Assembly (NCBI GenBank): GCA_951406725.2
Contig: OX597815.1
Coordinates: 17,670,001 to 17,734,000, forward strand
Length of the DNA stretch: 64,000 nucleotides
Source: Octopus vulgaris
Taxonomy: Eukaryota
Reading direction: 5' to 3'
In this document: positions 1 through 64,000 of the stretch, one piece after another
How positions within the stretch are numbered: the stretch's first letter is position 1
How the letters are laid out: every line of letters starts with the position of its first letter
Notes under the pieces: model-generated
What the model saw: only the letters and a program-made list of their open reading frames with translations
Told to the model about the DNA's origin: nothing
Databases searched by the model: none
Position numbers and translations under genes: made by a program

Positions 1-255
1 TGAAGACCGAAAAGACAAGTATCTGTAGCAGTGATTCTAACATTATTTAATGGTACAAAATCTGATGGAAGTAGACTGATATGGTTTAAGGGGAAAGAAT
101 AATGCCAAATGGATAAAGAATTAGAGAAGACAACCAATGATATTTTCATTTCTGTTTTGTGATACAAAAGAGAATGCCAGTTAAAGAAAGGTTAGTGCCA
201 TGTATGAAGAAATAGGAGGTTGAAAGAGAGAGTTTCATTGGGCAAAGTGTTATGA

Positions 256-313
<58 letters not shown>

Positions 314-615
314 CCTGCTCGCTTAGCCAAGCGGGGTGGCGTCATTTGAAGGCTAAAACAATGTGAAGCGCATTGTGACCAGCGATGTGTAGCAACATCT
401 GATAACCTGGTCGGTCACGGTGATCAGGGTGATATATGCATATGTGTGTGTGTGTGTAATCAATCTGCACATATATGTTTTATTTATTATTTTGCACATT
501 ACTTAATCATTGTTATATGTTTTATCTTATATTTAATCTTTCTATAAGATGTAATTTTTTTAAATGGTATAATTTAATTTTTCATTATTGAATTGATAAA
601 AGGTGGTTTTTCCTA

Positions 616-652
<37 letters not shown>

Positions 653-724
653 TTTGTGAAATTTGATTTAGTATTTCTAAATTGAAATTTTCCCTGTAAG
701 TTTGGAATAATATTCCCTCATATT

Positions 725-756
<32 letters not shown>

Positions 757-758
757 TG

Positions 759-952
759 TAGGTCCCGGGTTGAGTCGGGGTTAACCACAGTAAATAAGGT
801 ACTCAATACATAGCAGAGTAAAGTAATTTATTTTATAGAAGGAGCTTCTACAGGACTAGAACTGTTTCATTCAGATGAAATCTTCAGGAAGCTCCTGAAG
901 ATTTCATCTGAATGAAACAGTTCTAGTCCTGTAGAAGCTCCTTCTATAAAAT

Positions 953-955
<3 letters not shown>
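759..955 (-). mobile_element. (TA)n-inserted hammerhead-bearing short element (Penelope-like terminus), family 1, folded as a palindrome
   Basis: Flanked by (TA)n on both sides. The end GTAGGTCCCGGGTTGAGTCGGGGTTAACCACAGTAAATAAGGTACTCAA recurs inverted at 63193-63241. Perfect 63-bp arms at 827-889 and 893-955. Confidence 0.7.
843..893 (-). ncRNA. Minimal type-I hammerhead ribozyme motif (canonical core)
   Basis: Minus strand reads AGCTTC-CTGAAGA-TTTC ATCT GAAT-GAAA-CAG TTCTAGTC CTG-TA-GAAGCT: 6-bp stem I, CUGANGA/GAAA core, GUA site. A mirror copy lies on the plus strand at 890-939. Confidence 0.75.
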
Positions 956-1005
<50 letters not shown>

Positions 1006-1100
1006 TGAGGGAGACAAATTAATATTAATTTAATTAATATCAATTTAAAACCAGTAGCCCAGCATACAAAAATCTGAAAAATCAGAGAAAATTCTAATAC

Positions 1101-1228
1101 ATGTGTATATTCAAAGGGCAAGACTGCTAGGTAGTTGGCCACATGCTAGAAATAGATCACTAATGTTGGTGATCTATTTCTAGCATACTGCCGACTATCT
1201 AGCGGTCTTGCCCTTTGAATATACACAT
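1101..1228. repeat. ~62-bp-arm inverted repeat ending a (TA)n-flanked element (1001-1228)
   Basis: ATGTGTATATTCAAAGGGCAAGACTGCTAG...CTAGCGGTCTTGCCCTTTGAATATACACAT. The element start resembles 25830-25910 inverted. Confidence 0.8.
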
Positions 1229-1885
1229 ATATATATATATATATACATAATGTTCTAAGGTATGTTTAGTTATTACAATGATAAATCAGGCTCTTTTATG
1301 TCTTGGAATTAATACTTTTATCTACTTGAAAATATATATTACAAACTTTAGAATATTGGTCAAGAATTTTACAATAGGAAATGATTAATGAAAGCAACTA
1401 CAAACTGGTGACATGAACAGAGAAATAATTCAATTACAGCAAAGCTTATCAGAATTATACCACTAAAAATTACTCTTGTTATAATCAAGTAATCAACAAT
1501 AACGAACTGTATATAAGAGAAACTAGCATTAAGTGGTAACAATATAAAGAGAAGAGGTTATTACCCAGACTAAAGCATTAGATTCCAAAAGCATCCGTAT
1601 AATAAGGATGAGCTTCCTAATTAAGAACCATTAGGCTTTACGCAATGAGCTATAATGCTTATAGGCTATATTTGATTTACGATGTGAATTCTGAGATGGC
1701 CTCTGAGATGTGAGAACATGATTCTAATTTGAAATGAGAAGAGAAAGCTACTCTTCTGGATGTAGTCCAGCAGGAAAAAAGAAAAATCATATGGAGTGAA
1801 GGTAATAGAAAGAAACATATATGTAACTGAATTGGTGTGGCAGGGAATAAAAAGGTGTGGAAAATAGTAAAAAAAAAAAAAAAAA

Positions 1886-1916
<31 letters not shown>

Positions 1917-3349
1917 CAAATTACAGTAGAAAAAACTTTGCTAAACAAATCATCATCTTCTTTTATGTTTTTACATCTGTTGCTCTTTATGTTCAATGGA
2001 TTCAGCTGGAAACTGGCCTTGAGCCAGCTGCCCTTTACTCATTTCCTGTTAACCTCAACTCATTTGCAGGATTTCCTTGATCTATCTGATTATCTCACAT
2101 TATTCACACCACCACTACCACCGCTACCGCCACTGCCACCACCACCACCACCACCACCACTGACAATTTCCTTATTGCAGTTTCTATGGAAGTTGCTAAG
2201 AATCCCGAGGCTTCCCCCCCTCCATAATTAGATCACATATATGAAGGAATTTTACAGCTTTGATAAACTATTAGAAGACAAGCAGCTTATGGGAGGTGAT
2301 ATATAAAAGTAATAACAGGAAAGCAATAACAGCTGTCTTGACAATCTAATCTACACCGTTATATACAAAAAGACAATTTATACAGTGGTACATTTTACCT
2401 TATTATTGGGATTACTTAAATGTGCTAATAACTCTGAGAATGATCATAAAGTAGAACTTCATTGTTAATTCATTCTTGTTTGAGACTATTTGATGTTAGA
2501 ATTGCTACCTGACAATTCTGTTCGGCAATGTCAAGTCATAAAGAATAATATTGAAATTGTAAATGAAAATTAATGAGAAAAATAAAATTAAGAGTGCTAA
2601 TGTTAATTTAAACTTTCAACCTGACAAAGTCGCAGAGATGAGAGATAAATTCCAAAATGGAAGAATGTAGAAACAAAATAGTAATATATATATAGTAATT
2701 AGAGAAATGCTTTAGACAGTTTAGTATCATTAACAAATACTACCATAAACTAAAGTTTAGCTAAACTGACAAAACTAATATAACTCTTTGCCTGTTCCCC
2801 TACCCGAGGAAAAAAATGGTTAAAAATATTAAAACCAATCATATTATTGATAAAAAAAAGTTAGATCACCAAATTTCCACTGTAAAGTTTTCCACAGCTC
2901 ATAATTTTTCTATTATTGTGATCAGAAGACATTTTCCATTAAGGCATGAGATAAAAAGTGACCTCCTGTCTATCAATTTGAAGAGTCTTAGAAATAGATA
3001 ACAAGAAAGATAATGATATTTTTCAGCAGCTCATATGTTTTATGTATCCTTCTTTGACAGAAGGACACAGAATACTAACCATCAACTGACATATTCAAAT
3101 TCTGTTTAACCAACTTTCTATAACAGCTTTATTATCGTTCTCCTATTTTCAGTACATTTTCGTCTAAGCTGACATGTTTTATGCCCATCATGTTTTATAT
3201 TTCTTTATTGATAGAGTTGAAAGTAATCGTATACAAGAAAATATTTCTAATCTTGCTTTGAAATTACTTAGGTTCTTATTTAGATTCGCATGTTCTGTCC
3301 TAAATTTATAATATCAAAACTATTATAGTGGAAATTTAAAAATATTTTC

Positions 3350-3758
3350 AGATCTTTTCAGTTTGAACGGCAGTTTTTCCTAGTGGTGTCATGTGAAATT
3401 GTCACCCATAATTATGACCCTAGTATCGATCTATTGCATTTCAATCTGTTCTAGGGTTAGGGTTAGGGGTGGGGGGAAGGGTATCTTTTTTTTCTTCACA
3501 AATGTAAATAAACCCAATCTGTTTCTTAAACGAGGGACATATTCATATGGCACAGAATGTTTTTTACCTCAATAGACATCAGTGATTGGTTGAAATTGAA
3601 GAATAAAAACAACAAATATCTTACAAACCATAGAATTTTCTCAATAAAGCCAAGAGAAAAAGATGTTTTATAAACACATTCTACCAGTATACGAAGTTTA
3701 AAATTTTTTAGTTACCAAGGAAACATGTTAAAAACTGCCGTTCAAACTGAAAAGATCC
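3350..3758 (+). mobile_element. MITE with 28-bp TIRs and 8-bp TSD (Merlin/hAT-type TSD length)
   Basis: TIR GATCTTTTCAGTTTGAACGGCAGTTTTT and its reverse complement. TSD ATATTTTC at 3342-3349 and 3759-3766. Internal TTAGGG-like repeats. Confidence 0.85.
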
Positions 3759-4599
3759 ATATTTTCTTATCACAAACTTGTTCATTCATATGGTACCACA
3801 TATAAAGCACATTACAGCATTTACCCCACCTACACTGGAAATCTTTCTCAGTTTTCTCACCCTGATTAGTAAAAAGCCCCAACCTTCTGACTGTGATGAT
3901 TGTTTGCATCCCCTTCAGCAGCTCATACAGTTTATCTAACAGACACTGCTCCTCTGTATCAGAATCTTGGCAACAACAGTAATAAAAAGTCATAGTAAAC
4001 ACCTATAACACTGAAATATAAGACGAAATGGAAAAAGAAGATACAGAATCTAAAAGTTGGGAATAAGTTTAGAGAAATTCTAATTAATGTATATGACTGT
4101 CATAGAAAGACTTAGATATCAGAGGTGACAGCTGGGGATTTCTATGAAGTAACCTGCTTAGGGCTACAGATCAGACACGTGACTGAGGCAAGGGATCGTG
4201 GTGGTGGAATAACACAGTTGATAGGGAAGTAAAGGCTAAGGGACAGACTTGTAAAACCTAGAAATTAGGTAGCAGGGAGCATTTCCAAATGGCTAGAAGA
4301 GCAGTGGGGAAAAGGTGTACTTGGATAAGGGTGAGGCAGAAAAGAAGGGATTTGTGCATGTTCTGCAATGTGAAGAATAGAGGCACAGAGTTTTCAAGAT
4401 TGTGAAACAATTTGTGAGAGAGAATTGGAACATCATTGGCAAGTGGTGTACTCAGAATAAAGAAAGTATTCTCATAATTGATATGGAAAACAAGAAAATG
4501 GTACGGAAGTGTTATTATGTTCTTATGAGGTTACCGAGTAGGGACAATGCAAGGAATATCTCATGCTGACCTTACAGAGGGACCAGCAATTCAAGCTGA

Positions 4600-5030
4600 C
4601 AGGAATGCAGACATAAAGTGATTAAAGGCATGTAAAGAGGGAAAGCTGCAGGATTCATCTGGGATAGCGCAGAGATTCTCAAAATATCTGGTAAAGTAGG
4701 ATACATGATTACCAGCTGGATAATTAATGAAATTATACAAGAAGCTGCCATACACAAGAACTAGTGTAGTACTATCATTGTAAGCTGCTACAAATTCAAA
4801 GGAAATGCCTTAGAAACAGCTATATAGGAATCAGACTATTGGATCAGGTTATGAAGGTTTTGGAACACAATTGATCCATAACAGAGTAGACCTAAAAAAG
4901 ATGCAACTTTGCTTCACACTTGAAAAAAGTAGCATGGATACAACCTTTCTAATGAGGCAATTACAGGAGAAATATCTAGCAAAGAGCAAACCATTATTCC
5001 TAGCTTTTACTGACTTGGAGAAGGTCCTAC
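4600..5030 (+). mobile_element. Degenerate RTE-clade LINE reverse transcriptase fragment
   Basis: Translates to GKAAG..AEILKISG and ..MDTTFLMRQLQEKYLAKSKPLFLAFTDLEK (RT motif 'F.DLEKAFD'), with stops and frameshifts. Confidence 0.8.
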
Positions 5031-5399
5031 CTTTCCAATCTTCTATAGTTATCATCCCTTAACACTTGTTCTTTATTATATTCATCCTCTCATCCAAACC
5101 ATCTCTCCCCCACCAATACACTCCTGTAACCTCAACAAACCCACACTTCCTGTTCTCCTATCCCTACTCACTTCTGTTCACCTGTATCTTGTGGGTTCAC
5201 CCAACCCAGACACCTCATCACCGCTATCTTATTTCTTTCCAGTTCCACCTTGGCCACTCCCACCCTCTTTCCTAAAATGTGAACAGTTATGTAGCTCATC
5301 TATTGCAAGAAACCGGTTCTATTCTGGTCCCTCCTATCACACTTTAGCCCCTCATACCACTTTACTGTATCTGCACCCAGTCAATAAGAGTTCTTGGTA

Positions 5400-5600
5400 A
5401 GGTGGTGAGCTGGCAGAAATGTTAGCATGCTGGGCGAAATGCTTAGCAGTATTTCATCTGTCTTTACATTCTGAGTTCAAATTCCGCAGAGGTCAACTTT
5501 GCCGTTCATCCTTTCGGGGGTCGATAAATTAAGAACCAGTTGCATACTGGGGCCGATCTAATCAACTGCCTAGTAAAGCCTTGTGCTTAGTGTAGAAAAG
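5400..5600 (+). mobile_element. SINE family B (CpG-decayed copy)
   Basis: GGTGGTGAGCTGGCAGAAATGTTAGC...GAGTTCAAATTCC...CATCCTTTCGGGGGTCGATAAATTAAG; homologous to the copies at 41532, 52965 and 57750. Confidence 0.85.
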
Positions 5601-5619
5601 AATAGGGGTTCTTAGTCAT

Positions 5620-5835
5620 GTGGATTGCATGGCAGCCTCACAGATGCTGGTGCCTTGAGAAAAAACACCCAGTACATGCCATAAAGTGGTTGCTATTAAG
5701 AAGGGCATTCAGTCGTAGAAACTATGTCAAAGTAAACACAGGAGCTCAGTGTAGTCTTTGGGTCTGTCGGATCTTGTCAAACCATAGAATCCATGCCAAC
5801 TTGGAATGTGAATGTTAAATGATGATGATGATGAA
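5620..5835 (+). mobile_element. Family C retroposon 3' part ending in (GAT)n
   Basis: AAGGGCATTCAGTCGTAGAAAC...CCATGCCAAC..GTTAAAT(GAT)n; homologous to 11915-12110. Confidence 0.65.
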
Positions 5836-5937
5836 ATTTATCTAAAATTTGTTTATTTGTATTAGTAATTAAAAATAGATTTTTATGACTATGATGTAAT
5901 ACCTTTTGCACAAGACAATACTTATGAAAAATCTGAT

Positions 5938-6290
5938 TCATCATCATCATCATCATCATTTAACGTCCGCTTTCCATGCTAGCATGGGTTGGACGATTTG
6001 ACTGAGGTCTGGCGAACCAAACTCCAATCTGATCTGGCAGTTTCTACAGCTGGATGCCCTTCCTAATGCCAGCCACTCCGAGAGTGTAGATGGCCAGTTT
6101 GGTGGAACTGGCAATGGCCATGCCCAAATGGTGCTTTTTATGTGCCACCTGCACAGGAGCCAGTCCAGCGGCACAGGCGATGACCTCGCTCGAATGTTTC
6201 ACATGCCACTAGCACAAGTGCTAGTAAGGCGATGCGGTAACGATCACGCTTGAATGGTGTGTTTAACGTGGCATCGGCATGAAGGCCAGC
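5938..6290 (-). mobile_element. Family C retroposon with internal ~60-bp subrepeats and (GAT)n tail
   Basis: (CAT)n-TTAACGTCCGCTTTCCATGCTAGCATGGGTTGGACG...; same family as 14140-14625 and 18480-18755. Confidence 0.8.
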
Positions 6291-7855
6291 TCAACAAAAT
6301 ATCAATACCATTCCACTTTATCAATTCAGCGACCCACAATTTCATGGTAGGGAAACCTTCAGATAGTTGTTGCTGTTTAATCTCAAGTCAGCCTTGACAG
6401 AGTGTGCTTTAGATTAAAAGTTGCTACAATTATGAACATCGGTCTTTATATTTTAATATTGTATACTAAAGTCTACATTATCCAATGTATCCAACCTTAA
6501 TATGATATGATGTGGTACGAGGAAGATTTGGTTGCAAATCAAGAAACACCTATCTTTATTTAGAGCTTTAGTCGAGAGAGGAATGGCAGTATCTATGACT
6601 CTTTGCAGGATCTCTGAGACTTGTAGTAGAGACGTTATTCTGAAACTGGAGACTTAGCTTGGTTGCTTGCAACAGAGTGACATCACTAAAGGTAGCCAAA
6701 GGTCAGAGAGGGCTGTGCAACCAGATGGTGTATTAAAAGCAATAAGAGGCTTTTCTCTTTAGTTTGTTTATAGATTGTGTTACTAAGAAGTGGAAAAATG
6801 AATAACTTCATGACAATAGAAAATATCTAATCCTAAGTTTCACATTAGCATCTTTTAAGACAAAAAAGAAAAAAGAACTTGTTTAAGAAATAGTTTTCGC
6901 TAATGAAGAACACTTTATTTATAGCAGTCTTAAATAACATCCACACAAAATGGTTAATATTGAATGGCAATACACTAAAAGCATTTCTGAGTGTTGATAT
7001 TGTTCTCAACATATTTGAAAATAAATTCTGGAAGTTCCAGAATACATCATCATCATCATCATTATCAGTATCACCATCATCATCATCATAGATGGAAATT
7101 CTATAGCACCAACACAAATGGCAATAAAATTTTATTTTGTTGTAAGCAAATAACAAATATCTATTTTGTAACCATATATGTTTTATAAACAAGGAAGACA
7201 GTTTTTATTCCAGAAGAAAAAAAATAGAGAGAGAGAGAGAGAAAAGAAAGAAAAAGAAATATGGTATTGTAAGTAAACAGTAAGAAGAGTCGTTTGACAT
7301 TCAAGAGAAAGTCTTATGTAATAGAAATGGTATGTTAATAGTATCAAAGTTAAATCATCATATATTTTGTTAGTTTCTAACATAAAATGTGTTGTCCAGA
7401 GTTTTGCTTAATAACAATAATTTTTTTTTTTTTTCTCCAATTTGCTATTTACTATTTGGTTTGAGTCCAATTTCACTTAAGTCATTAATAATATCTAACA
7501 TTTATATTTCTTGATGTACCATATTTTTGTGACAAAAACATCTGCAAATGAAGCTGCTGTTTTATCTCTGAAATGTTGGAACAGGTTGAAACAAGTGTGA
7601 ACAATGATTAATTATGTAATACACCATACAGTAAATGACATTACCAATTTAGCAGGAACAAACATACTTAGTCTAAATTGGCAGTGAAAACTGTCTTGGG
7701 TGAAAAGCCTAACTTTTTTGAGAACACATCTTCAACCGTTGTGATTTTGGTTCTTACTTAGAAACTAACTCCTAAGACCTTTCATTGGTATACTACAAGC
7801 ACTTTTATCTAATTGTGTATGCCTTATATACATTCAATGATGTACAAAAAGTGCT

Positions 7856-8310
7856 TTTTTTTTCTTTCTAGTTTTAGCTCAGAGCTGTGGCCATGCTGAA
7901 GCACCGCCGTTTTGTGCTACACTGTTATTACTAAGACCCTCCTCTAATATGTGGCACTTGGTGAAGAATGGAATTTGATATAGTTACTCTCATTTCCACC
8001 TCTTGCCGTGAGGTAGTTTTCAACTGGGACTCTCGACAGGAAGAGGTCCAGCTTTGCTTTAAAAAACCCTACATCTACTTTGTGCAAATTCCTCAGACTC
8101 TTTGGGAGAATATCAAAAAGCTGTGGGCCCTTGAAACCCAGGCTGCTGCAGTAACTGGTCCTGAAGCGTGATGGTATTGCTGGGATCTTTGGCACTATGC
8201 AGTGTCGACCCGTTCTGGCATTGGTGTAGTTTTCAATGCCAAAATTTGGCACAATTCCTTCCAGGATCTTCCAGATATATATTACTGCATACCTGTCCCA
8301 TCTTCTCTCC
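7856..8310 (-). mobile_element. 3' end of a CR1/L2/Jockey-group LINE (ORF2 C-terminus plus 3' UTR)
   Basis: SLERRWDRYAVIYIWKILEG...GPQLFDILPKSLRN...FKAKLDLFL is a typical ORF2 C-terminus. The 3' end reads GGCGGTGCTTCAGCATGGCCACAGCTCTGAGCTAAAAC followed by an A-rich tail. Confidence 0.85.
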
Positions 8311-8624
8311 AAAGACAAAATGTTTTTGCAAAGACAAAATGGAACCAAAATTAATTATATCGCACAAAGCACGACATAGGTATAAATAAATAATTTTGTT
8401 CAAAAACATAATTTGTTGACCAAATTATTAATTGAAACATTATTCTTATTCGAAACCATTTTGTTTACCTGGCTAGGTATACAAAGTTACACTGAAGTAT
8501 TTGATATGATAAAACTCTTTTGGTGAGAAATGTATAAAATTATAGTCAGAAGGACTAAAATAATTTAAATGTAACCATTGGTGTAGTTAATAGTTAAGTT
8601 GAAGTCCATACATGTCCATAGGTG

Positions 8625-8948
8625 CAGGAAGTGTCTTCTACAATAGCCTCGGGCCGACCAAAGCCTTGTGAGTGGATTTGGTAGACGGAAACTGAAAGAA
8701 GCCTGTCGTATATATGTATATATATATATGCGTGTGTGTGTTTGTATGTCTGTGTTTGTCCCCCTAGCATTGCTTGACAACCGATGCTGGTGTGTTTATG
8801 TCCCCGTTTCTTAGCGGTTTGGCAAAAAGAGACCGATAGAATAAATACTGGGCTTATACAAAGAATAAGTCCCGGGTCGATTTGCTCGACTAAAGGTGGT
8901 GCTCCAGCATGGCCACAGTCAAATGACTGAAACAAGTAAAAGAGTAAA
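8625..8948 (+). mobile_element. SINE family A, 5'-truncated
   Basis: AAGTGTCTTCTAC..GGGCCGACCAAAGCCTTGTGAGTGG...GCTCCAGCATGGCCACAGTCAAATGACTGAAACAAGTAAAAGAG. Confidence 0.9.
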
Positions 8949-10104
8949 ATAGTAGTACATGTGGTTATACATTTGTCCACATGATATCACAGTAAACTTA
9001 AAAGTGATTTAAGACCAACCAAAGAAGTTTTGGTGGTTGAATTTACTTTAAATTTCTAAATTAAACACAAGAACATTCTTTTCAAACCAGACTTTCAATT
9101 TACTATTTGATAGTAGTTTTCAAAATTTTTAGTTTTTGCCAAGATTTAGTTGAAAATTGTAATTGTTCTGATGAATATAATACCCAACTGCAACTGTACA
9201 CCTGCTGACATTTACTTCTGAGACAAAAAAGAAGCTTAATTTTTAAGTAATCCCTTCCTTAGAGAATTTCTAAAATTAACAAACACTAATGAAAAAGGAA
9301 AGAAGAGAAAGAAAATTCAAGAATTTCTTCAAGAATTTCCTCCAAAGAAATGGCTTTAATCTGCAATAAGGCATTTGATCAAAGTTGCTAATAGTGTTGG
9401 ATATGCAGAAATGCTGATGAGATTCAAATATTACAGAGTAAAACATCAGTGCATTATTTAACCTCTAAATATAAAAGAAACAGACAAGTCTTTCAGAAAA
9501 GTAGTTTGTTAATAAATGTATAAAAAAAAAAAAAAGAGTTCTTAGAATAAAAAACAAAAAAAATCTCTTTTTAACTAGATTATTAATTAAAGAATGAATC
9601 TTCCTAGAAATCAATTACTTTAGTTTGAGAAGTATACAAAGTTAGATTGAAATATCAAAAGTAGTAAAATAGAACTTACACATAGATGGGATTGAAAATT
9701 GAAGTTGATTTACAACAGGCCATTGTTGATTTTCTTTTTTTGTTTTTTGAGCCTAAATCAACAATAAATGTAGGTTCCGATACGAAAATAAAATATCAGT
9801 ATTTCACGCTTCAGTAGAGTTTTGATTAATTGGTGAGTTCGTTTCCAAGAAAATAACAGAAGATAATTTCACTGAATGAAAAATCCGAAGTATCATTTCC
9901 CCCCCATTAAAACACACAAAGTGTGTAACTCCTATGTAAGAATGCAGAAAGTGTCAACTCCGAGTATGAAGACATCCTGAGAGCTTTCATTAAGAAAGTG
10001 GTTTTTCAAATATGTGATAAAGGGAAAGTTATTAAGAATCTGTATTGAGAAGTACTACAAGGAACTGATCCGTTCACAGCAGCTAAAGTTGACGCCATTC
10101 ATAC

Positions 10105-10460
10105 CTTGCTGTCCCTTAATTTTCACTGTCATGTTTCTTTCATTTCATCAAACAAATTATTCGCCGTCCATGAAACACAACTTCAGGCATTTACCAAACG
10201 GACTCAAATTGCGGATCTTTGGTAAGAGGAAGCCATTCCCCTGAAGTGCACGATATTTTAAAAACTGGCTTTGTTGTCACTTTTTTACCTCTTTTGGTCA
10301 AGCTTTCTTCTATTTAGGAGTTGTAATCTAATCATGGATACTGGAAATGAATGCTACTCCAGTTAAGGAACTTCTGCAAAAGCGTCCGTTCAAGCTGTTA
10401 ACACTAATAATTTGATAAAAACCGGCTGGAGGAAAACGCTCACGGCGCCCTCCACCGTAT
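10105..10460 (-). CDS. Candidate exon: 5' UTR with several uORFs plus a putative start codon (CDS 10132-10105, MTVKIKGQQ, phase-1 donor)
   Basis: Acceptor GTTTTGTTTCTAG|A at 10461, donor CAG CAAG|GTATGA at 10105. Non-repetitive and CpG-retaining inside a CpG-depleted region. AAAC-ATG context. The protein is not identifiable. Confidence 0.45.
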
Positions 10461-10877
10461 CTAGAAACAAAACACCAACGAAAATTTCGACCCGTAAAGA
10501 ATAAATACTAGATAACTAAATAAAGTAGGCTGGTGTTCTTTATCAATGACTTACACTCTAAATGAAAATAGTTTCAATATCTTAGACAAGAGCATTTCAC
10601 AAAATTAAGCTGATTCATCATTACAAACGTATAGAGATATAGTTTTATTTCCTAACATCAGTGGAATTTAACAACCATTCAAAACCTAAAAGTTCATTAT
10701 GTTTCTTAATGAACGATGATGATTATTATTGCTGTGGTTCTTGCAATAAATATACCACCTCCACTACACCACTTATTTTGCTCCCAATCAGAATTTGATT
10801 TTAACATAACTTACTTTCAAGAACTAAACCCTGCTCCATTGACATAGCATTACATTAAACGCTACACAATACATATT

Positions 10878-11290
10878 CTCTACTCTTTTACCTGTTTCAG
10901 TCATTTGACTGCGGCCATGCTGGAGCACTGCCTTTTAGTCGAGTAAATCGACCCCAGGACTTATTCTTTGTAAGCCTAGTACTTATTCTATCAGTCTCTT
11001 TTACCGAGCCACTAAGTTACGGGGACGTAAACTCACCACCGTCAGGTGTCAAGCAATGGTGGGGGGACAAACATAGACACACAAACATATACACACATAC
11101 ACATATATATATATATACATATATACGATGGGCTTCTTCCAGTTTCCGTCTACCAAATCCACTCACAAGGCTTTGGTCGGCCCGAAGCTATAGTAGAAGA
11201 CACTTGCCCTAGGCGCCACGCAGTGGGAATGAACCCGGAACCATGTGGTTGGTAAGCAAGCTACTTACCACACAGCCACTCCTACACCTA
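10878..11290 (-). mobile_element. SINE family A, full length (tRNA-derived head)
   Basis: Head AGGAGTGGCTGTGTGGTAAG...GGTTCATTCCC (A/B boxes), internal (TA) tract, family tail. Confidence 0.9.
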
Positions 11291-11914
11291 TCTAATAATT
11301 CTAACATGCCTTTCCTCGCCATTATGACTCATTGAGATTTCTTTTGGAACATAGATTCCTCACCTTCAGTTCCTCTTCTACCAGTCTCTACCAGGTGATT
11401 CTCCGGCATCCTACCCTCCTTATTTCCTCTGGTGTCTAATTGAAAGTATACCTCAGTAATCCCCTCTCTCTCTCTCATCTTCTTGACATATGATCTACTC
11501 AGCTCCATTTTTGTCTCACCACTTGTTGGTTGGTGAGTTGCCATGTGGTTTGGCAAAGAGGTCTTTGTTGCTCACAATTTCTGGATAACTAATGTCAACA
11601 GAGATTTGATGTCACCATTGGAAAATTCTCTGCTTAACATGCTGAGATATACTATGCTTCTTAAATATATAAAATATTTCAATTTGCTTGACCATAACAG
11701 AGTTGAGGTCCTTGCTTTGAATTTTCATAGTCTTTGCATAGCATGTAAAAAGCACCAACCGATCGTTTTTTTCTATGTTAGCATGAGTTAGATAAGTATA
11801 TTATTTAGGTATTGCTCTGCAACTGGGTCCCATTCCTAGCACAAACCCTAACCTGTTTTTCAAGTGAGGAACCTCTTATTTCACATATCTTCAAAGGTAC
11901 AAAGTCAATGGTTG

Positions 11915-12110
11915 ATTGCCGGTGGCACGTAAAAAGCATCCATTACACTCATGGAGTGGTTGGCGTTAGGAAGGGCATCCAGTTGTAGAAACACTGCCAG
12001 ATCAGACTGGAGCCTGGTGCAGCCTTCTGGCTTCCCAGACTCCGGTCGAACGGTCCAACCCATGCTAGCATGGAGAACGGATGTTAAGCGATGATGATGA
12101 TGATGATGAT
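11915..12110 (+). mobile_element. Family C retroposon 3' end
   Basis: GCCGGTGGCACGTAAAAAGCA...AGGAAGGGCATCCAG...CATGCTAGCATGG...(GAT)n. Confidence 0.85.
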
Positions 12111-12380
12111 TTTCCAGTACAGTGAAAGCAGATTGCGGGATAAGGGAAACAGGTTTTTAAGTAAACTCAAAGTTTATAATAAAACAAAATAAATACCAGT
12201 TTAATTCTGATAATAGCAATAAAAATATATTCTCTAAATCAGGGTGTTTTAAAAACAGTTGTGTTGTCAATTTTAGAAGCTACTAATATTAACTTTTTGT
12301 TAATATTAATTTTAAATTATCTGCACTTGTTACCAAGCCAAGCATATACCAATTAATTAATTTTAATCATTACAGGTTAA

Positions 12381-12680
12381 TTCTGTTGTGTCTGGGGAGA
12401 GTCATTTTCTTTGTGTGCCTTGTAGTGTAACACACTCACCGGTAAAATTTTCACTTTTTTTTTTATTTTTATTTCCCTAAAATTTTTGTTGCGTCTTGCA
12501 ACCTTTTCAATAGTTTTGACTAGGAAAATAAAAATAATAAAAAAGTGGAAATTTTACTGGTGAGTGTGTTACACTATAAGGCTCAAAAAGAGAATGACTC
12601 TCCCCAGACACAACAGAATATGCTTCAACACACGAACTCATATAAAGAATCTTGCAAACCAAATCCAAAAACGAAATATT
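12381..12680. mobile_element. Family 5 hammerhead-like element folded as an inverted repeat (arms 12381-12479 and 12521-12618)
   Basis: TCTGGGGAGAGTCATTTTC...CACACTCACCGGTAAAATTT. Further copies at 19415-19605, 22080-22202 and 56112-56212. The motif at 12477-12513 on the minus strand has G12>A. Confidence 0.75.
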
Positions 12681-12709
12681 ACAGGTTAAATTTTAATATA
12701 ACTCCATTA

Positions 12710-12910
12710 GGTGGTGAGCTGGTAGAACTGTTACTGCATCGAGCAAAATGCTTAGAGGCATTTTGTCTGTCTTTACATTCTGAGTTCAAATTCTGCTAAG
12801 GTTGACTTTACCTTTCATCCTTTCAGGGGTGATAAAATAAGCACCACTTGACTACTGGGGGGGTCAATCTAATTGACTTACCCCCTTCCCCCAAATTGCT
12901 GGGCTTGTGC
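12710..12910 (+). mobile_element. SINE family B (decayed)
   Basis: GGTGGTGAGCTGGTAG...GAGTTCAAATTCTG...CTTTCATCCTTTCAGGGG. Confidence 0.8.
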
Positions 12911-14139
12911 ATGCTTTACTTTGATAATTGATCAAACAACATTCAACTATGTTTCCTTAAAGGTTTTCGGATTATTCAGTATTTTATACTTCAGTGATAA
13001 GCTACAGTTTCTTTACCAAAAATTCCACATTCTGACAAACCAAAAGAACAAAGGAAATTTGTATATGGCATTTGTTGGTTTTAACACAGGGGCAACTATG
13101 TGGTTAAGATGTTTGCTTTACAGCCCCAAGGTTTCAGGCTTAGTCCCACTGCACAACACCTTGGGCTGTAGTCTTCTACTATAGGCCTGAAATGACTAAA
13201 ACCTAGTAAGTGGATTTCGTAAGAAGCTTGGAATCTGTGTGCTTGCTTATGTTTGTACTTCTCTGAAAGTCATTGAGCTACAAGTGGTGACATTGTGGTC
13301 TCTTGTCAACAATCAACCATTGACTTTGTGCCGTTGAAGACACGTGGAATAAGAGGTTCCTTACTTGAAAAACAGGCTAGGGTTTGTGCTAGGAATGGGA
13401 TCCAGTTGCAGAGCAATACCTAAATAATATACTTATCTAACTCATGCTAACATAGAAAAAAACAAATGTAAAAAGTAAAAAAAAATGAATGAATAGTTAG
13501 TCTGAAGGAGAGTGTCCCATGTTAATTAAAATGGTTGTTGTTATCAAGTTAATTATGAAATATGAATATTGATTGTTTGGCAAAGGAACAAGACATCTTT
13601 GAAGTTTTGTACTAATGTGATAAACAGCTAATCCAGACCAGAGAGACAGCAAAGTTAAAAATTCATTGACTCCTAAAAATGAAGTGGCGGTGGGTGGGTG
13701 GTGGAGGTTGAATTCATACAACAAAGACTCCTACCATAATTATTCAACTAGATTATCACATCTCTTGTTTTCCGTTTCACTTGTCCTGTTCTCTTTAATT
13801 CCCCCAACTGACTTCGGTCCTGCCAGGCCGATTGTGTCAACAAGATAGCAAGCCAGTAAATTAGAACGAGTTATTAAATAAATATTATGAAAGATTTAAT
13901 GAAGAAAGGTTATTAAACAGTGTTTTTCAAAAACTGGCTCAATGTTGAGCAGCAACTAATAGCAAACACTAATATTTGAGAACAGTGATAAGATCACAGT
14001 TGGCAGTTTGCAATTTCCTTTGCGGTGAACTGGAAGTAAAATAGCAGCAAAACTAAAACATCTAATGGACCTTGAAATTAGCACTAACGAAATCTTGTCT
14101 GGCATTTTTAATTCTATCTGTATCTTTTATATCAATACA

Positions 14140-14625
14140 TAGAGCGGCTAACTGGCTTCTGTGCCAGTGGCACTTAAAAGGCACTATTTGAGCATGATTG
14201 TTACCAGCATCGCCTTACTGGCACTTGTTCCCATGCTAGTAGGGTGCCAAGAGCACCATCCGAGTGTGATCGTTGTCAGAGCAACCAACTGGCTTCCGTA
14301 GTCAACTAGTACTAGTAAAAGGGCACCATTCAAGCGTGATCGTTACCAACGTCGCTTCACTGGCACCTATGCCAGTGGCATGTGTAAAAAGATTCAAAGC
14401 GAGGTCGTTACCAGTACAGCCTGACTGGCCCCCCCGTGCCGGTGGCACATAAAAAGCACCCACTACACTCTCGGAGTGGTTGGCATTAGGAAGGGCATCC
14501 AGCTGTAGAAACTCTGCCAGATCAAGATTGGAGCCTGGTGCAGCCATCTCGTTCACCAGCCCTCAGTCAAAATCGTCCAACCCATGCTAGTGTGGAAAGC
14601 AGACGTTAAACGATGATGATGATGA
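14140..14625 (+). mobile_element. Family C retroposon with tandem subrepeats
   Basis: Repeated GCCAGTGGCAC/GTTACCAG units, then the family tail GACGTTAAAC(GAT)n. Confidence 0.85.
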
Positions 14626-15913
14626 CATACTATATTATCATGAGTTACATAGTAGCATCCCCAACTGGATGAAGTTGCTGGTTGATTTAAATGAGAATTG
14701 AACATATAACTAAGTCTCCATCTCTGCTGCAACATCTTTTTTTATTAAGTTGAACTCTGAAATTTCTAAGTCAACTGCCATAATATTCTTTAATAAATAT
14801 CATTGCTAATAAAAGTATTCTGACCAATTAAATATTCCTGTCTTATTGATATCAAAATATTTCTTCTAGTCATAAAGATGTGCAAGATTCCACATAGCTG
14901 TAGATTGTTTGGCCTGATTTTTATTATGGAATAGATTGCTTATGCCAGCCTTCACATTAAATTGCCATTCAAGAATTTGGACCTGGAGATCTCCATTTCC
15001 AGCGACTTCGAGGGTCACCTCCCAGTGGTGTCGGGCGTCAACGAAGAGCCCTTGACTACAAGACCAAAATTTTTCTTTTTCACCCCCAAGGTCTGGGGTC
15101 TCCTGCCCCTAAGCCCAAGACCATCACCTAATCACCCTTACCCGTCTTGTTGCGTAACAACAACAACAATCACATTAAATTCATAATGAAAAGTAGGGCT
15201 TGTCTCAAACTGAAAAGTTAAGCAACACAATTTGGGGTCACTGGGCAGAAGTTGAGTGACTGGCACAAATTTTCATTGCTTTCTTCAGGTCAGCTGAACA
15301 CATGACTATAACACAATCAGCTAGGTAAATACTTATCAGTTACATAGTGCTCCCACTCTTGACACTAAACAGCTGTATTAATTGTATCTATTTACAACTT
15401 GCTTAACTGAGTTAACAAGAGTATTTAAAATGAATATCACTGATTTGATGTGCATTTTAAACTTCATTTTACTGCTATGGGTTCTATAGGTTGGGAAACT
15501 GTCTTCCTATCTTCATCTGTTGTTCATCTTATTCAATTACTGTCAGTCTAAATTCTTGGGTGAAGTAATATCAACTTGTCTCTCTCTCTAACAAATCAAG
15601 GTTTATAAGTTAAATGTAATGGTGCAGTGATTAAAGTGTTAGGGTACAGGCCAACCTGACATATATACAACAGTTTCTTCTCTGGAGAAGAAAGGAAGTA
15701 CCCTTGGCCTTTGTAGGGCTAACTAGTCTATAGCTGAGCAGCTAGTTGTAGGAAAGGCACCAAACCTGTGAACACACATCATTCTAGCCAAGATGGTATG
15801 GAAAATATGTTGTAAAAAAAACAGGCGAAGAAAAAAACATATATACATATAATGTATATATTATGGCCATATCTCATAGAAAACACTGGTTCTTGTCTGA
15901 TTACCAAAGTTAA

Positions 15914-16498
15914 CCCTTTCGTTACCAACCCAGCTGAAACTGGCTCTGGCTCTTTAGTATAAACTAGCACTCTGACCCGGCGTTGCTGGGTCATAGTGCT
16001 AGTGCATGCATATACAGCTGCGTGCATGCACACTTACACACGAGTACTGTCCAAATCTCTGACCAATCACATACAGCTAGCTGGCATTCAATTAGCGTAT
16101 CAAGTTTCAGGCATTTTGATTGGGTTTTGGATAGAAAATTCACAAAAAAGTCACTCCTACTGATTTTTTAATGGCTTTGCAGGGTGACTGGGGAAATGTA
16201 AAGATGTGCACGACCACCCTTGGATGGTATTGAATGACCATAGAAAGCGCAAGCCCTCTAACTGAAAAATTGTGGATTTGTATAAAGGACACGCACACAG
16301 GCATTTTGCCATTTATATATAGAGAGATGTCTTGTTTTGATAAGTTTTGAATTCAAATCTTCCACCAAACCTTAGTCACAATTTATGTTCCTAACACTAA
16401 CTCAATGATAATGATGTTATTTTACTAAATTCTTGGTTATATTTAAAATAATTGAAAGAAACACAGAGCATCTCAAAATAAATACAGTAACAAAAGGG
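15914..16498. mobile_element. piggyBac-type MITE
   Basis: TTAA TSD at 15910-15913 and 16499-16502; termini CCCTTTCGTTAC / GTAACAAAAGGG. Confidence 0.85.
15964..16327 (-). mobile_element. Non-autonomous Helitron nested in the piggyBac MITE
   Basis: Minus strand 5' TCTCTCTATATATAAA, 3' hairpin GACCCAGCAACGCCGGGTC ending CTAG; inserted at A|T with no TSD. Confidence 0.8.
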
Positions 16499-17433
16499 TT
16501 AAGCAACATTGAGCCTAGTTAGTACTTAGATGGGTGACTGCTTGGGTGCTATAAACATCTGTAATTCCTCAGTAGCAGTGCTCCAGCATGGCCACAGCCT
16601 TAGAGCTGAAACATGTAAAAGAACAAAAGAATATATATATGTAAATGAGGACTCTCGTGATTTTATAGTAATAATCAGATGGCAGTTACATATTTTCCAG
16701 GACAGGAAGTTACTTTGTCATTGGTTGCATTCTTTGGTGATCGGTCACTACTAATAATCAACAAAGTAAGTTTTAGTAGCAACACTAAGTGCCTCACTTT
16801 TTCTATTGTTACACTCATTGTTCATTGTCCAGTCAGTTCTGGTGTAGATGACCTTCACAGTATTAAATAGCCGAGGTGTCAGTGTACTAAAAATAGTATG
16901 GACTTTTATCAGGTTTTTTTATAATAACTTAACTAAACAATATTCATTAGTTTTCCTTTCATTTGCTGAACATATTAATCTTAAAATCAACAGAGCATCT
17001 TCATAAAATTACAAGCATTATAAATAAATTTTCAAAGTTCTTATAAATAGTTTCATTTCAAATTGGTGTTATTATTTTTATTATATAATCTATCTAAAAC
17101 AGTATGTACTATTACAGTAAGAATAATAGTACTAGTCAATGAATATACTTCTGATTCTTCAAACCAACTAACAAACAATTAAACTAATTTGAAGAGTAAT
17201 TTCTCAATAATTAACATGCGATAGAATAGCCAACTTGACCATTTAGTATACACATACAGAGAGCATGTCTCGTGTAACGCTAACATAAGGAAACTCTTTT
17301 ACTTCTTTGTTATCTGAAAATTCTGTCATTTCCTTGTGATTAATTAAAAAGATATCTAATATTATGAAAGTAAAATGAATAAATAAGAAGATCTGATGTA
17401 AGGAAAATAATCTTTTATAATTCATTAAAGTTT

Positions 17434-17603
17434 AATAGAGCAGTTGTATACTGTAAACTTAACGTGACAGTCCCATAAAGAGAGTCACACCACCGCTATT
17501 TAGCCCTAGGAAGCATCAACGCTTCCTGTCGAGCTAAATAGTGGTGGTGTGACTCCCTTTATGGGACTCTCACGTTAAGTTGACAGTATACAACTGCTCT
17601 ATT
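17434..17603. repeat. ~80-bp-arm foldback hairpin
   Basis: AATAGAGCAGTTGTATACTGT...GGAAGC ATCAAC GCTTCC...ACAGTATACAACTGCTCTATT. Confidence 0.9.
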
Positions 17604-17805
17604 GTACCACTACTGTTTATATCTCTCTGAGATATTTAGAAATTTAAAATTTCTAATTTTATTTAAAGTTTAATAATTTTACAAAATGAAAATATATTCC
17701 ATAGTTGGATAAGTATTTAGGGAATATAATTCACTGTTGTAAGTGTTAAGTCTCTCTCTTGCGATGTATGTTAAAGAAATAAGGACAGACAGTAGATGCC
17801 CACGG

Positions 17806-17854
<49 letters not shown>

Positions 17855-17880
17855 TTTTATATACATATATATATATATCT

Positions 17881-17911
<31 letters not shown>

Positions 17912-18479
17912 GTAAAATTTGTTTGCCAACAGAATGTGGCAGTCCTATAAAGGACGGTGTTACTGTTGTTTTATTCCAGGAAAACATCTTTTCCAGCAGC
18001 TATTGACACACAGTTGGTGTCCATATAGCATTTTGCAAAGGAGATCATCACTCCCATCTCTCTCTAGCCTTACGGGATACTCACAGACCTAGGTTTCTGG
18101 GTGGTTACATGTCTTCAGTGTGAGACCATCACAAGCTAATGAAGAAAGTTCTCTCCACTTGCAAACACTATATATTCTTTAAGTGACACACAGTCACTGA
18201 TCTCGTATAGAGAAAAACAACTTGCCTTAAATCTCTGAGCAAGGGATATACAGTAACAGTACCGAATAGTAAATTTTATTTGCCGATAGAATATGGTAGC
18301 CCTATGAAGGACAATGTCCCTGTTGTTTTATACACACGCACACACATATCTTGGCTTGGCTTCGCTAACGAAGATTAAGCTGATAAGGCCAATGTGGGAT
18401 CAACATATCCAGTTGTAATGACATCAGAGGTAGGATTGTCCAGGGTTTGATGATACAGCTGCATTATATTTTCGCCTGT

Positions 18480-18755
18480 TGCCGTTGCCAGCGCCGCCTT
18501 GACCAGCCTCCGTGCCGGTGGCACGTAAAAAGCACCAACTGATCATGGCCGTTTACCAGCCTCATCTGGCACCTGTGCAGGTGGCATGTAAAAAGCACCC
18601 ACTATACTCACGGAGTGGGTGGCGTTAGGAAGGGCATCTAGCTGTAGAAACATTGCCAGATCAGACTGGGCCTGGCGCAGCCTTCTGGCTTCCCAGACCC
18701 CAGTTGAACCGTCCAACCCATGCTAGCATGGAAAACGGACGTTAAACGATGATGA
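18480..18755 (+). mobile_element. Family C retroposon
   Basis: Two GGTGGCACGTAAAAAGCACC units followed by the family tail. Confidence 0.85.
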
Positions 18756-18769
18756 ACGATGAAAGACAC

Positions 18770-19350
18770 TGTGAGAGATCTCAAAGAAGGAAACAGCATC
18801 GCTGATGGTATGGTGCCAAACAGTACGATCAGCTGTTAGAGTGGAGCATGCACGATAACCAATGTCACAAATGTTAAGGGACTGCTACAGGCAGTCCTTG
18901 TAATGCTTTTTTGGTGCCACCCCCCGTTGTGGTGGCCAGTGGTGAGCTCACTGTACATGATGATCTTGGGTAGCGAGTGGTCTTTCATACTGTCGATGCA
19001 CCCTGCCCAAAGTAGTTGTGTCACAAGTATAATGGCTTCCATGCAAGTGGCATTTGCTTGCTTGAGGACCTCAGTGTTGGTGATGTAGTCGCTCCGCTAG
19101 ACACTGAGGATGGTAGGAAGGTAGTATTAGTGAATACATAGAAGTCTGAGGTGACAGCGATAGGGGACCCACGACTCAGAATCGTATAAGAGCATCGAGA
19201 GGATGACAGCCTTGTAGACTGGCTTTTGTGCTGATATTAAAATGACTATTATTACACACTTGCTTGTGCAGTCTAACAATTGCTTTGTTTGCCTTTGCAA
19301 GTTTGTTGTCAATTTCTGTGTCGATACTAGCATCTCATGAAATGGTACAA
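18770..19350 (-). mobile_element. RTE/BovB-like LINE ORF2 C-terminal remnant
   Basis: VYKAVILSMLLYDSESW, ITNTEVL, QLLWAG and LPKIIMYSEL motifs, with frameshifts. Confidence 0.85.
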
Positions 19351-19380
19351 CCAAGAGAAGAGAACTGCTGTACTGACATC

Positions 19381-19414
<34 letters not shown>

Positions 19415-19418
<4 letters not shown>

Positions 19419-19605
19419 TGTTATGTCTGGGGAGAGTCATTTTCTTTTTGTGCCTTATAATGTAACACACACACACCGGTAAAATTTCCACTTATTTCTT
19501 ATTTTTATTTTCCTAAAATTTTCATTGCGACTTGCAACCTTTCCAATAGTCTTGACATGAACTCATATAAAGAATCTTGCAAACCAAATCCAAAAACGAA
19601 ATATA
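19415..19605 (-). mobile_element. Family 5 element with hammerhead-like motif (19513-19549)
   Basis: CTA-TTGGAAA-G GTTGC AAGTC GCAAT-GAAA-AT-TT-TAG, then a ~95-nt tail into (TA)n; (TA)n on both sides. Confidence 0.65.
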
Positions 19606-19780
19606 TATATATATGCGCCTGCGATCCACCTAAGTCACTGCTGGTGATATCAATTTTAAAATTTATCCACAGATGATATGAACAGTAGTGACATCTGATT
19701 TCAAATCTCAGTGTTTGTATGTTTTGCTTATATATACAAACACACACACATATATATATATATACACATATATACATGTA

Positions 19781-19817
<37 letters not shown>

Positions 19818-19899
19818 ATAACACACATATATATATATACAAATATATACATGATTATATACAAATATATACATGTTTATATACACACACACATATAAA

Positions 19900-19939
<40 letters not shown>

Positions 19940-20169
19940 GAAATAAGGTACTCAGAAATCTGGATGGTTTTATATTTACAGATTTTTATTAATATGTCAC
20001 ATGTTTTTATAAATCATATAACAGCGCTTGCATCCACTCTAGTAGACACTTCAGATTTGAATGTGTTTGAGATGATTCCTCTCTTTTTATAGTATTATTG
20101 AGTGTGTAGGGGTGGGAAGAGATGTAGGATAGCAAAAGAGGGTGAGGAATGGGGAGAAAGTGAAAGAAA

Positions 20170-20445
20170 GTGTGTGTGTGTGTGTGTGTCTGTGTATCTG
20201 AAAGGAGTGTCAATGGAAAAGAGAAGGAAAGAAAGAAGGAAGAGAGAAAGAAGAAAAAATTTGTTTACATCTTTACAGCTGGTCAGTTCTTTCAATAGAA
20301 AGTGATGAGTTGATTCTTGGCCTTTAAAAATGGTAAAACCAGGAGGTTACTCTGAGTGGGGTCTTGATAAAAGTTATTTTTCAAAGAATTGTCTGGATTT
20401 ATTATCATTGCCATCATCATTGTCCAGTGAGGGAGAGAGAGAGAG

Positions 20446-20490
<45 letters not shown>

Positions 20491-20770
20491 CTGTGTATCT
20501 GAAAGGTGTGTCAATGGAAAAGAGAAGGAAAGAAAGAAGGAAGAGAGAAAGAAGAAAAGAATGCGTTTACATCTTTACAGCTGGTCAGTTCTTTCAATAG
20601 AAAGTGATGAGTTGATACTTGGCCTTTGAAAGTGGCAAAACCAGGTGGCTACTCTAAGGATGGGGGACGGGTGTCTTGATAGAAGAAAAAAATATGTTTA
20701 CATCTAAAGAATCTGTTCAGGTCTTTCAACAGAAGATGACAAGTTGGTTAATAAAAGATGGCAGATGTGG
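20170..20770. repeat. Tandem duplication with ~300-bp period (two full units plus one partial)
   Basis: TGTGTATCTGAAAGG...GTTTACATCTTTACAGCTGGTCAGTTCTTTCAATAGAAAGTGATGAGTTGAT at ~20190 and ~20490; diverged third copy at ~20690. Confidence 0.85.
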
Positions 20771-21127
20771 AATCTGCAGTAGCTCCATCTACAAATATAT
20801 AGAGGGAAACAAACAAATAAAATTTAAGAGTGGTCACACATTCGCAGCCTCCGACAAGCTGGGGCATCCTTTTATGAAAAAATATTTCGCAAATGTTTAC
20901 AATACGACCCACACTCCACGCGCACCCTCTAGACCGATTTAGGCATATTATTGTTGTTTTCAATTTTGTTTACAATAATGTTTTCTTTTGACACATTCTA
21001 CCAGTATACGAAGTTTCAAATTGTTTAGTTAACTAGAAAATTCCGTCCATCAAAAGGAAAAGATCCCACACATATACATATATGTATAGACGCATATATA
21101 TATATGTACCCATATATATATATATAT

Positions 21128-21158
<31 letters not shown>

Positions 21159-21205
21159 CCTACATATATATATATATATACATGCATATATATACACTCA
21201 CATAT

Positions 21206-21238
<33 letters not shown>

Positions 21239-21339
21239 CATACATACATATATATATACACACATATATACATATATACACACACACATACACATATGTA
21301 TAAGTATATATACATATGAACAAATATATACATATATGT

Positions 21340-21373
<34 letters not shown>

Positions 21374-22024
21374 GCATATACTTATATATATATGTATATA
21401 TACATATGCCAATATATAAAGACACACACACATATATATGCATATATATATACATATATATATATGCATAGATACATTTATAAAGTTCGTTCTACACATA
21501 CATATGCAGATATATTTTTGAATGGGTAGAAGAGAGAGAGAAATGTAGAGAGTGAGAGAGAGAAATGTAGAGAGTGAGAGAGAGAAAGAGAGAGAGAGAG
21601 ATCATGAATCTGCATTTAAAATGGGCACAGGCATAGATAAGCTGTATGGAACGAGTTAGCATCTACCTACGTAGCTATCCACCTAGCTAACAACACTCTC
21701 TACGTCCACGGTGTTGTCGAGGTGAGAACATGGGAACGGCTTGGCAACCAGTAACCTCGCCCAAATGAAGTTGCAACCGATTTCGGACTTCACTAAGCCC
21801 TATAAATATATATATATATTATATATACAAATTGAGATAGGGGTTGTAAATGTAACCCTCTATGGGATAATGTATATCCAATATTCTGCTAGTGAAGTAC
21901 CCAACAAAGTTAATACATAAATGTTAATGATTGCGATGCAATCAATTCATTTACTGTATTATATGGGCAAAGGTAAAATGATTTACCACAAATTACTAAT
22001 ACAAGATAAGAAATGTTCTTATCT

Positions 22025-22081
<57 letters not shown>

Positions 22082-22227
22082 CTGGGGAGAGTCATTTTCT
22101 TTTTGTGCCTTATAATGCAACACACTCATCGGTAAAATTTCCACTTTTTCTGTGACATTAAAAGGCTCAAAAAGAAAATGACTCTTCCCCAGACAACAGA
22201 ATATTTTTCGTACTATAATAGTTCCCC

Positions 22228-22280
<53 letters not shown>

Positions 22281-23180
22281 CAAAAAAAGGGTAATAACAT
22301 AGATTACTACCAGTGGCCCAGCACAAAAGACGAATTAGTCATTACACAAAATACTATTCATATAGAAATATAATTAAGGGCTCCCAAATAAGGATGCCAA
22401 GTGCTAGGGACACAAATATATATATATATGCCTTCAGAAATTTTATTTAATACAGATGGAAATGGTGTTCACTAGGTATGAAGTGTTAAATCTTCGTTAC
22501 TCAAGTCGTAAAACAGACTATACACAAATTCATTAAGTACTATCAGAGTTAAACAAAGGGGGAAAAAATGTGCAAATCGCTGTTTCTGAGACTCAGTGTG
22601 TGTGCGTATACAGATATCTATTTAATAACGGAAATAAGGTCACCCCTACCCAGAGCTAGAGGTATGTATTAATTGGATATAAATGCAATGTCAAATATAT
22701 ATATATACATACATATATATATATATGAACATAGCCTGGGTGAGAGAGATAGTGAAGGGTGATTAGGTTGTTTTGCTGTATTTTACATTCTGTATGTGTT
22801 GTTTTTTTATATTCCTTTTCTTCTTCCAAAGTGTAAGGGTACGTAGCTACTGGTAACTTTGTCTCTGGATGTTGGACAGGTGCCAGGGATAGAATAAATA
22901 AGGGAAATAATACATGAGGTACGTCAACAGCGGACAACTTAGTTGTCTTTTGTTAGTTTTTATATATTTTTTTCTATGATGGTTTTTGTTATTCGACTTG
23001 GCACTAGAAAAAATAAAATATAAAAAAGGTCAACAACGGAAGTTTTGACGTGGCTGTAAATTCAGGCGGAACATAAACAAATCGATTTTTGTTTTGAAAA
23101 AAAAGAATGAAAGTAAATTAGAAACTTTTGTTTTTATTTCTCCCCTTTTAAAATACATGCTATAAAAATCAAATCGATAC

Positions 23181-23370
23181 CTTAACGATTTATAATAAAA
23201 ATTTATTTGACATATTACACCGGTTTTATCTATCTTTTTTTTAAATGTTTCTAACGATATAGATCCATCCGTTAGGTGAGTAAAAATGCCTGTAATTCCT
23301 TAGTCATCGAAGTTGTGCGGCGGCGGCGACTAAACAAAGAGAAATTAACCATGTTGAGAATGGAGGAGGA
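23181..23370 (-). other. Candidate upstream (5' UTR) exon of the minus-strand gene
   Basis: Donor AAG|GTATCG at 23181/23180; CAACATGG motif at ~23350 starting uORF MVNFSLFSRRRRTTSMTKELQAFLLT*; CpG-rich with an upstream CT-rich tract. The 5' boundary is unknown. Confidence 0.35.
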
Positions 23371-23374
23371 GGAG

Positions 23375-23524
23375 GAGAGAGAAGAGACAGAGAAAGAAGA
23401 ACCAAAGGTGAGAGAGAGAGAGAAGAGAAAGAGAAAGAAGAACCAAAGGTGGGAGAGAGAGAAGAGAAAGAGAAAGAAGAACCAAAGGTGGGAGAGAGAA
23501 GAGAAAGAGAAAGAAGAACCAAAG

Positions 23525-23556
<32 letters not shown>

Positions 23557-23628
23557 GAACGGAAGGCAGAAGCGAAGGGGTGAGAGAGAGAGAGAGAAGA
23601 GACAGAGAAAGAAGAACCAAAGGTGTGT

Positions 23629-23664
<36 letters not shown>

Positions 23665-23706
23665 GAACGGAAGGCAGAAGCGAAGGGGTGAGAGAGAGAG
23701 AGAGAG
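23375..23706. repeat. GA-rich minisatellite
   Basis: About five ~39-bp units (GA)n..GAAAGAAGAACCAAAGGTG and two AAGGTGAACGGAAGGCAGAAGCGAAGGGGT units. Confidence 0.9.
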
Positions 23707-25453
23707 TCGGAGTGACATACGAAACGGTAAAACTGTGGAAGACGAACGAAAGTTAGAAGAAGCTAACAGGTGTAGACGAAAGAGAAATGTAAGAGGCGAA
23801 CTAAGTAGGGAGATTGGTTGGCACCGAGAGAGAGAAAGACAGAGAGAGGTAGAAGTAATTTCGCTGTGATAAATGGAAGGAACCCAAGAAACGGGTGAAG
23901 AGAAAACATAAATATTGACACACACACACACACGCATCTCTCTCTCTCTCTGCATGGCAGATAGTGTGTGTAGTGTGTGTGTATATGTGTGTGTGTTCTC
24001 GCAAGAAGCTCGTTTCATTCAAGACTTCATCGAATATGCTGTTGGCACGGCAGGTGAGATGTGAGATGACAAAGACGATGTGATGACGATAAACGAGAAC
24101 AAAACAAGAAAACATAAATAATTACACACACACACACGCATCTCTCTCTCTACAAAGATGCATTGGGATGTGTGTAACACTAGCTAGCTCGCAAGAAGCT
24201 CGTTTCATTCAAGACTTCAGGTGCTGCTGCCGGTGAGATGTGAGATGTGAGATGATAAAGACGATGTGATGACGATAAACGAGAACAAAACAAAAAACAA
24301 ATAATAAAAAAACAAATTCCAAATTCTACAAAGATAAAAACGCATTGGGATGTTGTAACACTAGCTAGCTGAGAGGTTTTCTAAATTAGGTGCTGCTGTG
24401 GTTTTTATAAACTGAACAAAGGGAAAAATGAAAGCTAGAAAAACCGTTAACTAGATTAATCAAAAACTTAATTATTTGATTATTCAAAATTTTAGTAAAG
24501 AAAAAACATGTTTTGTTGTTGTAGAGATTGAAGTTAAAAATCCAACCATTCACAACATCTAAAAACGGTTATTAAGCTACGGGTTAACCCCCACAAGATT
24601 CTCACATAAGACACATGTGTGAATAGAGCAACTGAAATTCTTTAGTAGATTAAACCGAAACTCATAAAGCGTCCTTTTCACGTCGAACCATCGAAAGATT
24701 TTGAACACAAGACGTGAGCTGACAGATTACTTTCACACGTTCGTTTCTCAAGACATGCAATAAAATGAGAAAAACGAGAATTCAATACCAAATAAAAGGC
24801 AATCTTTCGTCTCTAGTAGACCTTTCCGTCGATTTCCGTAAAAAATTTTTTTTTTTTTTTTACATATGGGCTTGCGGGAACTTTTGAAGTAATGAGAGCG
24901 AAAGAGACTAAGAGAAAGCGATTGTATGACGAGGGAAGTTCTTTTGAAGTTACCATGCATGGGAGCATTGATGTACATGTGTGTGTGCGTGTGTGTGTGT
25001 GTTTGATGGGGTGTGGGAGACAGACAGTATGTTGTGTAATCGACGGAAAGGTCTACTAGAGACGAAAGATCGCCTAAATAAATTAGATAAATAAATAAAT
25101 GATACTGGATCCAGCTGTACTTATATAGTACTTGTGGTTTCTTTTTAGTATACAGAACATATTCTTGACTCACTGGTTTCAATAACGCTTGAACTGAAAA
25201 AAGATCGATACGCGATTAGACACATGCACACGAGTGTATGTGTGTGTTTACTAAATACATATCTATGTACAAGAAGAGCTCAGAGCATAGGGGTAGCATT
25301 GGTGGCAGTTGGTATGAGCCTACGATTATACGGGAGTTTACTCCCCTCTTTGAGAGCCACGGATTGGGGGATACTTTGATAACGAATTACACTTTTATAA
25401 ATCGTTCTAATTACTTTATTTTCTTCTGTTATTTCTAAGTAGATCAGGTACAG

Positions 25454-25541
<88 letters not shown>

Positions 25542-25544
<3 letters not shown>

Positions 25545-25735
25545 GGAGTAAACACATAAATGTGAAACAAGGTGGAAAAAAGAGTACGTGAAAATACCAG
25601 TGGTAGAGTAATATGCTTTAATTTAAAGCAGCAGAAAAATTCAACAAAACCTGTTACTCTGAGTTTCCCGTTGCCGTTCGTCGGAAACTCAGGGTAACAG
25701 GTTTTGTTGAATTTTCTGCTGCTTTAAATAAAGTA
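25542..25735 (-). mobile_element. Family 2 (TA)n-inserted element with CCGACGA hammerhead-like motif and inverted arm
   Basis: Minus 25684-25650 reads CCGACGA-A CG GCAA CG G-GAAA-CTC A GAG-TA-ACAG. Arms at 25622-25667 and 25684-25728. Confidence 0.65.
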
Positions 25736-25992
25736 TATATATATATATATATATATATATTTCTAGCATAAGGGTGTCCACATAGTGGTTTCCCTCTAGT
25801 ATGTATATAATACAATTTTACTGAACCTTCTGTTTTTTTTATATGCTAGACCACTGGTGTGAAATCGATGTTAATTAAATTAATATCTAATTTCTCACCC
25901 TCATTTTAAATATCTATCTATCTATCTTATCTCTCTCTCTCTCCATATATATATATATACCGGAGTAAGCACATAAATGTGAAACAAGGTAG

Positions 25993-26034
25993 AAAAACTG
26001 TCCGACGAACGGGAAACTCTGAGTAACAGTTTTT
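25993..26034 (+). ncRNA. Hammerhead-like motif, family 2 (stem II truncated)
   Basis: AAAAACTGT-CCGACGA-ACGG-GAAA-CTC T GAG-TA-ACAGTTTTT: 9-bp stem I, GUA site. Confidence 0.55.
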
Positions 26035-27544
26035 TGATATTTCTGCTGCTTTTAATAAAGTATACATACACACACACACACACACGTATATATATATATC
26101 GTTTGTAAAAAAAACATAAACCTGTAAGAAGAAATACACTCTAAGATGTAGAGCAGTATATATCGTGTATATTAAAAATGGGGAGGGCCGGTTTATGGGA
26201 TGACCTTAGGATTCCCGTCCATAAAGGGTCTAGCCTTACAGCGTATCGTCAGATCCCAAAAACCTATAGGCCCATGACCTCTTATATATATATGATTTCC
26301 AACTATGAACTATATATATATACATACAACTTATAATTAATTTCATGTATTTAGCACTGATTGCTAAAATAACGAGCAGTTTAAAATGTAGACCCCTTAA
26401 AAAATGTGTTTTATTTGGCATCTATACTTCACATCCCATTTGGGGCTATCGCTGGATGTGCACAGGCCCTGTGCATGAATGTAAGCGTTTCTGGACAAAA
26501 GCAAAGTGAAAATTAGCTTAATCAATAAATATGTGAATGCACATATCTTATAGATATATCAATAGATGTTTATACGTGCTGGGGTCAGTGGCGCAGCGTG
26601 GGGTGTGACGTATGTTTGCAGTAGTAGAAGGTATGATATGTTTAGGAATGGGGCAGCCAGCTAAAGCCCACACTTAGCTATAGTCTGGGGCATTTTCATC
26701 ATATTAATATCATATATAATATTTATGCGGATGTTGTGTACACACACACACATACACATACCCACAATATTATGTAGATGGTTAAGGGTTAATCATCCAG
26801 CGATGGGAGCACCTGGCCAAACCTGCACATGGCCAGCGTAAAGCCTTACCCAAAACAGCTGGGCGTGCACGCGCACACACACACACATATATACACAAAA
26901 TACATGTGTGTGTGTGTGTGTGTATTTATCATATAAAGGCATATGAGTGATATGCTTAATCGGTTACCCAGTTCAACAACACTTTAGTGCCCACCTTCAG
27001 TTTGCAAGCATTCGTTCGGGATAGGCCTCTCTGGTATAAAGATTTATCTTCTTTCTCCCCAGCCTCGGAGGACACGAGATAGGCCTCGGATGCTGCCCCT
27101 CCTTGTTTCACTAACTTATACATAAAAAAGAAGCCCTTCGTGTATAATATATGTACATACATACACACACACACATATGTAGAACAGAAAATAAATATGT
27201 GCACACGATGAAAGGAAGATCTGTGTTAGTTTTTCATTCAGGCTGTTCTCTCGGCTGAATGTTGTAATTGTTGTCGATATTAAAAACAGGCTGTTATTGA
27301 TCATATCATACCATATATACAAAGAACACATGCTCATTTCACTTTACACAGAGTTTACTTTCGAAGTAAAATAGTTTGGCGCCAGTATATGAGCGAACAA
27401 TTGGTTCTTGTTTCAGGTTTTTCGTTCGTTCTTCCTTTCTTTCCTTTAAATTTTAGAATCTTCGGACACACACAACGCCTCCAAAACAACGAAAATATCA
27501 CTACACGCATACTTCAGCCAACGAAGGAGCCACCATGCAGTCGC

Positions 27545-27750
27545 TCAGTATTCTAGAAATAACAGCCAAATCTCCTCCAAATGAAGCCTTGTATAAAGCA
27601 TAAATGCAACCCCCGGGATGATATATAGAGTCCCAGATACGCCAACATCCGACAGAAGGATGGTATGGTATGGTAATGGCTGGAACGCCTTTGATCTTGT
27701 AGGTCAGTCAACTCACTCAGAGTTAACCTGTGGCTAAATAATAACAACAG
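27545..27750 (+). repeat. Interspersed repeat family D (also 6365-6540 -, 51660-51852 +, 59900-60090 -)
   Basis: Shared CTAGAAATAACAGCCAAATCT...ATGGCTGGAACGCC...GGCTAAATAATAAC. Confidence 0.6.
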
Positions 27751-28203
27751 TAACACAGAAGAAGTAAAATCGATTTCTTATATGGGCCAATATATATATT
27801 CAGGAAGAGGAAGAGGAGGAGGAGGTAGAATTGATGCAATCGACATCAGTTAACATAGACTGATATTAATTTTATCGACCCTTGAAGGATGAAGAGTGAA
27901 GTCGACTTGCATGAAAATCGAACTTGCAAACGTAGGAAAGTAAAATAAATACCAAAAGCCGACGCTCCGCTGATTCCCCCTTCCCGATTCCTATGATGTA
28001 TCCACGTTTAGTAAAATAGGAATAGTTGGGAGAATATTTTCTTCTTTTTGTATTGATATGTATGGATATAGCTTTTTTTTTATGGATTTTGGAGAACTTC
28101 ATCAGAAACTGTAAAGATGAACAGCATCTTAAACTATGTTGTTTTAGCATTGGAGCATGTATTGAACCAGTTTGTAGTGTGGTGGAGTAGAAATAACAAC
28201 AAC

Positions 28204-28276
<73 letters not shown>

Positions 28277-29613
28277 CTGAATAAAGCGTGCGGACAGGGA
28301 AATCAAAGAGTGTAAGTTATTATTAACATAAAAGGAAAGGAAAAAATATATATATATCGGAAGCCAACAAAACTTACGCTTACATCGGACTTTTTTACGG
28401 ATGGTAAAGTAGTACCAAATTGTTGTCATGATGACATAGCGCCGCCAAACTGTAAAATTCCCCCATATTTTGGCCACTGACAAACTGACTCCCTCTTAGT
28501 TTCAAGAGGCAATAAACAACAATGATGTAAACCAGAAGGAATAAAAAAAAAGTGAGTAGCTAAGAGATCCAAGCCCGTTCTTAAAAGAACTACTATCTCA
28601 CCAAGAAGAAAGAGGAGGTAGGGTGGGAACATGAACAGTAGCTGAAAGTAAGCGTGCGTGTATGGTGCGTATGTGTGTGTCTTCTATGTTGGTGCGTGCC
28701 ATATATCGGTTCCTCGTTTACTGTACGAAAACATTTCGTGAAGGGTGTGTTAGAGAAATTGTTACTAATGATTCAGGTATAGATAGCTGCTAATTTTGTC
28801 CCTCACACGAAGTTTTTTTGCAGAAAGAAGAACGACAATTTATTACGGACTAAATAAAAAAAACGACAAGGAATAGAAGCGAAGAAAATATCCTCCAAGT
28901 TTAAGCGAATCGTGCTAGGGCTTGGGTGAAATAGACTGCTGAAAGTTAACAAAGAAGTGTTACTGCAACTTGTAAAGTTTTTTTAGAAAATTTAAATAAC
29001 TATAACAACTGTAAATGTGTGTGTGTGTGTGTGAGAAACAGAGGAGTAGTGTAGGTGAGCGAAAGAGAAGAGGAGAGACTGTAAGTCAACTACAAGAAGA
29101 AAGAAAGCAAGAAAGAGAGGGAATAGAAGTGTGAGTGGAAAAAGAGAGGCGAGAAGAGAGTCTAGGTCTGGCAGAGAGAAGAGAAGAGAGTGGAGGTCTG
29201 GCAGAGAGAAGAGAGTAGAGGTGAGGTAGAGAGACTAGAAAGAACAGAAGTAAGGTTGAGTGAAAAAAAAAAAAAGGCGAGCGGTGTGGGGGAAAAAAGG
29301 TGCGTGTGTAAGGTTGGAAGAAATGCGGGGGGGGGGGGGAGATAGGGGAAAACGAGGAAATGCCAAGCATCGTAATTAAAGGGATTCAGAAATGTAGAAG
29401 AACTCGGCAACAATAAGGGGGTAAGTAATTTGATCAGAGAGAAACTAAATGAGAAAGAAATCCAGCGAGCGCTTTCTTGGAATGTTTTTTTTTCTCTTTC
29501 TTCTTTAGCCATTTATTGCGAAGAGGGTTAACACGAGATAAGGGGGATCCGAACATATTCTAACCTCACCCTCTCTGTCTCTCTGTGTATTTTGTCTATC
29601 TCTCTCACAAACA

Positions 29614-29691
29614 CATACATACATACATACATACATACATACATACATACATACATACATACATACATACATACATACATACATACATACA

Positions 29692-29723
<32 letters not shown>

Positions 29724-29973
29724 CATACATACATACATACATACATACATACATACATACATACATACATACATACATACATACATACATACATACATAC
29801 ATACATACATACATACATACATACATACATACATACATACATACATACATACATACATACATACATACATACATACATACATACATACATACATACATAC
29901 ATACATACATACATACATACATACATACATACATACATACATACATACATACATACATACATACATACATACA

Positions 29974-30002
<29 letters not shown>
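29614..30002. repeat. (CATA)n microsatellite, ~390 bp
   Basis: Near-perfect tetranucleotide array; source of the MYVC and HTYI ORFs. Confidence 0.98.
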
Positions 30003-30004
<2 letters not shown>

Positions 30005-30382
30005 GCATACACGTGTGCGATTGATAATGAAGTGGAAAAAAGCTGTGAGCGATGGCTAAGAGCCAAGAATAGCGGAAAATATATAAAAAAAATTAAAGGA
30101 AAAAAAAATTATATAGAATAAAATTAGAGTTTAGCAAAATTGAAGACTTGCACGAAATTACCCTATGCTGTATGGAATAAAGTGATTGAAAGCTACAGCC
30201 TGTTGTAATGTACCAGTTGTACTTTCAAGGTTAACACCACAGAACACCCGCAATCAAAGCAGCTTCACTGGTCTTGTTACGCGTAAACAAAAGTTCCAGC
30301 AGCAAAGATGTAAAACTAAATACAATAATAATAATAATAATAGTAAGAAGGAAATAAATATACAAAAACATTACATTCTACA

Positions 30383-30778
30383 CTAGCAGTATCGCCCGGC
30401 GTTGCTCGGGTTTGTAAGGGAAATAACTATATAAGCATTTTTTAGAGATGTAAAGTATAATAGCCATCTCAATATGGCTAACCACAAAAGCTACAGTATT
30501 ACTGTAGCTTTTTACGTTCTGAGATTTAATAATAATTTTTTTAGAGAATTACTTCCCTTTTATATGCCAAAAGTGCATTAAAAATGGGAAAAATTGATGG
30601 TAAATTTTTTTTTTAAATCGTAGACTCATCGTAGACGCGCGCTAATACCCAGAAGGGCTCGATATGAATCACGACTATAAGATACCCGGTTTTGGTTAAA
30701 CTGCACCGCAAAATGTGGGGGTAGGAATCTAAATCGTAGGAGACAGACAGCACACAAGCTCACTTTTATATATAAAGA
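30383..30778 (-). mobile_element. Non-autonomous Helitron
   Basis: Minus strand A|TCTTTATATATAAAAG ... CCCGAGCAACGCCGGGCGATACTGCTAG|T. Confidence 0.85.
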
Positions 30779-30849
30779 TTAGTAAACATTCTGTTAACTG
30801 TTTTGATTGTTCGTAGTCTTTAAGGAAAATAAAAATCATCCCTTTATTC

Positions 30850-31049
30850 TTTTATCCTTTTACTTGTTTCAGTCATTTGACTGCGGCCATGCTGGAGCAC
30901 CACTTTTAGTCGAGCAAATCGCCCCCCAGGACTTATTCTTTGTATCGATCTCATTGGCCGAACCGCTAAGTTACGGGGGACGTAAACACACCAGCATCGG
31001 TTGTCAAGCGATGTTGGGGGGACAAACACAAACACATAAACACACACAT

Positions 31050-31102
<53 letters not shown>

Positions 31103-31463
31103 ATCCAAACAAGAAAGCACAAAAAAACACAACAACGCGAGGACGTGGAACAAATATAGTATTATTGGACGCTCAGGAAAGAAGGAGGGTTTAACGTTTC
31201 GAGCGGAGCTCTTCGTCGGAAACATAGGAGAAGGAAAGATCCAGAGAAGACAGAGGAAAAAAAATCGACAACGGTACACACGAGGTCACATTTTTGTATA
31301 TATATATACGACGGGCTTCTTTCAGTTTCCGTCTACCAAATCCACTCAGAAAGCTTTGGTTGGCCCGAGGCTATAGTAGAAGACACTTGCCCAAGGTGCC
31401 ACGCAGTGGGACTGAACCCGGAACCATGTGGTTGGTAAGCAAGCTACTTACCACACAGCCACT
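30850..31463 (-). mobile_element. SINE family A interrupted in its internal (TA)n by a hammerhead element (31098-31292)
   Basis: Tail at 30850-31060 and head at 31300-31463 are collinear with uninterrupted copies. Confidence 0.9.
31189..31223 (-). ncRNA. Minimal hammerhead-like motif, family 3
   Basis: GTTT-CCGACGA-A GAGC TCC GCTC-GAAA-CG-TT-AAAC with palindromic stem III (AACGTT). Confidence 0.6.
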
Positions 31464-31904
31464 CCATTCCTTTGATTTAGTTTTATTATTATTTCGTTTT
31501 TGTATCATTTGTGTCACACGTTATGCGAGTCGCCATCCCAGAGTCAAATTTTGATAGATTTTTGAGAACTTTTGCTTAAAAATTTTACATTAACATACTT
31601 CATGGATGTATCTCCTTTTTTACATGAAACTGCACACACACACACACAAATGCATTTGTTCCCAGGTTTACTCTGACCCGGAGTAGTAAGCACCTGCCAG
31701 GGTCCCAGCTGTTGGCTAATTAGTATCCTGACAACTGCGAGTGAACAACCCCTAGTTTTCGTTTTCAGAAAAAAAAAAAAAAAAGGTCGTCCCAATATTT
31801 GTTATGTCACTGGTGTTACAGCCGTTTGCGCTGAAAAGAGGGTCAAGTGCTGTGCAATGCGTTATCCACTCAAATTGACGCAGAGGAACTTCTTGGACTC
31901 TTGA

Positions 31905-32310
31905 TTCTATTATCCATCTTACAAACAATAACTCTGAGCACCTTTTCAAATTCCACCTGTCTAACACCCGTGGACATGTTTACAAAGTCAGAAAGCAGCA
32001 CAGCTCCCATGACTTTCGGAAACATTTTTTTCACGCTAAGAGTTGCTGAAGTATGGAACAAACTGCAAGGCATCAGTTGTTAGTTGTCGGAGCACTGCAT
32101 CCTTCAAAACTTCCATGCTTCCTGAGATTCGCCAACACTACACCTGATTTTTGCCCCTCCATACACACACAAGCATGTATCTGACTCATACACTGTTCAC
32201 TTTCCAGACATTTGTACATTACTGCATATGCTTTATACGCACTTTTGACAAGTTGTGGTGCACCTGAGCACTGTATACAATAATTTCATTATTATTATTA
32301 TTATTATTAT
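31905..32310 (+). mobile_element. CR1-like LINE 3' end with (ATT)n tail
   Basis: SNTRGHVYKVRKQHSSHDFRKHFFTLRVAEVWNKL...SFKT, a CR1-type C-terminus, followed by 3' UTR and an ATT repeat. Confidence 0.85.
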
Positions 32311-32657
32311 CAAGCGGTCTTGCTCGGTCGCATGTGTGAATATATTTGCATATATATGTGTGCGCACACATTTACATATATATGCACACACATCTGTGTG
32401 GTGTGTGTGCATGTACGAGAGAGAAGGAGAGAGAGGGAGAAAGCGAGCTACCAGTAAGTAACGGATGGACTGATTCAGCTTGCCTCCTGTTAATTAAAGA
32501 ATGGCAATCGTTGAACACACGAATTCGATATAGCCACTCCAAACTGATGCGGATATAATTTAGAACTAAACGAGCAAGTGTTAATTCACTGTTGCTGTCA
32601 ACAGGTAACACTGAAAACAGTCAAGTGTCGAAAATGTAGAACCAGTATCTCCTATAC

Positions 32658-32858
32658 CAGTGGTTTTCAACCAGGGTTCCGCCAGTACAGTCCAGGGGTT
32701 CCGCAAGAAGTTACAAAACTGCTAAAATCGGCAGTAATTTTTAATTCTCCTGTGCAGATATGTGTGCATAAAACTATTAAATTATTGCACAGGGGTTCCT
32801 CGAGCCAGTGGAATGTTTCCTTGGGGTTCCGCTCCAGTAAAAAGTTTGAAAAGCACTG
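32658..32858. mobile_element. hAT-type MITE
   Basis: TIR CAGTGGTTTTCAA / TTGAAAAGCACTG; perfect 8-bp TSD TCCTATAC at 32650-32657 and 32859-32866. Confidence 0.92.
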
Positions 32859-32935
32859 TCCTATACATTTAACAATATAAGAAATTTGGAAAAAATATCA
32901 CCCACGATGACTACAAAAAAAAAAAACAAAAAAGA

Positions 32936-33604
32936 CCCTTTAGTGTTTAAACCGGCCGTATCTGGCCCAAATATTCTAAATGTTTTATATTCAAACTGGT
33001 GATATCTAGCCTCTCACACCTAACCTACAATGTCATGCTAAAAATAAACAATCACATCACTGAAACCTCAAAGCTATAAGATAATGCATGATTAATTCAA
33101 AACAATTTGAGTGAAAAAGTATTATATTTAACACATGGCACAGGAGTGGCTGTGTGGTAAGTAGCTTGTTTACCAACCACACGGTTCCGGGTTCAGTCCC
33201 ACTGCGTGGCACCTTGGGCAAGTGTCTTCTACTATAGCCTCGGGCCGACCAAAGCCTTGTGAGTGGATTTGGTAGACGGAAACTGAAAGAAGCCCGTCGT
33301 ATATATGTATATATATGTGTATATATATATCTGTGTGTGTGTGTGTGCGTATATGTTTGTATGTCTGTGTTTGTCCCTCCCAACATCGCTTGACAACCGA
33401 TGCTGGTGTGTTTATGTCCCCGTTACTTAGCGGTTCGGCAAAAAGAGACCGATACAATAAGTACTGGGCTTATTACAAAACGAATAAGTCCCGGGGTCGA
33501 GTTGCTCGATTGACTAAAGGTGGTGCTCCAGCATGGCCGCAGTCAAATGACTGAAACAAGTAAAAGAATAGAAGAAAAAAAGAGAGTAATCTGAACACTA
33601 AAGA
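32936..33604. mobile_element. piggyBac-type MITE containing a SINE A insertion
   Basis: Termini CCCTTTAGTGTTT / GAACACTAAAGAG-TTAA; the left TTAA is not intact. Confidence 0.6.
33136..33572 (+). mobile_element. SINE family A, full length
   Basis: GGCACAGGAGTGGCTGTGTGGTAAG...GGTTCAGTCCC...TGACTGAAACAAGTAAAAGA. Confidence 0.92.
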
Positions 33605-34512
33605 GTTAAACAGAACAGGATTGGTTTGTACGTACACGCATGCGCCAGTGTAGACCACTCACACACAAGCCTCCAGCATCAATCTTCAGAAGTTGGGACA
33701 TCGACAAAAGCAGAAATAACTCAAACTAATTGGAAAATTAAAGTTTACAAGACAGTAATGAATTGTAAAAGGATGTAAAACATTCTATAAATGTAACTTC
33801 TGGTATGAAAAAATACACAAAATCCCACATGTACACACTATACAAACACATGTATATATGTACACGGTCAAACTATACAGATTCACATACGCAATGACAT
33901 GCATGCTACAAACATACATGCACATTACATACAAATTTTGTTTGTTGGGACCATAGATACTTGTGAACAGGAAGAATATTTCTAATGAAACCTTCATCAA
34001 ATGTAAACAACAAAACAAATCTGGTTTGTTGTTTGAGACCAAAAACAGAAATGTACTGTTACAGAGATGAGCTGACCTCTAAATGTGAACAACTCTTTCA
34101 AACGTAGTTGAGACAAAATATTATGGACTGGGTTTCCGAAAGAAATTTGGGAAATCGGAACAAAATTGCTTTGAGGTTATAAGTATTCTTAAAATTCACG
34201 GGGTCGGTGTGATTTCTTTTTTTCTAAAGATCGTCATGGATCCTTTCAAAGTTTCACAGCTCCAGACTAGTGTACAGATTGAACCCCCATCTTTTAAAGG
34301 TCCGAGATACAAACAAAACCTATGAAACTTACAGCTCCTCTACACAGATCATAAATTCACATGTCTACTTGTATTATTAGTGTCTTTGACTCGATTATTA
34401 AATGTCTAACTGGAGATCTGAAAATGCTCGTTTGTCAGGCTTTTAAAAGTGAACAGCTATCACGAACTTTGCAAATACAACCTATTGACCGAACAATAAA
34501 TATATGCAAAAC

Positions 34513-34632
34513 TTTTCTTATTTCTTTATTGCCCCACAAGGGGCTAAACATAGACGGGACAAACAAGGACAGACAAACGGATTAAGTCGATTACATCGAC
34601 TCCAGTGCGTAACCAGTACTTAATTTATCGAC
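34513..34632 (-). mobile_element. SINE family B 3' fragment
   Basis: GCCCCACAAGGGGCTAAAC...ATCGACCCCGAAAGGATGAAAGGC. Confidence 0.85.
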
Positions 34633-35302
34633 CCCGAAAGGATGAAAGGCAACTCTTCACAGTTGTTCATAGTCATAGGACCCAAGGAAGGTCCCATGAC
34701 TCAAAGAAGATCTTATGATTAGGTACCGACGGAATCTCGCCGCTTATAGTTCCTGTATCGGTACATTTGGCTTTATTACCATGTCTCAGCGGTATTCCTA
34801 AAATTCTAAAACTTATAAAGTAGAGAAAACAACCAGTTATCATAAACTTCGCGAATACAATCTGTTGCTGGAACAATAAAAATAAGTAAGATCTTTCTGA
34901 AATTCAACTTTTAATTATTCATTGTTGCTGTATAAATTTCGGTGATGGAGCTTTGTTTTTAATCCCTTCTATAAATGAAGAACTCAAATAGAAAAAAAAA
35001 AGCATTCACTGATTTTGACGGTTCATTAAGCATTAAGTACTAGCTTATAAGACACACTAATTTTAGTGGGCTCTTTCTTAAACTACGATTTGCCTGTGTG
35101 TATAACACTGATATTGTTCATTAGATATAGGGGTGTATTTTATAAAGTGAACTTTATAATCCGTCAGATATGGTGATTTCTGTTGAATGCTGCTGAAAGT
35201 TATAACTTTCTGTCGCTTCGTCCATTTGTCTGCTTGACAGTTGGTCTCTGCGTACGCGCACACATGCCCAAGCATAAGTACACTATAATGCGCTGAGAGA
35301 GA

Positions 35303-35333
<31 letters not shown>

Positions 35334-36099
35334 GGGGAAAGAGAGAGAGAGAGAGAAAGAGGGAAAGAGAGAGAGAGGGGGGGATAGAGAGAGAGAGAGG
35401 GAAAGAGAGAGAGATTGTGTGTGTGTGTGTGTGTGTGCAGTCAGAAACAGCTGTCCCCAAATGTACTTTTATACCAGAAAAAAAAAAAGATCCACATATT
35501 ACGTTAGTCCTCAGGAAACTTTTGATTGTTGAAATTATCTCCCTTTCTCTTTCGGAGTCGGTCGCAACTGGCACCAGATTTTCGTTTACTTTCTCTCAAA
35601 AGCGAAGATAATTTCAGTAAATCTAGAAGCTACCTTGCATGTTATTTAATATAGCGTCATTCCTCTTTGTAATCCAAATTCTTGCCACAGGCAAGTTATT
35701 CCTCTCAGCTCATGATAGTGCCCTTGTGCTTGGGCATGGCTGCACGCACGCAAGTCCCCACAAAACCGCATTGTCTCAATACTCCAAAAATCTGGAGCAG
35801 TTGTTATTGTGGGAGTCATGTCCCTTGCTTTCTGTTTTAGACCTGACATCTTAAAATTGTCTTAAACTTGCAAGAATAATCACAGTTCCCATGTTGTTTT
35901 TGTAAGTCTCAACTGTACATCATATGCATCACGCAGAACGCTATCTCAAGGTTCCTTCTACCTGGTGTTTACACACAAACACACGTGAGAGTGTGTGTGT
36001 ATAGAAGTAAACATTCGTGTAAAGATAAATATTTTGTTACTGTTTTTGACAGTAGATCCAACATGCTCAAAATAAACAGCTGCCATTGTTTATATACAC

Positions 36100-36397
36100 T
36101 CTACTCTATTACGTGTTTCATTGATTTGACAGCGGCCATGCTGGAGCACCTCATTAAAGGGTGGTAGTCGAACACATCGACCCCAGGACTTATTCTTTGT
36201 AAGCCTAATACTTATCCTATTGGTTCATTCGCAGAACCGCTAAGTTACGGGGACATAAACACACCAACATGGGTTGTCAAGCGATAGCGGGGCAAAAACA
36301 GACACACACACACACACATGCAAATAAATACATACACACACACACAAATAAATAGATACACACACACACACACAAATAAATACACACACACACACAC

Positions 36398-36443
<46 letters not shown>

Positions 36444-36555
36444 GACAAGCTTCCTCCAGTTTCCATCTTCCAAATCCACTCACAAGGCTTTGGTCGGCCC
36501 GATACTAAAATAGTAGACGCTGGCCCAAGGTGCCACGCAGTGGAACTAAATCCGG
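36100..36555 (-). mobile_element. SINE family A (diverged)
   Basis: GCGGCCATGCTGGAGCACC...CAAATCCACTCACAAGGCTTTGGTCGGCCCG. Confidence 0.88.
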
Positions 36556-37059
36556 AAAAGATAAATAGCCTGAGGACGCACTGGTGGATTTATGTATTAG
36601 GTATAGCCTCTATAAACTCTCCACCAGCGTAGAAACACGTGTAGCGTTGATTAAAATATCTTTTTTCCCCCACAGACTAATAACAGGTAAGTTATAAATT
36701 TCTTCAATTTTTTTTTTTCAAATAATTTTATTGTATTTTATAGCATGCTTATATTAATTTATTGGATATAACTTTCTTTGTAGTTCTGCAATATGGAAAA
36801 CGAGTTTTGGTCATCGAAAATAGAGTCTGACGAATGTAAATTCTGTCTATTTTCCAATTCCAGGCAGAAGGACATTTATCGGTAAGTAAAGATGGTACAC
36901 AGCTACTGAAGAGGCCAAAAAGCTTTGAAACATGGCCAGCTTTTCTCCCTTTCGAGTCAGCACACATAGTCATCAGAAGAATAGTTTACAATCGTGGTAA
37001 GCTTTAAAACTAACAGACATGTTTTACACACACACACACACATATGTGTGTGTATGTGT

Positions 37060-37365
37060 GAAAGCACATGGCTCAGCGGTCGTGATGTTGTGAGTTCCAC
37101 TCCCGGACCGTGTTCTTGAGTGAGACACTTTTTTTTCACATTGTTCCAGTTCACTCACGAGTAGAAATGAGTAGCAATCTCACTGGTGCCAAGCTGTATC
37201 AGCCCTTGCATTTCCCTTGGATAACATTGGTAGTATGGAGAGGGAAGACTGGTATGCATGGGTAACAGCTAGTCTTCCACAAACAACTTTGCCCGGACTT
37301 ATGCTTTGGACGGGGGACTTTCGAGGTACAATCCCGTGGTCATTCGTCATCAAAGGAGTCTACCT
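37060..37365 (+). mobile_element. Older tRNA-derived SINE
   Basis: TGGCTCAGCGG (A box), GAGTTCCACTCCC (B box), GTTCTTGAGTGAGACACTT core-like segment. Confidence 0.55.
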
Positions 37366-37367
37366 CG

Positions 37368-37451
<84 letters not shown>

Positions 37452-37483
37452 TATATATATATATGTATATGCATATATATTGA

Positions 37484-37799
37484 GAAATGGAGATAAGAAA
37501 GTTGATTGTTTCTTATTAATAAATTGGTCATCTTCACTGCTTACAGCTGTTTCAATTAATATTGAATAATTTAATTACAAATTTGTACATTAAAATTACA
37601 TTTATGTGACATGAGTATAATTTCATCAGAGGAAAAAAGATCTAGCTTTGGATGTTGTTATATGTGAGCTTATCAGTAGAGTAAATTCAACGTAAAAATT
37701 TGTAATTAAATTATTGAGTATTGATAGAAACAGCTGTAAGTTGTGACGATGACCAATTTGTTAATAATAAACAATTATTAACTTCCTTATCTCCATTTC
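37484..37799. mobile_element. (TA)n-adjacent inverted-repeat element with long-stem-II hammerhead motif (37540-37632, minus)
   Basis: Arms GAAATGGAGATAAG... / ...CTTATCTCCATTTC. Minus strand CTGATGA-AATTA...TAATT-GAAA-CAGCTG-TA-AG; a second GAAACAGCTGTAAG sits in the right arm. Confidence 0.65.
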
Positions 37800-37958
37800 C
37801 TTCTCTTTCTTTTAAATAGATATAAGCTATATGCTTTATATATACCAAGTGTTTTAAGGGAGTTTCATTCCCTCAAGATAGTAGATATTGAACCTGTATT
37901 TCCTTGGATGAAACCATCCCTTCACGAGGTTAACATATCATCTAATTAAATTTAATAC

Positions 37959-38031
<73 letters not shown>

Positions 38032-38286
38032 AGTAATAATAAAGGGTGAAATTAATTAATTTGGAATAATTATCAATTACACCAAGTAGATTTCGGCATG
38101 TAAAGCCCCATTCGAGGAAAATTTAAGTAATACTAAGTAATTAAGGGTTTAGCAACAATTGCCTCACCAACACCGAATTTAGAAATAGCAGTCAAAGAGA
38201 TATAGCTATTCCTTCTACTAAAAGGGGGATCTCAGTAAAGGGGGATCTCTATCTATCTATCGATAAACAGATACATATACATATAC

Positions 38287-38342
<56 letters not shown>

Positions 38343-38444
38343 GTTAATCCAAACAAGAAAACAAAAAGACAACAACGCAAGGATGTGGAACAAATAAAGT
38401 ATTATTGGACGCTCAGGAAAGAAGGGAAGAAGGATAATATGGAA

Positions 38445-39601
38445 AAATGCGAGCAAGAGAAATAATATTCTTGAGATTATAAACCTGGAAAAGTTCAGGA
38501 CAAGTTATTACATCTGGTAAAGTACAAAACAAGAAAAAATTTTATTTAAAATATTGCAGCTAAGGATATAATTTCAAATAAATATATTTAGATTTAGAAA
38601 ATATTAATTTTCATGAAAACTAAAAATTTTATTACAAGTTATTACTTCTATTTGTTATTACTTGTTACTTCTATTAAAAATTAAAAATAACGCAAAATAT
38701 ATTTTGCACTTTAAAAGAATTCATTGTTTTAATTATTAATTGATGATTCGAATTTTGAAAATAGGCCATAAAAAATAATAGTAGTACGTAATTAGTACGA
38801 TAAATAGATTAATATAAAAATTAGTTATATTGCTAACCAACCACATGGTTCCGAGTTCAGTCCCACTGCGTGGCATCTTGGGCAAGTGTCTTCTGCTATA
38901 GCCCCGGGCCGACCAATGCCTTGTGAGTGGATTTGGTAGACGGAAACTGAAAGAAGCCCGTCGTATATATGTGTATTTATATGTTTGTGTGTCTGTGTTT
39001 GTCTCTCTAGCATTGCTTTACAACTGATGCTGGTGTGTTTACGTCCCCGTTACTTAGCGGTTCGGCAAAAAGAGACCGATAGAATAAGTACTGGGCTTAC
39101 AAAGAATAAGTCCCGGGGTCGATTTGCTCGTCTAAAGGTGGTGCTCTAGCATGGCCGCAGTCAAATGACTGAAACAAGTAAAAGAGTAATTACAGTAAAT
39201 CTACCAGTAACAACAGATTCACTGTAAAATTTGCTTGAGTTATCGCCTAAGCTATTGCCAAGTCTTCACATTTTCAGTCTTGACCTAATGCCTATTTTTT
39301 ACATAATGAATTTGCCTACCATATATACTATGCTACTTTGCATTAAACTTCAGCTATATTGGTACTTCTGGCTCTCATTTTTTAAGTATTCTAGTGTGTC
39401 AATATTTTAACAAAATGATGGTACCGTTTTTAATTATATTGTTACTTTGTAAATTAAAATCAAATAATTTTTAATATTCAAATTTTATCCTTAACTGCAA
39501 TATTTTAAGTAAAAGTTTTCTTGTTCTGTACTTTACCAGATGTAATAAGTTGTCCTAAACTTTTCCAAGTTAAGAATATTATTGATCTTGCTCGCATTTT
39601 T
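38445..39601. repeat. Inverted ~130-bp arms (38445-38575 and 39481-39601) around a SINE
   Basis: AAAAATGCGAGCAAGA...TTATTACATCTGGTAAAGTACA matches the reverse complement of TGTACTTTACCAGATGTAATAA...TCTTGCTCGCATTTTT. Confidence 0.75.
38830..39188 (+). mobile_element. SINE family A
   Basis: Family consensus from the B box to the tail. Confidence 0.9.
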
Positions 39602-40856
39602 GCATATAATCCATGTTTTTTTCCAGGCTGTGCTAATTAATAATGTGTCAAATAGCGGTGTCATTGATAAATTTTTCCTTACTTCAATGATGCCGGTGAC
39701 GTATATTAAAAGTCCCCTTATAGAACTATCTTCATAAAAAAAAAAGTATAGAACTATACTATCACCCTCAAATTTGAGAAACAACACTCATAACTTTTTT
39801 CTTTTAAAACTTCATTGCATGAAATTCCTTGAATTGAGCTCTGTCATTTAAGCTTAATTAAAATATTTGTTTTTAAAATAAAAATGTTAATTATACTTAA
39901 ATTTAATTTTATGCCTTTCTTATATTACAAGTTTTTTTATACAAATTTTTCTTGCATGGGACAAAAACTATAAAATTCCTCATGCTTTCTTCCATCATTG
40001 AAAGCTAAGATAAACATATTTTGCTTTTAAAATAAAAATTTTTTTTTAAATTCTAAACATGATTGGTGGCGTTATTTACTCTCCTATAAAGTTACCTACA
40101 AATTTTGATGTAAACTTTTTCCTATTGGACCAAATCTCAATTTTTTTAATGCTAAAATGTAGCTCGGGACCAGTTCTCTTCAAAAATGTAAACAGTTTTC
40201 AATTTGGTTGGAAACTGAATTAGCAAAAAGCTCTGAAAGATGCTGCATGTGAGTAAATTGCGGCTTTATTCGATTACTGCTCAAGTTGAATGATATATTC
40301 CATTTCCAAGTACGTTATCTTTACCTTTTTGATGCGACTCGCTACAGTTTTCTTCCCCTATCCTTCTCTCATGCCCTTTTCTCCCCTCCCTCATTCACCG
40401 TTTTCAATCTCTCTCCCCTCTTCCTTCTTTTCTCTTTCTCTCTCTCTCTCGTCGCTCACACGTGGCCATCGTCCATCCTTCTTTTCCTCACGTGACCACC
40501 TTTCTTTTCCTGCAGAGACGTTCAAAAGACCAGACGTGTTTTTTTTTTCTCTCTCTCTCTGTTACCTATTCTCTTGTCAAAAGAATGTTTCTCACAGGTT
40601 TCCTTTCATGTGTCTACTGTCATGATCGCAACTTTGACCTGCCATAAATCCTAAATTTTATTTTAGAATTTATGGGAACAACTGTCTTTGAAGATGCATA
40701 TTGTCGTTGGCTGCTCGAAATGAGGAGTAGATAGACAGCCAACAACTGATGAAGAGTCCTTTTTCTGAGTTTACTTGTCCTGCTTTCCATTTGTTCTCGT
40801 TGTTTACGTATTTCATGTTATTTGCATGTTGGTGGTGTCCTGTACCCATATAAGTA

Positions 40857-40901
<45 letters not shown>

Positions 40902-40930
40902 TTATATACACATATATTATATACTATTTA

Positions 40931-40971
<41 letters not shown>

Positions 40972-41531
40972 CATATATATATATAATATTATTGTATATA
41001 TTCATTTATTACTTATTACTATTTACTATTATATACTATTTATTATATACTATTTACAATTTATTATTCTATATATATACATATATATATATTATTTACT
41101 ATTTATTTTATATACGTATATATATATATATATTTACATGCACACACCCATACATGTGTATATACATACATATCCGTATGTGCATGTGTACATAGATATA
41201 TTTATATACATACGCACAAACACATGTGTACATACATAAATACATACATTTATACGCAATGAACGCATGTATTTGGGGAAAGAGCCAATAATTAAAAGGC
41301 TACAATAGCGCCGTTATTATTCATACCGAGAAGTATGCCTCAATGTGAGAGAAGTCGCCTATGTACTTAATCTCTTTAAACTGTACATTCCATTCTATTG
41401 GAAGTTCAGCACCGACTTCTAAAAAGTGCGCCTGAAGATATTCAGGTATTATGATGTAACGAAGCTCCTGTATCTACCAAGCTGCTGAACGTTTACGGTA
41501 TACAAAAGAACTACGGTATACAAAAGAAACA

Positions 41532-41765
41532 AGGCGGCGAGCTGGCAGAAACGTTTGCACGCCGGGCGAAATGCGTAGCCGTATTTCGTCTGTCGTTACG
41601 CTTGTGAGTTCAAATTCCGCCGAGGTCGACTTTGCCTTTCATCCTTTCGGGGTCGATAAATTAAGTACCAGTTACGCACTGGGGTCGATGGAATCGACTT
41701 AATCCCTTTGTCTGTCCTTGTTTTTTCCCATCTATGTTTAGCCCCTTGTGGGTAATAAATAAATA
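41532..41765 (+). mobile_element. SINE family B, CpG-intact
   Basis: GGCGGCGAGCTGGCAGAAACG...GTCGACTTTGCCTTTCATCCTTTCGGGGTCGATAAATTAAGTACC. Confidence 0.92.
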
Positions 41766-42649
41766 GGTATACAAAAGAACTTACACGTCTCTTGGAAAGG
41801 GACAACGGAAAGAGCAATCGCTGGAGGTACATTACCGAATATATTAAAACAAATGCTGGCATAAAACAAACACTTTGCATGAGAAGAATGACAATGTAAT
41901 TTTGATAATCGATAATTTATTAACACGGCGTACAGGAGCGAACAAACAGGCTCAGAAATCACTGACTTAGACTTTAGTCCATTAGTGAAAATTATTACCG
42001 TATGCAATGCATACCTTTGAGATAATGTGTGTATATATATATCAATATATATATATACATATACACACACACATATATATATGTATACACACATGTATAT
42101 ATATACATATATGCACACATATATATGTATATACACATATTTATATACACATTTATGTACACATATGTATACATATATATATATACATATATATATATAC
42201 ATATATATATACAAATATACATACACAAATAAGTACACATGCATGAACACATATGTATACATATGTATATACACACATGTACACATACATATATGTAGAC
42301 ATATATATATATATACATACATAGATGAATATACAGACATATATATATACATACTTATATACATATATACTTATATAGGTATATATATATATACATATAT
42401 ATACTTAAACATATATTTACACATATATAAATATATATATATACACATATGCATATATATATGCATATGTATATATACATACATATACACATATACATAT
42501 ATATTTATATATATATACACATATACATATATATTTATACATATATACACATACATACATATATATATATATATAAATATATATACATGCACATACATAT
42601 ACAAACATATATATATATATATATAAGTTATATAACTTAGAATAACTTA

Positions 42650-42975
42650 GAAAGGTTTTTGGCCAGTATTGGCCCAGGCCATGTCTAACTTAATAGCACC
42701 ACCTGGCGAAGTCTTTCAGTTCAGGATTTGGGATGTAGCGTTCACGGCGTCGTTGGAGTGAATACAATTTCAGCTTCTCTAGTCTACCCCAGTAGTCAAG
42801 GTCTGACATGCCATCTATCTTTTTTGTGATTGACCTTTGGGGGAGCTTCAATTCTCATAATATTTTGTTTTGTGTAGGGAGACCACAGTGGACAGCAGTA
42901 TTCAAGGTGGGGTCGGGCAAAAGTGGAGAAGAGAAGGATAATAGCGTCCACGCCATTGATGACCTTCTGGAGCTT
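42650..42975 (-). mobile_element. CR1/Jockey-group LINE fragment
   Basis: [34 protein letters not shown] motif. Confidence 0.8.
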
Positions 42976-43072
42976 ATCATTTATATGGTGTCAGTAATAT
43001 ATATATATATAACACATATATGTACATATACATATATACATATAAGTAAATATATATATATATACATATATT

Positions 43073-43136
<64 letters not shown>

Positions 43137-43474
43137 TAGGTATACATATACATATAGATACATATACATATATGTTGAGTACCATATAAATATAGGTACA
43201 ATGCAGTTATAAAGATAAATTAAATAGATACTATTAGCAATCCAATTTATTTATATCATATTATATGATACACTATGAATATCATATAACATAATATCAT
43301 ATAACATAAACAATTATTAAAAAACGTAAAAGGCCGGGAAGTTGTTTCGACTTATAAATATTTTTTTTCTGATAAACATACATAAGATTACCTGTATGTA
43401 TAAATTACTTCAGGATCATAGTGTCATAGTGTAAAGATAGGCGAAATTCCGGCTGCATTGTAAAATATATTTAC

Positions 43475-43520
<46 letters not shown>

Positions 43521-43567
43521 CATATATATATATACATATACATATATATATATATATGTACACACAC

Positions 43568-43599
<32 letters not shown>

Positions 43600-43691
43600 A
43601 TATATATGTACACACATATGTATATATATGTATACACACACATATATATAGAGAGAGACATACTATATGTCTATAGATTTGTGTGTGTATA

Positions 43692-43731
<40 letters not shown>

Positions 43732-43899
43732 TATATACGTATATACATATATGTATATGTATATATATGTGTGTGTGTGTATATATAAATATATATATAT
43801 GTGTATATATATATATGTATAAACATATGTATACATGTATATATATATATATATGTGTGTGTATATATGTATATACATAAACCCGATAGAATTACCTAA

Positions 43900-44985
43900 A
43901 TCCTTTTAAAGTCAAGTTTTGTGGTATTATGGTCCATTCAAGTAATGAGTTCTTGTTGAGTCAGTTGTATTCAGGCACGTGTGGCTTGTCTGGTATTCCT
44001 TGTAGAAATCTGTCCAGACTCTGTTTGAAGGTGATGGGATCCTTTTCCTCTTTGATCAGTTTTGGAACAATGTTAAACAGGGTAGGGCCTGTTGAGGTAA
44101 AGAAATTGTGCCGCAGTGTTCCTATATGTTGTGATCCTGAAATGGGTAGGGGACGTGTGGCCCGTGGTCCCAACCTTGGGTGAACGTGGAAGCTAATGTT
44201 CAGGTCGTTTGGGCAATGCTGGCGGTATATTCTCCACATCGTGCAAATGATGTACCGCTCGTGGCGGTGCTGGAGAGAGTAGAGTTTCAAGGCTTTAAGG
44301 CGGTCCCAAAAATCGAGATCAGTCATGCCCTTAATTCGCTTAGTGAATGCCCTCTGGAGTGATTATCGAGATGTTTTGTTTTGTATGGAGAAACCACAGG
44401 TTGCATCATTATTTGAGGTGTGGCCGTACAAAGGAGGAGAAATGTGAAATGGTGACACCTTGTTTTCACGACAGGGAGGTTCTTAAGATCCAGGAGCTCA
44501 TCCTACGAGCTATATCGACCTTATTGTTGATGTGGGCACTCCAACCGAGATAGTTCTCAACAATTAATCCTAGGTCTCTGATATTATTAGATGCTGTGAG
44601 CGGTTCCCCTGAAGGAAGAGAATACAGCTGTTTTAGTATAGTCTTCCTTCCAAAATGTATCAGCTCAAATTTTCACTTTGCAGTGTTTTACGACGCTGGA
44701 AAGGTCGTTTATGTAGATTATAAAGAAGAGCGAGCTCAAGACAGTCCCCTGAGGGACACCACTGGTGACTTTTGCTGGGCTTGAGTACACTCCATCGACA
44801 AAATGATGTGTTCTATTCGCCAGGGAATATTCAATCGGGTGTAGATGTTTTCCACAGATTTCAACATATGCCAATTTTGGGAGTAAGATATTATGGTCAA
44901 CACTGTCGAACGCTTTACTGAAGCGATATATGACATCAGATTTCGAACTTGTTCCTGAGGCTTTAAGTATTTCCTCAATGTGGTG
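43900..44985 (-). mobile_element. CR1/Jockey-group LINE ORF2 remnant (RT core plus C-terminus)
   Basis: [31 protein letters not shown], then LDFWDRLKALKLYSLQHRHERY...GPTLFNIVP...FKQSLDRFL; internal deletion and frameshifts. Confidence 0.92.
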
Positions 44986-45038
44986 CATATATATGCATAC
45001 ACATATATGTATATATATACATACATACACACACACAC

Positions 45039-45074
<36 letters not shown>

Positions 45075-45481
45075 GCAATATATATAAATGCATATATATG
45101 TATACACACATGTATATATATACGTATATATACATACATATATATGCATATATACGTATACATATGTATATAAATGTATGTATACACATATCTGTATATA
45201 CATATATATGTATACACATATGTATATATATATGCATATAGACGTACACACATATATGTATTATATATATATATATACACATATATATGTATACAGATAT
45301 ATGCACATATATATATGTATACAGATATATGCATATATATATATATATGTATACACATGTATATATATATATATATATATATATACATACATATATATAT
45401 ATGCATATATATATATATATATACATACATATATGTATGCATATATATATATATGTATACATATATATGTATACACATACG

Positions 45482-45513
<32 letters not shown>

Positions 45514-46692
45514 TATAACCATATATGTGTATACATATATGCATATATATGTATATACATGTATATATATGCATATGTGTGTGTTTGTTTGTGGCGTTGT
45601 TAGCTAGCTCCTTCTACATAGTTTTATTGATTTTCATAAAACTTGACACGTGAGTAGAAATCATGTCTGGAAATCCCGTGGCATACTTAGATTGTTGAAA
45701 AATCGATAATAGGTCCCTGGAAGGGATCTTTATATCTAACTAATATTTTCTTAAAAAACACCCAAGGGAAATAACCCATACCACCTGCACAATATTTTGT
45801 TTTAAACACTCAAGGGAAATAACCCATTGCAATTGCATGTTTATTCCAATTCAATAAGTTTGTCCCAGTACAATGAACTCATACTTTGAATGCTTAAAAT
45901 TTTTTAAAAAATGAAACCTAGCTTCCATACCACATTGACTTGCGACAACCTATTTCAATTATACCTATTTTAGAAATAATAATATTTACTGCTTACTTAC
46001 AGTTCATACAACATTTTGATGAACGCCTATTCTAATTCATTATCTAAACTGTTATATACATATTGCTGTAATTAATTTACACATTGCATTAATACACACT
46101 TTTGCAACATCTCCAAATAACTAAATTCTGGCAATGCATACAGGGTTTTCAATTCAATTTCATTATACTTCGCATACCCATAACTCCGATAATTCTGCAT
46201 TTTTCCAGTTAGAATTTTTCGATGATAGAAGATAATTTTTTGATTCCAGAACTTATTGAATAAGTGTGTTCCAATACAATGATCTCATACTTTGAATGAT
46301 TAAAATTATTAAAAGATGAAAAACTTCCATACCACATACAGTTATTTACTTTGAATTGATATTATCTCATATGTAATTAACCTGTTATTATGTAAAATGC
46401 CTCACGATTTTCCTCTACATACTTTATTAGTATTTCCTTCTGAGTTCTCTGGGAACACATTAAAGCCCTTTCCAGAGCTACTTATTTGAGTTCTTACTAT
46501 CAGTTAACTAATTTCATGTTATTACTGACTTTGTAATTTGGGTATCTATAACTTATTGGGAATTTCTAAAAATAAGATCCTGTGTAACACAGGTATTCTC
46601 TGTAAATGCACAAAAACCGTCTTAGGTCTACATACTTTGTATTGTTGTTATTGGATTAGCGAAACGATTATGATTTTATTTCCTTCTCCTAT

Positions 46693-46727
46693 ATTTCCGA
46701 CGAAGAGATCCGCTCGAAACGTTAAAT
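46693..46727 (+). ncRNA. Minimal hammerhead-like motif, family 3 (element ~46680-46820 ending in (TA)n)
   Basis: ATTT-CCGACGA-A GAG ATCCG CTC-GAAA-CG-TT-AAAT; the tail is shared with 31098-31188 and 38341-38425. Confidence 0.6.
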
Positions 46728-46816
46728 CCTCCTTCTTTCCTGAGCGTCCAATAATACTATATTTGTTTCACGTCCTCGCGTTGTTGTGTTTTTTTTGTGC
46801 TTTCTTGTTAGGATTA

Positions 46817-46860
<44 letters not shown>

Positions 46861-46942
46861 CATGTATACATATGTATACAAACATATAGACACATATATA
46901 TACATAGATGTATATACACATATACATACGTATATATATATG

Positions 46943-46976
<34 letters not shown>

Positions 46977-47083
46977 CATATACACACATATATATATATA
47001 CATATATTCATATAAATATATCCATACATACATACATACATATATATATACATAAATATGTGTGTGTATATATATATATATGT

Positions 47084-47130
<47 letters not shown>

Positions 47131-47659
47131 CAACAATGACCTAAGAGAAAGAAACTCAGTTGGCCAGTGGTATGTAGTTGACCACACAAACTCTTAATTC
47201 ATCAAATCTTTATCCGTCACTAGATGATGTGCTATAATTACCAAATAGCCGCACTTGACACAGAAATGGCATATATTCTCTCATTTCAAGAAGAGAGTGG
47301 GCGGGAGAGAAAGAGGAGTAGATAATATTGTAGAATCAACAATAGATCAGTGCTCAATTATCTTCAGTGTGTTTAATGAAATCAAATTCCTTTCATGATG
47401 TTGGCAGTATGCGATCTAGACAGAAAGATAACGTATGTCATGATATTTAGAATAACCTGATGTTGTTAAAGGCGTTCACATGAGTTATTGTACGATAATA
47501 TCTATTGTAGACATTAGTAAAACAGCGTGGTATACACTCTGATGCAGAGATAGGATTTATAACGACAGAGAGCGGCAGAGTGGTGACAAAAATAATCCGA
47601 AGTTTTAAAACCAGATATAGACAGCATTTCTTTTAACGGGAATTTTTTGTAACATACAT

Positions 47660-47882
47660 TACTCTTTTACTTGTTTCAGTCATTTGACTGCGGCCATGTT
47701 GGAGCACCGCCTTTAGTCGAGCAAATCGACCCCGGGACTTATTCTTTGTAAGCCCAGTACAGTACTTATTCTATCGGTCTCTTTTGCCGAACCGCTAAGT
47801 GACGGGGACGTAAACACACCAGCATCGGTTGTCAAGCAATGCTAGGGGAACAAACACAGACACACAAACATCTACACACACA

Positions 47883-47930
<48 letters not shown>

Positions 47931-48083
47931 CGACGGGCTTCTTTCAGTTTCCGTCTACCAAATCCACTCACAAGGCATTGGTCGGCCCGGGGCTATAGCA
48001 GAAGACACTTGCCCAAGATGCCACGCAGTGGACTGAACCCGGAACCATGTGGTTGGTAAGCAAGCTACTTACCACACAGCCAC
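47660..48083 (-). mobile_element. SINE family A
   Basis: Full family consensus; head-to-head with 48314-48710. Confidence 0.92.
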
Positions 48084-48313
48084 TCCAACGAAAACGAAAT
48101 CTTAGTACGAGGAGCCATAGCAGAAATATTTGTAATGATGATCATGATGATGATGTGATCATAATCACGACCATGATGGGAATTCTGGTGGTTGAAGATA
48201 ATGCCAAAGAGAATGATCTGACAAAGAATATGCGAGTTATTGTTGTGGTTAGCATATGAAAGGAAATATTTCGCACAGTTAAATATTTCGGTTTGATATT
48301 ACTGATATGTAGA

Positions 48314-48710
48314 TAGGAGTGGCTGTGTGGTAAGTAGCTTGCTTACCAACCACATAGTTCCGGGTTCAGTACCACTGCGTGACACCTTGGGCAAGTGTCT
48401 TCTGCTATAGCCTCGGGCCGACCAAAGCCTTGTGAGTGGATTTGGTAGACGGAAATTGAAAGAAGCCCGTCGTATATATGTATATATATGTATGTGTGTG
48501 TATATGTTTGTGTGTCTGTTCCCCCCCCCCCAACATCGCTTGACAACCGATGCTGGTGTGTTTACGTTCCGTAACTTAGCAGTTCGGCAAAAGAGACCGA
48601 TAGAATAAGTACTAGGCTTACAAAGAATAAGTCCTGGGGTCGATTTGCTCGACTAAAGGCGGTGCTCCAGCATGGCCACAGTCAAATGACTGAAACAAGT
48701 AAAAGAGTAA
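48314..48710 (+). mobile_element. SINE family A
   Basis: Full family consensus. Confidence 0.92.
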
Positions 48711-49472
48711 ACCGCAAATTAACAAACTTATTTAGTTATACGAGATTAGAGACCGCTGTTTGCTTACACCTCAGTACAATGTGTCTGAAAGCCACATGGG
48801 CTGAATGTACAAGACGTTAAACAACGAATTGAAAGGTCGGCATTTGAAAACGTTGAGTTTACGTAGCATGTGACTATGTCACTAAAACTGAATGATCCAG
48901 TTCATTTAAACAGTAGATACAGCATCAAGGTACAAGATCACAAATGTAATTTTCACAAGCATTGTGACATTCAACAATGCTCCACTAACGCGCAGTACTG
49001 CGTTCAACTTGTTTCATAGGTATATAAGTTCGCAGAATGTACTTGACTAGGCTGATTTGCCCCGTTGAGCACACTGCGTGCAGAGAAAACTCTCAGTGGC
49101 CTTCCAACAATGCAATGGTTATTAATATAGATTATATAGCAGCAGTACTAAATAACGGACTACACAATATCGTGTGTTAGCATAATCAATTAATCAGGTA
49201 CATATATAATCAAAGTTCATATTCACTGAATCATGAGAGCTACAACAAAGACCAACCAATGCATACTTTACATGTAATAACTTACTCCGAAAATAAAGAC
49301 TTGCAAATGTATGTTTACAATATAGTATTGGCAGTCACCAGGTAACATTATAAGAGCTGTAAAAAATACATGGTTGCAGAACAGTGATGATAAATCTTTG
49401 CTTATTACTGTTGTAATAGTAGTGGTAAACGAAAGTGAAAGTAGAAGAGTAATACATTCTAGACATACATTC

Positions 49473-49526
<54 letters not shown>

Positions 49527-49597
49527 ATATATATATGTATATATGTATATATATATATATATGTATATATGTATATATATATATATATGTATATATG

Positions 49598-49632
<35 letters not shown>

Positions 49633-49737
49633 GTATGTATATATGTATATATGTATATATATATGTATATATATATGTATATATGTATATATATATGTAT
49701 ATATATATGTATATATGTATATATATATGTATATATG

Positions 49738-49770
<33 letters not shown>

Positions 49771-49775
49771 GTATG

Positions 49776-49864
<89 letters not shown>

Positions 49865-50052
49865 ATATATATGTTTGTATATATATATGTGTGTATGTAT
49901 ATATGTGTGTATGTATATATGTATGTATATATATATGTATGTATATATATATGTATGTATATATATATGTATGTATATATATATGTATGTATATATATAT
50001 GTATGTATATATATATGTAATATATGTATATATATATATGTGTATGTATATA

Positions 50053-50107
<55 letters not shown>

Positions 50108-50116
50108 ATATATATA
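49473..50116. repeat. Degenerate (TA)n/(TATG)n array (similar arrays at 21070-21470, 42030-42625, 43477-43878, 44986-45575, 46821-47127)
   Basis: Low-complexity dinucleotide mosaic. Confidence 0.97.
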
Positions 50117-50194
50117 GCAGTTGCCATGATAGATTGTTAGCCACTACACACATGTTTTCTCTCCTTCTTTCTCTCCTTGTTTTTTTCTGAGTCC

Positions 50195-50230
50195 CTTTCT
50201 GTAGAAGAGCGTAGGCTCGAAACGTAAAAG
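50195..50230 (+). ncRNA. Minimal hammerhead-like motif, family 4 (CUGUAGA core)
   Basis: CTTT-CTGTAGA-A GAGC GTAG GCTC-GAAA-CG-TA-AAAG, then a ~90-nt tail to (TA)n; the tail recurs at 62812-62875. Confidence 0.6.
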
Positions 50231-50318
50231 ACTTTTTCTATTCCTGAGCGTTATACTAATACATCTGTTTGTTTTGTACATCACCTGTCTTCGTCTTTTG
50301 TTTGTTTTCATAAACTCT

Positions 50319-50364
<46 letters not shown>

Positions 50365-51106
50365 TAAAAAAAAAGCGTGGTTGCGTTAAATTTAATGAAA
50401 AAGTAAATAGCTGTTAAATTTGGGTTAACAGCTTAATAGTGATAAATAAAAAATAAAAACGTCGTGTGATAAATGTGTCAGTGGAATGGTGATAAAACGA
50501 TGAAGCTAATAGTAGAGAGATGATAAAGAGAAAAATTTCTGTTACGACTCGTACACTGTAACAAATTTCCATGTATTTTATAACTATTTCAATTTTAAAA
50601 TTTAGGCAGATCTCTCTTTTAAATTAAGCGAAGTTAGACACATTGTAAACAGGAAATAAAAAAATATATATATTTAAACATCAACATCTAAAGACACGAC
50701 CTTCTCTTTTGTTTTTGCCGACATAATAATTGGAATATACCATGGAAACTTGTACTTAATGTGACACAGAAGTCAATGGTTAAATTCAATCAATAAAATA
50801 AGAGAAAGCATGAAAATAAAATAGATGTCAAACGATCAAACAATATAAAATGGAATATATTTGTCTAGTATGAGATTAAAAAACAAACATAATAAAAACG
50901 TTCGAAGGTGGCTAAACCCTCGCTGATAATAAGCTCTTAGAGAATTTTGATTTTTCCCTCTTCTCAGTAGTTTTCAAAGATAACTTCAAAACAAAAAATA
51001 AAAAAAACAATATAAAAAGACAGAAGAAAAAAACAATAAAAGTAGGCTACTTGTCCAACGTCACTTTCCAACTACCATTAATATTATTATTATTATTAAG
51101 GTAATT

Positions 51107-51500
51107 CATATATATATATAAAGCTGGAGTTGTCTGTGTATGGCAGGTTTGGTAGCCTTCAACTAACACTATCTCTTCCGAGACCCTGCAGCACAAGTTG
51201 ACCAAAATTGAGAGTATGATAGAAGAAGGCTTGCTCTTCCTTTCCGTAGAAGAAAAAAATTCTAATCAGACCATGTTAACACCAACAATTATTAACATCA
51301 AAAAGGTGCTTTTTTTTCTATGAAAAATCACTATTTTCTACGATTTTTTTGACTGCTGTGTCGGTATTTTTCGGTGTATTTCAACCAGAAAAATGTTCAC
51401 TTCAAGAGAATAACAAGCTACATAATGCAAAATTTTTACTTTTCAACAATTCCAATTCTAAAGGGTCGAAACAAACCCGAGCAACGTCGGGCGATACTGC
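51107..51500 (+). mobile_element. Non-autonomous Helitron (terminal TAG missing)
   Basis: TC-(AT)n-AAAGCTGGAG start; 3' CCCGAGCAACGTCGGGCGATACTGC; same family as 55478-55876. Confidence 0.8.
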
Positions 51501-52709
51501 AATAAAACAATAAAAGTAGGCTACATGTCCCACGTCACTTTACAACTACCATTATTATAGTTATTTGGGTAATAGTAATATAAAAAGAAAAAAACGATAA
51601 AATGTCATCGTATTCATTTCGTCTTATATGGGACCCTCCCCCATACTTTAAATGAGCCAACAGTCGATCTGCTAGAAATAAGAATCAAATCTTACTTCAA
51701 TAGACACGCCCTATTAACTGAAAAAGAAAAAAAAATTAAGGAGGCATTGAATAATATAGTTCTAGGTACGGTGTGAGAAGATTATCATGGCTGGAAACGC
51801 CGAAGATTAAATGTCTACAGGAGCGAAGCTGACTTAGGGCTAAATAATAACGACGAAGTTTTTATAATGTATAATTGTAGTTGATGTGACTGAATAATAT
51901 ATTACTTGCTACCAATAGAAAAAAAACAACAACAAAAAAGGGAAACAGAAAACAAACAAAAAAATAAAGTCAAAAAGAAAATCTTAAACTCAAAGTTTTA
52001 ACAGTTATAGATGGGCTTACTTAACAGATATCGGAGGTCCGTTTTGAAAAACACTCTTCCAGAAGAAACGCATTCTATGTGACCATATCGGTATATCTGG
52101 TACCCAAGAATTCTTGTGGACTGTAGACTACAGCACAAAGTTTGTGAATGTAAGGTAAGAATCTAATAAAACAATTCGCTAATTGAGCACTGGAAGGATT
52201 CATGTTAGTTTTTGCGGTAATTTCCTATTCAAATGTAGTTTATGATTTAATCAGAAAACATCTGATTTGTTGCCAGATTCAAAAAAGAAGTCAAGACAAA
52301 AAACGTGGCATTTGCATTGTTAGATTCCACATTCATTTTCGTGTTTTTGTTATATATCTACATATATAATTACAGAGTACAATTTCTTTTGCGATTACTC
52401 ACAAAGTCTATTATTATTCATGTGTATGAGTACATCAACTAAAAACAAGATAAGTTTCTAATTATTTCTCAAGAAAAAGCCAGATAATAAAAAGATGGTT
52501 CTCGAAGTTATATAAAGGTCACATTCATTCTGTACCTCTTCTTGCGCAGTCTTTTGATGAAGTTGAACTGAAGCTTCTCTAACACTTCTCACTTTCAAAC
52601 ACTACCGAAGTTAAAATAAATTCAAAGTGTTTAACAACTTTGCCAAGATTACATACTAATACTAGTGATACCATGGTAGCTTCTCTTCATAATCCCATTG
52701 CACAACGAT

Positions 52710-53195
52710 ACTAAATGATATTGGTTTCAAATTCTGGCACAAGACCAGCAAGTTCAGGAGGAGGGGTAAGTCAGTTACACCAACCCCAGGGCTCAATTGG
52801 TACCTATTTTATCAACCCTGAAAGGGATGAAAGGCAAAGTCGACTTCAGCGGAATTTGAACACACAACGCAGAGACGGACGAAATGCCGCAGAGCATTTT
52901 GACCGGCGTGCTAACGATTCTGTCAGCTCGGCGCCTTCGTTCGATACTATAATAATATAGCAAGGGGGCGGCGAGCTGGCAGAAACGTTAGCGCGCCGGG
53001 CGAAATGCTTAGCGGTATTTCGTCTGTCGTTACGTTCTGAGTTCAAATTTCGCCGAGGTCGACTTTGCCTTTCATCCTTTCGGGGCCAATAAATTAAGTA
53101 CCAGTTACGCACTGGGTCGATGTAATCGACTTAATCCGTTTGTCTGTCCTTGTTTGTCCTCTCTATGTTTAGCCCCTTTGGGTAGTAAAGAAATA
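52710..53195. mobile_element. Two head-to-head SINE B copies (52710-52937 minus; 52965-53195 plus)
   Basis: GATGAAAGGCAAAGTCGAC...GCTAACGATTCTGTCAGCTCG followed by GGCGGCGAGCTGGCAGAAACG. Confidence 0.88.
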
Positions 53196-53284
53196 GTTAA
53201 TAATATAGCAAGATTTCAAACATCGATTTCGATCAGAAACTTTTCCAACACCTTTTTTTTCTTGCATCCATGTGCACGTGTGTG

Positions 53285-53342
<58 letters not shown>

Positions 53343-53614
53343 CGATTTTAATATCCTAAACAACAGCTGAAAAAGGTCGAGATAGGAGAAGAAATTAAAA
53401 GCTGTTAAGGTTTCTACGTTTTAAAAAAATATATGCCAAGCAAATTATGCAGAGGTATACATGTCCGGAAAACAGGTGCCACTACTTGTGCATGAGACAT
53501 GCACGTACAATGAAATGATAAAACTTTTCGCAACTGCTGCTTCTACTATCCCTTTTTAACCCTTAAAGAACTCAATATTCAACATATACTGTTAATCTCC
53601 CAGAGTTTGCCAAC

Positions 53615-54016
53615 GAATTTCTAGGTAACTAAAAAATTTTAAACTTCGTATACTGGTAGAATGTGTTTATAAAACATCTTTTTCTCTTGGCTTTATTGAG
53701 AAACTTATATAGCTTGTAAGATATTTGTTGTTTTTTTTCTTCAATTTCTGCAATTTAAACCAATCACTGACGTCTATTGAGGTAAAAAAACAAACATTCT
53801 GTGCCGTATGAATATGTCCCTCGTTTAAGAAACAGATTGGGTTCATTTACATTTGTGAAGAAAAAAAAGATACCCAATCCCCCCACCCCTAACCCTAACT
53901 AACCCTAACCCTAAAACAGATTGAAATGCAATAGATCGATACTAGAGTCATAATTATGGGTGACAATTTCATATGACACCGCTTAGAAAAAACTGCCGTT
54001 CAAACCGAAAAGATCC
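53615..54016 (-). mobile_element. Second copy of the 3350-3758 MITE (one TIR lost)
   Basis: Collinear reverse complement ending AAAACTGCCGTTCAAACCGAAAAGATCC. A related end lies at 20990-21067. Confidence 0.88.
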
Positions 54017-54046
54017 GTTTTCGTTTTCCACTTGAAGGTAGTTGTT

Positions 54047-54270
54047 CGAGCTGGCAGAAACGTTAGCACGCCGGGCGAAATGCTTAGCAGTATTTCGTCT
54101 GCGTTACGTTGTGAGTTCAAATTCCGCCGAGGTCGACTTTGCCTTTTCTTCCTTTCGGGGTCGATTAAATAAGTACCAGTTACGCACTGGGGTCGATGTA
54201 ATCGACTTAATACCTATGTCTGTCCTTGTTTGTCCTCTCTGTGTTTAGCCCCTTGTGGGTAATAAAGAAA
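54047..54270 (+). mobile_element. SINE family B
   Basis: Family consensus. Confidence 0.9.
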
Positions 54271-55477
54271 CAGGTAGCTGTTCACTTCTATCTGATGCCT
54301 TCGAAGTGAAACATCTTTTAGTCAACAACATTCCATATATCGGGAAGGAAGGAAGGACACTCAACTGTAAATCCGTTCAACGAGGCGTACTCTTACATCT
54401 CACAGCAATAAAGATTAATACAGCAAACGTTCAGCGCATCCCACGTTACATATTCACATTAGATGTGATTCTAAAATAAAGATAGTTGCTTTATAATTAG
54501 ATCCATTACCATTTCGTAGTTGACAGCTATCAATTATAAACGGTTTCCTCCGTTCAAATTGTTCAAATGAAATAATGTCAGTGACGAAGATTATCTTATC
54601 TCGCTCCTTTATTCTCAATGGAAAAATATATGTTGTCCAATGAGTACTAATTTTTTTTGCTGTGTTTGTGTTCACCATTAATTAAACTGGTCCGTGATTG
54701 TTATCCAAACTACGACTGTTGTCACTAATATATAATTTCAGCAAATGAAAGAATAATGGGGTAACAAATCGCATCGAATTAATTTGAAGCTCCGTTATAA
54801 AATATCGCAATGGTTTCAGTGATCTTTCGATTTATGAACATTTAATGTCAAACAACAAAGTGAACTCTAACTGAAAGGAATTGCAATGTATCAAGACGAA
54901 AGAAAATTGGCTATAATCGGTAATGAATAAAAATCTTCAATCAAGGGAATCAGTTTTTTTTTCCCCGATGTTCATTTCGTAGATCCAAGGACGCAAAATT
55001 ACATACAAATACAATCGAAAGGTCATGGGAATTTTCATCAAAAAATAAGGCATAGAACTTCAGACAATCCTTTTTTAATTCATTCACAAGACTTGTTTAC
55101 CTGTCATCATTTTCACAAAGACATTACTTCCTTATGGAATTATTACATTTAAATCTATAAATTTGTGCAATAAATAAATAAATTGCATTTGACACCAAAT
55201 CTGATTTCGCAAATGTTGTTTTCTTACATCAGGCATCTTTCCGCTTAATTCTATCGATTATGGACCATTAACTGTTACGATTTTTGTTCACTTCCAATTC
55301 GTTTCATTTTGGTGATCTTTCGTAAATCAAAAGATCACCATAGTTTATTATTATTATTATTATTATTAATCACAAATGCATTCATTCATATATAGTCCCC
55401 ATCTTCTCTCAGTTTAGAGTGAAACGTTAGAGGGGATTCGTCGAGAATGAACTTTTCACTATTTAGTTGTCACTGTA

Positions 55478-55876
55478 CTAGCAGTATAGACCAGCATTGC
55501 TCGGGCTTGTTTGCTTTTCGACCCTTTAGAATTGGAAGTTTTGAAAAGTAAAAATGGTGCATAATGTAGCTTGTTATTCTCTTTAAGTGAACATTTTCTG
55601 GTTGAAATACACCGAAAAATGGCGACACAGCAGTAAAAAAATCGTAAAAAGTAGGGATTTTCATAGAAAAAAAGCACCTTTTTGATGTAAATAATTTTTG
55701 GTGTTAACATGGTCCAATTTGAATTTTTTCTTCTACGGAAGGAAGAGCAAGCCTTCGTCTATCATACTCTCAATTTTGGTCAACTTGCACCACAGGGTCT
55801 CAGAGGAGATAGTATTAGTTGAAGGCTACCAAATCTGCCATACACAGACAACTTCAGCTTTATATATATAGAGAGA
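55478..55876 (-). mobile_element. Non-autonomous Helitron
   Basis: Minus strand A|TCTCTCTATATATATAAAGCTG ... CCCGAGCAATGCTGGTCTATACTGCTAG|T. Confidence 0.85.
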
Positions 55877-56168
55877 TTAGTAAAAAAAAAATTACTTCTT
55901 TCTAAATTATAAAGGAGTGTAGATACGATCAAGCGAATCTATTGAGTTTAATTGCAACTTAGCTTTTCAACAACCTTTGACAACGGCGTGTATTCAAATC
56001 TGTTATTGACCTAAGTAACAACAAAGTACAGTCGATTTCGCTTACTTTCGTACCCTATAATTGCATATTTCGCTAATTTGCATAACTTTTCAAAACACCG
56101 AACCTTTTAGCATTATAATGTAACACACTCACCGGTAAAATTTCCACTTATTTCTTATTTTTATTTTC

Positions 56169-56205
56169 CTAAAATTTTCATTACGTCTTTCAACCTTTTC
56201 AATAG
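56169..56205 (-). ncRNA. Hammerhead-like motif with U3-A8 covariant core, family 5
   Basis: CTA-TTGAAAA-G GTTG AAAGACG TAAT-GAAA-AT-TT-TAG with palindromic AAAATTTT stem III. Confidence 0.5.
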
Positions 56206-57379
56206 TCTTGACTCTTTTAGCATTAGCTCTCCGGAAAAATCAACCGATGAAAGTGTTCGCACAAATAAAGTCAACTGTGGCTAATTGTACCCTGTATTCT
56301 TCAAGTTGTAGTTTTAAATTGAAAGATCTCCTAAATTTAGATATTTACTTGATTTGATATGACACGGGATGCTTCAGTATTCATAATGAATTAGAATGAA
56401 AGCAACCAGTATTGCACTTTTATATATGAAAGACGATAAAACGGCTTATTGTATTTAAGTACCATTTTTATGAGTCAAAGACTGATGGAGCTCAGACGTC
56501 GGTGTATATATATCGTATTTACATTGCATGATAAAAATATTCTTTAATAGATATATATTTTCATCATAGATAAAATTTGTAAAATTGTAGTTTTTAATCA
56601 AGAAGTGGACGGACGCCATTTTGTTGCTACTGTTATCAGTAACATTCGCTTAGGATTGATCCAATAAAACCTTTCTTAACCTTCATGATTCTAGTTATTA
56701 TAAGTGAGTAATAGAAAATGTTTAGAAGCCACTGACGGGTTTTTCAGGAAGCCTGAATCTAGATAAACTTTGATAATCGAAGAATATCAAAGGGAGCTAC
56801 AAAACCTAGTAAGAAGTCAAACGATTGCGTTGCCAATACGTATCATTAAAAAAATGGTTTGAACTAAGCAAATCATAGTAAATTATGTGTACATAAAACA
56901 TACAATAAATATATAAAAAAATTTAATTCTTGTTTAATTACACAGCGCAATCATTTATAATACAGCCACAATATTTTACTACAGACATTTATTGCTTTTT
57001 GAGTGATTTCGGATAATTGTATAAGAATGTTAATCATCGAAGATATGCAATTAAGCGGACTCAACTGTGTATAATTCGACAAGTTACTATTTGCGCTAAA
57101 TATAAAACTATAAAAACTTATTGAACAATTTCTTCTACCCCAAAAGTTTGTCTCTTTGGGGATGATAGTTGGCTAACAAAACGCCCCAGATAATAAGTGT
57201 TTTCCTTACACATACGCATCCGTACACACAGCATCTTGTCATAAGATCGTAAGAGTGAAATATGATACTGTTGGAATTGTCAACAACTTTACTTTAAATA
57301 TTTCACCTTTAGGGTGTTTGCTATTTAGACTTGAAGATTTTCTTATCCTAAACAATAAACTAAACAACGTGTGGGTGCG

Positions 57380-57415
<36 letters not shown>

Positions 57416-57425
57416 CAAAAGTGTA

Positions 57426-57488
<63 letters not shown>

Positions 57489-57749
57489 GTGTGTGTATGT
57501 GTGTTTGAGAGTTCGCGTATGGGTTGTAAATTAAGAATTACGAACACATAAAAATAATTTTTCCGTGAGAATTATGAATAGGAGTCTCAGAACACTAAAT
57601 TAGAAAAAATTCATCTACGATGATGAGATCTTAGTAGAAACTAGTTTTGTATATATTACAAGGTATGTACTTCTAATATGAAGAGAAAGTCAAAACAATG
57701 TCATATATAGGATAAGCCTATAACACTATCTGTAATATTTATCTAAGCA

Positions 57750-57980
57750 GGGCGGCGAGCTGGCAGAATCGTTAGCACGCCGGGCAAAATGCTTAGAGGT
57801 ATTTTGTCTGCCGTTACATCCCGAGTTCAAATTCCGCCGAGGTCGACTTTGCCTTTCATCCTTTCGGGGTGGATTAAATAAGTACCAGTTACGCACTGGG
57901 GTCGATATAATCGACTTAATCCGTTTTTCTGTCCTTGTTTGTCCTCTCTGTGTTTAGCCCCTTGTGGGTAGTAAAGAAAT
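57750..57980 (+). mobile_element. SINE family B
   Basis: Family consensus. Confidence 0.92.
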
Positions 57981-60282
57981 GGAAATAGAAATATAATCGT
58001 GTTTTTAAAACAAATCTATGAAGAGATTTCTCATCTCGGACAATTTCATAGCCTCATACCTTCTAACGGTGTGTGTACATTTAGTATGATACACCGATGG
58101 CCATATTATATACGTGTGTGTGTGTGTGGGAGGTTTAAAACATCACCATAGATAAGATAATCCCCTTTCAATAGATATTCATTAATGATCATATTCTAAG
58201 AGCAGCATTTTAATAATGCAAAATACCAATAACTGGAATATTTTGAGATTACCAGATTTAAATATATGACGCATATTTTTCTTTTTTAGATTCTTAGTTT
58301 AATTGGGAACGATTTGCATGCAATATTGTTACGACTGATGTCTCTAACAATGAAATATAAGTAAAAGAGGTTTTAATAAAACTGGTAAAACGGAGTAAAT
58401 TGAAATTATATATTGTATGTTGGCTGGAAGCATAAATCGAAAGGAGGATGAACAAAAGTGAAATGATTTTATCCATCCCGCACTTCGATTTAGGAATGTG
58501 AAATGGTTATTTATAAGGAATGAGTAAATATATTAGTAAATACGAAAAAGGCAATACATGTGAATATATAGAATTGCGTTATAGGATGAAGTTTTGTGAA
58601 ATTATAGAGAATAAAAATGGGGAAAAATGTAGATCGAATTAATATCAATATTGAAGGATTGAAAAAAATAAGAATAAAAATAAAAAACAGACTGTGGAAT
58701 AAAAAAAACAGCAATATAATAAAAAGAAAACTGATACAGATTGAAGAATAATAAAAATTAATTGAAAATAAGAAATATTTGGGAGTAAGTGGATATCTAA
58801 GTGCATCTATGCACCTGAGAAGGCGAAAGAAATTATTACATTGTCAGAAGTAGTTTTAAATCATATTGTCTAGCAGATTCATCCAATTGTTTTATTATAA
58901 GTTTTAGATGTGAATAAATATTTTTCTAATTTTATCCATTTTATCCATTTTATCCCGTACGATTTATTTTAACGATGTACAACACGGAAGGGCAACGAAA
59001 TAAATAAAAATCGATACAGTTCGAAATTGATAGGTACTAAACTTGTCTGGCGATTTTTTGAAGTACCATATTATTGTTTCGTTTTACTGAGCTCATTTCT
59101 TGACTAATGGTAAGGTAACATTATAAGGTTAGGAAGAATTTTTTTATATACAAATGTTTCAGGAAACCAGGAAAATATGTCTGATCATTTATTGATCATT
59201 TATGAAACAAATAAATAAAACTAATAATTTAAAATACAATGGTAAACAGGAATCATTTCCATTCTTAACCCATCATTACAATTTCTTCACCATCGAGTTG
59301 TCTAAAGATAAAATTCTGTTCATCACCTCCACAACATATAAAACTTTATTGTTTAGCATTATATCTACCAGTTTTCTCTTGATAGTCTTTAATATCCTAA
59401 TCAACAATACTTTTTTCGAAAGTCCTTTTTTTGCGTATATATATTCCTACTTGCACTTCTTACACAAGACCAATAATTACCTTGTACCAAATTTCACCGA
59501 ACTTCTCACACACTTATACCAGAAATATTATCATAGGCTTTGGACACAACCCATTGTTTTTTTTTTGTTTTAGTTGATTAGCGTATAAGTAGACAAAATT
59601 GGCTATTAACGTCAACTTGAAACGTCTTTAATTAGTCAGAAAGCCAATATTTATGAGGAACAGTTATATTACTGAAGTATATCACAGGTACTTATTTTAT
59701 TAACGCTCGAAACGTGATAAAAAAAAAAACTCGGGACGAACAGAGATAACAATAAATACACAAATACATTATTTGTTTCGATGGTTTTATCTTTTTTGTC
59801 AACATGTCACCGCCATAACTCCTCGCCATCAAAAATACTGGCATCAATATGTCTCAATCTATATGTAAAATGAAAACTAGCGTGTTAAGCAGGCATTCAT
59901 GTTGTTTTTCAGCCCCAGGTTAGTCTGATTGAGCAAACCCATGATCTAAGGTATTTCAGTCGAAAATACTCTCCGTCGTCTTCATTACTTAATGTATCCT
60001 CTTTTTTTAAGACGATAGGGTTGGATTTGAGGGAAATTTAATAGTTATTTCTTGCAAGTCGAACATTCACAGAAAGGTTCCTTTATTAGTTCGACATATT
60101 TAAACGGTTTCTTAGCAAGATGTCATACAAAATTCACTTCAAATTAGTTTATATTTAAAAAAAAAAAAAGAAAAGAAAAAGAAGGAAAATGAACATCGCT
60201 TGCCATCTTCAGAGAAAGTCAGTGAAGTGGTTACTGTTTCATATAATGTCTTTAAAGTCGATGCTTTAAAGGGGATAAAAAT

Positions 60283-60456
60283 AGAGGGGACAAACAAGGA
60301 CAAAGGGATTAAGCCGATTACATCGACCCCATATCGACTCCGAAAGGATGAAAGGCAAAGTCGACCTCGGTGGAATTTGAACTCAGAACGTAGCGGCAGA
60401 CGAAATACCGCTAAGCATTTCGCCCGGCGTGCTAACGTTTCTTCCAGCTCGCCGCC
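60283..60456 (-). mobile_element. SINE family B with internal deletion
   Basis: Reverse complement of the family head and core. Confidence 0.88.
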
Positions 60457-61057
60457 TTTTTGACCTTTGTTGGAATATCTGACATGCTGGGGATGAAGAG
60501 GATACACGACATACCCTGTCAAGGTAGGATAACCAATATTCCGCTGTAGCCAATCTTCAGCCTGTTATCACAAGTCCACTACTTTTTGGGGTAGACGGTA
60601 GAAACCAAACAGCGTAAGAACAAAATAGGTTTCACCTTGAGTTAAAATACCAAGTCTTATTTTACGAGAGGCTACAAATTGCGCGTTGATTCAGACATTT
60701 CTCTGTGTGTTACACATGAAATAGATGTAAAGGAAATAATTAGGAAATAAATTTTCCTTTTGCGCTCATTTTGTTCATTCATACCACAATTCCAGCGGCG
60801 GATTAAATCCCAGTTTGAAATCAATTTCGTTCATACAACTAGGAAAACATGGGTACGCGTATATTTTCCGATATTTCTCCCAACTATAAAACATAGGCTT
60901 TGTGTTTGGGCCAATGCATACAAATAAATAAGGTTTGAAAGACGACGTGGACCACGATAAGGAACAATCGCAAACTTAGAGGGATGAAACAAAAACACTG
61001 TAAAGCATTTTAGCCGAATTTTTTTCCATCGGTGACCACTTATTAAGAACATTGTTA

Positions 61058-61116
61058 TGGAGTAGTGGTTAAGAGCGCGGGCTACTAACCCCGGGATTCC
61101 GAGTTCGATTCCAAGC

Positions 61117-61117
<1 letters not shown>
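61058..61117 (+). mobile_element. tRNA-derived SINE head or tRNA pseudogene
   Basis: TGGAGTAGTGGTTAAGAGCGCGGGCTACTAACCCCGGGATTCCGAGTTCGATTCC: A and B boxes present, no intact acceptor stem. Confidence 0.65.
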
Positions 61118-61173
<56 letters not shown>

Positions 61174-61175
61174 CT

Positions 61176-61510
61176 AAAAGAAATGGAGAAACTCTCAAAA
61201 TACAAAGACCTGGAATAGAGGTAACTAGAATGTGGAATCTGAAAACAGAAACAATTCCTATCATAGTAGGTGCATTAGGCATGATAAAAAAATATTCAGA
61301 CAAATACATAACAAAAACACCAGGACTTACAAACACATATAACATACAGAAAATTGCACTACTAGGCACTGCACACATCCTACGCAGAACACTTTCCATA
61401 CAATAACCATCAGAGCATCACAACAAATCACAGCACATACCCAAGGCACACAGAGCTGCGCTCGGTAGTGAAGTGAAAGCACGCTATAAAAATAAAAATA
61501 AAACTACTGA
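61176..61510 (+). mobile_element. 5'-truncated R4/Dong-clade non-LTR retrotransposon in (TAA)n
   Basis: KEMEKLSKYKDL/IEVTRMWNLKTETIPIIVGALGMI...IQKIALLGTAHILRRTL* (restriction-like endonuclease C-terminus, one frameshift, stop at 61404-61406); (AAT)n on both sides. Confidence 0.82.
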
Positions 61511-61814
61511 ATAATAATAATAAAGTGATGCAGTGATTTATTGTTATTTAGATTAACTGACAAAGTTCTGTAATGCATGCAAGTGAAAGTATATTTAATA
61601 TGAGCAAATGTACATATGAAACTTAGAACAAAAAGTCAAAGTAGGCAAACATGCAATCAAGTGGTGAGACTATTTCTCCTCTGACAGAGTTTCGTCCGCA
61701 TGAGGAAACAATTCTATAAATGACATAATGATGTCTCTATTTATTGATTAAGGTAGGCTCCAAACGATACCTACGTTCTTCAGGTGATAATGCCTAATGT
61801 AAAGTTTGCCAAAT

Positions 61815-62207
61815 GTAGGCGCAGGAGTGGCTGTGCGGTAAGTAGCTTGCTTACCAACCACATGGTTCCGGGTTCAAGTCCCACTGCGTGGCACCTTGGG
61901 CGAGTGTCTTCTACTATAGCCTCGGGTCGACCAAAGCCTTGTGAATGGATTTAGTAGACGGACACTGAAAGAAGCCCGTCGTATATATGTATATATATAT
62001 ATGTGTGTGTTTGGGTTTGTCCCCCCAACAACGCTTGACAACCGATGCTGGTGTGTTTACGTCCCCGTAACCTAGCGGTTCGTCAAAAGAGACCGATAGA
62101 ATAAAGTACTAAGCTTACAAAAAATAAGTCCTGGGGTCGATTTGCTCGACTAAAGGCGGTGCTCCAGCATGGCCACAGTCAAATGACTGAAACAAGAAAA
62201 CGAGTAA
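61815..62207 (+). mobile_element. SINE family A, full length
   Basis: GTAGGCGCAGGAGTGGCTGTGCGGTAAG... through the family tail. Confidence 0.92.
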
Positions 62208-62871
62208 ATGGAATGTAGCTACTTCTAAAACATTTCGAGGAAGTTATATCTTCGACAAAGGGTGTCGAGAACGATATGGTGGACCGGAATGTGAAAAGCA
62301 CAACTTCCCAAGACGAGGATTGCACAAATAATCATACTAAAACCTGGCACTGATACTTTGGTTCCATCGTTAAATTACATTCACATGTTTATGGCATATT
62401 AGATGCTATACGTAAAGAACAGCATCTTCTTGATGTTGGAAAGTTAGTCGATGAAGCGATGCACTCGTTATGCCAAAGAATATAAATGGTATTAGTTCCT
62501 TAGAAAGAATTCAAGTTGTATTGAACTATGTAAATAGAGATTTTGAGCAACATTTGAGGTATTACGTATCTAATCAAGAATATAAATGAAATTCTTGATT
62601 TAGTGAGTATTACTTTTTCTCATAATGACATTTATATATATGTATGTATATATTGCTGTATTTGGGGCTGGTCATGTTGCCAGTTTAGCCAATGAAAACA
62701 CACGCACTGTAAATTTGGTGTTCACTTGGATTCAGCTTTATTTCATATTAATTGTATTTCGGCCAGAGTTCATTCGTCACACTTCCTTGCCTTCTTATAT
62801 ATATATACACACACATCTGTTTGTTTTGTACACCACCTGTCTTCGTCTTTTTTTTTTTTTTCGTAAACTCT

Positions 62872-62924
<53 letters not shown>

Positions 62925-62928
<4 letters not shown>

Positions 62929-63241
62929 ATTATATAGAAGGAGCTTCTACAGGACTAGAACTGTTTCATTCAAGAGAAATCTTCAGGAAGCTAGTTAACA
63001 AGAATTGTATTGGCATTTATACATTTAGGCAGGTTTAAAGGGTGTTATATATATTTTTATTTTTTAATTTTTTATTTATTCTTCTAGCTAATTTAACACT
63101 GACTCCTTGACCACTCCCCCAAGTATGATATTTTGCGCTATGCCTACCCCCCAAAAGTCCCCCACCAACACCCCTTTAAACCTGCCTAAATGTTGAGTAC
63201 CTTATTTACTGTGGTTAACCCCGAATCAACCCGGGACCTAC
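62925..63241. mobile_element. Family 1 element, rearranged, with hammerhead motif at 62942-62992 (minus)
   Basis: AGCTTC-CTGAAGA-TTTC TCTT GAAT-GAAA-CAG TTCTAGTC CTG-TA-GAAGCT; internal inverted pair at 63021-63046 and 63167-63193; (TA)n on both sides. Confidence 0.75.
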
Positions 63242-63499
63242 ATATATATATATATATTTAAAAATACTGACACCATGAAAGGATAAAGTATTTTATTTTA
63301 AAATAATTTGTTTTTATCATTTTAAAATTACAATAAGTTGTAAATTAAAATATTTGATAGACATTGCGTTTCAGCGTATTTCTTTCTTTTCTTTATTTCT
63401 ACGAATAAGTTGTTTTGCGAATATAATTTCGACGAATAGATGTCTTCGTGAATTTGAGGTTGGCCAAAATATTTTCGATGAATGTGCCTTATCACATAC

Positions 63500-63575
63500 A
63501 TACGAGCCGTCCCAAATGTGAGAGCAATACTCGGTAGTCGGCCTCACGTGTGCTTTGTAGAATATCAACAATTCT
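63500..63575 (-). mobile_element. Short LINE ORF2 fragment
   Basis: LIFYKAHVRPTTEYCSHIW resembles the CR1/Jockey 'LYK..VRP.LEY.S.VW' motif. Confidence 0.7.
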
Positions 63576-63600
63576 TGTATGCAGTAGGAGGATGAAGTAT

Positions 63601-63987
63601 GTGGAGGCGCAATGGCCCAGTGGTTAGGGCAGCGGACTCGCGGTCGTAGGATCGCGGTTTCGATTCCCAGACCGGGCGTTGTGAGTGTTTATTGAGCGAA
63701 AACACCTAAAAGCTCCACGAGGCTCCGGCAGGGGGTGGTGGTGATCCCTGCTGTACTCTTTCACCACAACTTTCTCTCACTCTTACTTCCTGTTTCTGTT
63801 GTACATGTATTTCAAAGGGCCGGCCTTGTCACTCTCTGTGTCACGCTGAATATCCCCGAGAACTACGTTAAGGGTACACGTGTCTGTGGAGTGCTCAGCC
63901 ACTTACACGTTAATTTCACGAGCAGGCTGTTCCGTTGATCGGATCAACCGGAACCCTCGTCGTCGTAACCGACGGAGTGATAAAGAA
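63601..63987 (+). mobile_element. Full-length tRNA-derived SINE (family E) with TSD
   Basis: Head TGGCCCAGTGGTTAGGGCAGCGGACTCGCGGTC...GGTTTCGATTCCC; perfect 13-bp TSD GAGGATGAAGTAT at 63588-63600 and 63988-64000. Confidence 0.92.
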
Positions 63988-64000
63988 GAGGATGAAGTAT

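Follow-up and report, generated by a model that had tools for sequence, protein, structure and literature searches.

Introduction

Minimal type I hammerhead ribozymes (min-HHRs) occur in the pLTRs of metazoan Penelope-like elements (PLEs) (Cervera & de la Peña, 2014, PMC4209133), where their role is still debated (PMC8557442, PMC11167929). They combine a short stem I, an extra base between positions 9 and 10.1, a palindromic stem III and a U3-A8 variant, and are mostly found as dispersed single motifs from truncated PLEs, with some close opposed pairs. PLE transcription begins within the pLTR (PMC2377424). The PLE protein nicks both strands, and on RNA that is still uncleaved the reverse transcriptase (RT) begins copying at two internal positions 3' of the hammerhead; cleavage is dispensable for insertion in vitro (PMC11167929).

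Here, we analyzed a 64-kb stretch of the Octopus vulgaris genome (2.80 Gb, 227 contigs), referred to as the window, together with sampled genomic loci. The min-HHR features named above recur in this genome. The motifs are very probably the pLTRs of several PLE families, and the short copies would then have arisen when (TA)n was nicked and RT copied only the end of an uncleaved RNA. The layout is already published for PLEs, including the minimal hammerhead of the pLTR, insertion into (TA)n, the pairing of copies head to head and the tail on one side. What appears to go beyond it, judged from sequence, is the motif number, the abundant U6 core of family B and a family-specific pile-up of 5' ends upstream of the ribozyme.

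Results

Six families of hammerhead motifs in the window

An earlier note on this DNA had listed 11 sites from at least five families. We distinguish six families (A-F), which cannot be aligned with one another by MAFFT (39% column identity) and whose motifs lie on both strands. The core or its decayed remains is present at all 11 sites, but only six pass a relaxed hammerhead descriptor, namely 843 (minus arm), 31189, 46693, 50195, 56169 and 62942. Four sites are damaged: 12477 carries A in place of G12, 19513 has G for A6, 25650 is a fold-back that lacks the stem I 5' arm, and 25993 has stem II partly deleted. Site 37540 is atypical, with a stem II of ~70 nt and a stem I of 2 pairs. The copies, with predicted cleavage sites, are:

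759..955, both strands: family C pair, head to head, with a (TA)n array on either side; minus arm with core 887-881, predicted cleavage after 849 and a long 91-nt tail; plus arm with core 895-901, predicted cleavage after 933 and a short 22-nt tail
12381..12678, minus strand: family D fold-back; U3-A8 core 12510-12504 with mutated G12; 11-bp direct repeats, without (TA)n
19414..19614, minus strand: family D copy inserted in (TA)n; the core (19546-19540) has the A6 change; opposed long-tail stub
22077..22225, no strand assigned: family D tail-only fold-back without ribozyme core; absent from the earlier list
25543..25733, minus strand: family E fold-back lying in (TA)n; core 25684-25678 with C4, predicted cleavage after 25655; the inverted arm stands in place of the stem I 5' arm
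25960..26064, plus strand: family E copy; core 26002-26008, part of stem II deleted
31099..31294, minus strand: family A solo pLTR; C4 core 31219-31213, predicted cleavage after 31193, tail of 94 nt, (TA)n at either end
37483..37850, minus strand: family F pair, head to head; the minus arm has a canonical core (37629-37623), a long stem II and predicted cleavage after 37542; plus arm (from 37681) without core
38341..38434, minus strand: family A tail-only copy; absent from the earlier list
46679..46820, plus strand: family A copy; core 46697-46703, predicted cleavage after 46723, 97-nt tail, then (TA)n
50117..50321, plus strand: family B solo pLTR; core 50199-50205 with U6, predicted cleavage after 50226, 95-nt tail, then (TA)n
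56113..56213, minus strand: family D copy with the U3-A8 core (56202-56196) intact and a short tail; direct repeats of 12 bp on both sides, without (TA)n
62804..62874, plus strand: family B tail-only copy, ending in a (TA)n array shared with the adjoining family C copy
62926..63241, minus strand: family C copy with a canonical core (62986-62980), a stem I of 6 bp and a hairpin as stem III; predicted cleavage after 62948; also carries upstream pLTR sequence and an opposed long-tail stub

Stem III, described before as tiny or palindromic, is a palindrome in A, B, D and F and a hairpin in C and E. A following (TA)n array is found at most sites, but not at 12477 and 56169, the two family D sites that lie between direct repeats. 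The proposed tail length of 60-110 nt proved too narrow: tails measure 11-165 nt and come in a long and a short form.

Motif number and background rate

A strict hammerhead descriptor yielded 4 matches in the window versus a mean of 0.2 across 30 shuffles. A relaxed descriptor of the kind suggested in the earlier note was run on the window (6 matches) and on 910 kb of the genome, where it gave 28 matches versus 0, 1 and 0 in three shuffles. The window motifs are thus genuine and well over chance level. Extrapolation from 28 per 910 kb gives ~86,000 descriptor-intact motifs genome-wide (57,000-125,000), and the Octopus vulgaris genome likely holds ~100,000, i.e. on the order of 1e5; the numbers reported in PMC4209133 are ~2,000-9,000 per genome, obtained with different descriptors. 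The large ribozyme repertoire predicted earlier therefore stands as a count of motifs and not as a count of working ribozymes, because the copies are scattered monomers in decay. The genome has 13 or more ribozyme families.

Among the 150 of 314 Rfam matches listed for the window there was no hammerhead family; these matches were of microRNA type only and fell on TA repeats. A tRNA scan of the window found none, and an inverted-repeat search of it was dominated by TA arrays.

Longer copies connect the motifs to Penelope-like elements

No PLE coding remnants were found within the 64-kb window. Extending the families in the genome, as had been proposed, joined four of the six (A, B-like, C and D) collinearly to RT or GIY-YIG remnants in longer copies, which bears out their earlier assignment as PLE termini. 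For family A, two of the seven loci extended gave coding links: a full pLTR-ORF-pLTR element with direct repeats (L278) and, at L272, an A motif with another A-type endonuclease lying 2.2 kb upstream. Family D has an endonuclease match at 16 of 20 loci; at 8 of the 20, the D motif follows downstream in the same orientation. An endonuclease remnant is collinear with the family C end in one of three long insertions (L346), and RT was found in none of these three. The B-type link rests on one locus in a sampled stretch, where the motif lies downstream of a GIY-YIG remnant (L076); this copy belongs to a related subfamily with a decayed core. Family F, with an inverted end beside an RT remnant only, has a suggestive link to PLEs, and family E showed a coding link in none of 25 loci.

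In the reverse direction, a GIY-YIG search revealed three PLE families whose ends carry a minimal hammerhead, with ~57-138 nt between it and (TA)n, while three other endonuclease-bearing families (L051/L053, L283 and L285) had no descriptor match within 3 kb. Many open frames of 781 aa indicate young, intact PLE ORFs in the genome. Pfam recognised GIY-YIG and RVT_1 on intact ORFs, a homolog search with the 781-aa ORF returned RT and GIY-YIG proteins, and in the Atlas the D-linked protein falls to GIY-YIG/HTH_animal clusters. Five further loci were rejected as links, since (TA)n or unrelated DNA lies in between: L111 and L148, where a GIY-YIG remnant adjoins a C pair and a D copy, respectively, and L117, L140 and L155, which hold PLE remnants.

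The coding parts resemble two described groups. With Neptune/Nematis-type PLEs, which carry a C-terminal endonuclease (Craig et al., 2021, PMC8557442), they share the order RT then GIY-YIG and the microsatellite bias. The internal cysteines and the CX2-5CxxC linker of that type recur in the A-, B- and D-linked and the N1/N2 proteins, the linker standing before GIY-YIG in L066, L071, L278, L076 and the D-linked proteins; the likeness is one of motifs, and the D-linked protein is divergent. The C-linked endonuclease instead resembles the Hydra clade (Craig et al., 2021): the L346 translation, from one frameshifted locus, has the CxCX5C linker, no CCHH, no internal CxxC, and CxxC and CxH near the C-terminus. 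Family C also shares the canonical hammerhead core and (TA)n targets with that clade. Hydra elements were described as shorter than 3 kb, whereas the 3' UTR of the C-linked element exceeds 3 kb, a comparison based on an endonuclease remnant at one locus.

All six long two-ended insertions (L067, L071, L072, L346-348) are inverted and have tails of unequal length, one long and one short. At the short end the element itself contains a TA-like motif, and long tails run on into its 5' UTR and ORF1. Two 3' ends downstream of the hammerhead and AT-rich targets are likewise features of the anole Poseidon element PAc, which also inserts from uncleaved RNA, as proposed here (Frangieh et al., 2024, PMC11167929). 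Tails in this comparison are ~30-70 nt here, and the start sites carry TA-like motifs that could pair with the target, whereas the PAc start is not homologous to its target.

Could the copies be MITE-like DNA hairpins, or chance matches in AT-rich DNA? Many are inverted repeats with TA flanks, and folding energies are weak, as none of six monomers folded better than shuffles as single strands (z -0.79 to +1.29). This explanation is nevertheless extremely improbable given the excess over the 0-1 matches in shuffles, the unequal arms and the fixed 3' ends with variable 5' truncation, and it is refuted for families A-D by the collinear RT/GIY-YIG remnants.

Core variants and the question of cleavage

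Against the standard core (C3 U4 G5 A6 N7 G8 A9, GAAA, UH), only families C and F have the textbook CUGANGA. Families B and D have U6 and U3-A8, respectively, and C4 is found in A and partly in E; neither C4 nor U6 appears among the aligned motifs examined from the supplement of PMC4209133. Stem pairing is kept across unrelated sequences: over 13 families, stem I forms 3.8 of 4 pairs with its own arms versus 1.2 with swapped arms, a partly circular test since the descriptor itself demanded stems. Stem III is palindromic in 11 of the 13.

U6 is present in 47/48 B copies and C4 in 35/43 A copies. Changes at A6 and U4 reduce activity in tested hammerheads (PMC3088659). Together with insertion that needs no cleavage in vitro and 5' ends that do not sit at the cleavage site (see below), this would fit a fold that A and B have kept as a protein-binding or dimerising structure after losing cleavage, which we regard as possible, if somewhat doubtful. 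U4C, however, is a known active natural variant (PMC3088659), and the variation within family B speaks for constraint. Among 48 B copies, shared variation in non-CpG motif columns is confined to N7, which shows all four bases, and H17, which shows A, U and C and never G as a shared variant. The exact motif occurs in the genome 12,724 times with H17 and 89 times with G17, and in contigs of four public runs, which served for sequence variation only, it varies at N7, H17 and CpG sites. The family B core thus has U at the conserved A6, yet as a sequence it varies at positions 7 and 17 within hammerhead rules. Exchange among A, U and C without G is expected if cleavage chemistry is still selected; its weight is modest, as there are only two or three parent states.

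5' junctions and the origin of the short copies

The 5' junctions were sampled as top matches to queries reaching -45 (A) and -41 (D) from the cleavage site, so shorter copies are under-counted. In family A, 23/27 fall at -86 to -119; in family D, 17/28 arms fall at -36 to -45, seven of them exactly at -42, and the core is missing in 7 of 10 sampled termini. Only 2 of 100 termini start within 5 nt of the cleavage site, i.e. there is no excess of 5' ends there. The family-specific pile-up upstream of the ribozyme likely marks the RNA start.

The near-fixed length of A copies (~200 nt) and the sharp D peak could also come from short non-autonomous masters of their own, SINE-like or solo retrozymes of pLTR origin that make use of the proteins of PLEs. 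Non-autonomous elements derived from PLEs have been described (PMC8557442; bioRxiv 10.64898/2026.07.22.740005), and neither E nor B proper has a long copy among the sampled loci. However, short copies match long ones in sequence and tail, 3/27 A and 4/28 D arms extend far beyond the peak into the 3' UTR, the 5' ends are staggered and long tails enter coding sequence, which makes such masters unlikely. Animal non-LTR retrozymes (PMC7761336 and the same preprint) are likewise short, non-coding and PLE-derived with a type I hammerhead; the copies here differ in being truncated ends of coding elements without head-to-tail arrays of one ribozyme per unit. No head-to-tail hammerhead array occurs among the 81 tandem-repeat rows of the window; occasional stacked pairs are split by (TA)n (L024, L082). 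Since the families reach coding PLEs and form no such arrays, the labels 'non-autonomous' and 'retrozyme-like' of the earlier note are unsupported, and tandem retrozymes are ruled out.

We therefore favor truncated copying from PLE RNA. The PLE endonuclease would nick (TA)n and the RT would copy just the terminal part of the uncleaved RNA; two start sites would give the long and short arms, and fold-backs would be two cDNAs joined at a local palindrome. Fixed-length solo copies with a whole ribozyme may stem from priming in the 5' pLTR of the RNA and run-off at the transcription start, a step to which we give an even chance. The ribozyme would be selected in the parent elements, where it probably cleaves slowly as a dimer or aided by protein; the scattered single copies would be mostly inert.

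Discussion

A bolder reading, which we put forward as tentative and rather unlikely, is that the load of order 1e5 is the largest in the literature surveyed and is led by the U6 lineage, whose core keeps to the N7 and NUH freedoms and which would be a natural A6U ribozyme that is active thanks to dimerisation or to a PLE protein. The fixed-length solo copies would then be strong-stop-like run-offs that map the transcription start of each family in DNA.

With young PLE ORFs, 13 or more ribozyme families and copies in the tens of thousands, this genome offers unusual statistical power: variants of the core can be taken as a record of selection on the parent elements, and junction peaks point to transcription and priming sites that can be tested. 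These results do not imply host use of the ribozymes. In genomes of this kind, PLE ends probably account for many of the short 'SINE-' or 'MITE-like' repeats that border TA tracts.

Hammerhead motifs in the window

The earlier note had placed hammerhead-like cores at 11 positions of the window and read them as (TA)n-targeting families, either termini of Penelope-like elements (PLEs) or retrozyme-like elements. A core or remnant is present at all 11, belonging to six families (A to F). Five of the sites are damaged or atypical: G12 or A6 is mutated, one of stems I and II is missing, or stem II is very long.

Hammerhead cores in the window (core numbering C3 U4 G5 A6 N7 G8 A9, G12; cleavage after position 17)
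46697, plus strand; 31219, minus strand: family A, C4 core
50199, plus strand: family B, U6 core
895/887, plus/minus strand, head-to-head pair; 62986, minus strand: family C, CUGANGA core
12510, 19546 and 56202, all minus strand: family D, U3-A8 core
25684, minus strand; 26002, plus strand: family E, C4 core
37629, minus strand: family F, CUGANGA core

The textbook CUGANGA core is thus confined to two of the six families, C and F. In the window a strict type I descriptor matched four times (mean over 30 dinucleotide shuffles: 0.2) and a relaxed one six times. Six motif monomers were folded, none of them more stable than shuffles, and the hammerhead was absent among the 150 of 314 matches listed from an Rfam scan of the window. 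The (TA)n setting, claimed for every motif, does not apply to the D copies at 12477 and 56169, which are flanked by 11-/12-bp direct repeats instead. Copies reduced to the tail, the sequence between hammerhead and (TA)n, lie at 22077, 38341 and 62804.

Opposed canonical cores at 36906-36976, CUGAAGA (plus strand) and CUGAUGA (minus strand), each with GAAA and without proper UH or stem I, are possibly decayed remains of further families. Another TA-flanked repeat family occupies 1000-1232 and 25745-25955, with a fold-back at 1097-1232 and an AT-rich end resembling the F tail; no hammerhead core was recognised in it. These repeats may be further PLE ends, so that counts may be low.

Among window ORFs of at least 130 aa no host protein-coding gene is evident. 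Judged by eye, minus-strand fragments resemble the C-terminus of a LINE reverse transcriptase (RT), and two high-copy families of short interspersed repeats have 7-14 self-matches each.

Other repeats in the window
7944-8354, 43961-44362, 44665-44800, minus strand: LINE RT-like fragments
8629-8949, 10870-11290, 33137-33580, 47658-48725, 61816-62208: short interspersed repeats, first set
5399-5567, 41527-41775, 52737-53199, 57740-57991: short interspersed repeats, second set

Links to PLE coding sequence

Searching the genome for GIY-YIG endonucleases gave 148 matches, many inside 781-aa open frames that combine RT with a C-terminal GIY-YIG and have ORF1 upstream. At the end of the elements with these frames stands a minimal hammerhead of the U3-A8 type, and (TA)n follows about 63-75 nt later. 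Two more families from this search likewise end in a minimal hammerhead, and three others showed no descriptor match within 3 kb. In stretches L066-L070 of the genome we observed a young, intact two-ORF PLE family with many open-frame copies (L069:1581-3017, a 479-aa ORF1 and the 781-aa RT/GIY-YIG frame). Among the close relatives of the PLE protein, several carry the names of bacterial symbiont genes from bivalves; these are likely host DNA within those assemblies.

The reading as PLE termini is supported for families A, B-type, C and D, by extension in the 5' direction for A, C and D and by a sampled stretch for B-type. Family A is linked in two of seven extended loci, by a whole element with terminal repeats (pLTRs) on both sides of frameshifted RT and GIY-YIG (L278) and by a second endonuclease remnant (L272). 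In the sampled stretch L076, a B-type motif whose core has decayed is joined to a GIY-YIG remnant with 61% identity to that of family A over 108 aa. An endonuclease match was found in 16/20 D loci, and in 8/20 the D motif lies downstream in the same orientation. For C, one of three long insertions (L346) has an endonuclease remnant that is collinear with the C end. By its CxCX5C linker and C-terminal CxxC/CxH, the C-linked endonuclease fits the Hydra clade as defined in the text of PMC8557442; the linked proteins other than that of C have the CX2-5CxxC linker of Neptune/Nematis, a likeness in motif. For family E a coding link was absent in 25 loci, and for F it is limited to an inverted end adjoining an RT remnant.

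Abundance in the genome

To scale these counts we sampled 10-kb stretches at 91 round coordinates on 30 contigs (910 kb; assembly 2.80 Gb, 227 contigs). The relaxed descriptor matched 28 times, against 0, 1 and 0 in three shuffles, with (TA)4 at most 200 nt from the cleavage site in 16 of the 28; this scales to about 86,000 per genome (Poisson 57,000-125,000). BLAST with 14 natural reference copies found 81 termini, 60 of them extending to the core, or about 185,000 per genome (141,000-238,000), a figure that counts both arms of pairs and uses six references drawn from the sample itself. The genome contains 12,724 exact matches to a 34-place family B pattern (reversed control: 0); the sample has five, with 4.1 expected, so the count is calibrated. 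About 2,000-9,000 hammerheads per genome were reported with a different descriptor (Cervera & de la Peña, PMC4209133); the load here looks about tenfold higher, a comparison that is not like for like. A repeat study of Octopus vulgaris assigned 6.83% and 190 families to PLEs, and the word 'ribozyme' is absent from its main text and supplement as examined (PMC13282606). At L035:2185-2372 and nine other sampled places lies an abundant family that has the canonical CUGAUGA core and is not obviously tied to TA; 5/10 of its 5' ends fall between -47 and -50 (upstream of the cleavage site).

Tails and 5' ends

All six long two-ended insertions have one long-tail and one short-tail arm, as do most of the short pairs displayed for C, D and E. 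The long tail runs on into the element's 5' UTR and ORF1. At the short end, the element sequence has TATATA or ATATAT in A, C and two further PLE families (N1, N2); in D and E it has ATAT. Such motifs could pair with nicked (TA)n. A (TA)n bias of PLEs is known (Craig et al., PMC8557442), as are solo pLTRs and head-to-head repeats with palindromic junctions in rotifers (PMC3846280). For an anole PLE, nicking of both strands, two internal reverse-transcription start sites that set the tail, uncleaved RNA as main template and ribozyme cleavage only in the presence of protein were reported (Frangieh et al., PMC11167929). Contig 1 alone carries about 30 of the 99%-identical C ends listed (L309-L325, L346-L348), arranged as inverted pairs with spacings of 0.5-9.5 kb and TG-rich UTRs of several kb, which marks family C as very young.

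Of 100 termini, just two begin at the cleavage site or up to 5 nt from it; cleaved RNA has therefore left no mark. In family A (29 loci examined, two without anchor), 23/27 copies start at -86 to -119, three being longer and one shorter, and nine sampled copies start in the same range. Family D arms begin at -36 to -45 in 17/28 cases, seven exactly at -42. Since the queries reached -45 (A) and -41 (D), shorter copies are under-counted; ranking does not explain the fall-off past the peaks. AGTC, a sequence that resembles an initiator, stands at the start of both the D peak and the F peak (-150). PLE transcripts initiate within the pLTR (PMC2377424). Priming in the 5' pLTR of the RNA, with run-off at the RNA start, would yield fixed-length solo copies with an entire ribozyme; a short non-autonomous master gene is a rival source of such copies. 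In a single case (L069), the upstream pLTR begins about 7 nt ahead of the predicted cleavage site.

Core variation and constraint

Among 48 distinct copies of family B, C3 is kept in 48, U4 in 46, G5 in 45, U6 in 47, G8 in 46 and A9 in 47. Position 7 varies freely (A18/U14/G9/C7), position 17 is A35/U9/C4 with G absent, and the remaining shared variation inside the motif lies at CpG sites. Genome-wide, 12,724 motifs with H17 stand against 89 with G17, and of the first 100 listed about one in four has U17; contigs from four public runs of three studies vary at the same places. This pattern indicates that parent elements altered two positions that are free in the hammerhead and kept the rest, including U6, and the U6 core is under apparent constraint as judged from these copies. 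Against activity of the B (U6) and A (C4) cores stand the low rates of A6C and the reduced in vitro activity of U4C (PMC3088659). Across 13 families, stem I arms form 3.8 of 4 pairs with their own partner vs 1.2 with swapped ones, partly by construction.

C4 cores (CCGA) also occur in several unrelated families beyond A and E (L071, L248, L155, L207), with sister copies carrying U4. In runs labelled as three other organisms, 29-52% of family B words are present, so B may predate a species split.

Relation to known elements

Our literature search found nothing on hammerheads of this kind in octopus and, on A6U, a twister paper alone and none on the hammerhead. The 2017 set of Lünse et al. reportedly comprises about 150,000 variants and may include those described here. 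The families may already be listed in Repbase/Dfam libraries or published supplements. Taken together, the motifs are real and are accounted for by known PLE biology; what stands out beyond it is the sheer scale, the apparent constraint on the U6 core and the 5' junction peaks.

What the first reader, a model, noticed from the sequence alone, without database searches (positions are those of the whole stretch)
31189..50230. Compensatory stem-I changes and variant cores (CCGACGA, CUGUAGA) across families 3 and 4
Stem I is GTTT/AAAC at 31189, ATTT/AAAT at 46693 and CTTT/AAAG at 50195, giving three different Watson-Crick pairs at the same position. Stem II GAG(C)/(G)CTC is kept while its loop varies, and an extra A follows the core in all three. 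The cores deviate at U4>C or A6>U. The covariation suggests selection on RNA structure despite the non-canonical cores, but it rests on only three copies.
Basis: partly seen in the sequence, partly recalled or inferred. Interest (0 to 1): 0.7.

Follow-up and report, generated by a model that had tools for sequence, protein, structure and literature searches.

The report
Variant hammerheads in Penelope-type repeat ends
Three small hammerhead-shaped RNA motifs sit in high-copy repeats that are likely leftover ends of Penelope-like jumping genes; in one repeat family the odd C4 core letter is family-wide, but the claimed compensatory stem change disappears because most copies carry a mismatch there, so the motif is likely a weak or vestigial ribozyme.

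Summary
The three motifs are real minimal type-I hammerhead folds (one on the minus strand). They match the published Penelope-like element (PLE) minimal hammerhead except for one core letter each. The covariation claim fails. Copies 31189 and 46693 are 96% identical members of one family. In 22,604 contigs from four public runs (three organism labels) laid on copy 46693, the 3' partner of the disputed stem-I pair is C in 74-89% of depth, while the 5' partner shows no change from A at the 2% level. Most copies therefore have an A·C mismatch, and G-C and A-U are two separate one-sided departures. Simple models make a hidden G majority unlikely but do not exclude it. The same data show C4 is family-wide, not copy decay. 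U6 (50195, single copy) is untested. Copy 46693 also has a private change that breaks the fourth stem-II pair. U4C is already known from a viroid and lowers cleavage. Most likely these are short PLE ends inserted in (TA)n whose master carried a weak or vestigial ribozyme. No PLE ORF is nearby and cleavage is not shown.

The parts
31099..31296 (-). Family-3 short element (198 nt) between (TA)n tracts, inside the central microsatellite of a SINE-like repeat (30843-31465)
31189..31223 (-). Minimal type-I hammerhead, core CCGACGA (C4), extra A, stem II 4 bp, GUU site (predicted cut after 31193); stem-I fourth pair G-C, where G is a minority state
   Evidence: family state
46679..46818 (+). Family-3 element, 5'-truncated at 46679, followed by (TA)n; 95.7% identical to copy A over 140 nt
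   Evidence: loose ends at 46679 resemble the upstream part of copy A
46693..46727 (+). Minimal hammerhead, core CCGACGA; private A at 46708 breaks the fourth stem-II pair; T at 46727 is a 10-25% minority state
50117..50321 (+). Family-4 short element (205 nt) with (TA)n on both sides; 75% identical to family 3 over 76 nt
50189..50234 (+). Minimal hammerhead, core CTGTAGA (U6 at 50202), extra A, stem II 4 bp with GUAG loop, GUA site; stem I can extend past a 2-nt bulge to 8 pairs
   Evidence: -8.2/-8.5 vs -7.4 kcal/mol
46737..46747 (+). 11-nt block TTCCTGAGCGT, identical in both families (also 31169-31179 minus, 50241-50251 plus); can pair with the stem-II 3' strand and GAA
38340..38425 (-). 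Family-3 3' part without the hammerhead
62804..62875 (+). Family-4 3' end without the hammerhead

Best explanation
The three motifs are minimal type-I hammerhead folds inside short, high-copy repeats that sit in (TA)n tracts and are likely the ends (pLTR relics or non-autonomous copies) of Penelope-like retroelements; the CCGACGA family likely amplified from a master that already carried C4 and a stem I of only three U-A pairs, so its ribozyme is predicted to be weak or vestigial. Shown: the fold, the family-wide C4, the majority A·C mismatch at the fourth stem-I position, and solitary placement in (TA)n. Inferred: origin from PLE ends, copying by a PLE reverse transcriptase, and low cleavage. 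If cut at all, the RNA would be cut as a dimer through the ACGU palindrome or with help from the element's protein. The three different Watson-Crick pairs arise from two one-sided departures from the family's mismatch, plus one older difference between families.
For: Layout equals the PLE min-HHR consensus (extra base before stem II, G10.1-C11.1, palindromic loopless stem III, 3-5 bp stem I): PMC4209133 text and Fig. S3. Several PLE clades prefer (TA)n (PMC8557442); 9818, 4718, 7955 and 113 contigs laid; 46727 reads C in 87.8/84.1/74.1/89.0% of depth; no row at 46693 or 46698 although both are covered. Depth ratio 46720/46708 observed 0.60-1.07; models give 0.25-1.04 for a majority A and 1.36-2.22 for a hidden majority G. 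U4C considerably lowers activity in vitro (PMC3088659). All single changes in the CUGA turn gave low activity in a type-III hammerhead (PMC9901934). Ribozyme-dead mutants did not impair insertion by the Anolis PLE in vitro (PMC11167929). Naiad PLEs proliferate without canonical hammerheads. Monomer folds are not stable (z -0.50, 0.35, 1.18); stem-I pair probability is at most 0.06.
Against: No PLE ORF lies near any copy. The only Pfam RT hit among 13 frames (44668-45000) looks LINE-type (recalled motif) and is unrelated, so the PLE link rests on architecture. No change reached 2% anywhere in 46679-46707, including two CpG sites in the core, while CpG sites downstream show up to 12.6%; a true 5% variant in the core should have been seen at about 3-4%. 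This could mean conservation of the core. Both minority states restore the pair, and a G minority could be under-counted about tenfold if the laying step needs long exact words. In run X6 the binned depth profile fits a hidden G better than A under such words. The U4C viroid stays infectious. Family 4 has a longer stem I and its U6 is untested.
Confidence: 0.55

Rival explanations
1. The variant cores are tuned-down but working ribozymes kept by selection in the master lineages. They would cleave slowly as dimers or when bound by the PLE protein, and the conserved downstream block may switch the fold off in free RNA.
For: G5, G8, G12, C3-G8, A9, A13, A14 and A15.1-U16.1 are intact in all three copies and in the family majority. 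No variant reached 2% in 46679-46707. U4C works in vivo in a viroid and A6C cleaves with Mn2+ (PMC7151607). The Anolis PLE hammerhead cleaves only with its protein. The ACGU self-duplex is feasible (-5.5 and -3.7 kcal/mol). A competing helix is predicted at P 0.20/0.94/0.19.
Against: Majority stem I is three U-A pairs closed by A·C. All copies seen are solitary. Even canonical-core min-HHRs cleave poorly. Genomic copies evolve neutrally, so homogeneity may only reflect the master. The predicted dimer MFE structures are not the double-hammerhead fold.
Confidence: 0.28
2. One reading: stem I truly covaries (G-C majority, A-U minority, C-G in the sister family), and the laying step hid the G copies.
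For: All three window copies pair at that position. With exact words of 15 or more and 31-nt contigs only, a majority G would be invisible, and run X6's profile fits that model better.
Against: With words of 13 or less, G would show at 71-88%; with mixed contig lengths and words of 15-18, at 24-53%. The depth ratio test rejects a hidden majority G in 4 of 4 runs. Profiles of X3, X5 and X1 fit A better at words of 15-18.
Confidence: 0.1
3. The repeats are not PLE-derived, and the hammerhead shape is a chance or fossil feature of a SINE-like or unknown repeat.
For: No Rfam hammerhead match (none among the 150 of 227 rows shown); no PLE ORF nearby.
Against: 0 of 20 shuffles give the strict layout. 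Four features outside the core match the PLE min-HHR consensus. The motif is the best-kept part between two 75%-identical families.
Confidence: 0.07

Closest known systems
Minimal hammerheads (min-HHR) of metazoan Penelope-like elements (Cervera & De la Pena 2014, PMC4209133)
   Same: Type I, extra base between A9 and G10.1, G10.1-C11.1, GAAA followed by a loopless palindrome, NUH site, short stem I, U-rich 5' flank, large dispersed families of mostly single motifs
   Different: Core is CCGACGA or CUGUAGA. None of the 56 rows of Fig. S3 has C4 or U6, but that search required the canonical or U3-A8 core. No linked ORF was found here.
Natural hammerhead core variants U4C (viroid; Ambros & Flores 1998, as cited in PMC3088659) and A6C (phage Bcep176; PMC3088659, PMC7151607)
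   Same: Single change at position 4 or 6 with the rest of the core intact
   Different: Those ribozymes have full stems; here the change is in a minimal, dimer-type fold. A6U, rather than A6C, was not found in the searches.
Non-LTR retrozymes of animals (PMC7229834; bioRxiv 10.64898/2026.07.22.740005)
   Same: Short non-coding repeats of about 200 nt with a type-I hammerhead, proposed to depend on PLEs
   Different: Retrozymes are tandem repeats, mostly with canonical hammerheads; these copies are solitary, minimal and have a variant core
Hydra-clade PLE Hydra-1_Obim and Naiads of Octopus (PMC8557442, Files S1-S2)
   Same: (TA)n insertion preference; 3' hammerhead in Hydra elements
   Different: Different sequence (0 matches to the motifs searched); Hydra hammerheads have a canonical core and a longer stem III

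Membership tests
Hammerhead ribozyme (type I) | Core C3 U4 G5 A6 N7 G8 A9 | tested here: not met
   One change in each copy: C4 (31218, 46698; family-wide) or U6 (50202)
Hammerhead ribozyme (type I) | G12 A13 A14, A15.1-U16.1, NUH site, C3-G8 pair | tested here: met
   All three copies; triplets GUU, GUU, GUA
Hammerhead ribozyme (type I) | Three-way junction with stems I and II | tested here: inconclusive
   Pairs can be drawn (95.8% of 24 cells), but the fold is not the predicted ground state; the family majority has only 3 U-A pairs in stem I
Hammerhead ribozyme (type I) | Match to an Rfam hammerhead model | tested here: not met
   None among all matches to E 10 in 31099-31290 and 50110-50325
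Hammerhead ribozyme (type I) | Self-cleavage | not testable with these tools
   Only assembled contigs were available; no assay
PLE minimal hammerhead (min-HHR) | Extra base between A9 and G10.1; G10.1-C11.1; palindromic 15.2-16.2 without loop 3 | tested here: met
   against PMC4209133
PLE minimal hammerhead (min-HHR) | Large dispersed genomic families | tested here: met
   Family 3: 9818, 4718, 7955 and 113 contigs laid in 4 of 4 runs; 3 copies of family 3 and 2 of family 4 in the window, counting partial ones
PLE minimal hammerhead (min-HHR) | Families rich in compensatory changes | tested here: not met
   For the disputed stem-I pair only one side varies; the other pairs show no two-sided change in the listed rows
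PLE minimal hammerhead (min-HHR) | Lies in a pLTR next to an RT + GIY-YIG ORF in at least some copies | tested here: inconclusive
   No such ORF in the window; whole genome not held
Non-LTR retrozyme | Tandem units each carrying a complete type-I hammerhead | tested here: not met
   All three copies are solitary; no such array
Non-LTR retrozyme | Expressed as circular RNA | not testable with these tools
   Contigs only

The most novel reading that the evidence does not exclude
Two very abundant sister families of Penelope-type elements each fixed a different 'forbidden' hammerhead core change (U4C, and A6U if it proves family-wide), yet still cleave: as protein-gated or Mn2+-dependent dimer ribozymes, held off in free RNA by a conserved downstream strand. 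Core-strict searches would have missed this whole class of animal ribozymes.
Probability: 0.12. Interest if true: 0.6.

Novelty: new variant of a known kind. Interest (0 to 1): 0.28.

Why it matters
Whether PLE hammerheads must cleave for the element to move is open. A family that reached very high copy number in at least three organism labels with a C4 core and a three-pair stem I is a natural test: if it is dead, cleavage is dispensable; if it cleaves with the element's protein, the core rules are looser in that setting. It also shows that core-strict descriptors undercount such motifs, and that covariation read from three repeat copies can mislead. The effect on the wider field is small.

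Tried and rejected
Rfam: the window scan showed only microsatellite-driven miRNA hits in the 150 of 227 rows listed; no hammerhead in two focused scans. Whole genome not held. Viral contigs: 0 matches for 3 patterns. Metagenomes: 0, then 13 matches; prokaryote genomes: 5 matches. All 18 lack the hammerhead core upstream and are GC-rich chance hits. Plasmids: no match. No RNA holder listed; run X1 is RNA only by guess and is not used as evidence of expression. No pile of molecule ends was listed, but contigs cannot show ends. Motif searches in supplements of PMC8557442, PMC13282606, PMC9115989 (files 5-8 not searched) and PMC8967140 gave 0 matches. Full-text motif search gave 20 unrelated papers. 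Lunse et al. 2017 (about 150,000 PLE hammerhead variants; number recalled) is not held and may already list C4/U6 cores. Tandem retrozyme reading rejected. Predicted homodimer MFEs did not give the double-hammerhead fold; this is weak either way. Earlier findings: none by sequence or place.
Full report
1. Observation. The window is AT-rich, microsatellite-rich animal-type DNA. Its repeats resemble octopus SINEs; that label is recalled and comes from no call. The three motifs are present. Copy A is on the minus strand (core from 31219, stem I 31223-31220 with 31192-31189). Copy B has its core from 46697, copy C from 50199. Each has a four-base stem-I match, a seven-base core with one change (C4, C4, U6), an extra A, a GAG/CTC stem II, GAAA, a loopless ACGT palindrome and a GUH site. 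A relaxed descriptor (at most one core mismatch) found exactly these three in the window. Twenty shuffles (2-mers shuffled in 500-nt blocks) gave 0.2 hits per window, and none with the strict layout. The shape is not chance.

2. Context. Copies A and B are one family (95.7% over 140 nt); copy C is a 75% relative over 76 nt. A (31099-31296) and C (50117-50321) are about 200-nt elements with (TA)n on both sides; B is cut at 46679 and followed by (TA)n. Partial copies without the motif lie at 38340-38425 and 62804-62875. None is tandem. No PLE ORF was seen: 1 of 13 frames scanned hit Pfam RVT_1 (44668-45000; LINE-like by a recalled motif), and a six-frame motif look found nothing near the copies. 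Rfam has no hammerhead match here.

3. Covariation test. On the three rows the score is not above shuffles (72 of 500), and two rows are near-identical kin. The genome is not held and collection scans gave nothing real, so I used public runs. Of 24 listed I laid 4 (X3 and X1 organism A, X5 organism B, X6 organism C; all assembled contigs) on 46640-46815 at 80% likeness and 2% share. Contigs laid: 9818 (X3), 4718 (X5), 7955 (X6), 113 (X1). At 46727, the 3' partner, C holds 87.8, 84.1, 74.1 and 89.0% of depth. At 46693, the 5' partner, no other letter is listed, though the place is covered. True covariation needs G there at about the same share as C. The majority is therefore an A·C mismatch. 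Copy B's A-U is a 10-25% minority, and copy A's G-C is below 2% as seen. At 46708, C holds 98.0-99.9%, so copy B's broken fourth stem-II pair is private.

4. Could the tool hide G? No row at all appears for 46679-46707, so I modelled word filters on integer positions. With words of 13 or less a majority G would show at 71-88%. With words of 15-18 and mixed contig lengths it would show at 24-53%. With 31-nt contigs only it would be invisible; with words of 19-21 and mixed lengths it would show at 1-7%. In those cases depth decides. The ratio 46720/46708 is 0.60, 0.88, 1.07 and 0.78; models give 0.25-1.04 for majority A and 1.36-2.22 for hidden G. Against my reading: the binned profile of X6 fits hidden G better at words of 15 or more, at words of 19-21 all models fit badly, and a 5% G minority could read as 0.5-0.7%. 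The models are crude and the tool's filter is unknown to me. I put majority A·C at about 0.85-0.9.

5. Core variants. No change from C at 46698 reached 2% in 4 of 4 runs. A majority U4 would have been visible under nearly every model and a 5% minority at about 3-4%. So C4 was in the master before amplification and is shared by three organism labels; canonical-core relatives beyond 80% likeness would not have been laid. U6 rests on one copy and is untested. That copy has the better stem I (8 pairs with a 2-nt bulge).

6. Mechanism. Shown: fold, family-wide C4, majority three-pair stem I, solitary insertion in (TA)n. From print: PLE min-HHRs have this layout, occur mostly as single relics and cleave poorly even as dimers (PMC4209133: main text parts 1-2 of 4, supplement parts 1-2 of 3). 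U4C lowers activity but supports viroid infection, and A6C is slow (PMC3088659: passages and section 8); A6C prefers Mn2+ (PMC7151607: part 1 of 4). Single changes in the CUGA turn gave low activity (PMC9901934: passages). The Anolis PLE ribozyme needs its protein and is dispensable for insertion in vitro (PMC11167929: passages). Naiads spread without canonical hammerheads, and Naiad, Neptune and Hydra PLEs favour microsatellites (PMC8557442: passages, supplement searches and part 2 of 59). PLEs cover 6.83% of the O. vulgaris genome (PMC13282606: part 1 of 3 and supplement search). Inferred: these are PLE ends copied by a PLE enzyme, with a weak or vestigial ribozyme (0.55). Rival: slow, dimer- or protein-dependent cleavage still under selection (0.28). 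In its favour, the catalytic guanines are intact, the 5' half of the motif shows no variant at 2% despite two CpG sites, and both minority states restore the pair. An 11-nt block downstream is identical in both families and can pair with stem II and GAA (P 0.20, 0.94, 0.19); I cannot tell a switch from coincidence.

7. Comparison and novelty. It is built like a PLE min-HHR and likely derives from one. It fails the canonical core test, and the ORF link and cleavage are unshown, so I file it as a variant resembling that family, not a proven ribozyme. It is not a tandem retrozyme (bioRxiv 10.64898/2026.07.22.740005: parts 1-2 of 5, supplements closed; PMC7229834: passages). None of the 56 rows in Fig. 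S3 of PMC4209133, nor the rows shown from File S2 of PMC8557442, has C4 or U6, but those searches asked for near-canonical cores. Searches found no description of these families or of a natural A6U hammerhead. Lunse et al. 2017 is not held and was seen only as cited in a review (PMC6765202: passages); it could already cover them. Passages of PMC6962438, PMC8490949 and PMC11014351, and supplement searches of PMC9115989 (files 5-8 unseen) and PMC8967140, added nothing specific. Unchecked AI notes from other genomes report C4 cores in phages and in a Euglena repeat; they are leads only.

8. Verdict. Real motif, known kind, headline covariation not supported, one modest new fact (family-wide C4). 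New variant of a known kind; interest 0.28.

Noticed in passing
window 733-1014 and 62869-63266: A (TA)n-flanked repeat forming a near-perfect hairpin (inverted copy). It carries both canonical hammerhead core halves (CTGAAGA ... GAAAC) but no clean stems under my descriptor; possibly another PLE end.
   Followed up: partly
window 46737-46747, 31169-31179 (-), 50241-50251: An 11-nt block identical in both families can pair with the stem-II 3' strand and GAA, competing with the ribozyme fold.
   Followed up: partly
window 46679-46707: No variant reached 2% in four runs, including two CpG sites in the core, whereas 26 variant rows lie in 46708-46784: real homogeneity or a filter effect.
   Followed up: partly
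window 46730-46790: In run X3 depth 3' of the hammerhead is about 2.8 times that on it, which suggests many copies lacking the motif, like the one at 38340-38425; depth is not a copy number.
   Followed up: no
window 30843-31465: A SINE-like repeat of about 430 nt with a central microsatellite (about 9 copies in the window) is interrupted by family-3 copy A.
   Followed up: no
window 44668-45000 (-): LINE-type reverse transcriptase fragment (Pfam RVT_1, E 6.8e-08) broken off by a long TA-rich microsatellite.
   Followed up: no
window 51111-51500 and 55481-55870: A 390-nt repeat pair (89% identical) containing a TTTCCGTAGAAG stretch that resembles the 5' half of both variant cores, but without stem II or GAAAC in register.
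   Followed up: no
window 12383-12616, 19418-19604, 22077-22204, 56105-56213: Another (TA)n-associated repeat with inverted, 5'-truncated arrangements typical of PLE ends; no hammerhead found by the descriptor.
   Followed up: no

Follow-up and report, generated by a model that had tools for sequence, protein, structure and literature searches.

Natural hammerhead ribozymes covary from C3-G8 to U3-A8, and earlier in vitro activity of this variant has been cited (Perreault 2011, PMC3088659). The U3-A8 variant has been described in the Cercyon PLE of Schistosoma mansoni, together with about 1,300 further matches (Cervera and De la Pena 2014, PMC4209133), and the supplement of the same paper lists the core UUGAAAA in S. 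mansoni(4), while S. mansoni(3) represents another family with U3-A8. Minimal hammerheads are typically characterized by an extra base, a G10.1-C11.1 pair and a 15.2-16.2 palindrome (PMC4209133). At their 5' end, PLE insertions bear truncated copies in inverted orientation; they have a one-sided tail and use microsatellites as targets (10.1101/2021.04.23.441226). In vitro, the Poseidon element of Anolis carolinensis uses two internal start sites of reverse transcription (RT), which define the tail (Frangieh et al. 2024, PMC11167929). For cephalopods, the giant squid genome paper reports 235 Rfam hammerhead-1 loci and, in the part that reports them, mentions no core variants.

The motif considered here occurs in three copies, A, B, and C, in a 64-kb stretch of Octopus vulgaris DNA, the whole of which is called the window in what follows (Table 1). 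Our reading is that these copies are U3-A8 minimal hammerheads in very abundant, 5'-truncated remains, likely of a PLE (a probability of roughly 0.8), which would consist of terminal repeat and ORF-start tail; in the parent element the motif would have cleaved slowly after UUU. The initial annotation had described a hammerhead core with U3-A8 covariation; the motif does have the anatomy of a PLE-type minimal hammerhead, and U3-A8 appears to be the form of the family. The novelty that the annotation implied is not supported, since U3-A8 was published in 2011-2014, and since U3-A8, UUGAAAA, and AAUU/U17 are each already in print (PMC3088659, PMC4209133). The three were not found combined among the listed rows of the PMC4209133 supplement, and no published description of the repeat family was found in a search that included cephalopod reports, with subscription journals, Repbase, and Dfam lying outside it. 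One more family is thereby added to a known U3-A8 subtype, which matters little as it stands; the family does confirm that searches for CUGANGA alone undercount PLE hammerheads.

Table 1. Positions of the hammerhead-like motifs, of the surrounding elements, and of the candidate ORF start in the window.
Feature	Position	Strand	Remarks
Hammerhead-like motif, copy C	56169..56205	minus	37 nt; stem I CUA/UAG; core U3-U4-G5-A6-A7-A8-A9; extra G; G12-A13-A14; stem III AAUU; U17; stem II damaged (A10.5, U11.4, U11.1)
Predicted cut, copy C	between 56172 and 56171		
Element, copy C	56116..56213	minus	98-nt stub, single orientation; start AGTCAAG 8 nt before stem I
Target-site duplication, copy C, upstream side	56214..56225		12 bp
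Target-site duplication, copy C, downstream side	56104..56115		12 bp; first 3 letters match element too
Hammerhead-like motif, copy A	12477..12513	minus	37 nt; U3-A8 core; 5-bp stem II intact with G10.1-C11.1; G12>A
Predicted cut, copy A	between 12480 and 12479		
Forward unit, copy A	12381..12521	minus	motif and downstream sequence to short 3' end, about +98 from predicted cut
Inverted arm, copy A	12521..12677	plus	157 nt, to long 3' end 59 nt past short end
Target-site duplications, copy A	12678..12689 and 12369..12380		12 bp
Candidate ORF start, copy A	12594..12677	plus	ATG and 27 stop-free codons to element edge; ATG at +74 from predicted cut
Hammerhead-like motif, copy B	19513..19549	minus	37 nt; U3-A8 core; A6>G; C11.1>U
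Predicted cut, copy B	between 19516 and 19515		
Forward unit, copy B	19418..19556	minus	inserted in (TA)n tract
Inverted arm, copy B	19555..19604	plus	last ~48 nt of long 3' end only
Copy D	22077..22204		two arms, head-to-head, with junction at 22151; each truncated downstream of motif; without core

The motif is present, with the same length, at each of the three minus-strand sites claimed for it (12477, 19513, and 56169), and any two copies differ at 4 of 37 positions. U3 and A8 are found together in all three, as the claim of a joint change C3>U and G8>A had it, and all three also have a single unpaired G between 9 and 10.1 and the A15.2-U16.2 palindrome, with no monomeric stem III. The private mutations ascribed to each copy are likewise there: A12 in A, G6 and U11.1 in B, and U11.1, U11.4, and A10.5 in C; the C11.1-G12 CpG is gone from every copy. 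In register, the min-HHR core N3-U4-G5-A6-N7-N8-A9 / G12-A13-A14-A15.1 / U16.1-H17 is perfect in C and has one mismatch each in A and B. The proposed consensus, with TTGAAAA and GAAA both intact, is accordingly realized only at 56169, because 19513 has G6 and 12477 has A12. The spacing had been equated with that of families 3 and 4. Measured against the motifs of C3-G8 type at 31190, 46694, and 50196, this is correct for the core but not for stem II and its loop, which measure 5 bp and 5 nt here versus 4 bp and 3-4 nt there, and the total length is 37 nt versus 33-34 nt. Stem III had been given as the palindrome AAAATTTT, of which only AAUU (15.1-16.1) qualifies; the outer letters are A13, A14, U17, and U1.1, and these lie outside stem III.

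A descriptor of the motif was built post hoc, after the motif was known. It consists of a 3-bp stem I, UUGANAA, one extra base, a stem II of at least 4 bp, GAAA, a complementary 15.2/16.2 pair, and UH, and it does not demand the G10.1-C11.1 pair. With a perfect core its sole match in the window is 56169-56205; with one core mismatch allowed, it matches exactly 12477, 19513, and 56169; and with one core and one stem mismatch there is a fourth, unrelated AT-rich match at 17023. In 298 local dinucleotide shuffles, the mean number of matches per window is 0.007 for a perfect core with one stem mismatch allowed and 0.027 for one core mismatch, and the excess over these values counts as one unlikely event, since the three copies belong to one family. 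Pattern scans of DNA gave no match in metagenome contigs and none in viral contigs, while the single match in genome contigs (L001) has no similarity outside the 22-mer and was rejected as chance. No hammerhead is found among the 150 of 314 Rfam matches listed for the whole window, which are nearly all miRNA models on microsatellites, and a separate Rfam scan of 56100-56260 gave no hammerhead match. These blanks carry no information, since Rfam also overlooks the control of C3-G8 type at 50196.

Words from the repeat are present in 24 public runs, 12 of which contain at least half of the words sampled, and the letters of the family were read from the contigs of four runs (four organism codes), aligned to copy B as reference. 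From 7,335 to 16,783 contigs per run match copy B. By these counts the repeat family is very abundant in the four runs; depth gives no copy number. At position 3, U makes up 95-98% of the depth and C only 2-5%; at position 6, A makes up 70-82%; at position 12, A makes up 3-6%. At position 11.1, C makes up 70-84% of the depth, so that G10.1-C11.1 closes stem II and the ambiguous GCAAY of the proposed consensus becomes GCAAC. The majority letters of the four runs thus give A6 and G12, and one contig joint shows the intact TTGAAAAG core directly. Since U3 and A8 stand in all three window copies, since U3 dominates the contigs, and since A6 and G10.1-C11.1 are the majority letters, U3-A8 appears from these sequences to be the form of the family and not a result of decay; pure decay from C3-G8 was rejected on the family-wide majority letters.

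Inside the motif, the contig table of the four runs lists variants at positions 3, 6, 11.1, and 12 only. That position 8 has no alternative letter is not in itself proof of A8, because the table is biased: it is equally blank at 19530, where two of the three window copies differ from B. Listed variants affect 4 of 37 positions in the motif versus 22 of 71 just downstream, in a contig set that is biased by the private changes of copy B. No compensatory stem changes were found among the family contigs of the four runs, in which there is little unbiased variation.

The repeat family has four loci in the window, A, B, C, and D, and in three of them (A, B, and D) a 5'-truncated copy adjoins an inverted 5'-truncated copy. 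In copy A, with a total of 297 nt, the inverted arm stands head-to-head with the motif-bearing forward unit. The duplications that flank A and C are AT-rich and differ in sequence from each other, and copy D sits between (TA)n tracts. Relative to the predicted cut, the starts of the inverted arms are +1 (A), about +110 (B), and about +47 (D), while the 3' ends lie near +98 or at +157, with the exception of C, which ends near +56. In A and B there is an extension at one end only, and its length is 59 nt, compared with 30-40 nt in published PLEs. In each of the four runs the long 3' end is found again at 19602-19605, bordered by dissimilar flanks, and no head-to-tail tandem monomers of the repeat occur in the window, where the copies are dispersed. 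The truncated head-to-head arms, the variable 5' ends, the one-sidedness of the extension, though not its length, and the AT-rich or (TA)n targets together argue for a PLE origin of the family, which on this sequence anatomy we regard as probable.

In A, B, and C alike, the forward unit retains an uncut motif and begins at most one base from AGTCAAG, 8 nt before stem I. The regions of these starts are 56206-56213, 12514-12521, and 19550-19556, and a start at AGTCAAG is seen also in one contig joint. It is possible that AGTCAAG marks a fixed 5' end of the RNA, a splice acceptor, or an RT stop. PLE terminal repeats are known to contain introns. In A and C a hexamer that resembles a splice donor, GTGAGT, lies between motif and ATG (in C at 56129-56134 on the minus strand, about +39 from the predicted cut).

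The candidate ORF start of copy A is short, and an open frame of 28 codons has a probability of 0.13-0.23 to arise by chance. A 31-aa frame had no match among 1.84 billion representatives, and the candidate frame with a 41-aa extension had no protein match, where queries of 31-41 aa are weak; nor does the candidate ORF start have an Atlas match. None of 148 window frames (144 of the 222 complex frames of at least 55 aa, and 4 chosen by hand) matches an RT or endonuclease Pfam family, and the only one with any Pfam match has a sub-threshold, D27-like one. Two frames, 7944-8354 (-) and 43961-44960 (-), look like the 3' portion of a LINE-type reverse transcriptase ORF; they have no Pfam match at E 0.01 and are not linked to the motif. 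Since no RT or GIY-YIG gene linked to the repeat was found, its membership among the PLEs is founded on anatomy and not on a gene.

For copies A and B the minimum-energy fold consists of stem I and stem II, and the stem II pair probabilities are 0.94-1.0; in copy C they are at most 0.02. According to the folding model, the copy at 56169, to which attention had been drawn, is probably inert, with a stem II that no longer folds. All three window copies, having lost the C11.1-G12 CpG, have decayed since insertion and are probably inert. At +2.2 kcal/mol, the AAUU duplex is less stable than ACGU (-1.7 kcal/mol) by about 4 kcal/mol, and dimers of A and C also fold into an 8-bp A-U duplex, a competing misfold. 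In a read-through transcript of copy A, the same model has the inverted arm pairing with the 3' side of stem I. Across the motif, contig depth declines smoothly in the four runs, with no step at the predicted cut. In a pairwise mutagenesis of one hammerhead, only the swap to G3-C8 rescued activity and U3-A8 did not (PMC9901934), from which follows that a U3-A8 pair alone does not assure activity.

These observations bear on three other ways to account for the motif. When copy A is folded as a whole it forms a long hairpin, each arm of which measures about 98 nt, as might be expected if the repeat were a non-autonomous hairpin DNA transposon (MITE-like) or some other repeat, and if the hammerhead shape in its spacer were a coincidence of AT-rich sequence. 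The A+T content of the motif (70-73%), the lack of a Rfam hammerhead match, and the failure to find an element protein are in line with such a coincidence, although the Rfam blank says nothing, since the control at 50196 was missed too. The inverted repeats, however, are not terminal, their junctions differ between A, B, and D, copy C has no inverted arm, the two duplications are unlike in sequence, and a fit to the descriptor is rare in shuffles. With neither fixed terminal inverted repeats nor a fixed internal structure, the MITE or class II hairpin element was rejected, and we judge a coincidence of this kind to be improbable. Slightly more improbable still is that the hammerhead belongs to a non-autonomous retroelement, retrozyme- or SINE-like, which lacks an ORF and is moved in trans by a PLE protein. 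The putative ORF start has no protein homologue, as this would have it, and animal retrozymes have been described as non-autonomous PLE sequences (10.64898/2026.07.22.740005), but head-to-tail tandem monomers are missing from the window, the form is minimal, with a stem I of 3 bp versus the canonical 6 bp, and the one-sided tail and head-to-head arms suggest direct PLE stubs. A canonical type I hammerhead or non-LTR retrozyme is ruled out by the 3-bp stem I and by the dispersed, non-tandem copies.

When a PLE origin is taken as given, the motif may still be a mere passenger, i.e., a PLE hammerhead by descent whose U3-A8/AAUU/UUU form was dead or of negligible activity even in the parent. All three forward units keep the motif uncut, depth has no step at the predicted cut and ends do not pile up there among the rows listed, stem III is weak, and U3-A8 gave no rescue in the one mutagenesis study (PMC9901934), all of which is as expected for a passenger. 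In addition, the anole element inserts in vitro without cleavage, and no RNA reads begin or end at the site in the experiments described (PMC11167929). On the other hand, positions 3 and 8 have both changed and yet still pair, G10.1-C11.1 has been retained, U3-A8 ribozymes have been cited as active in vitro (PMC3088659), and the inverted arm of copy A begins at the predicted cut. Conditional on PLE origin, we therefore consider real, if slow, cleavage in the parent element to be fairly likely, and a dead passenger to be the lesser chance, albeit one of some weight.

For the preferred reading, slow cleavage in a parent PLE, the following scheme is consistent with what is observed directly, i.e., the sequence, the majority letters of the family, the truncated head-to-head junctions, and the 12-bp duplications. 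The parent RNA would carry the motif in its terminal repeat, and two motif copies would pair via AAUU to form stem III, with U3-A8 standing in for C3-G8 in the core. The RNA would be cut after UUU, slowly and likely with the help of a protein, as for other PLE motifs. The element protein would nick AT-rich DNA, and reverse transcription would be primed at either of two positions inside the element, which lie at about +98 and +157 relative to the predicted cut. If priming often occurred on both strands, and reverse transcription stopped early, head-to-head stubs would result, and the RNA template would mostly still have borne an uncut motif.

Copy A may be a special case in this respect. Its inverted arm opens with the base that directly follows the predicted cut, and 1-2 letters are common across the junction, which places the end of the arm 0-2 nt from the cut. 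By position alone, such a coincidence has a probability of roughly 2%, but a template switch could have been directed to this point by the letters in common. The arm starts at the predicted cut in one of three loci with inverted arms, those of B and D starting elsewhere, and there is no enrichment of 5' ends at the cut (19515) among the joints (15 of 73) and loose ends (24 of 815) listed. That the inverted arm of copy A is cDNA of a hammerhead-cut RNA, joined head-to-head to cDNA from an RNA left uncut, with its start at AGTCAAG, is on this junction sequence a doubtful proposition. If it were true, and if such junctions were enriched genome-wide, sequence by itself would prove germ-line cutting by a minimal hammerhead of the U3-A8, AAUU-dimer type. 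It would also mean that cut RNA serves as template, which was not seen in the only PLE system examined in vitro. The family would then matter more, since its thousands of dated insertions could address from genome sequence whether, and to what end, PLE hammerheads cut in vivo (PMC4209133, PMC11167929).

Other hammerhead-like motifs and repeats occur in the window. One further minimal-hammerhead family has copies at 31190-31222 (-) and 46694-46726 (+), both with C at position 4 (CCGACGA) and both running 3' into (TA)n; here, too, U4C may be the form of the family rather than decay. A third minimal-hammerhead family, at 50196-50229 (+), has C3-G8, A6>U, and A17, runs 3' into (TA)n, and is missed by Rfam. 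A repeat with CTGAAGA and GAAA in hammerhead-like spacing occurs as a head-to-head pair at 865-917 and as a single copy at 62964-62986, and may represent yet another family that carries hammerheads, arranged in inverted fashion. At 36906-36976, CTGAAGA...GAAA on the plus strand overlaps CTGATGA...GAAA on the minus strand within 70 nt, possibly as decayed hammerheads. There are also two dispersed families of SINE-like repeats (D19, D20), one at 8551-8755, 33142-33346, 38806-39010, 48315-48519, and 61824-62028, and the other at 5400-5550, 12709-12859, 41533-41683, 52966-53116, 54041-54191, and 57750-57900.

Compared with known systems, the family resembles Poseidon in that a hammerhead lies near the ORF start (a candidate one here), in its AT-rich targets, and in the two RT start sites and the extension on both strands that are proposed here (PMC11167929). 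The core of Poseidon, in contrast, is C3-G8 and not U3-A8, its tail has 30-40 nt versus 59 nt here, and its ORF starts within stem II, whereas the candidate ORF here starts 74 nt past the predicted cut. Activity and its dependence on protein have been demonstrated for Poseidon (PMC11167929), while for the present motif both are predictions. The examples of Perreault (2011) share U3-A8 with the motif; the passages that present them are not about PLE-type minimal motifs, and the comparison concerns the core only. Stem II, GUUGC/GCAAC, at 19524-19538 (-) and 12488-12502 (-), has the same letters as in Drosophila Penelope hammerheads (PMC4209133), and this match may be due to chance. The PLE hammerhead of Crassostrea gigas has, like the motif here, a 3-bp stem I, a 5-bp stem II, a 5-nt loop, AAUU, and a UUU site, but it differs in its canonical C3-G8, its extra base A, and its unrelated stem letters (PMC4209133). 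The extra base is H in the published consensus and G in one listed row of the PMC4209133 supplement, as it is here. In the S. mansoni Cercyon PLE, the extra base is A and stem III is ACGU, compared with G and AAUU here, stem II and its loop are longer, the host is different, and the hammerheads are linked to a PLE ORF, whereas the present family is placed by its anatomy. The Cercyon hammerheads are nevertheless, like the copies described here, mostly dispersed single truncated copies, and they too include opposite-strand pairs. Closest in form is S. mansoni(4), which shares with the present motif the core UUGAAAA, a 3-bp stem I, one extra base, a G-C pair that closes stem II, and U17.
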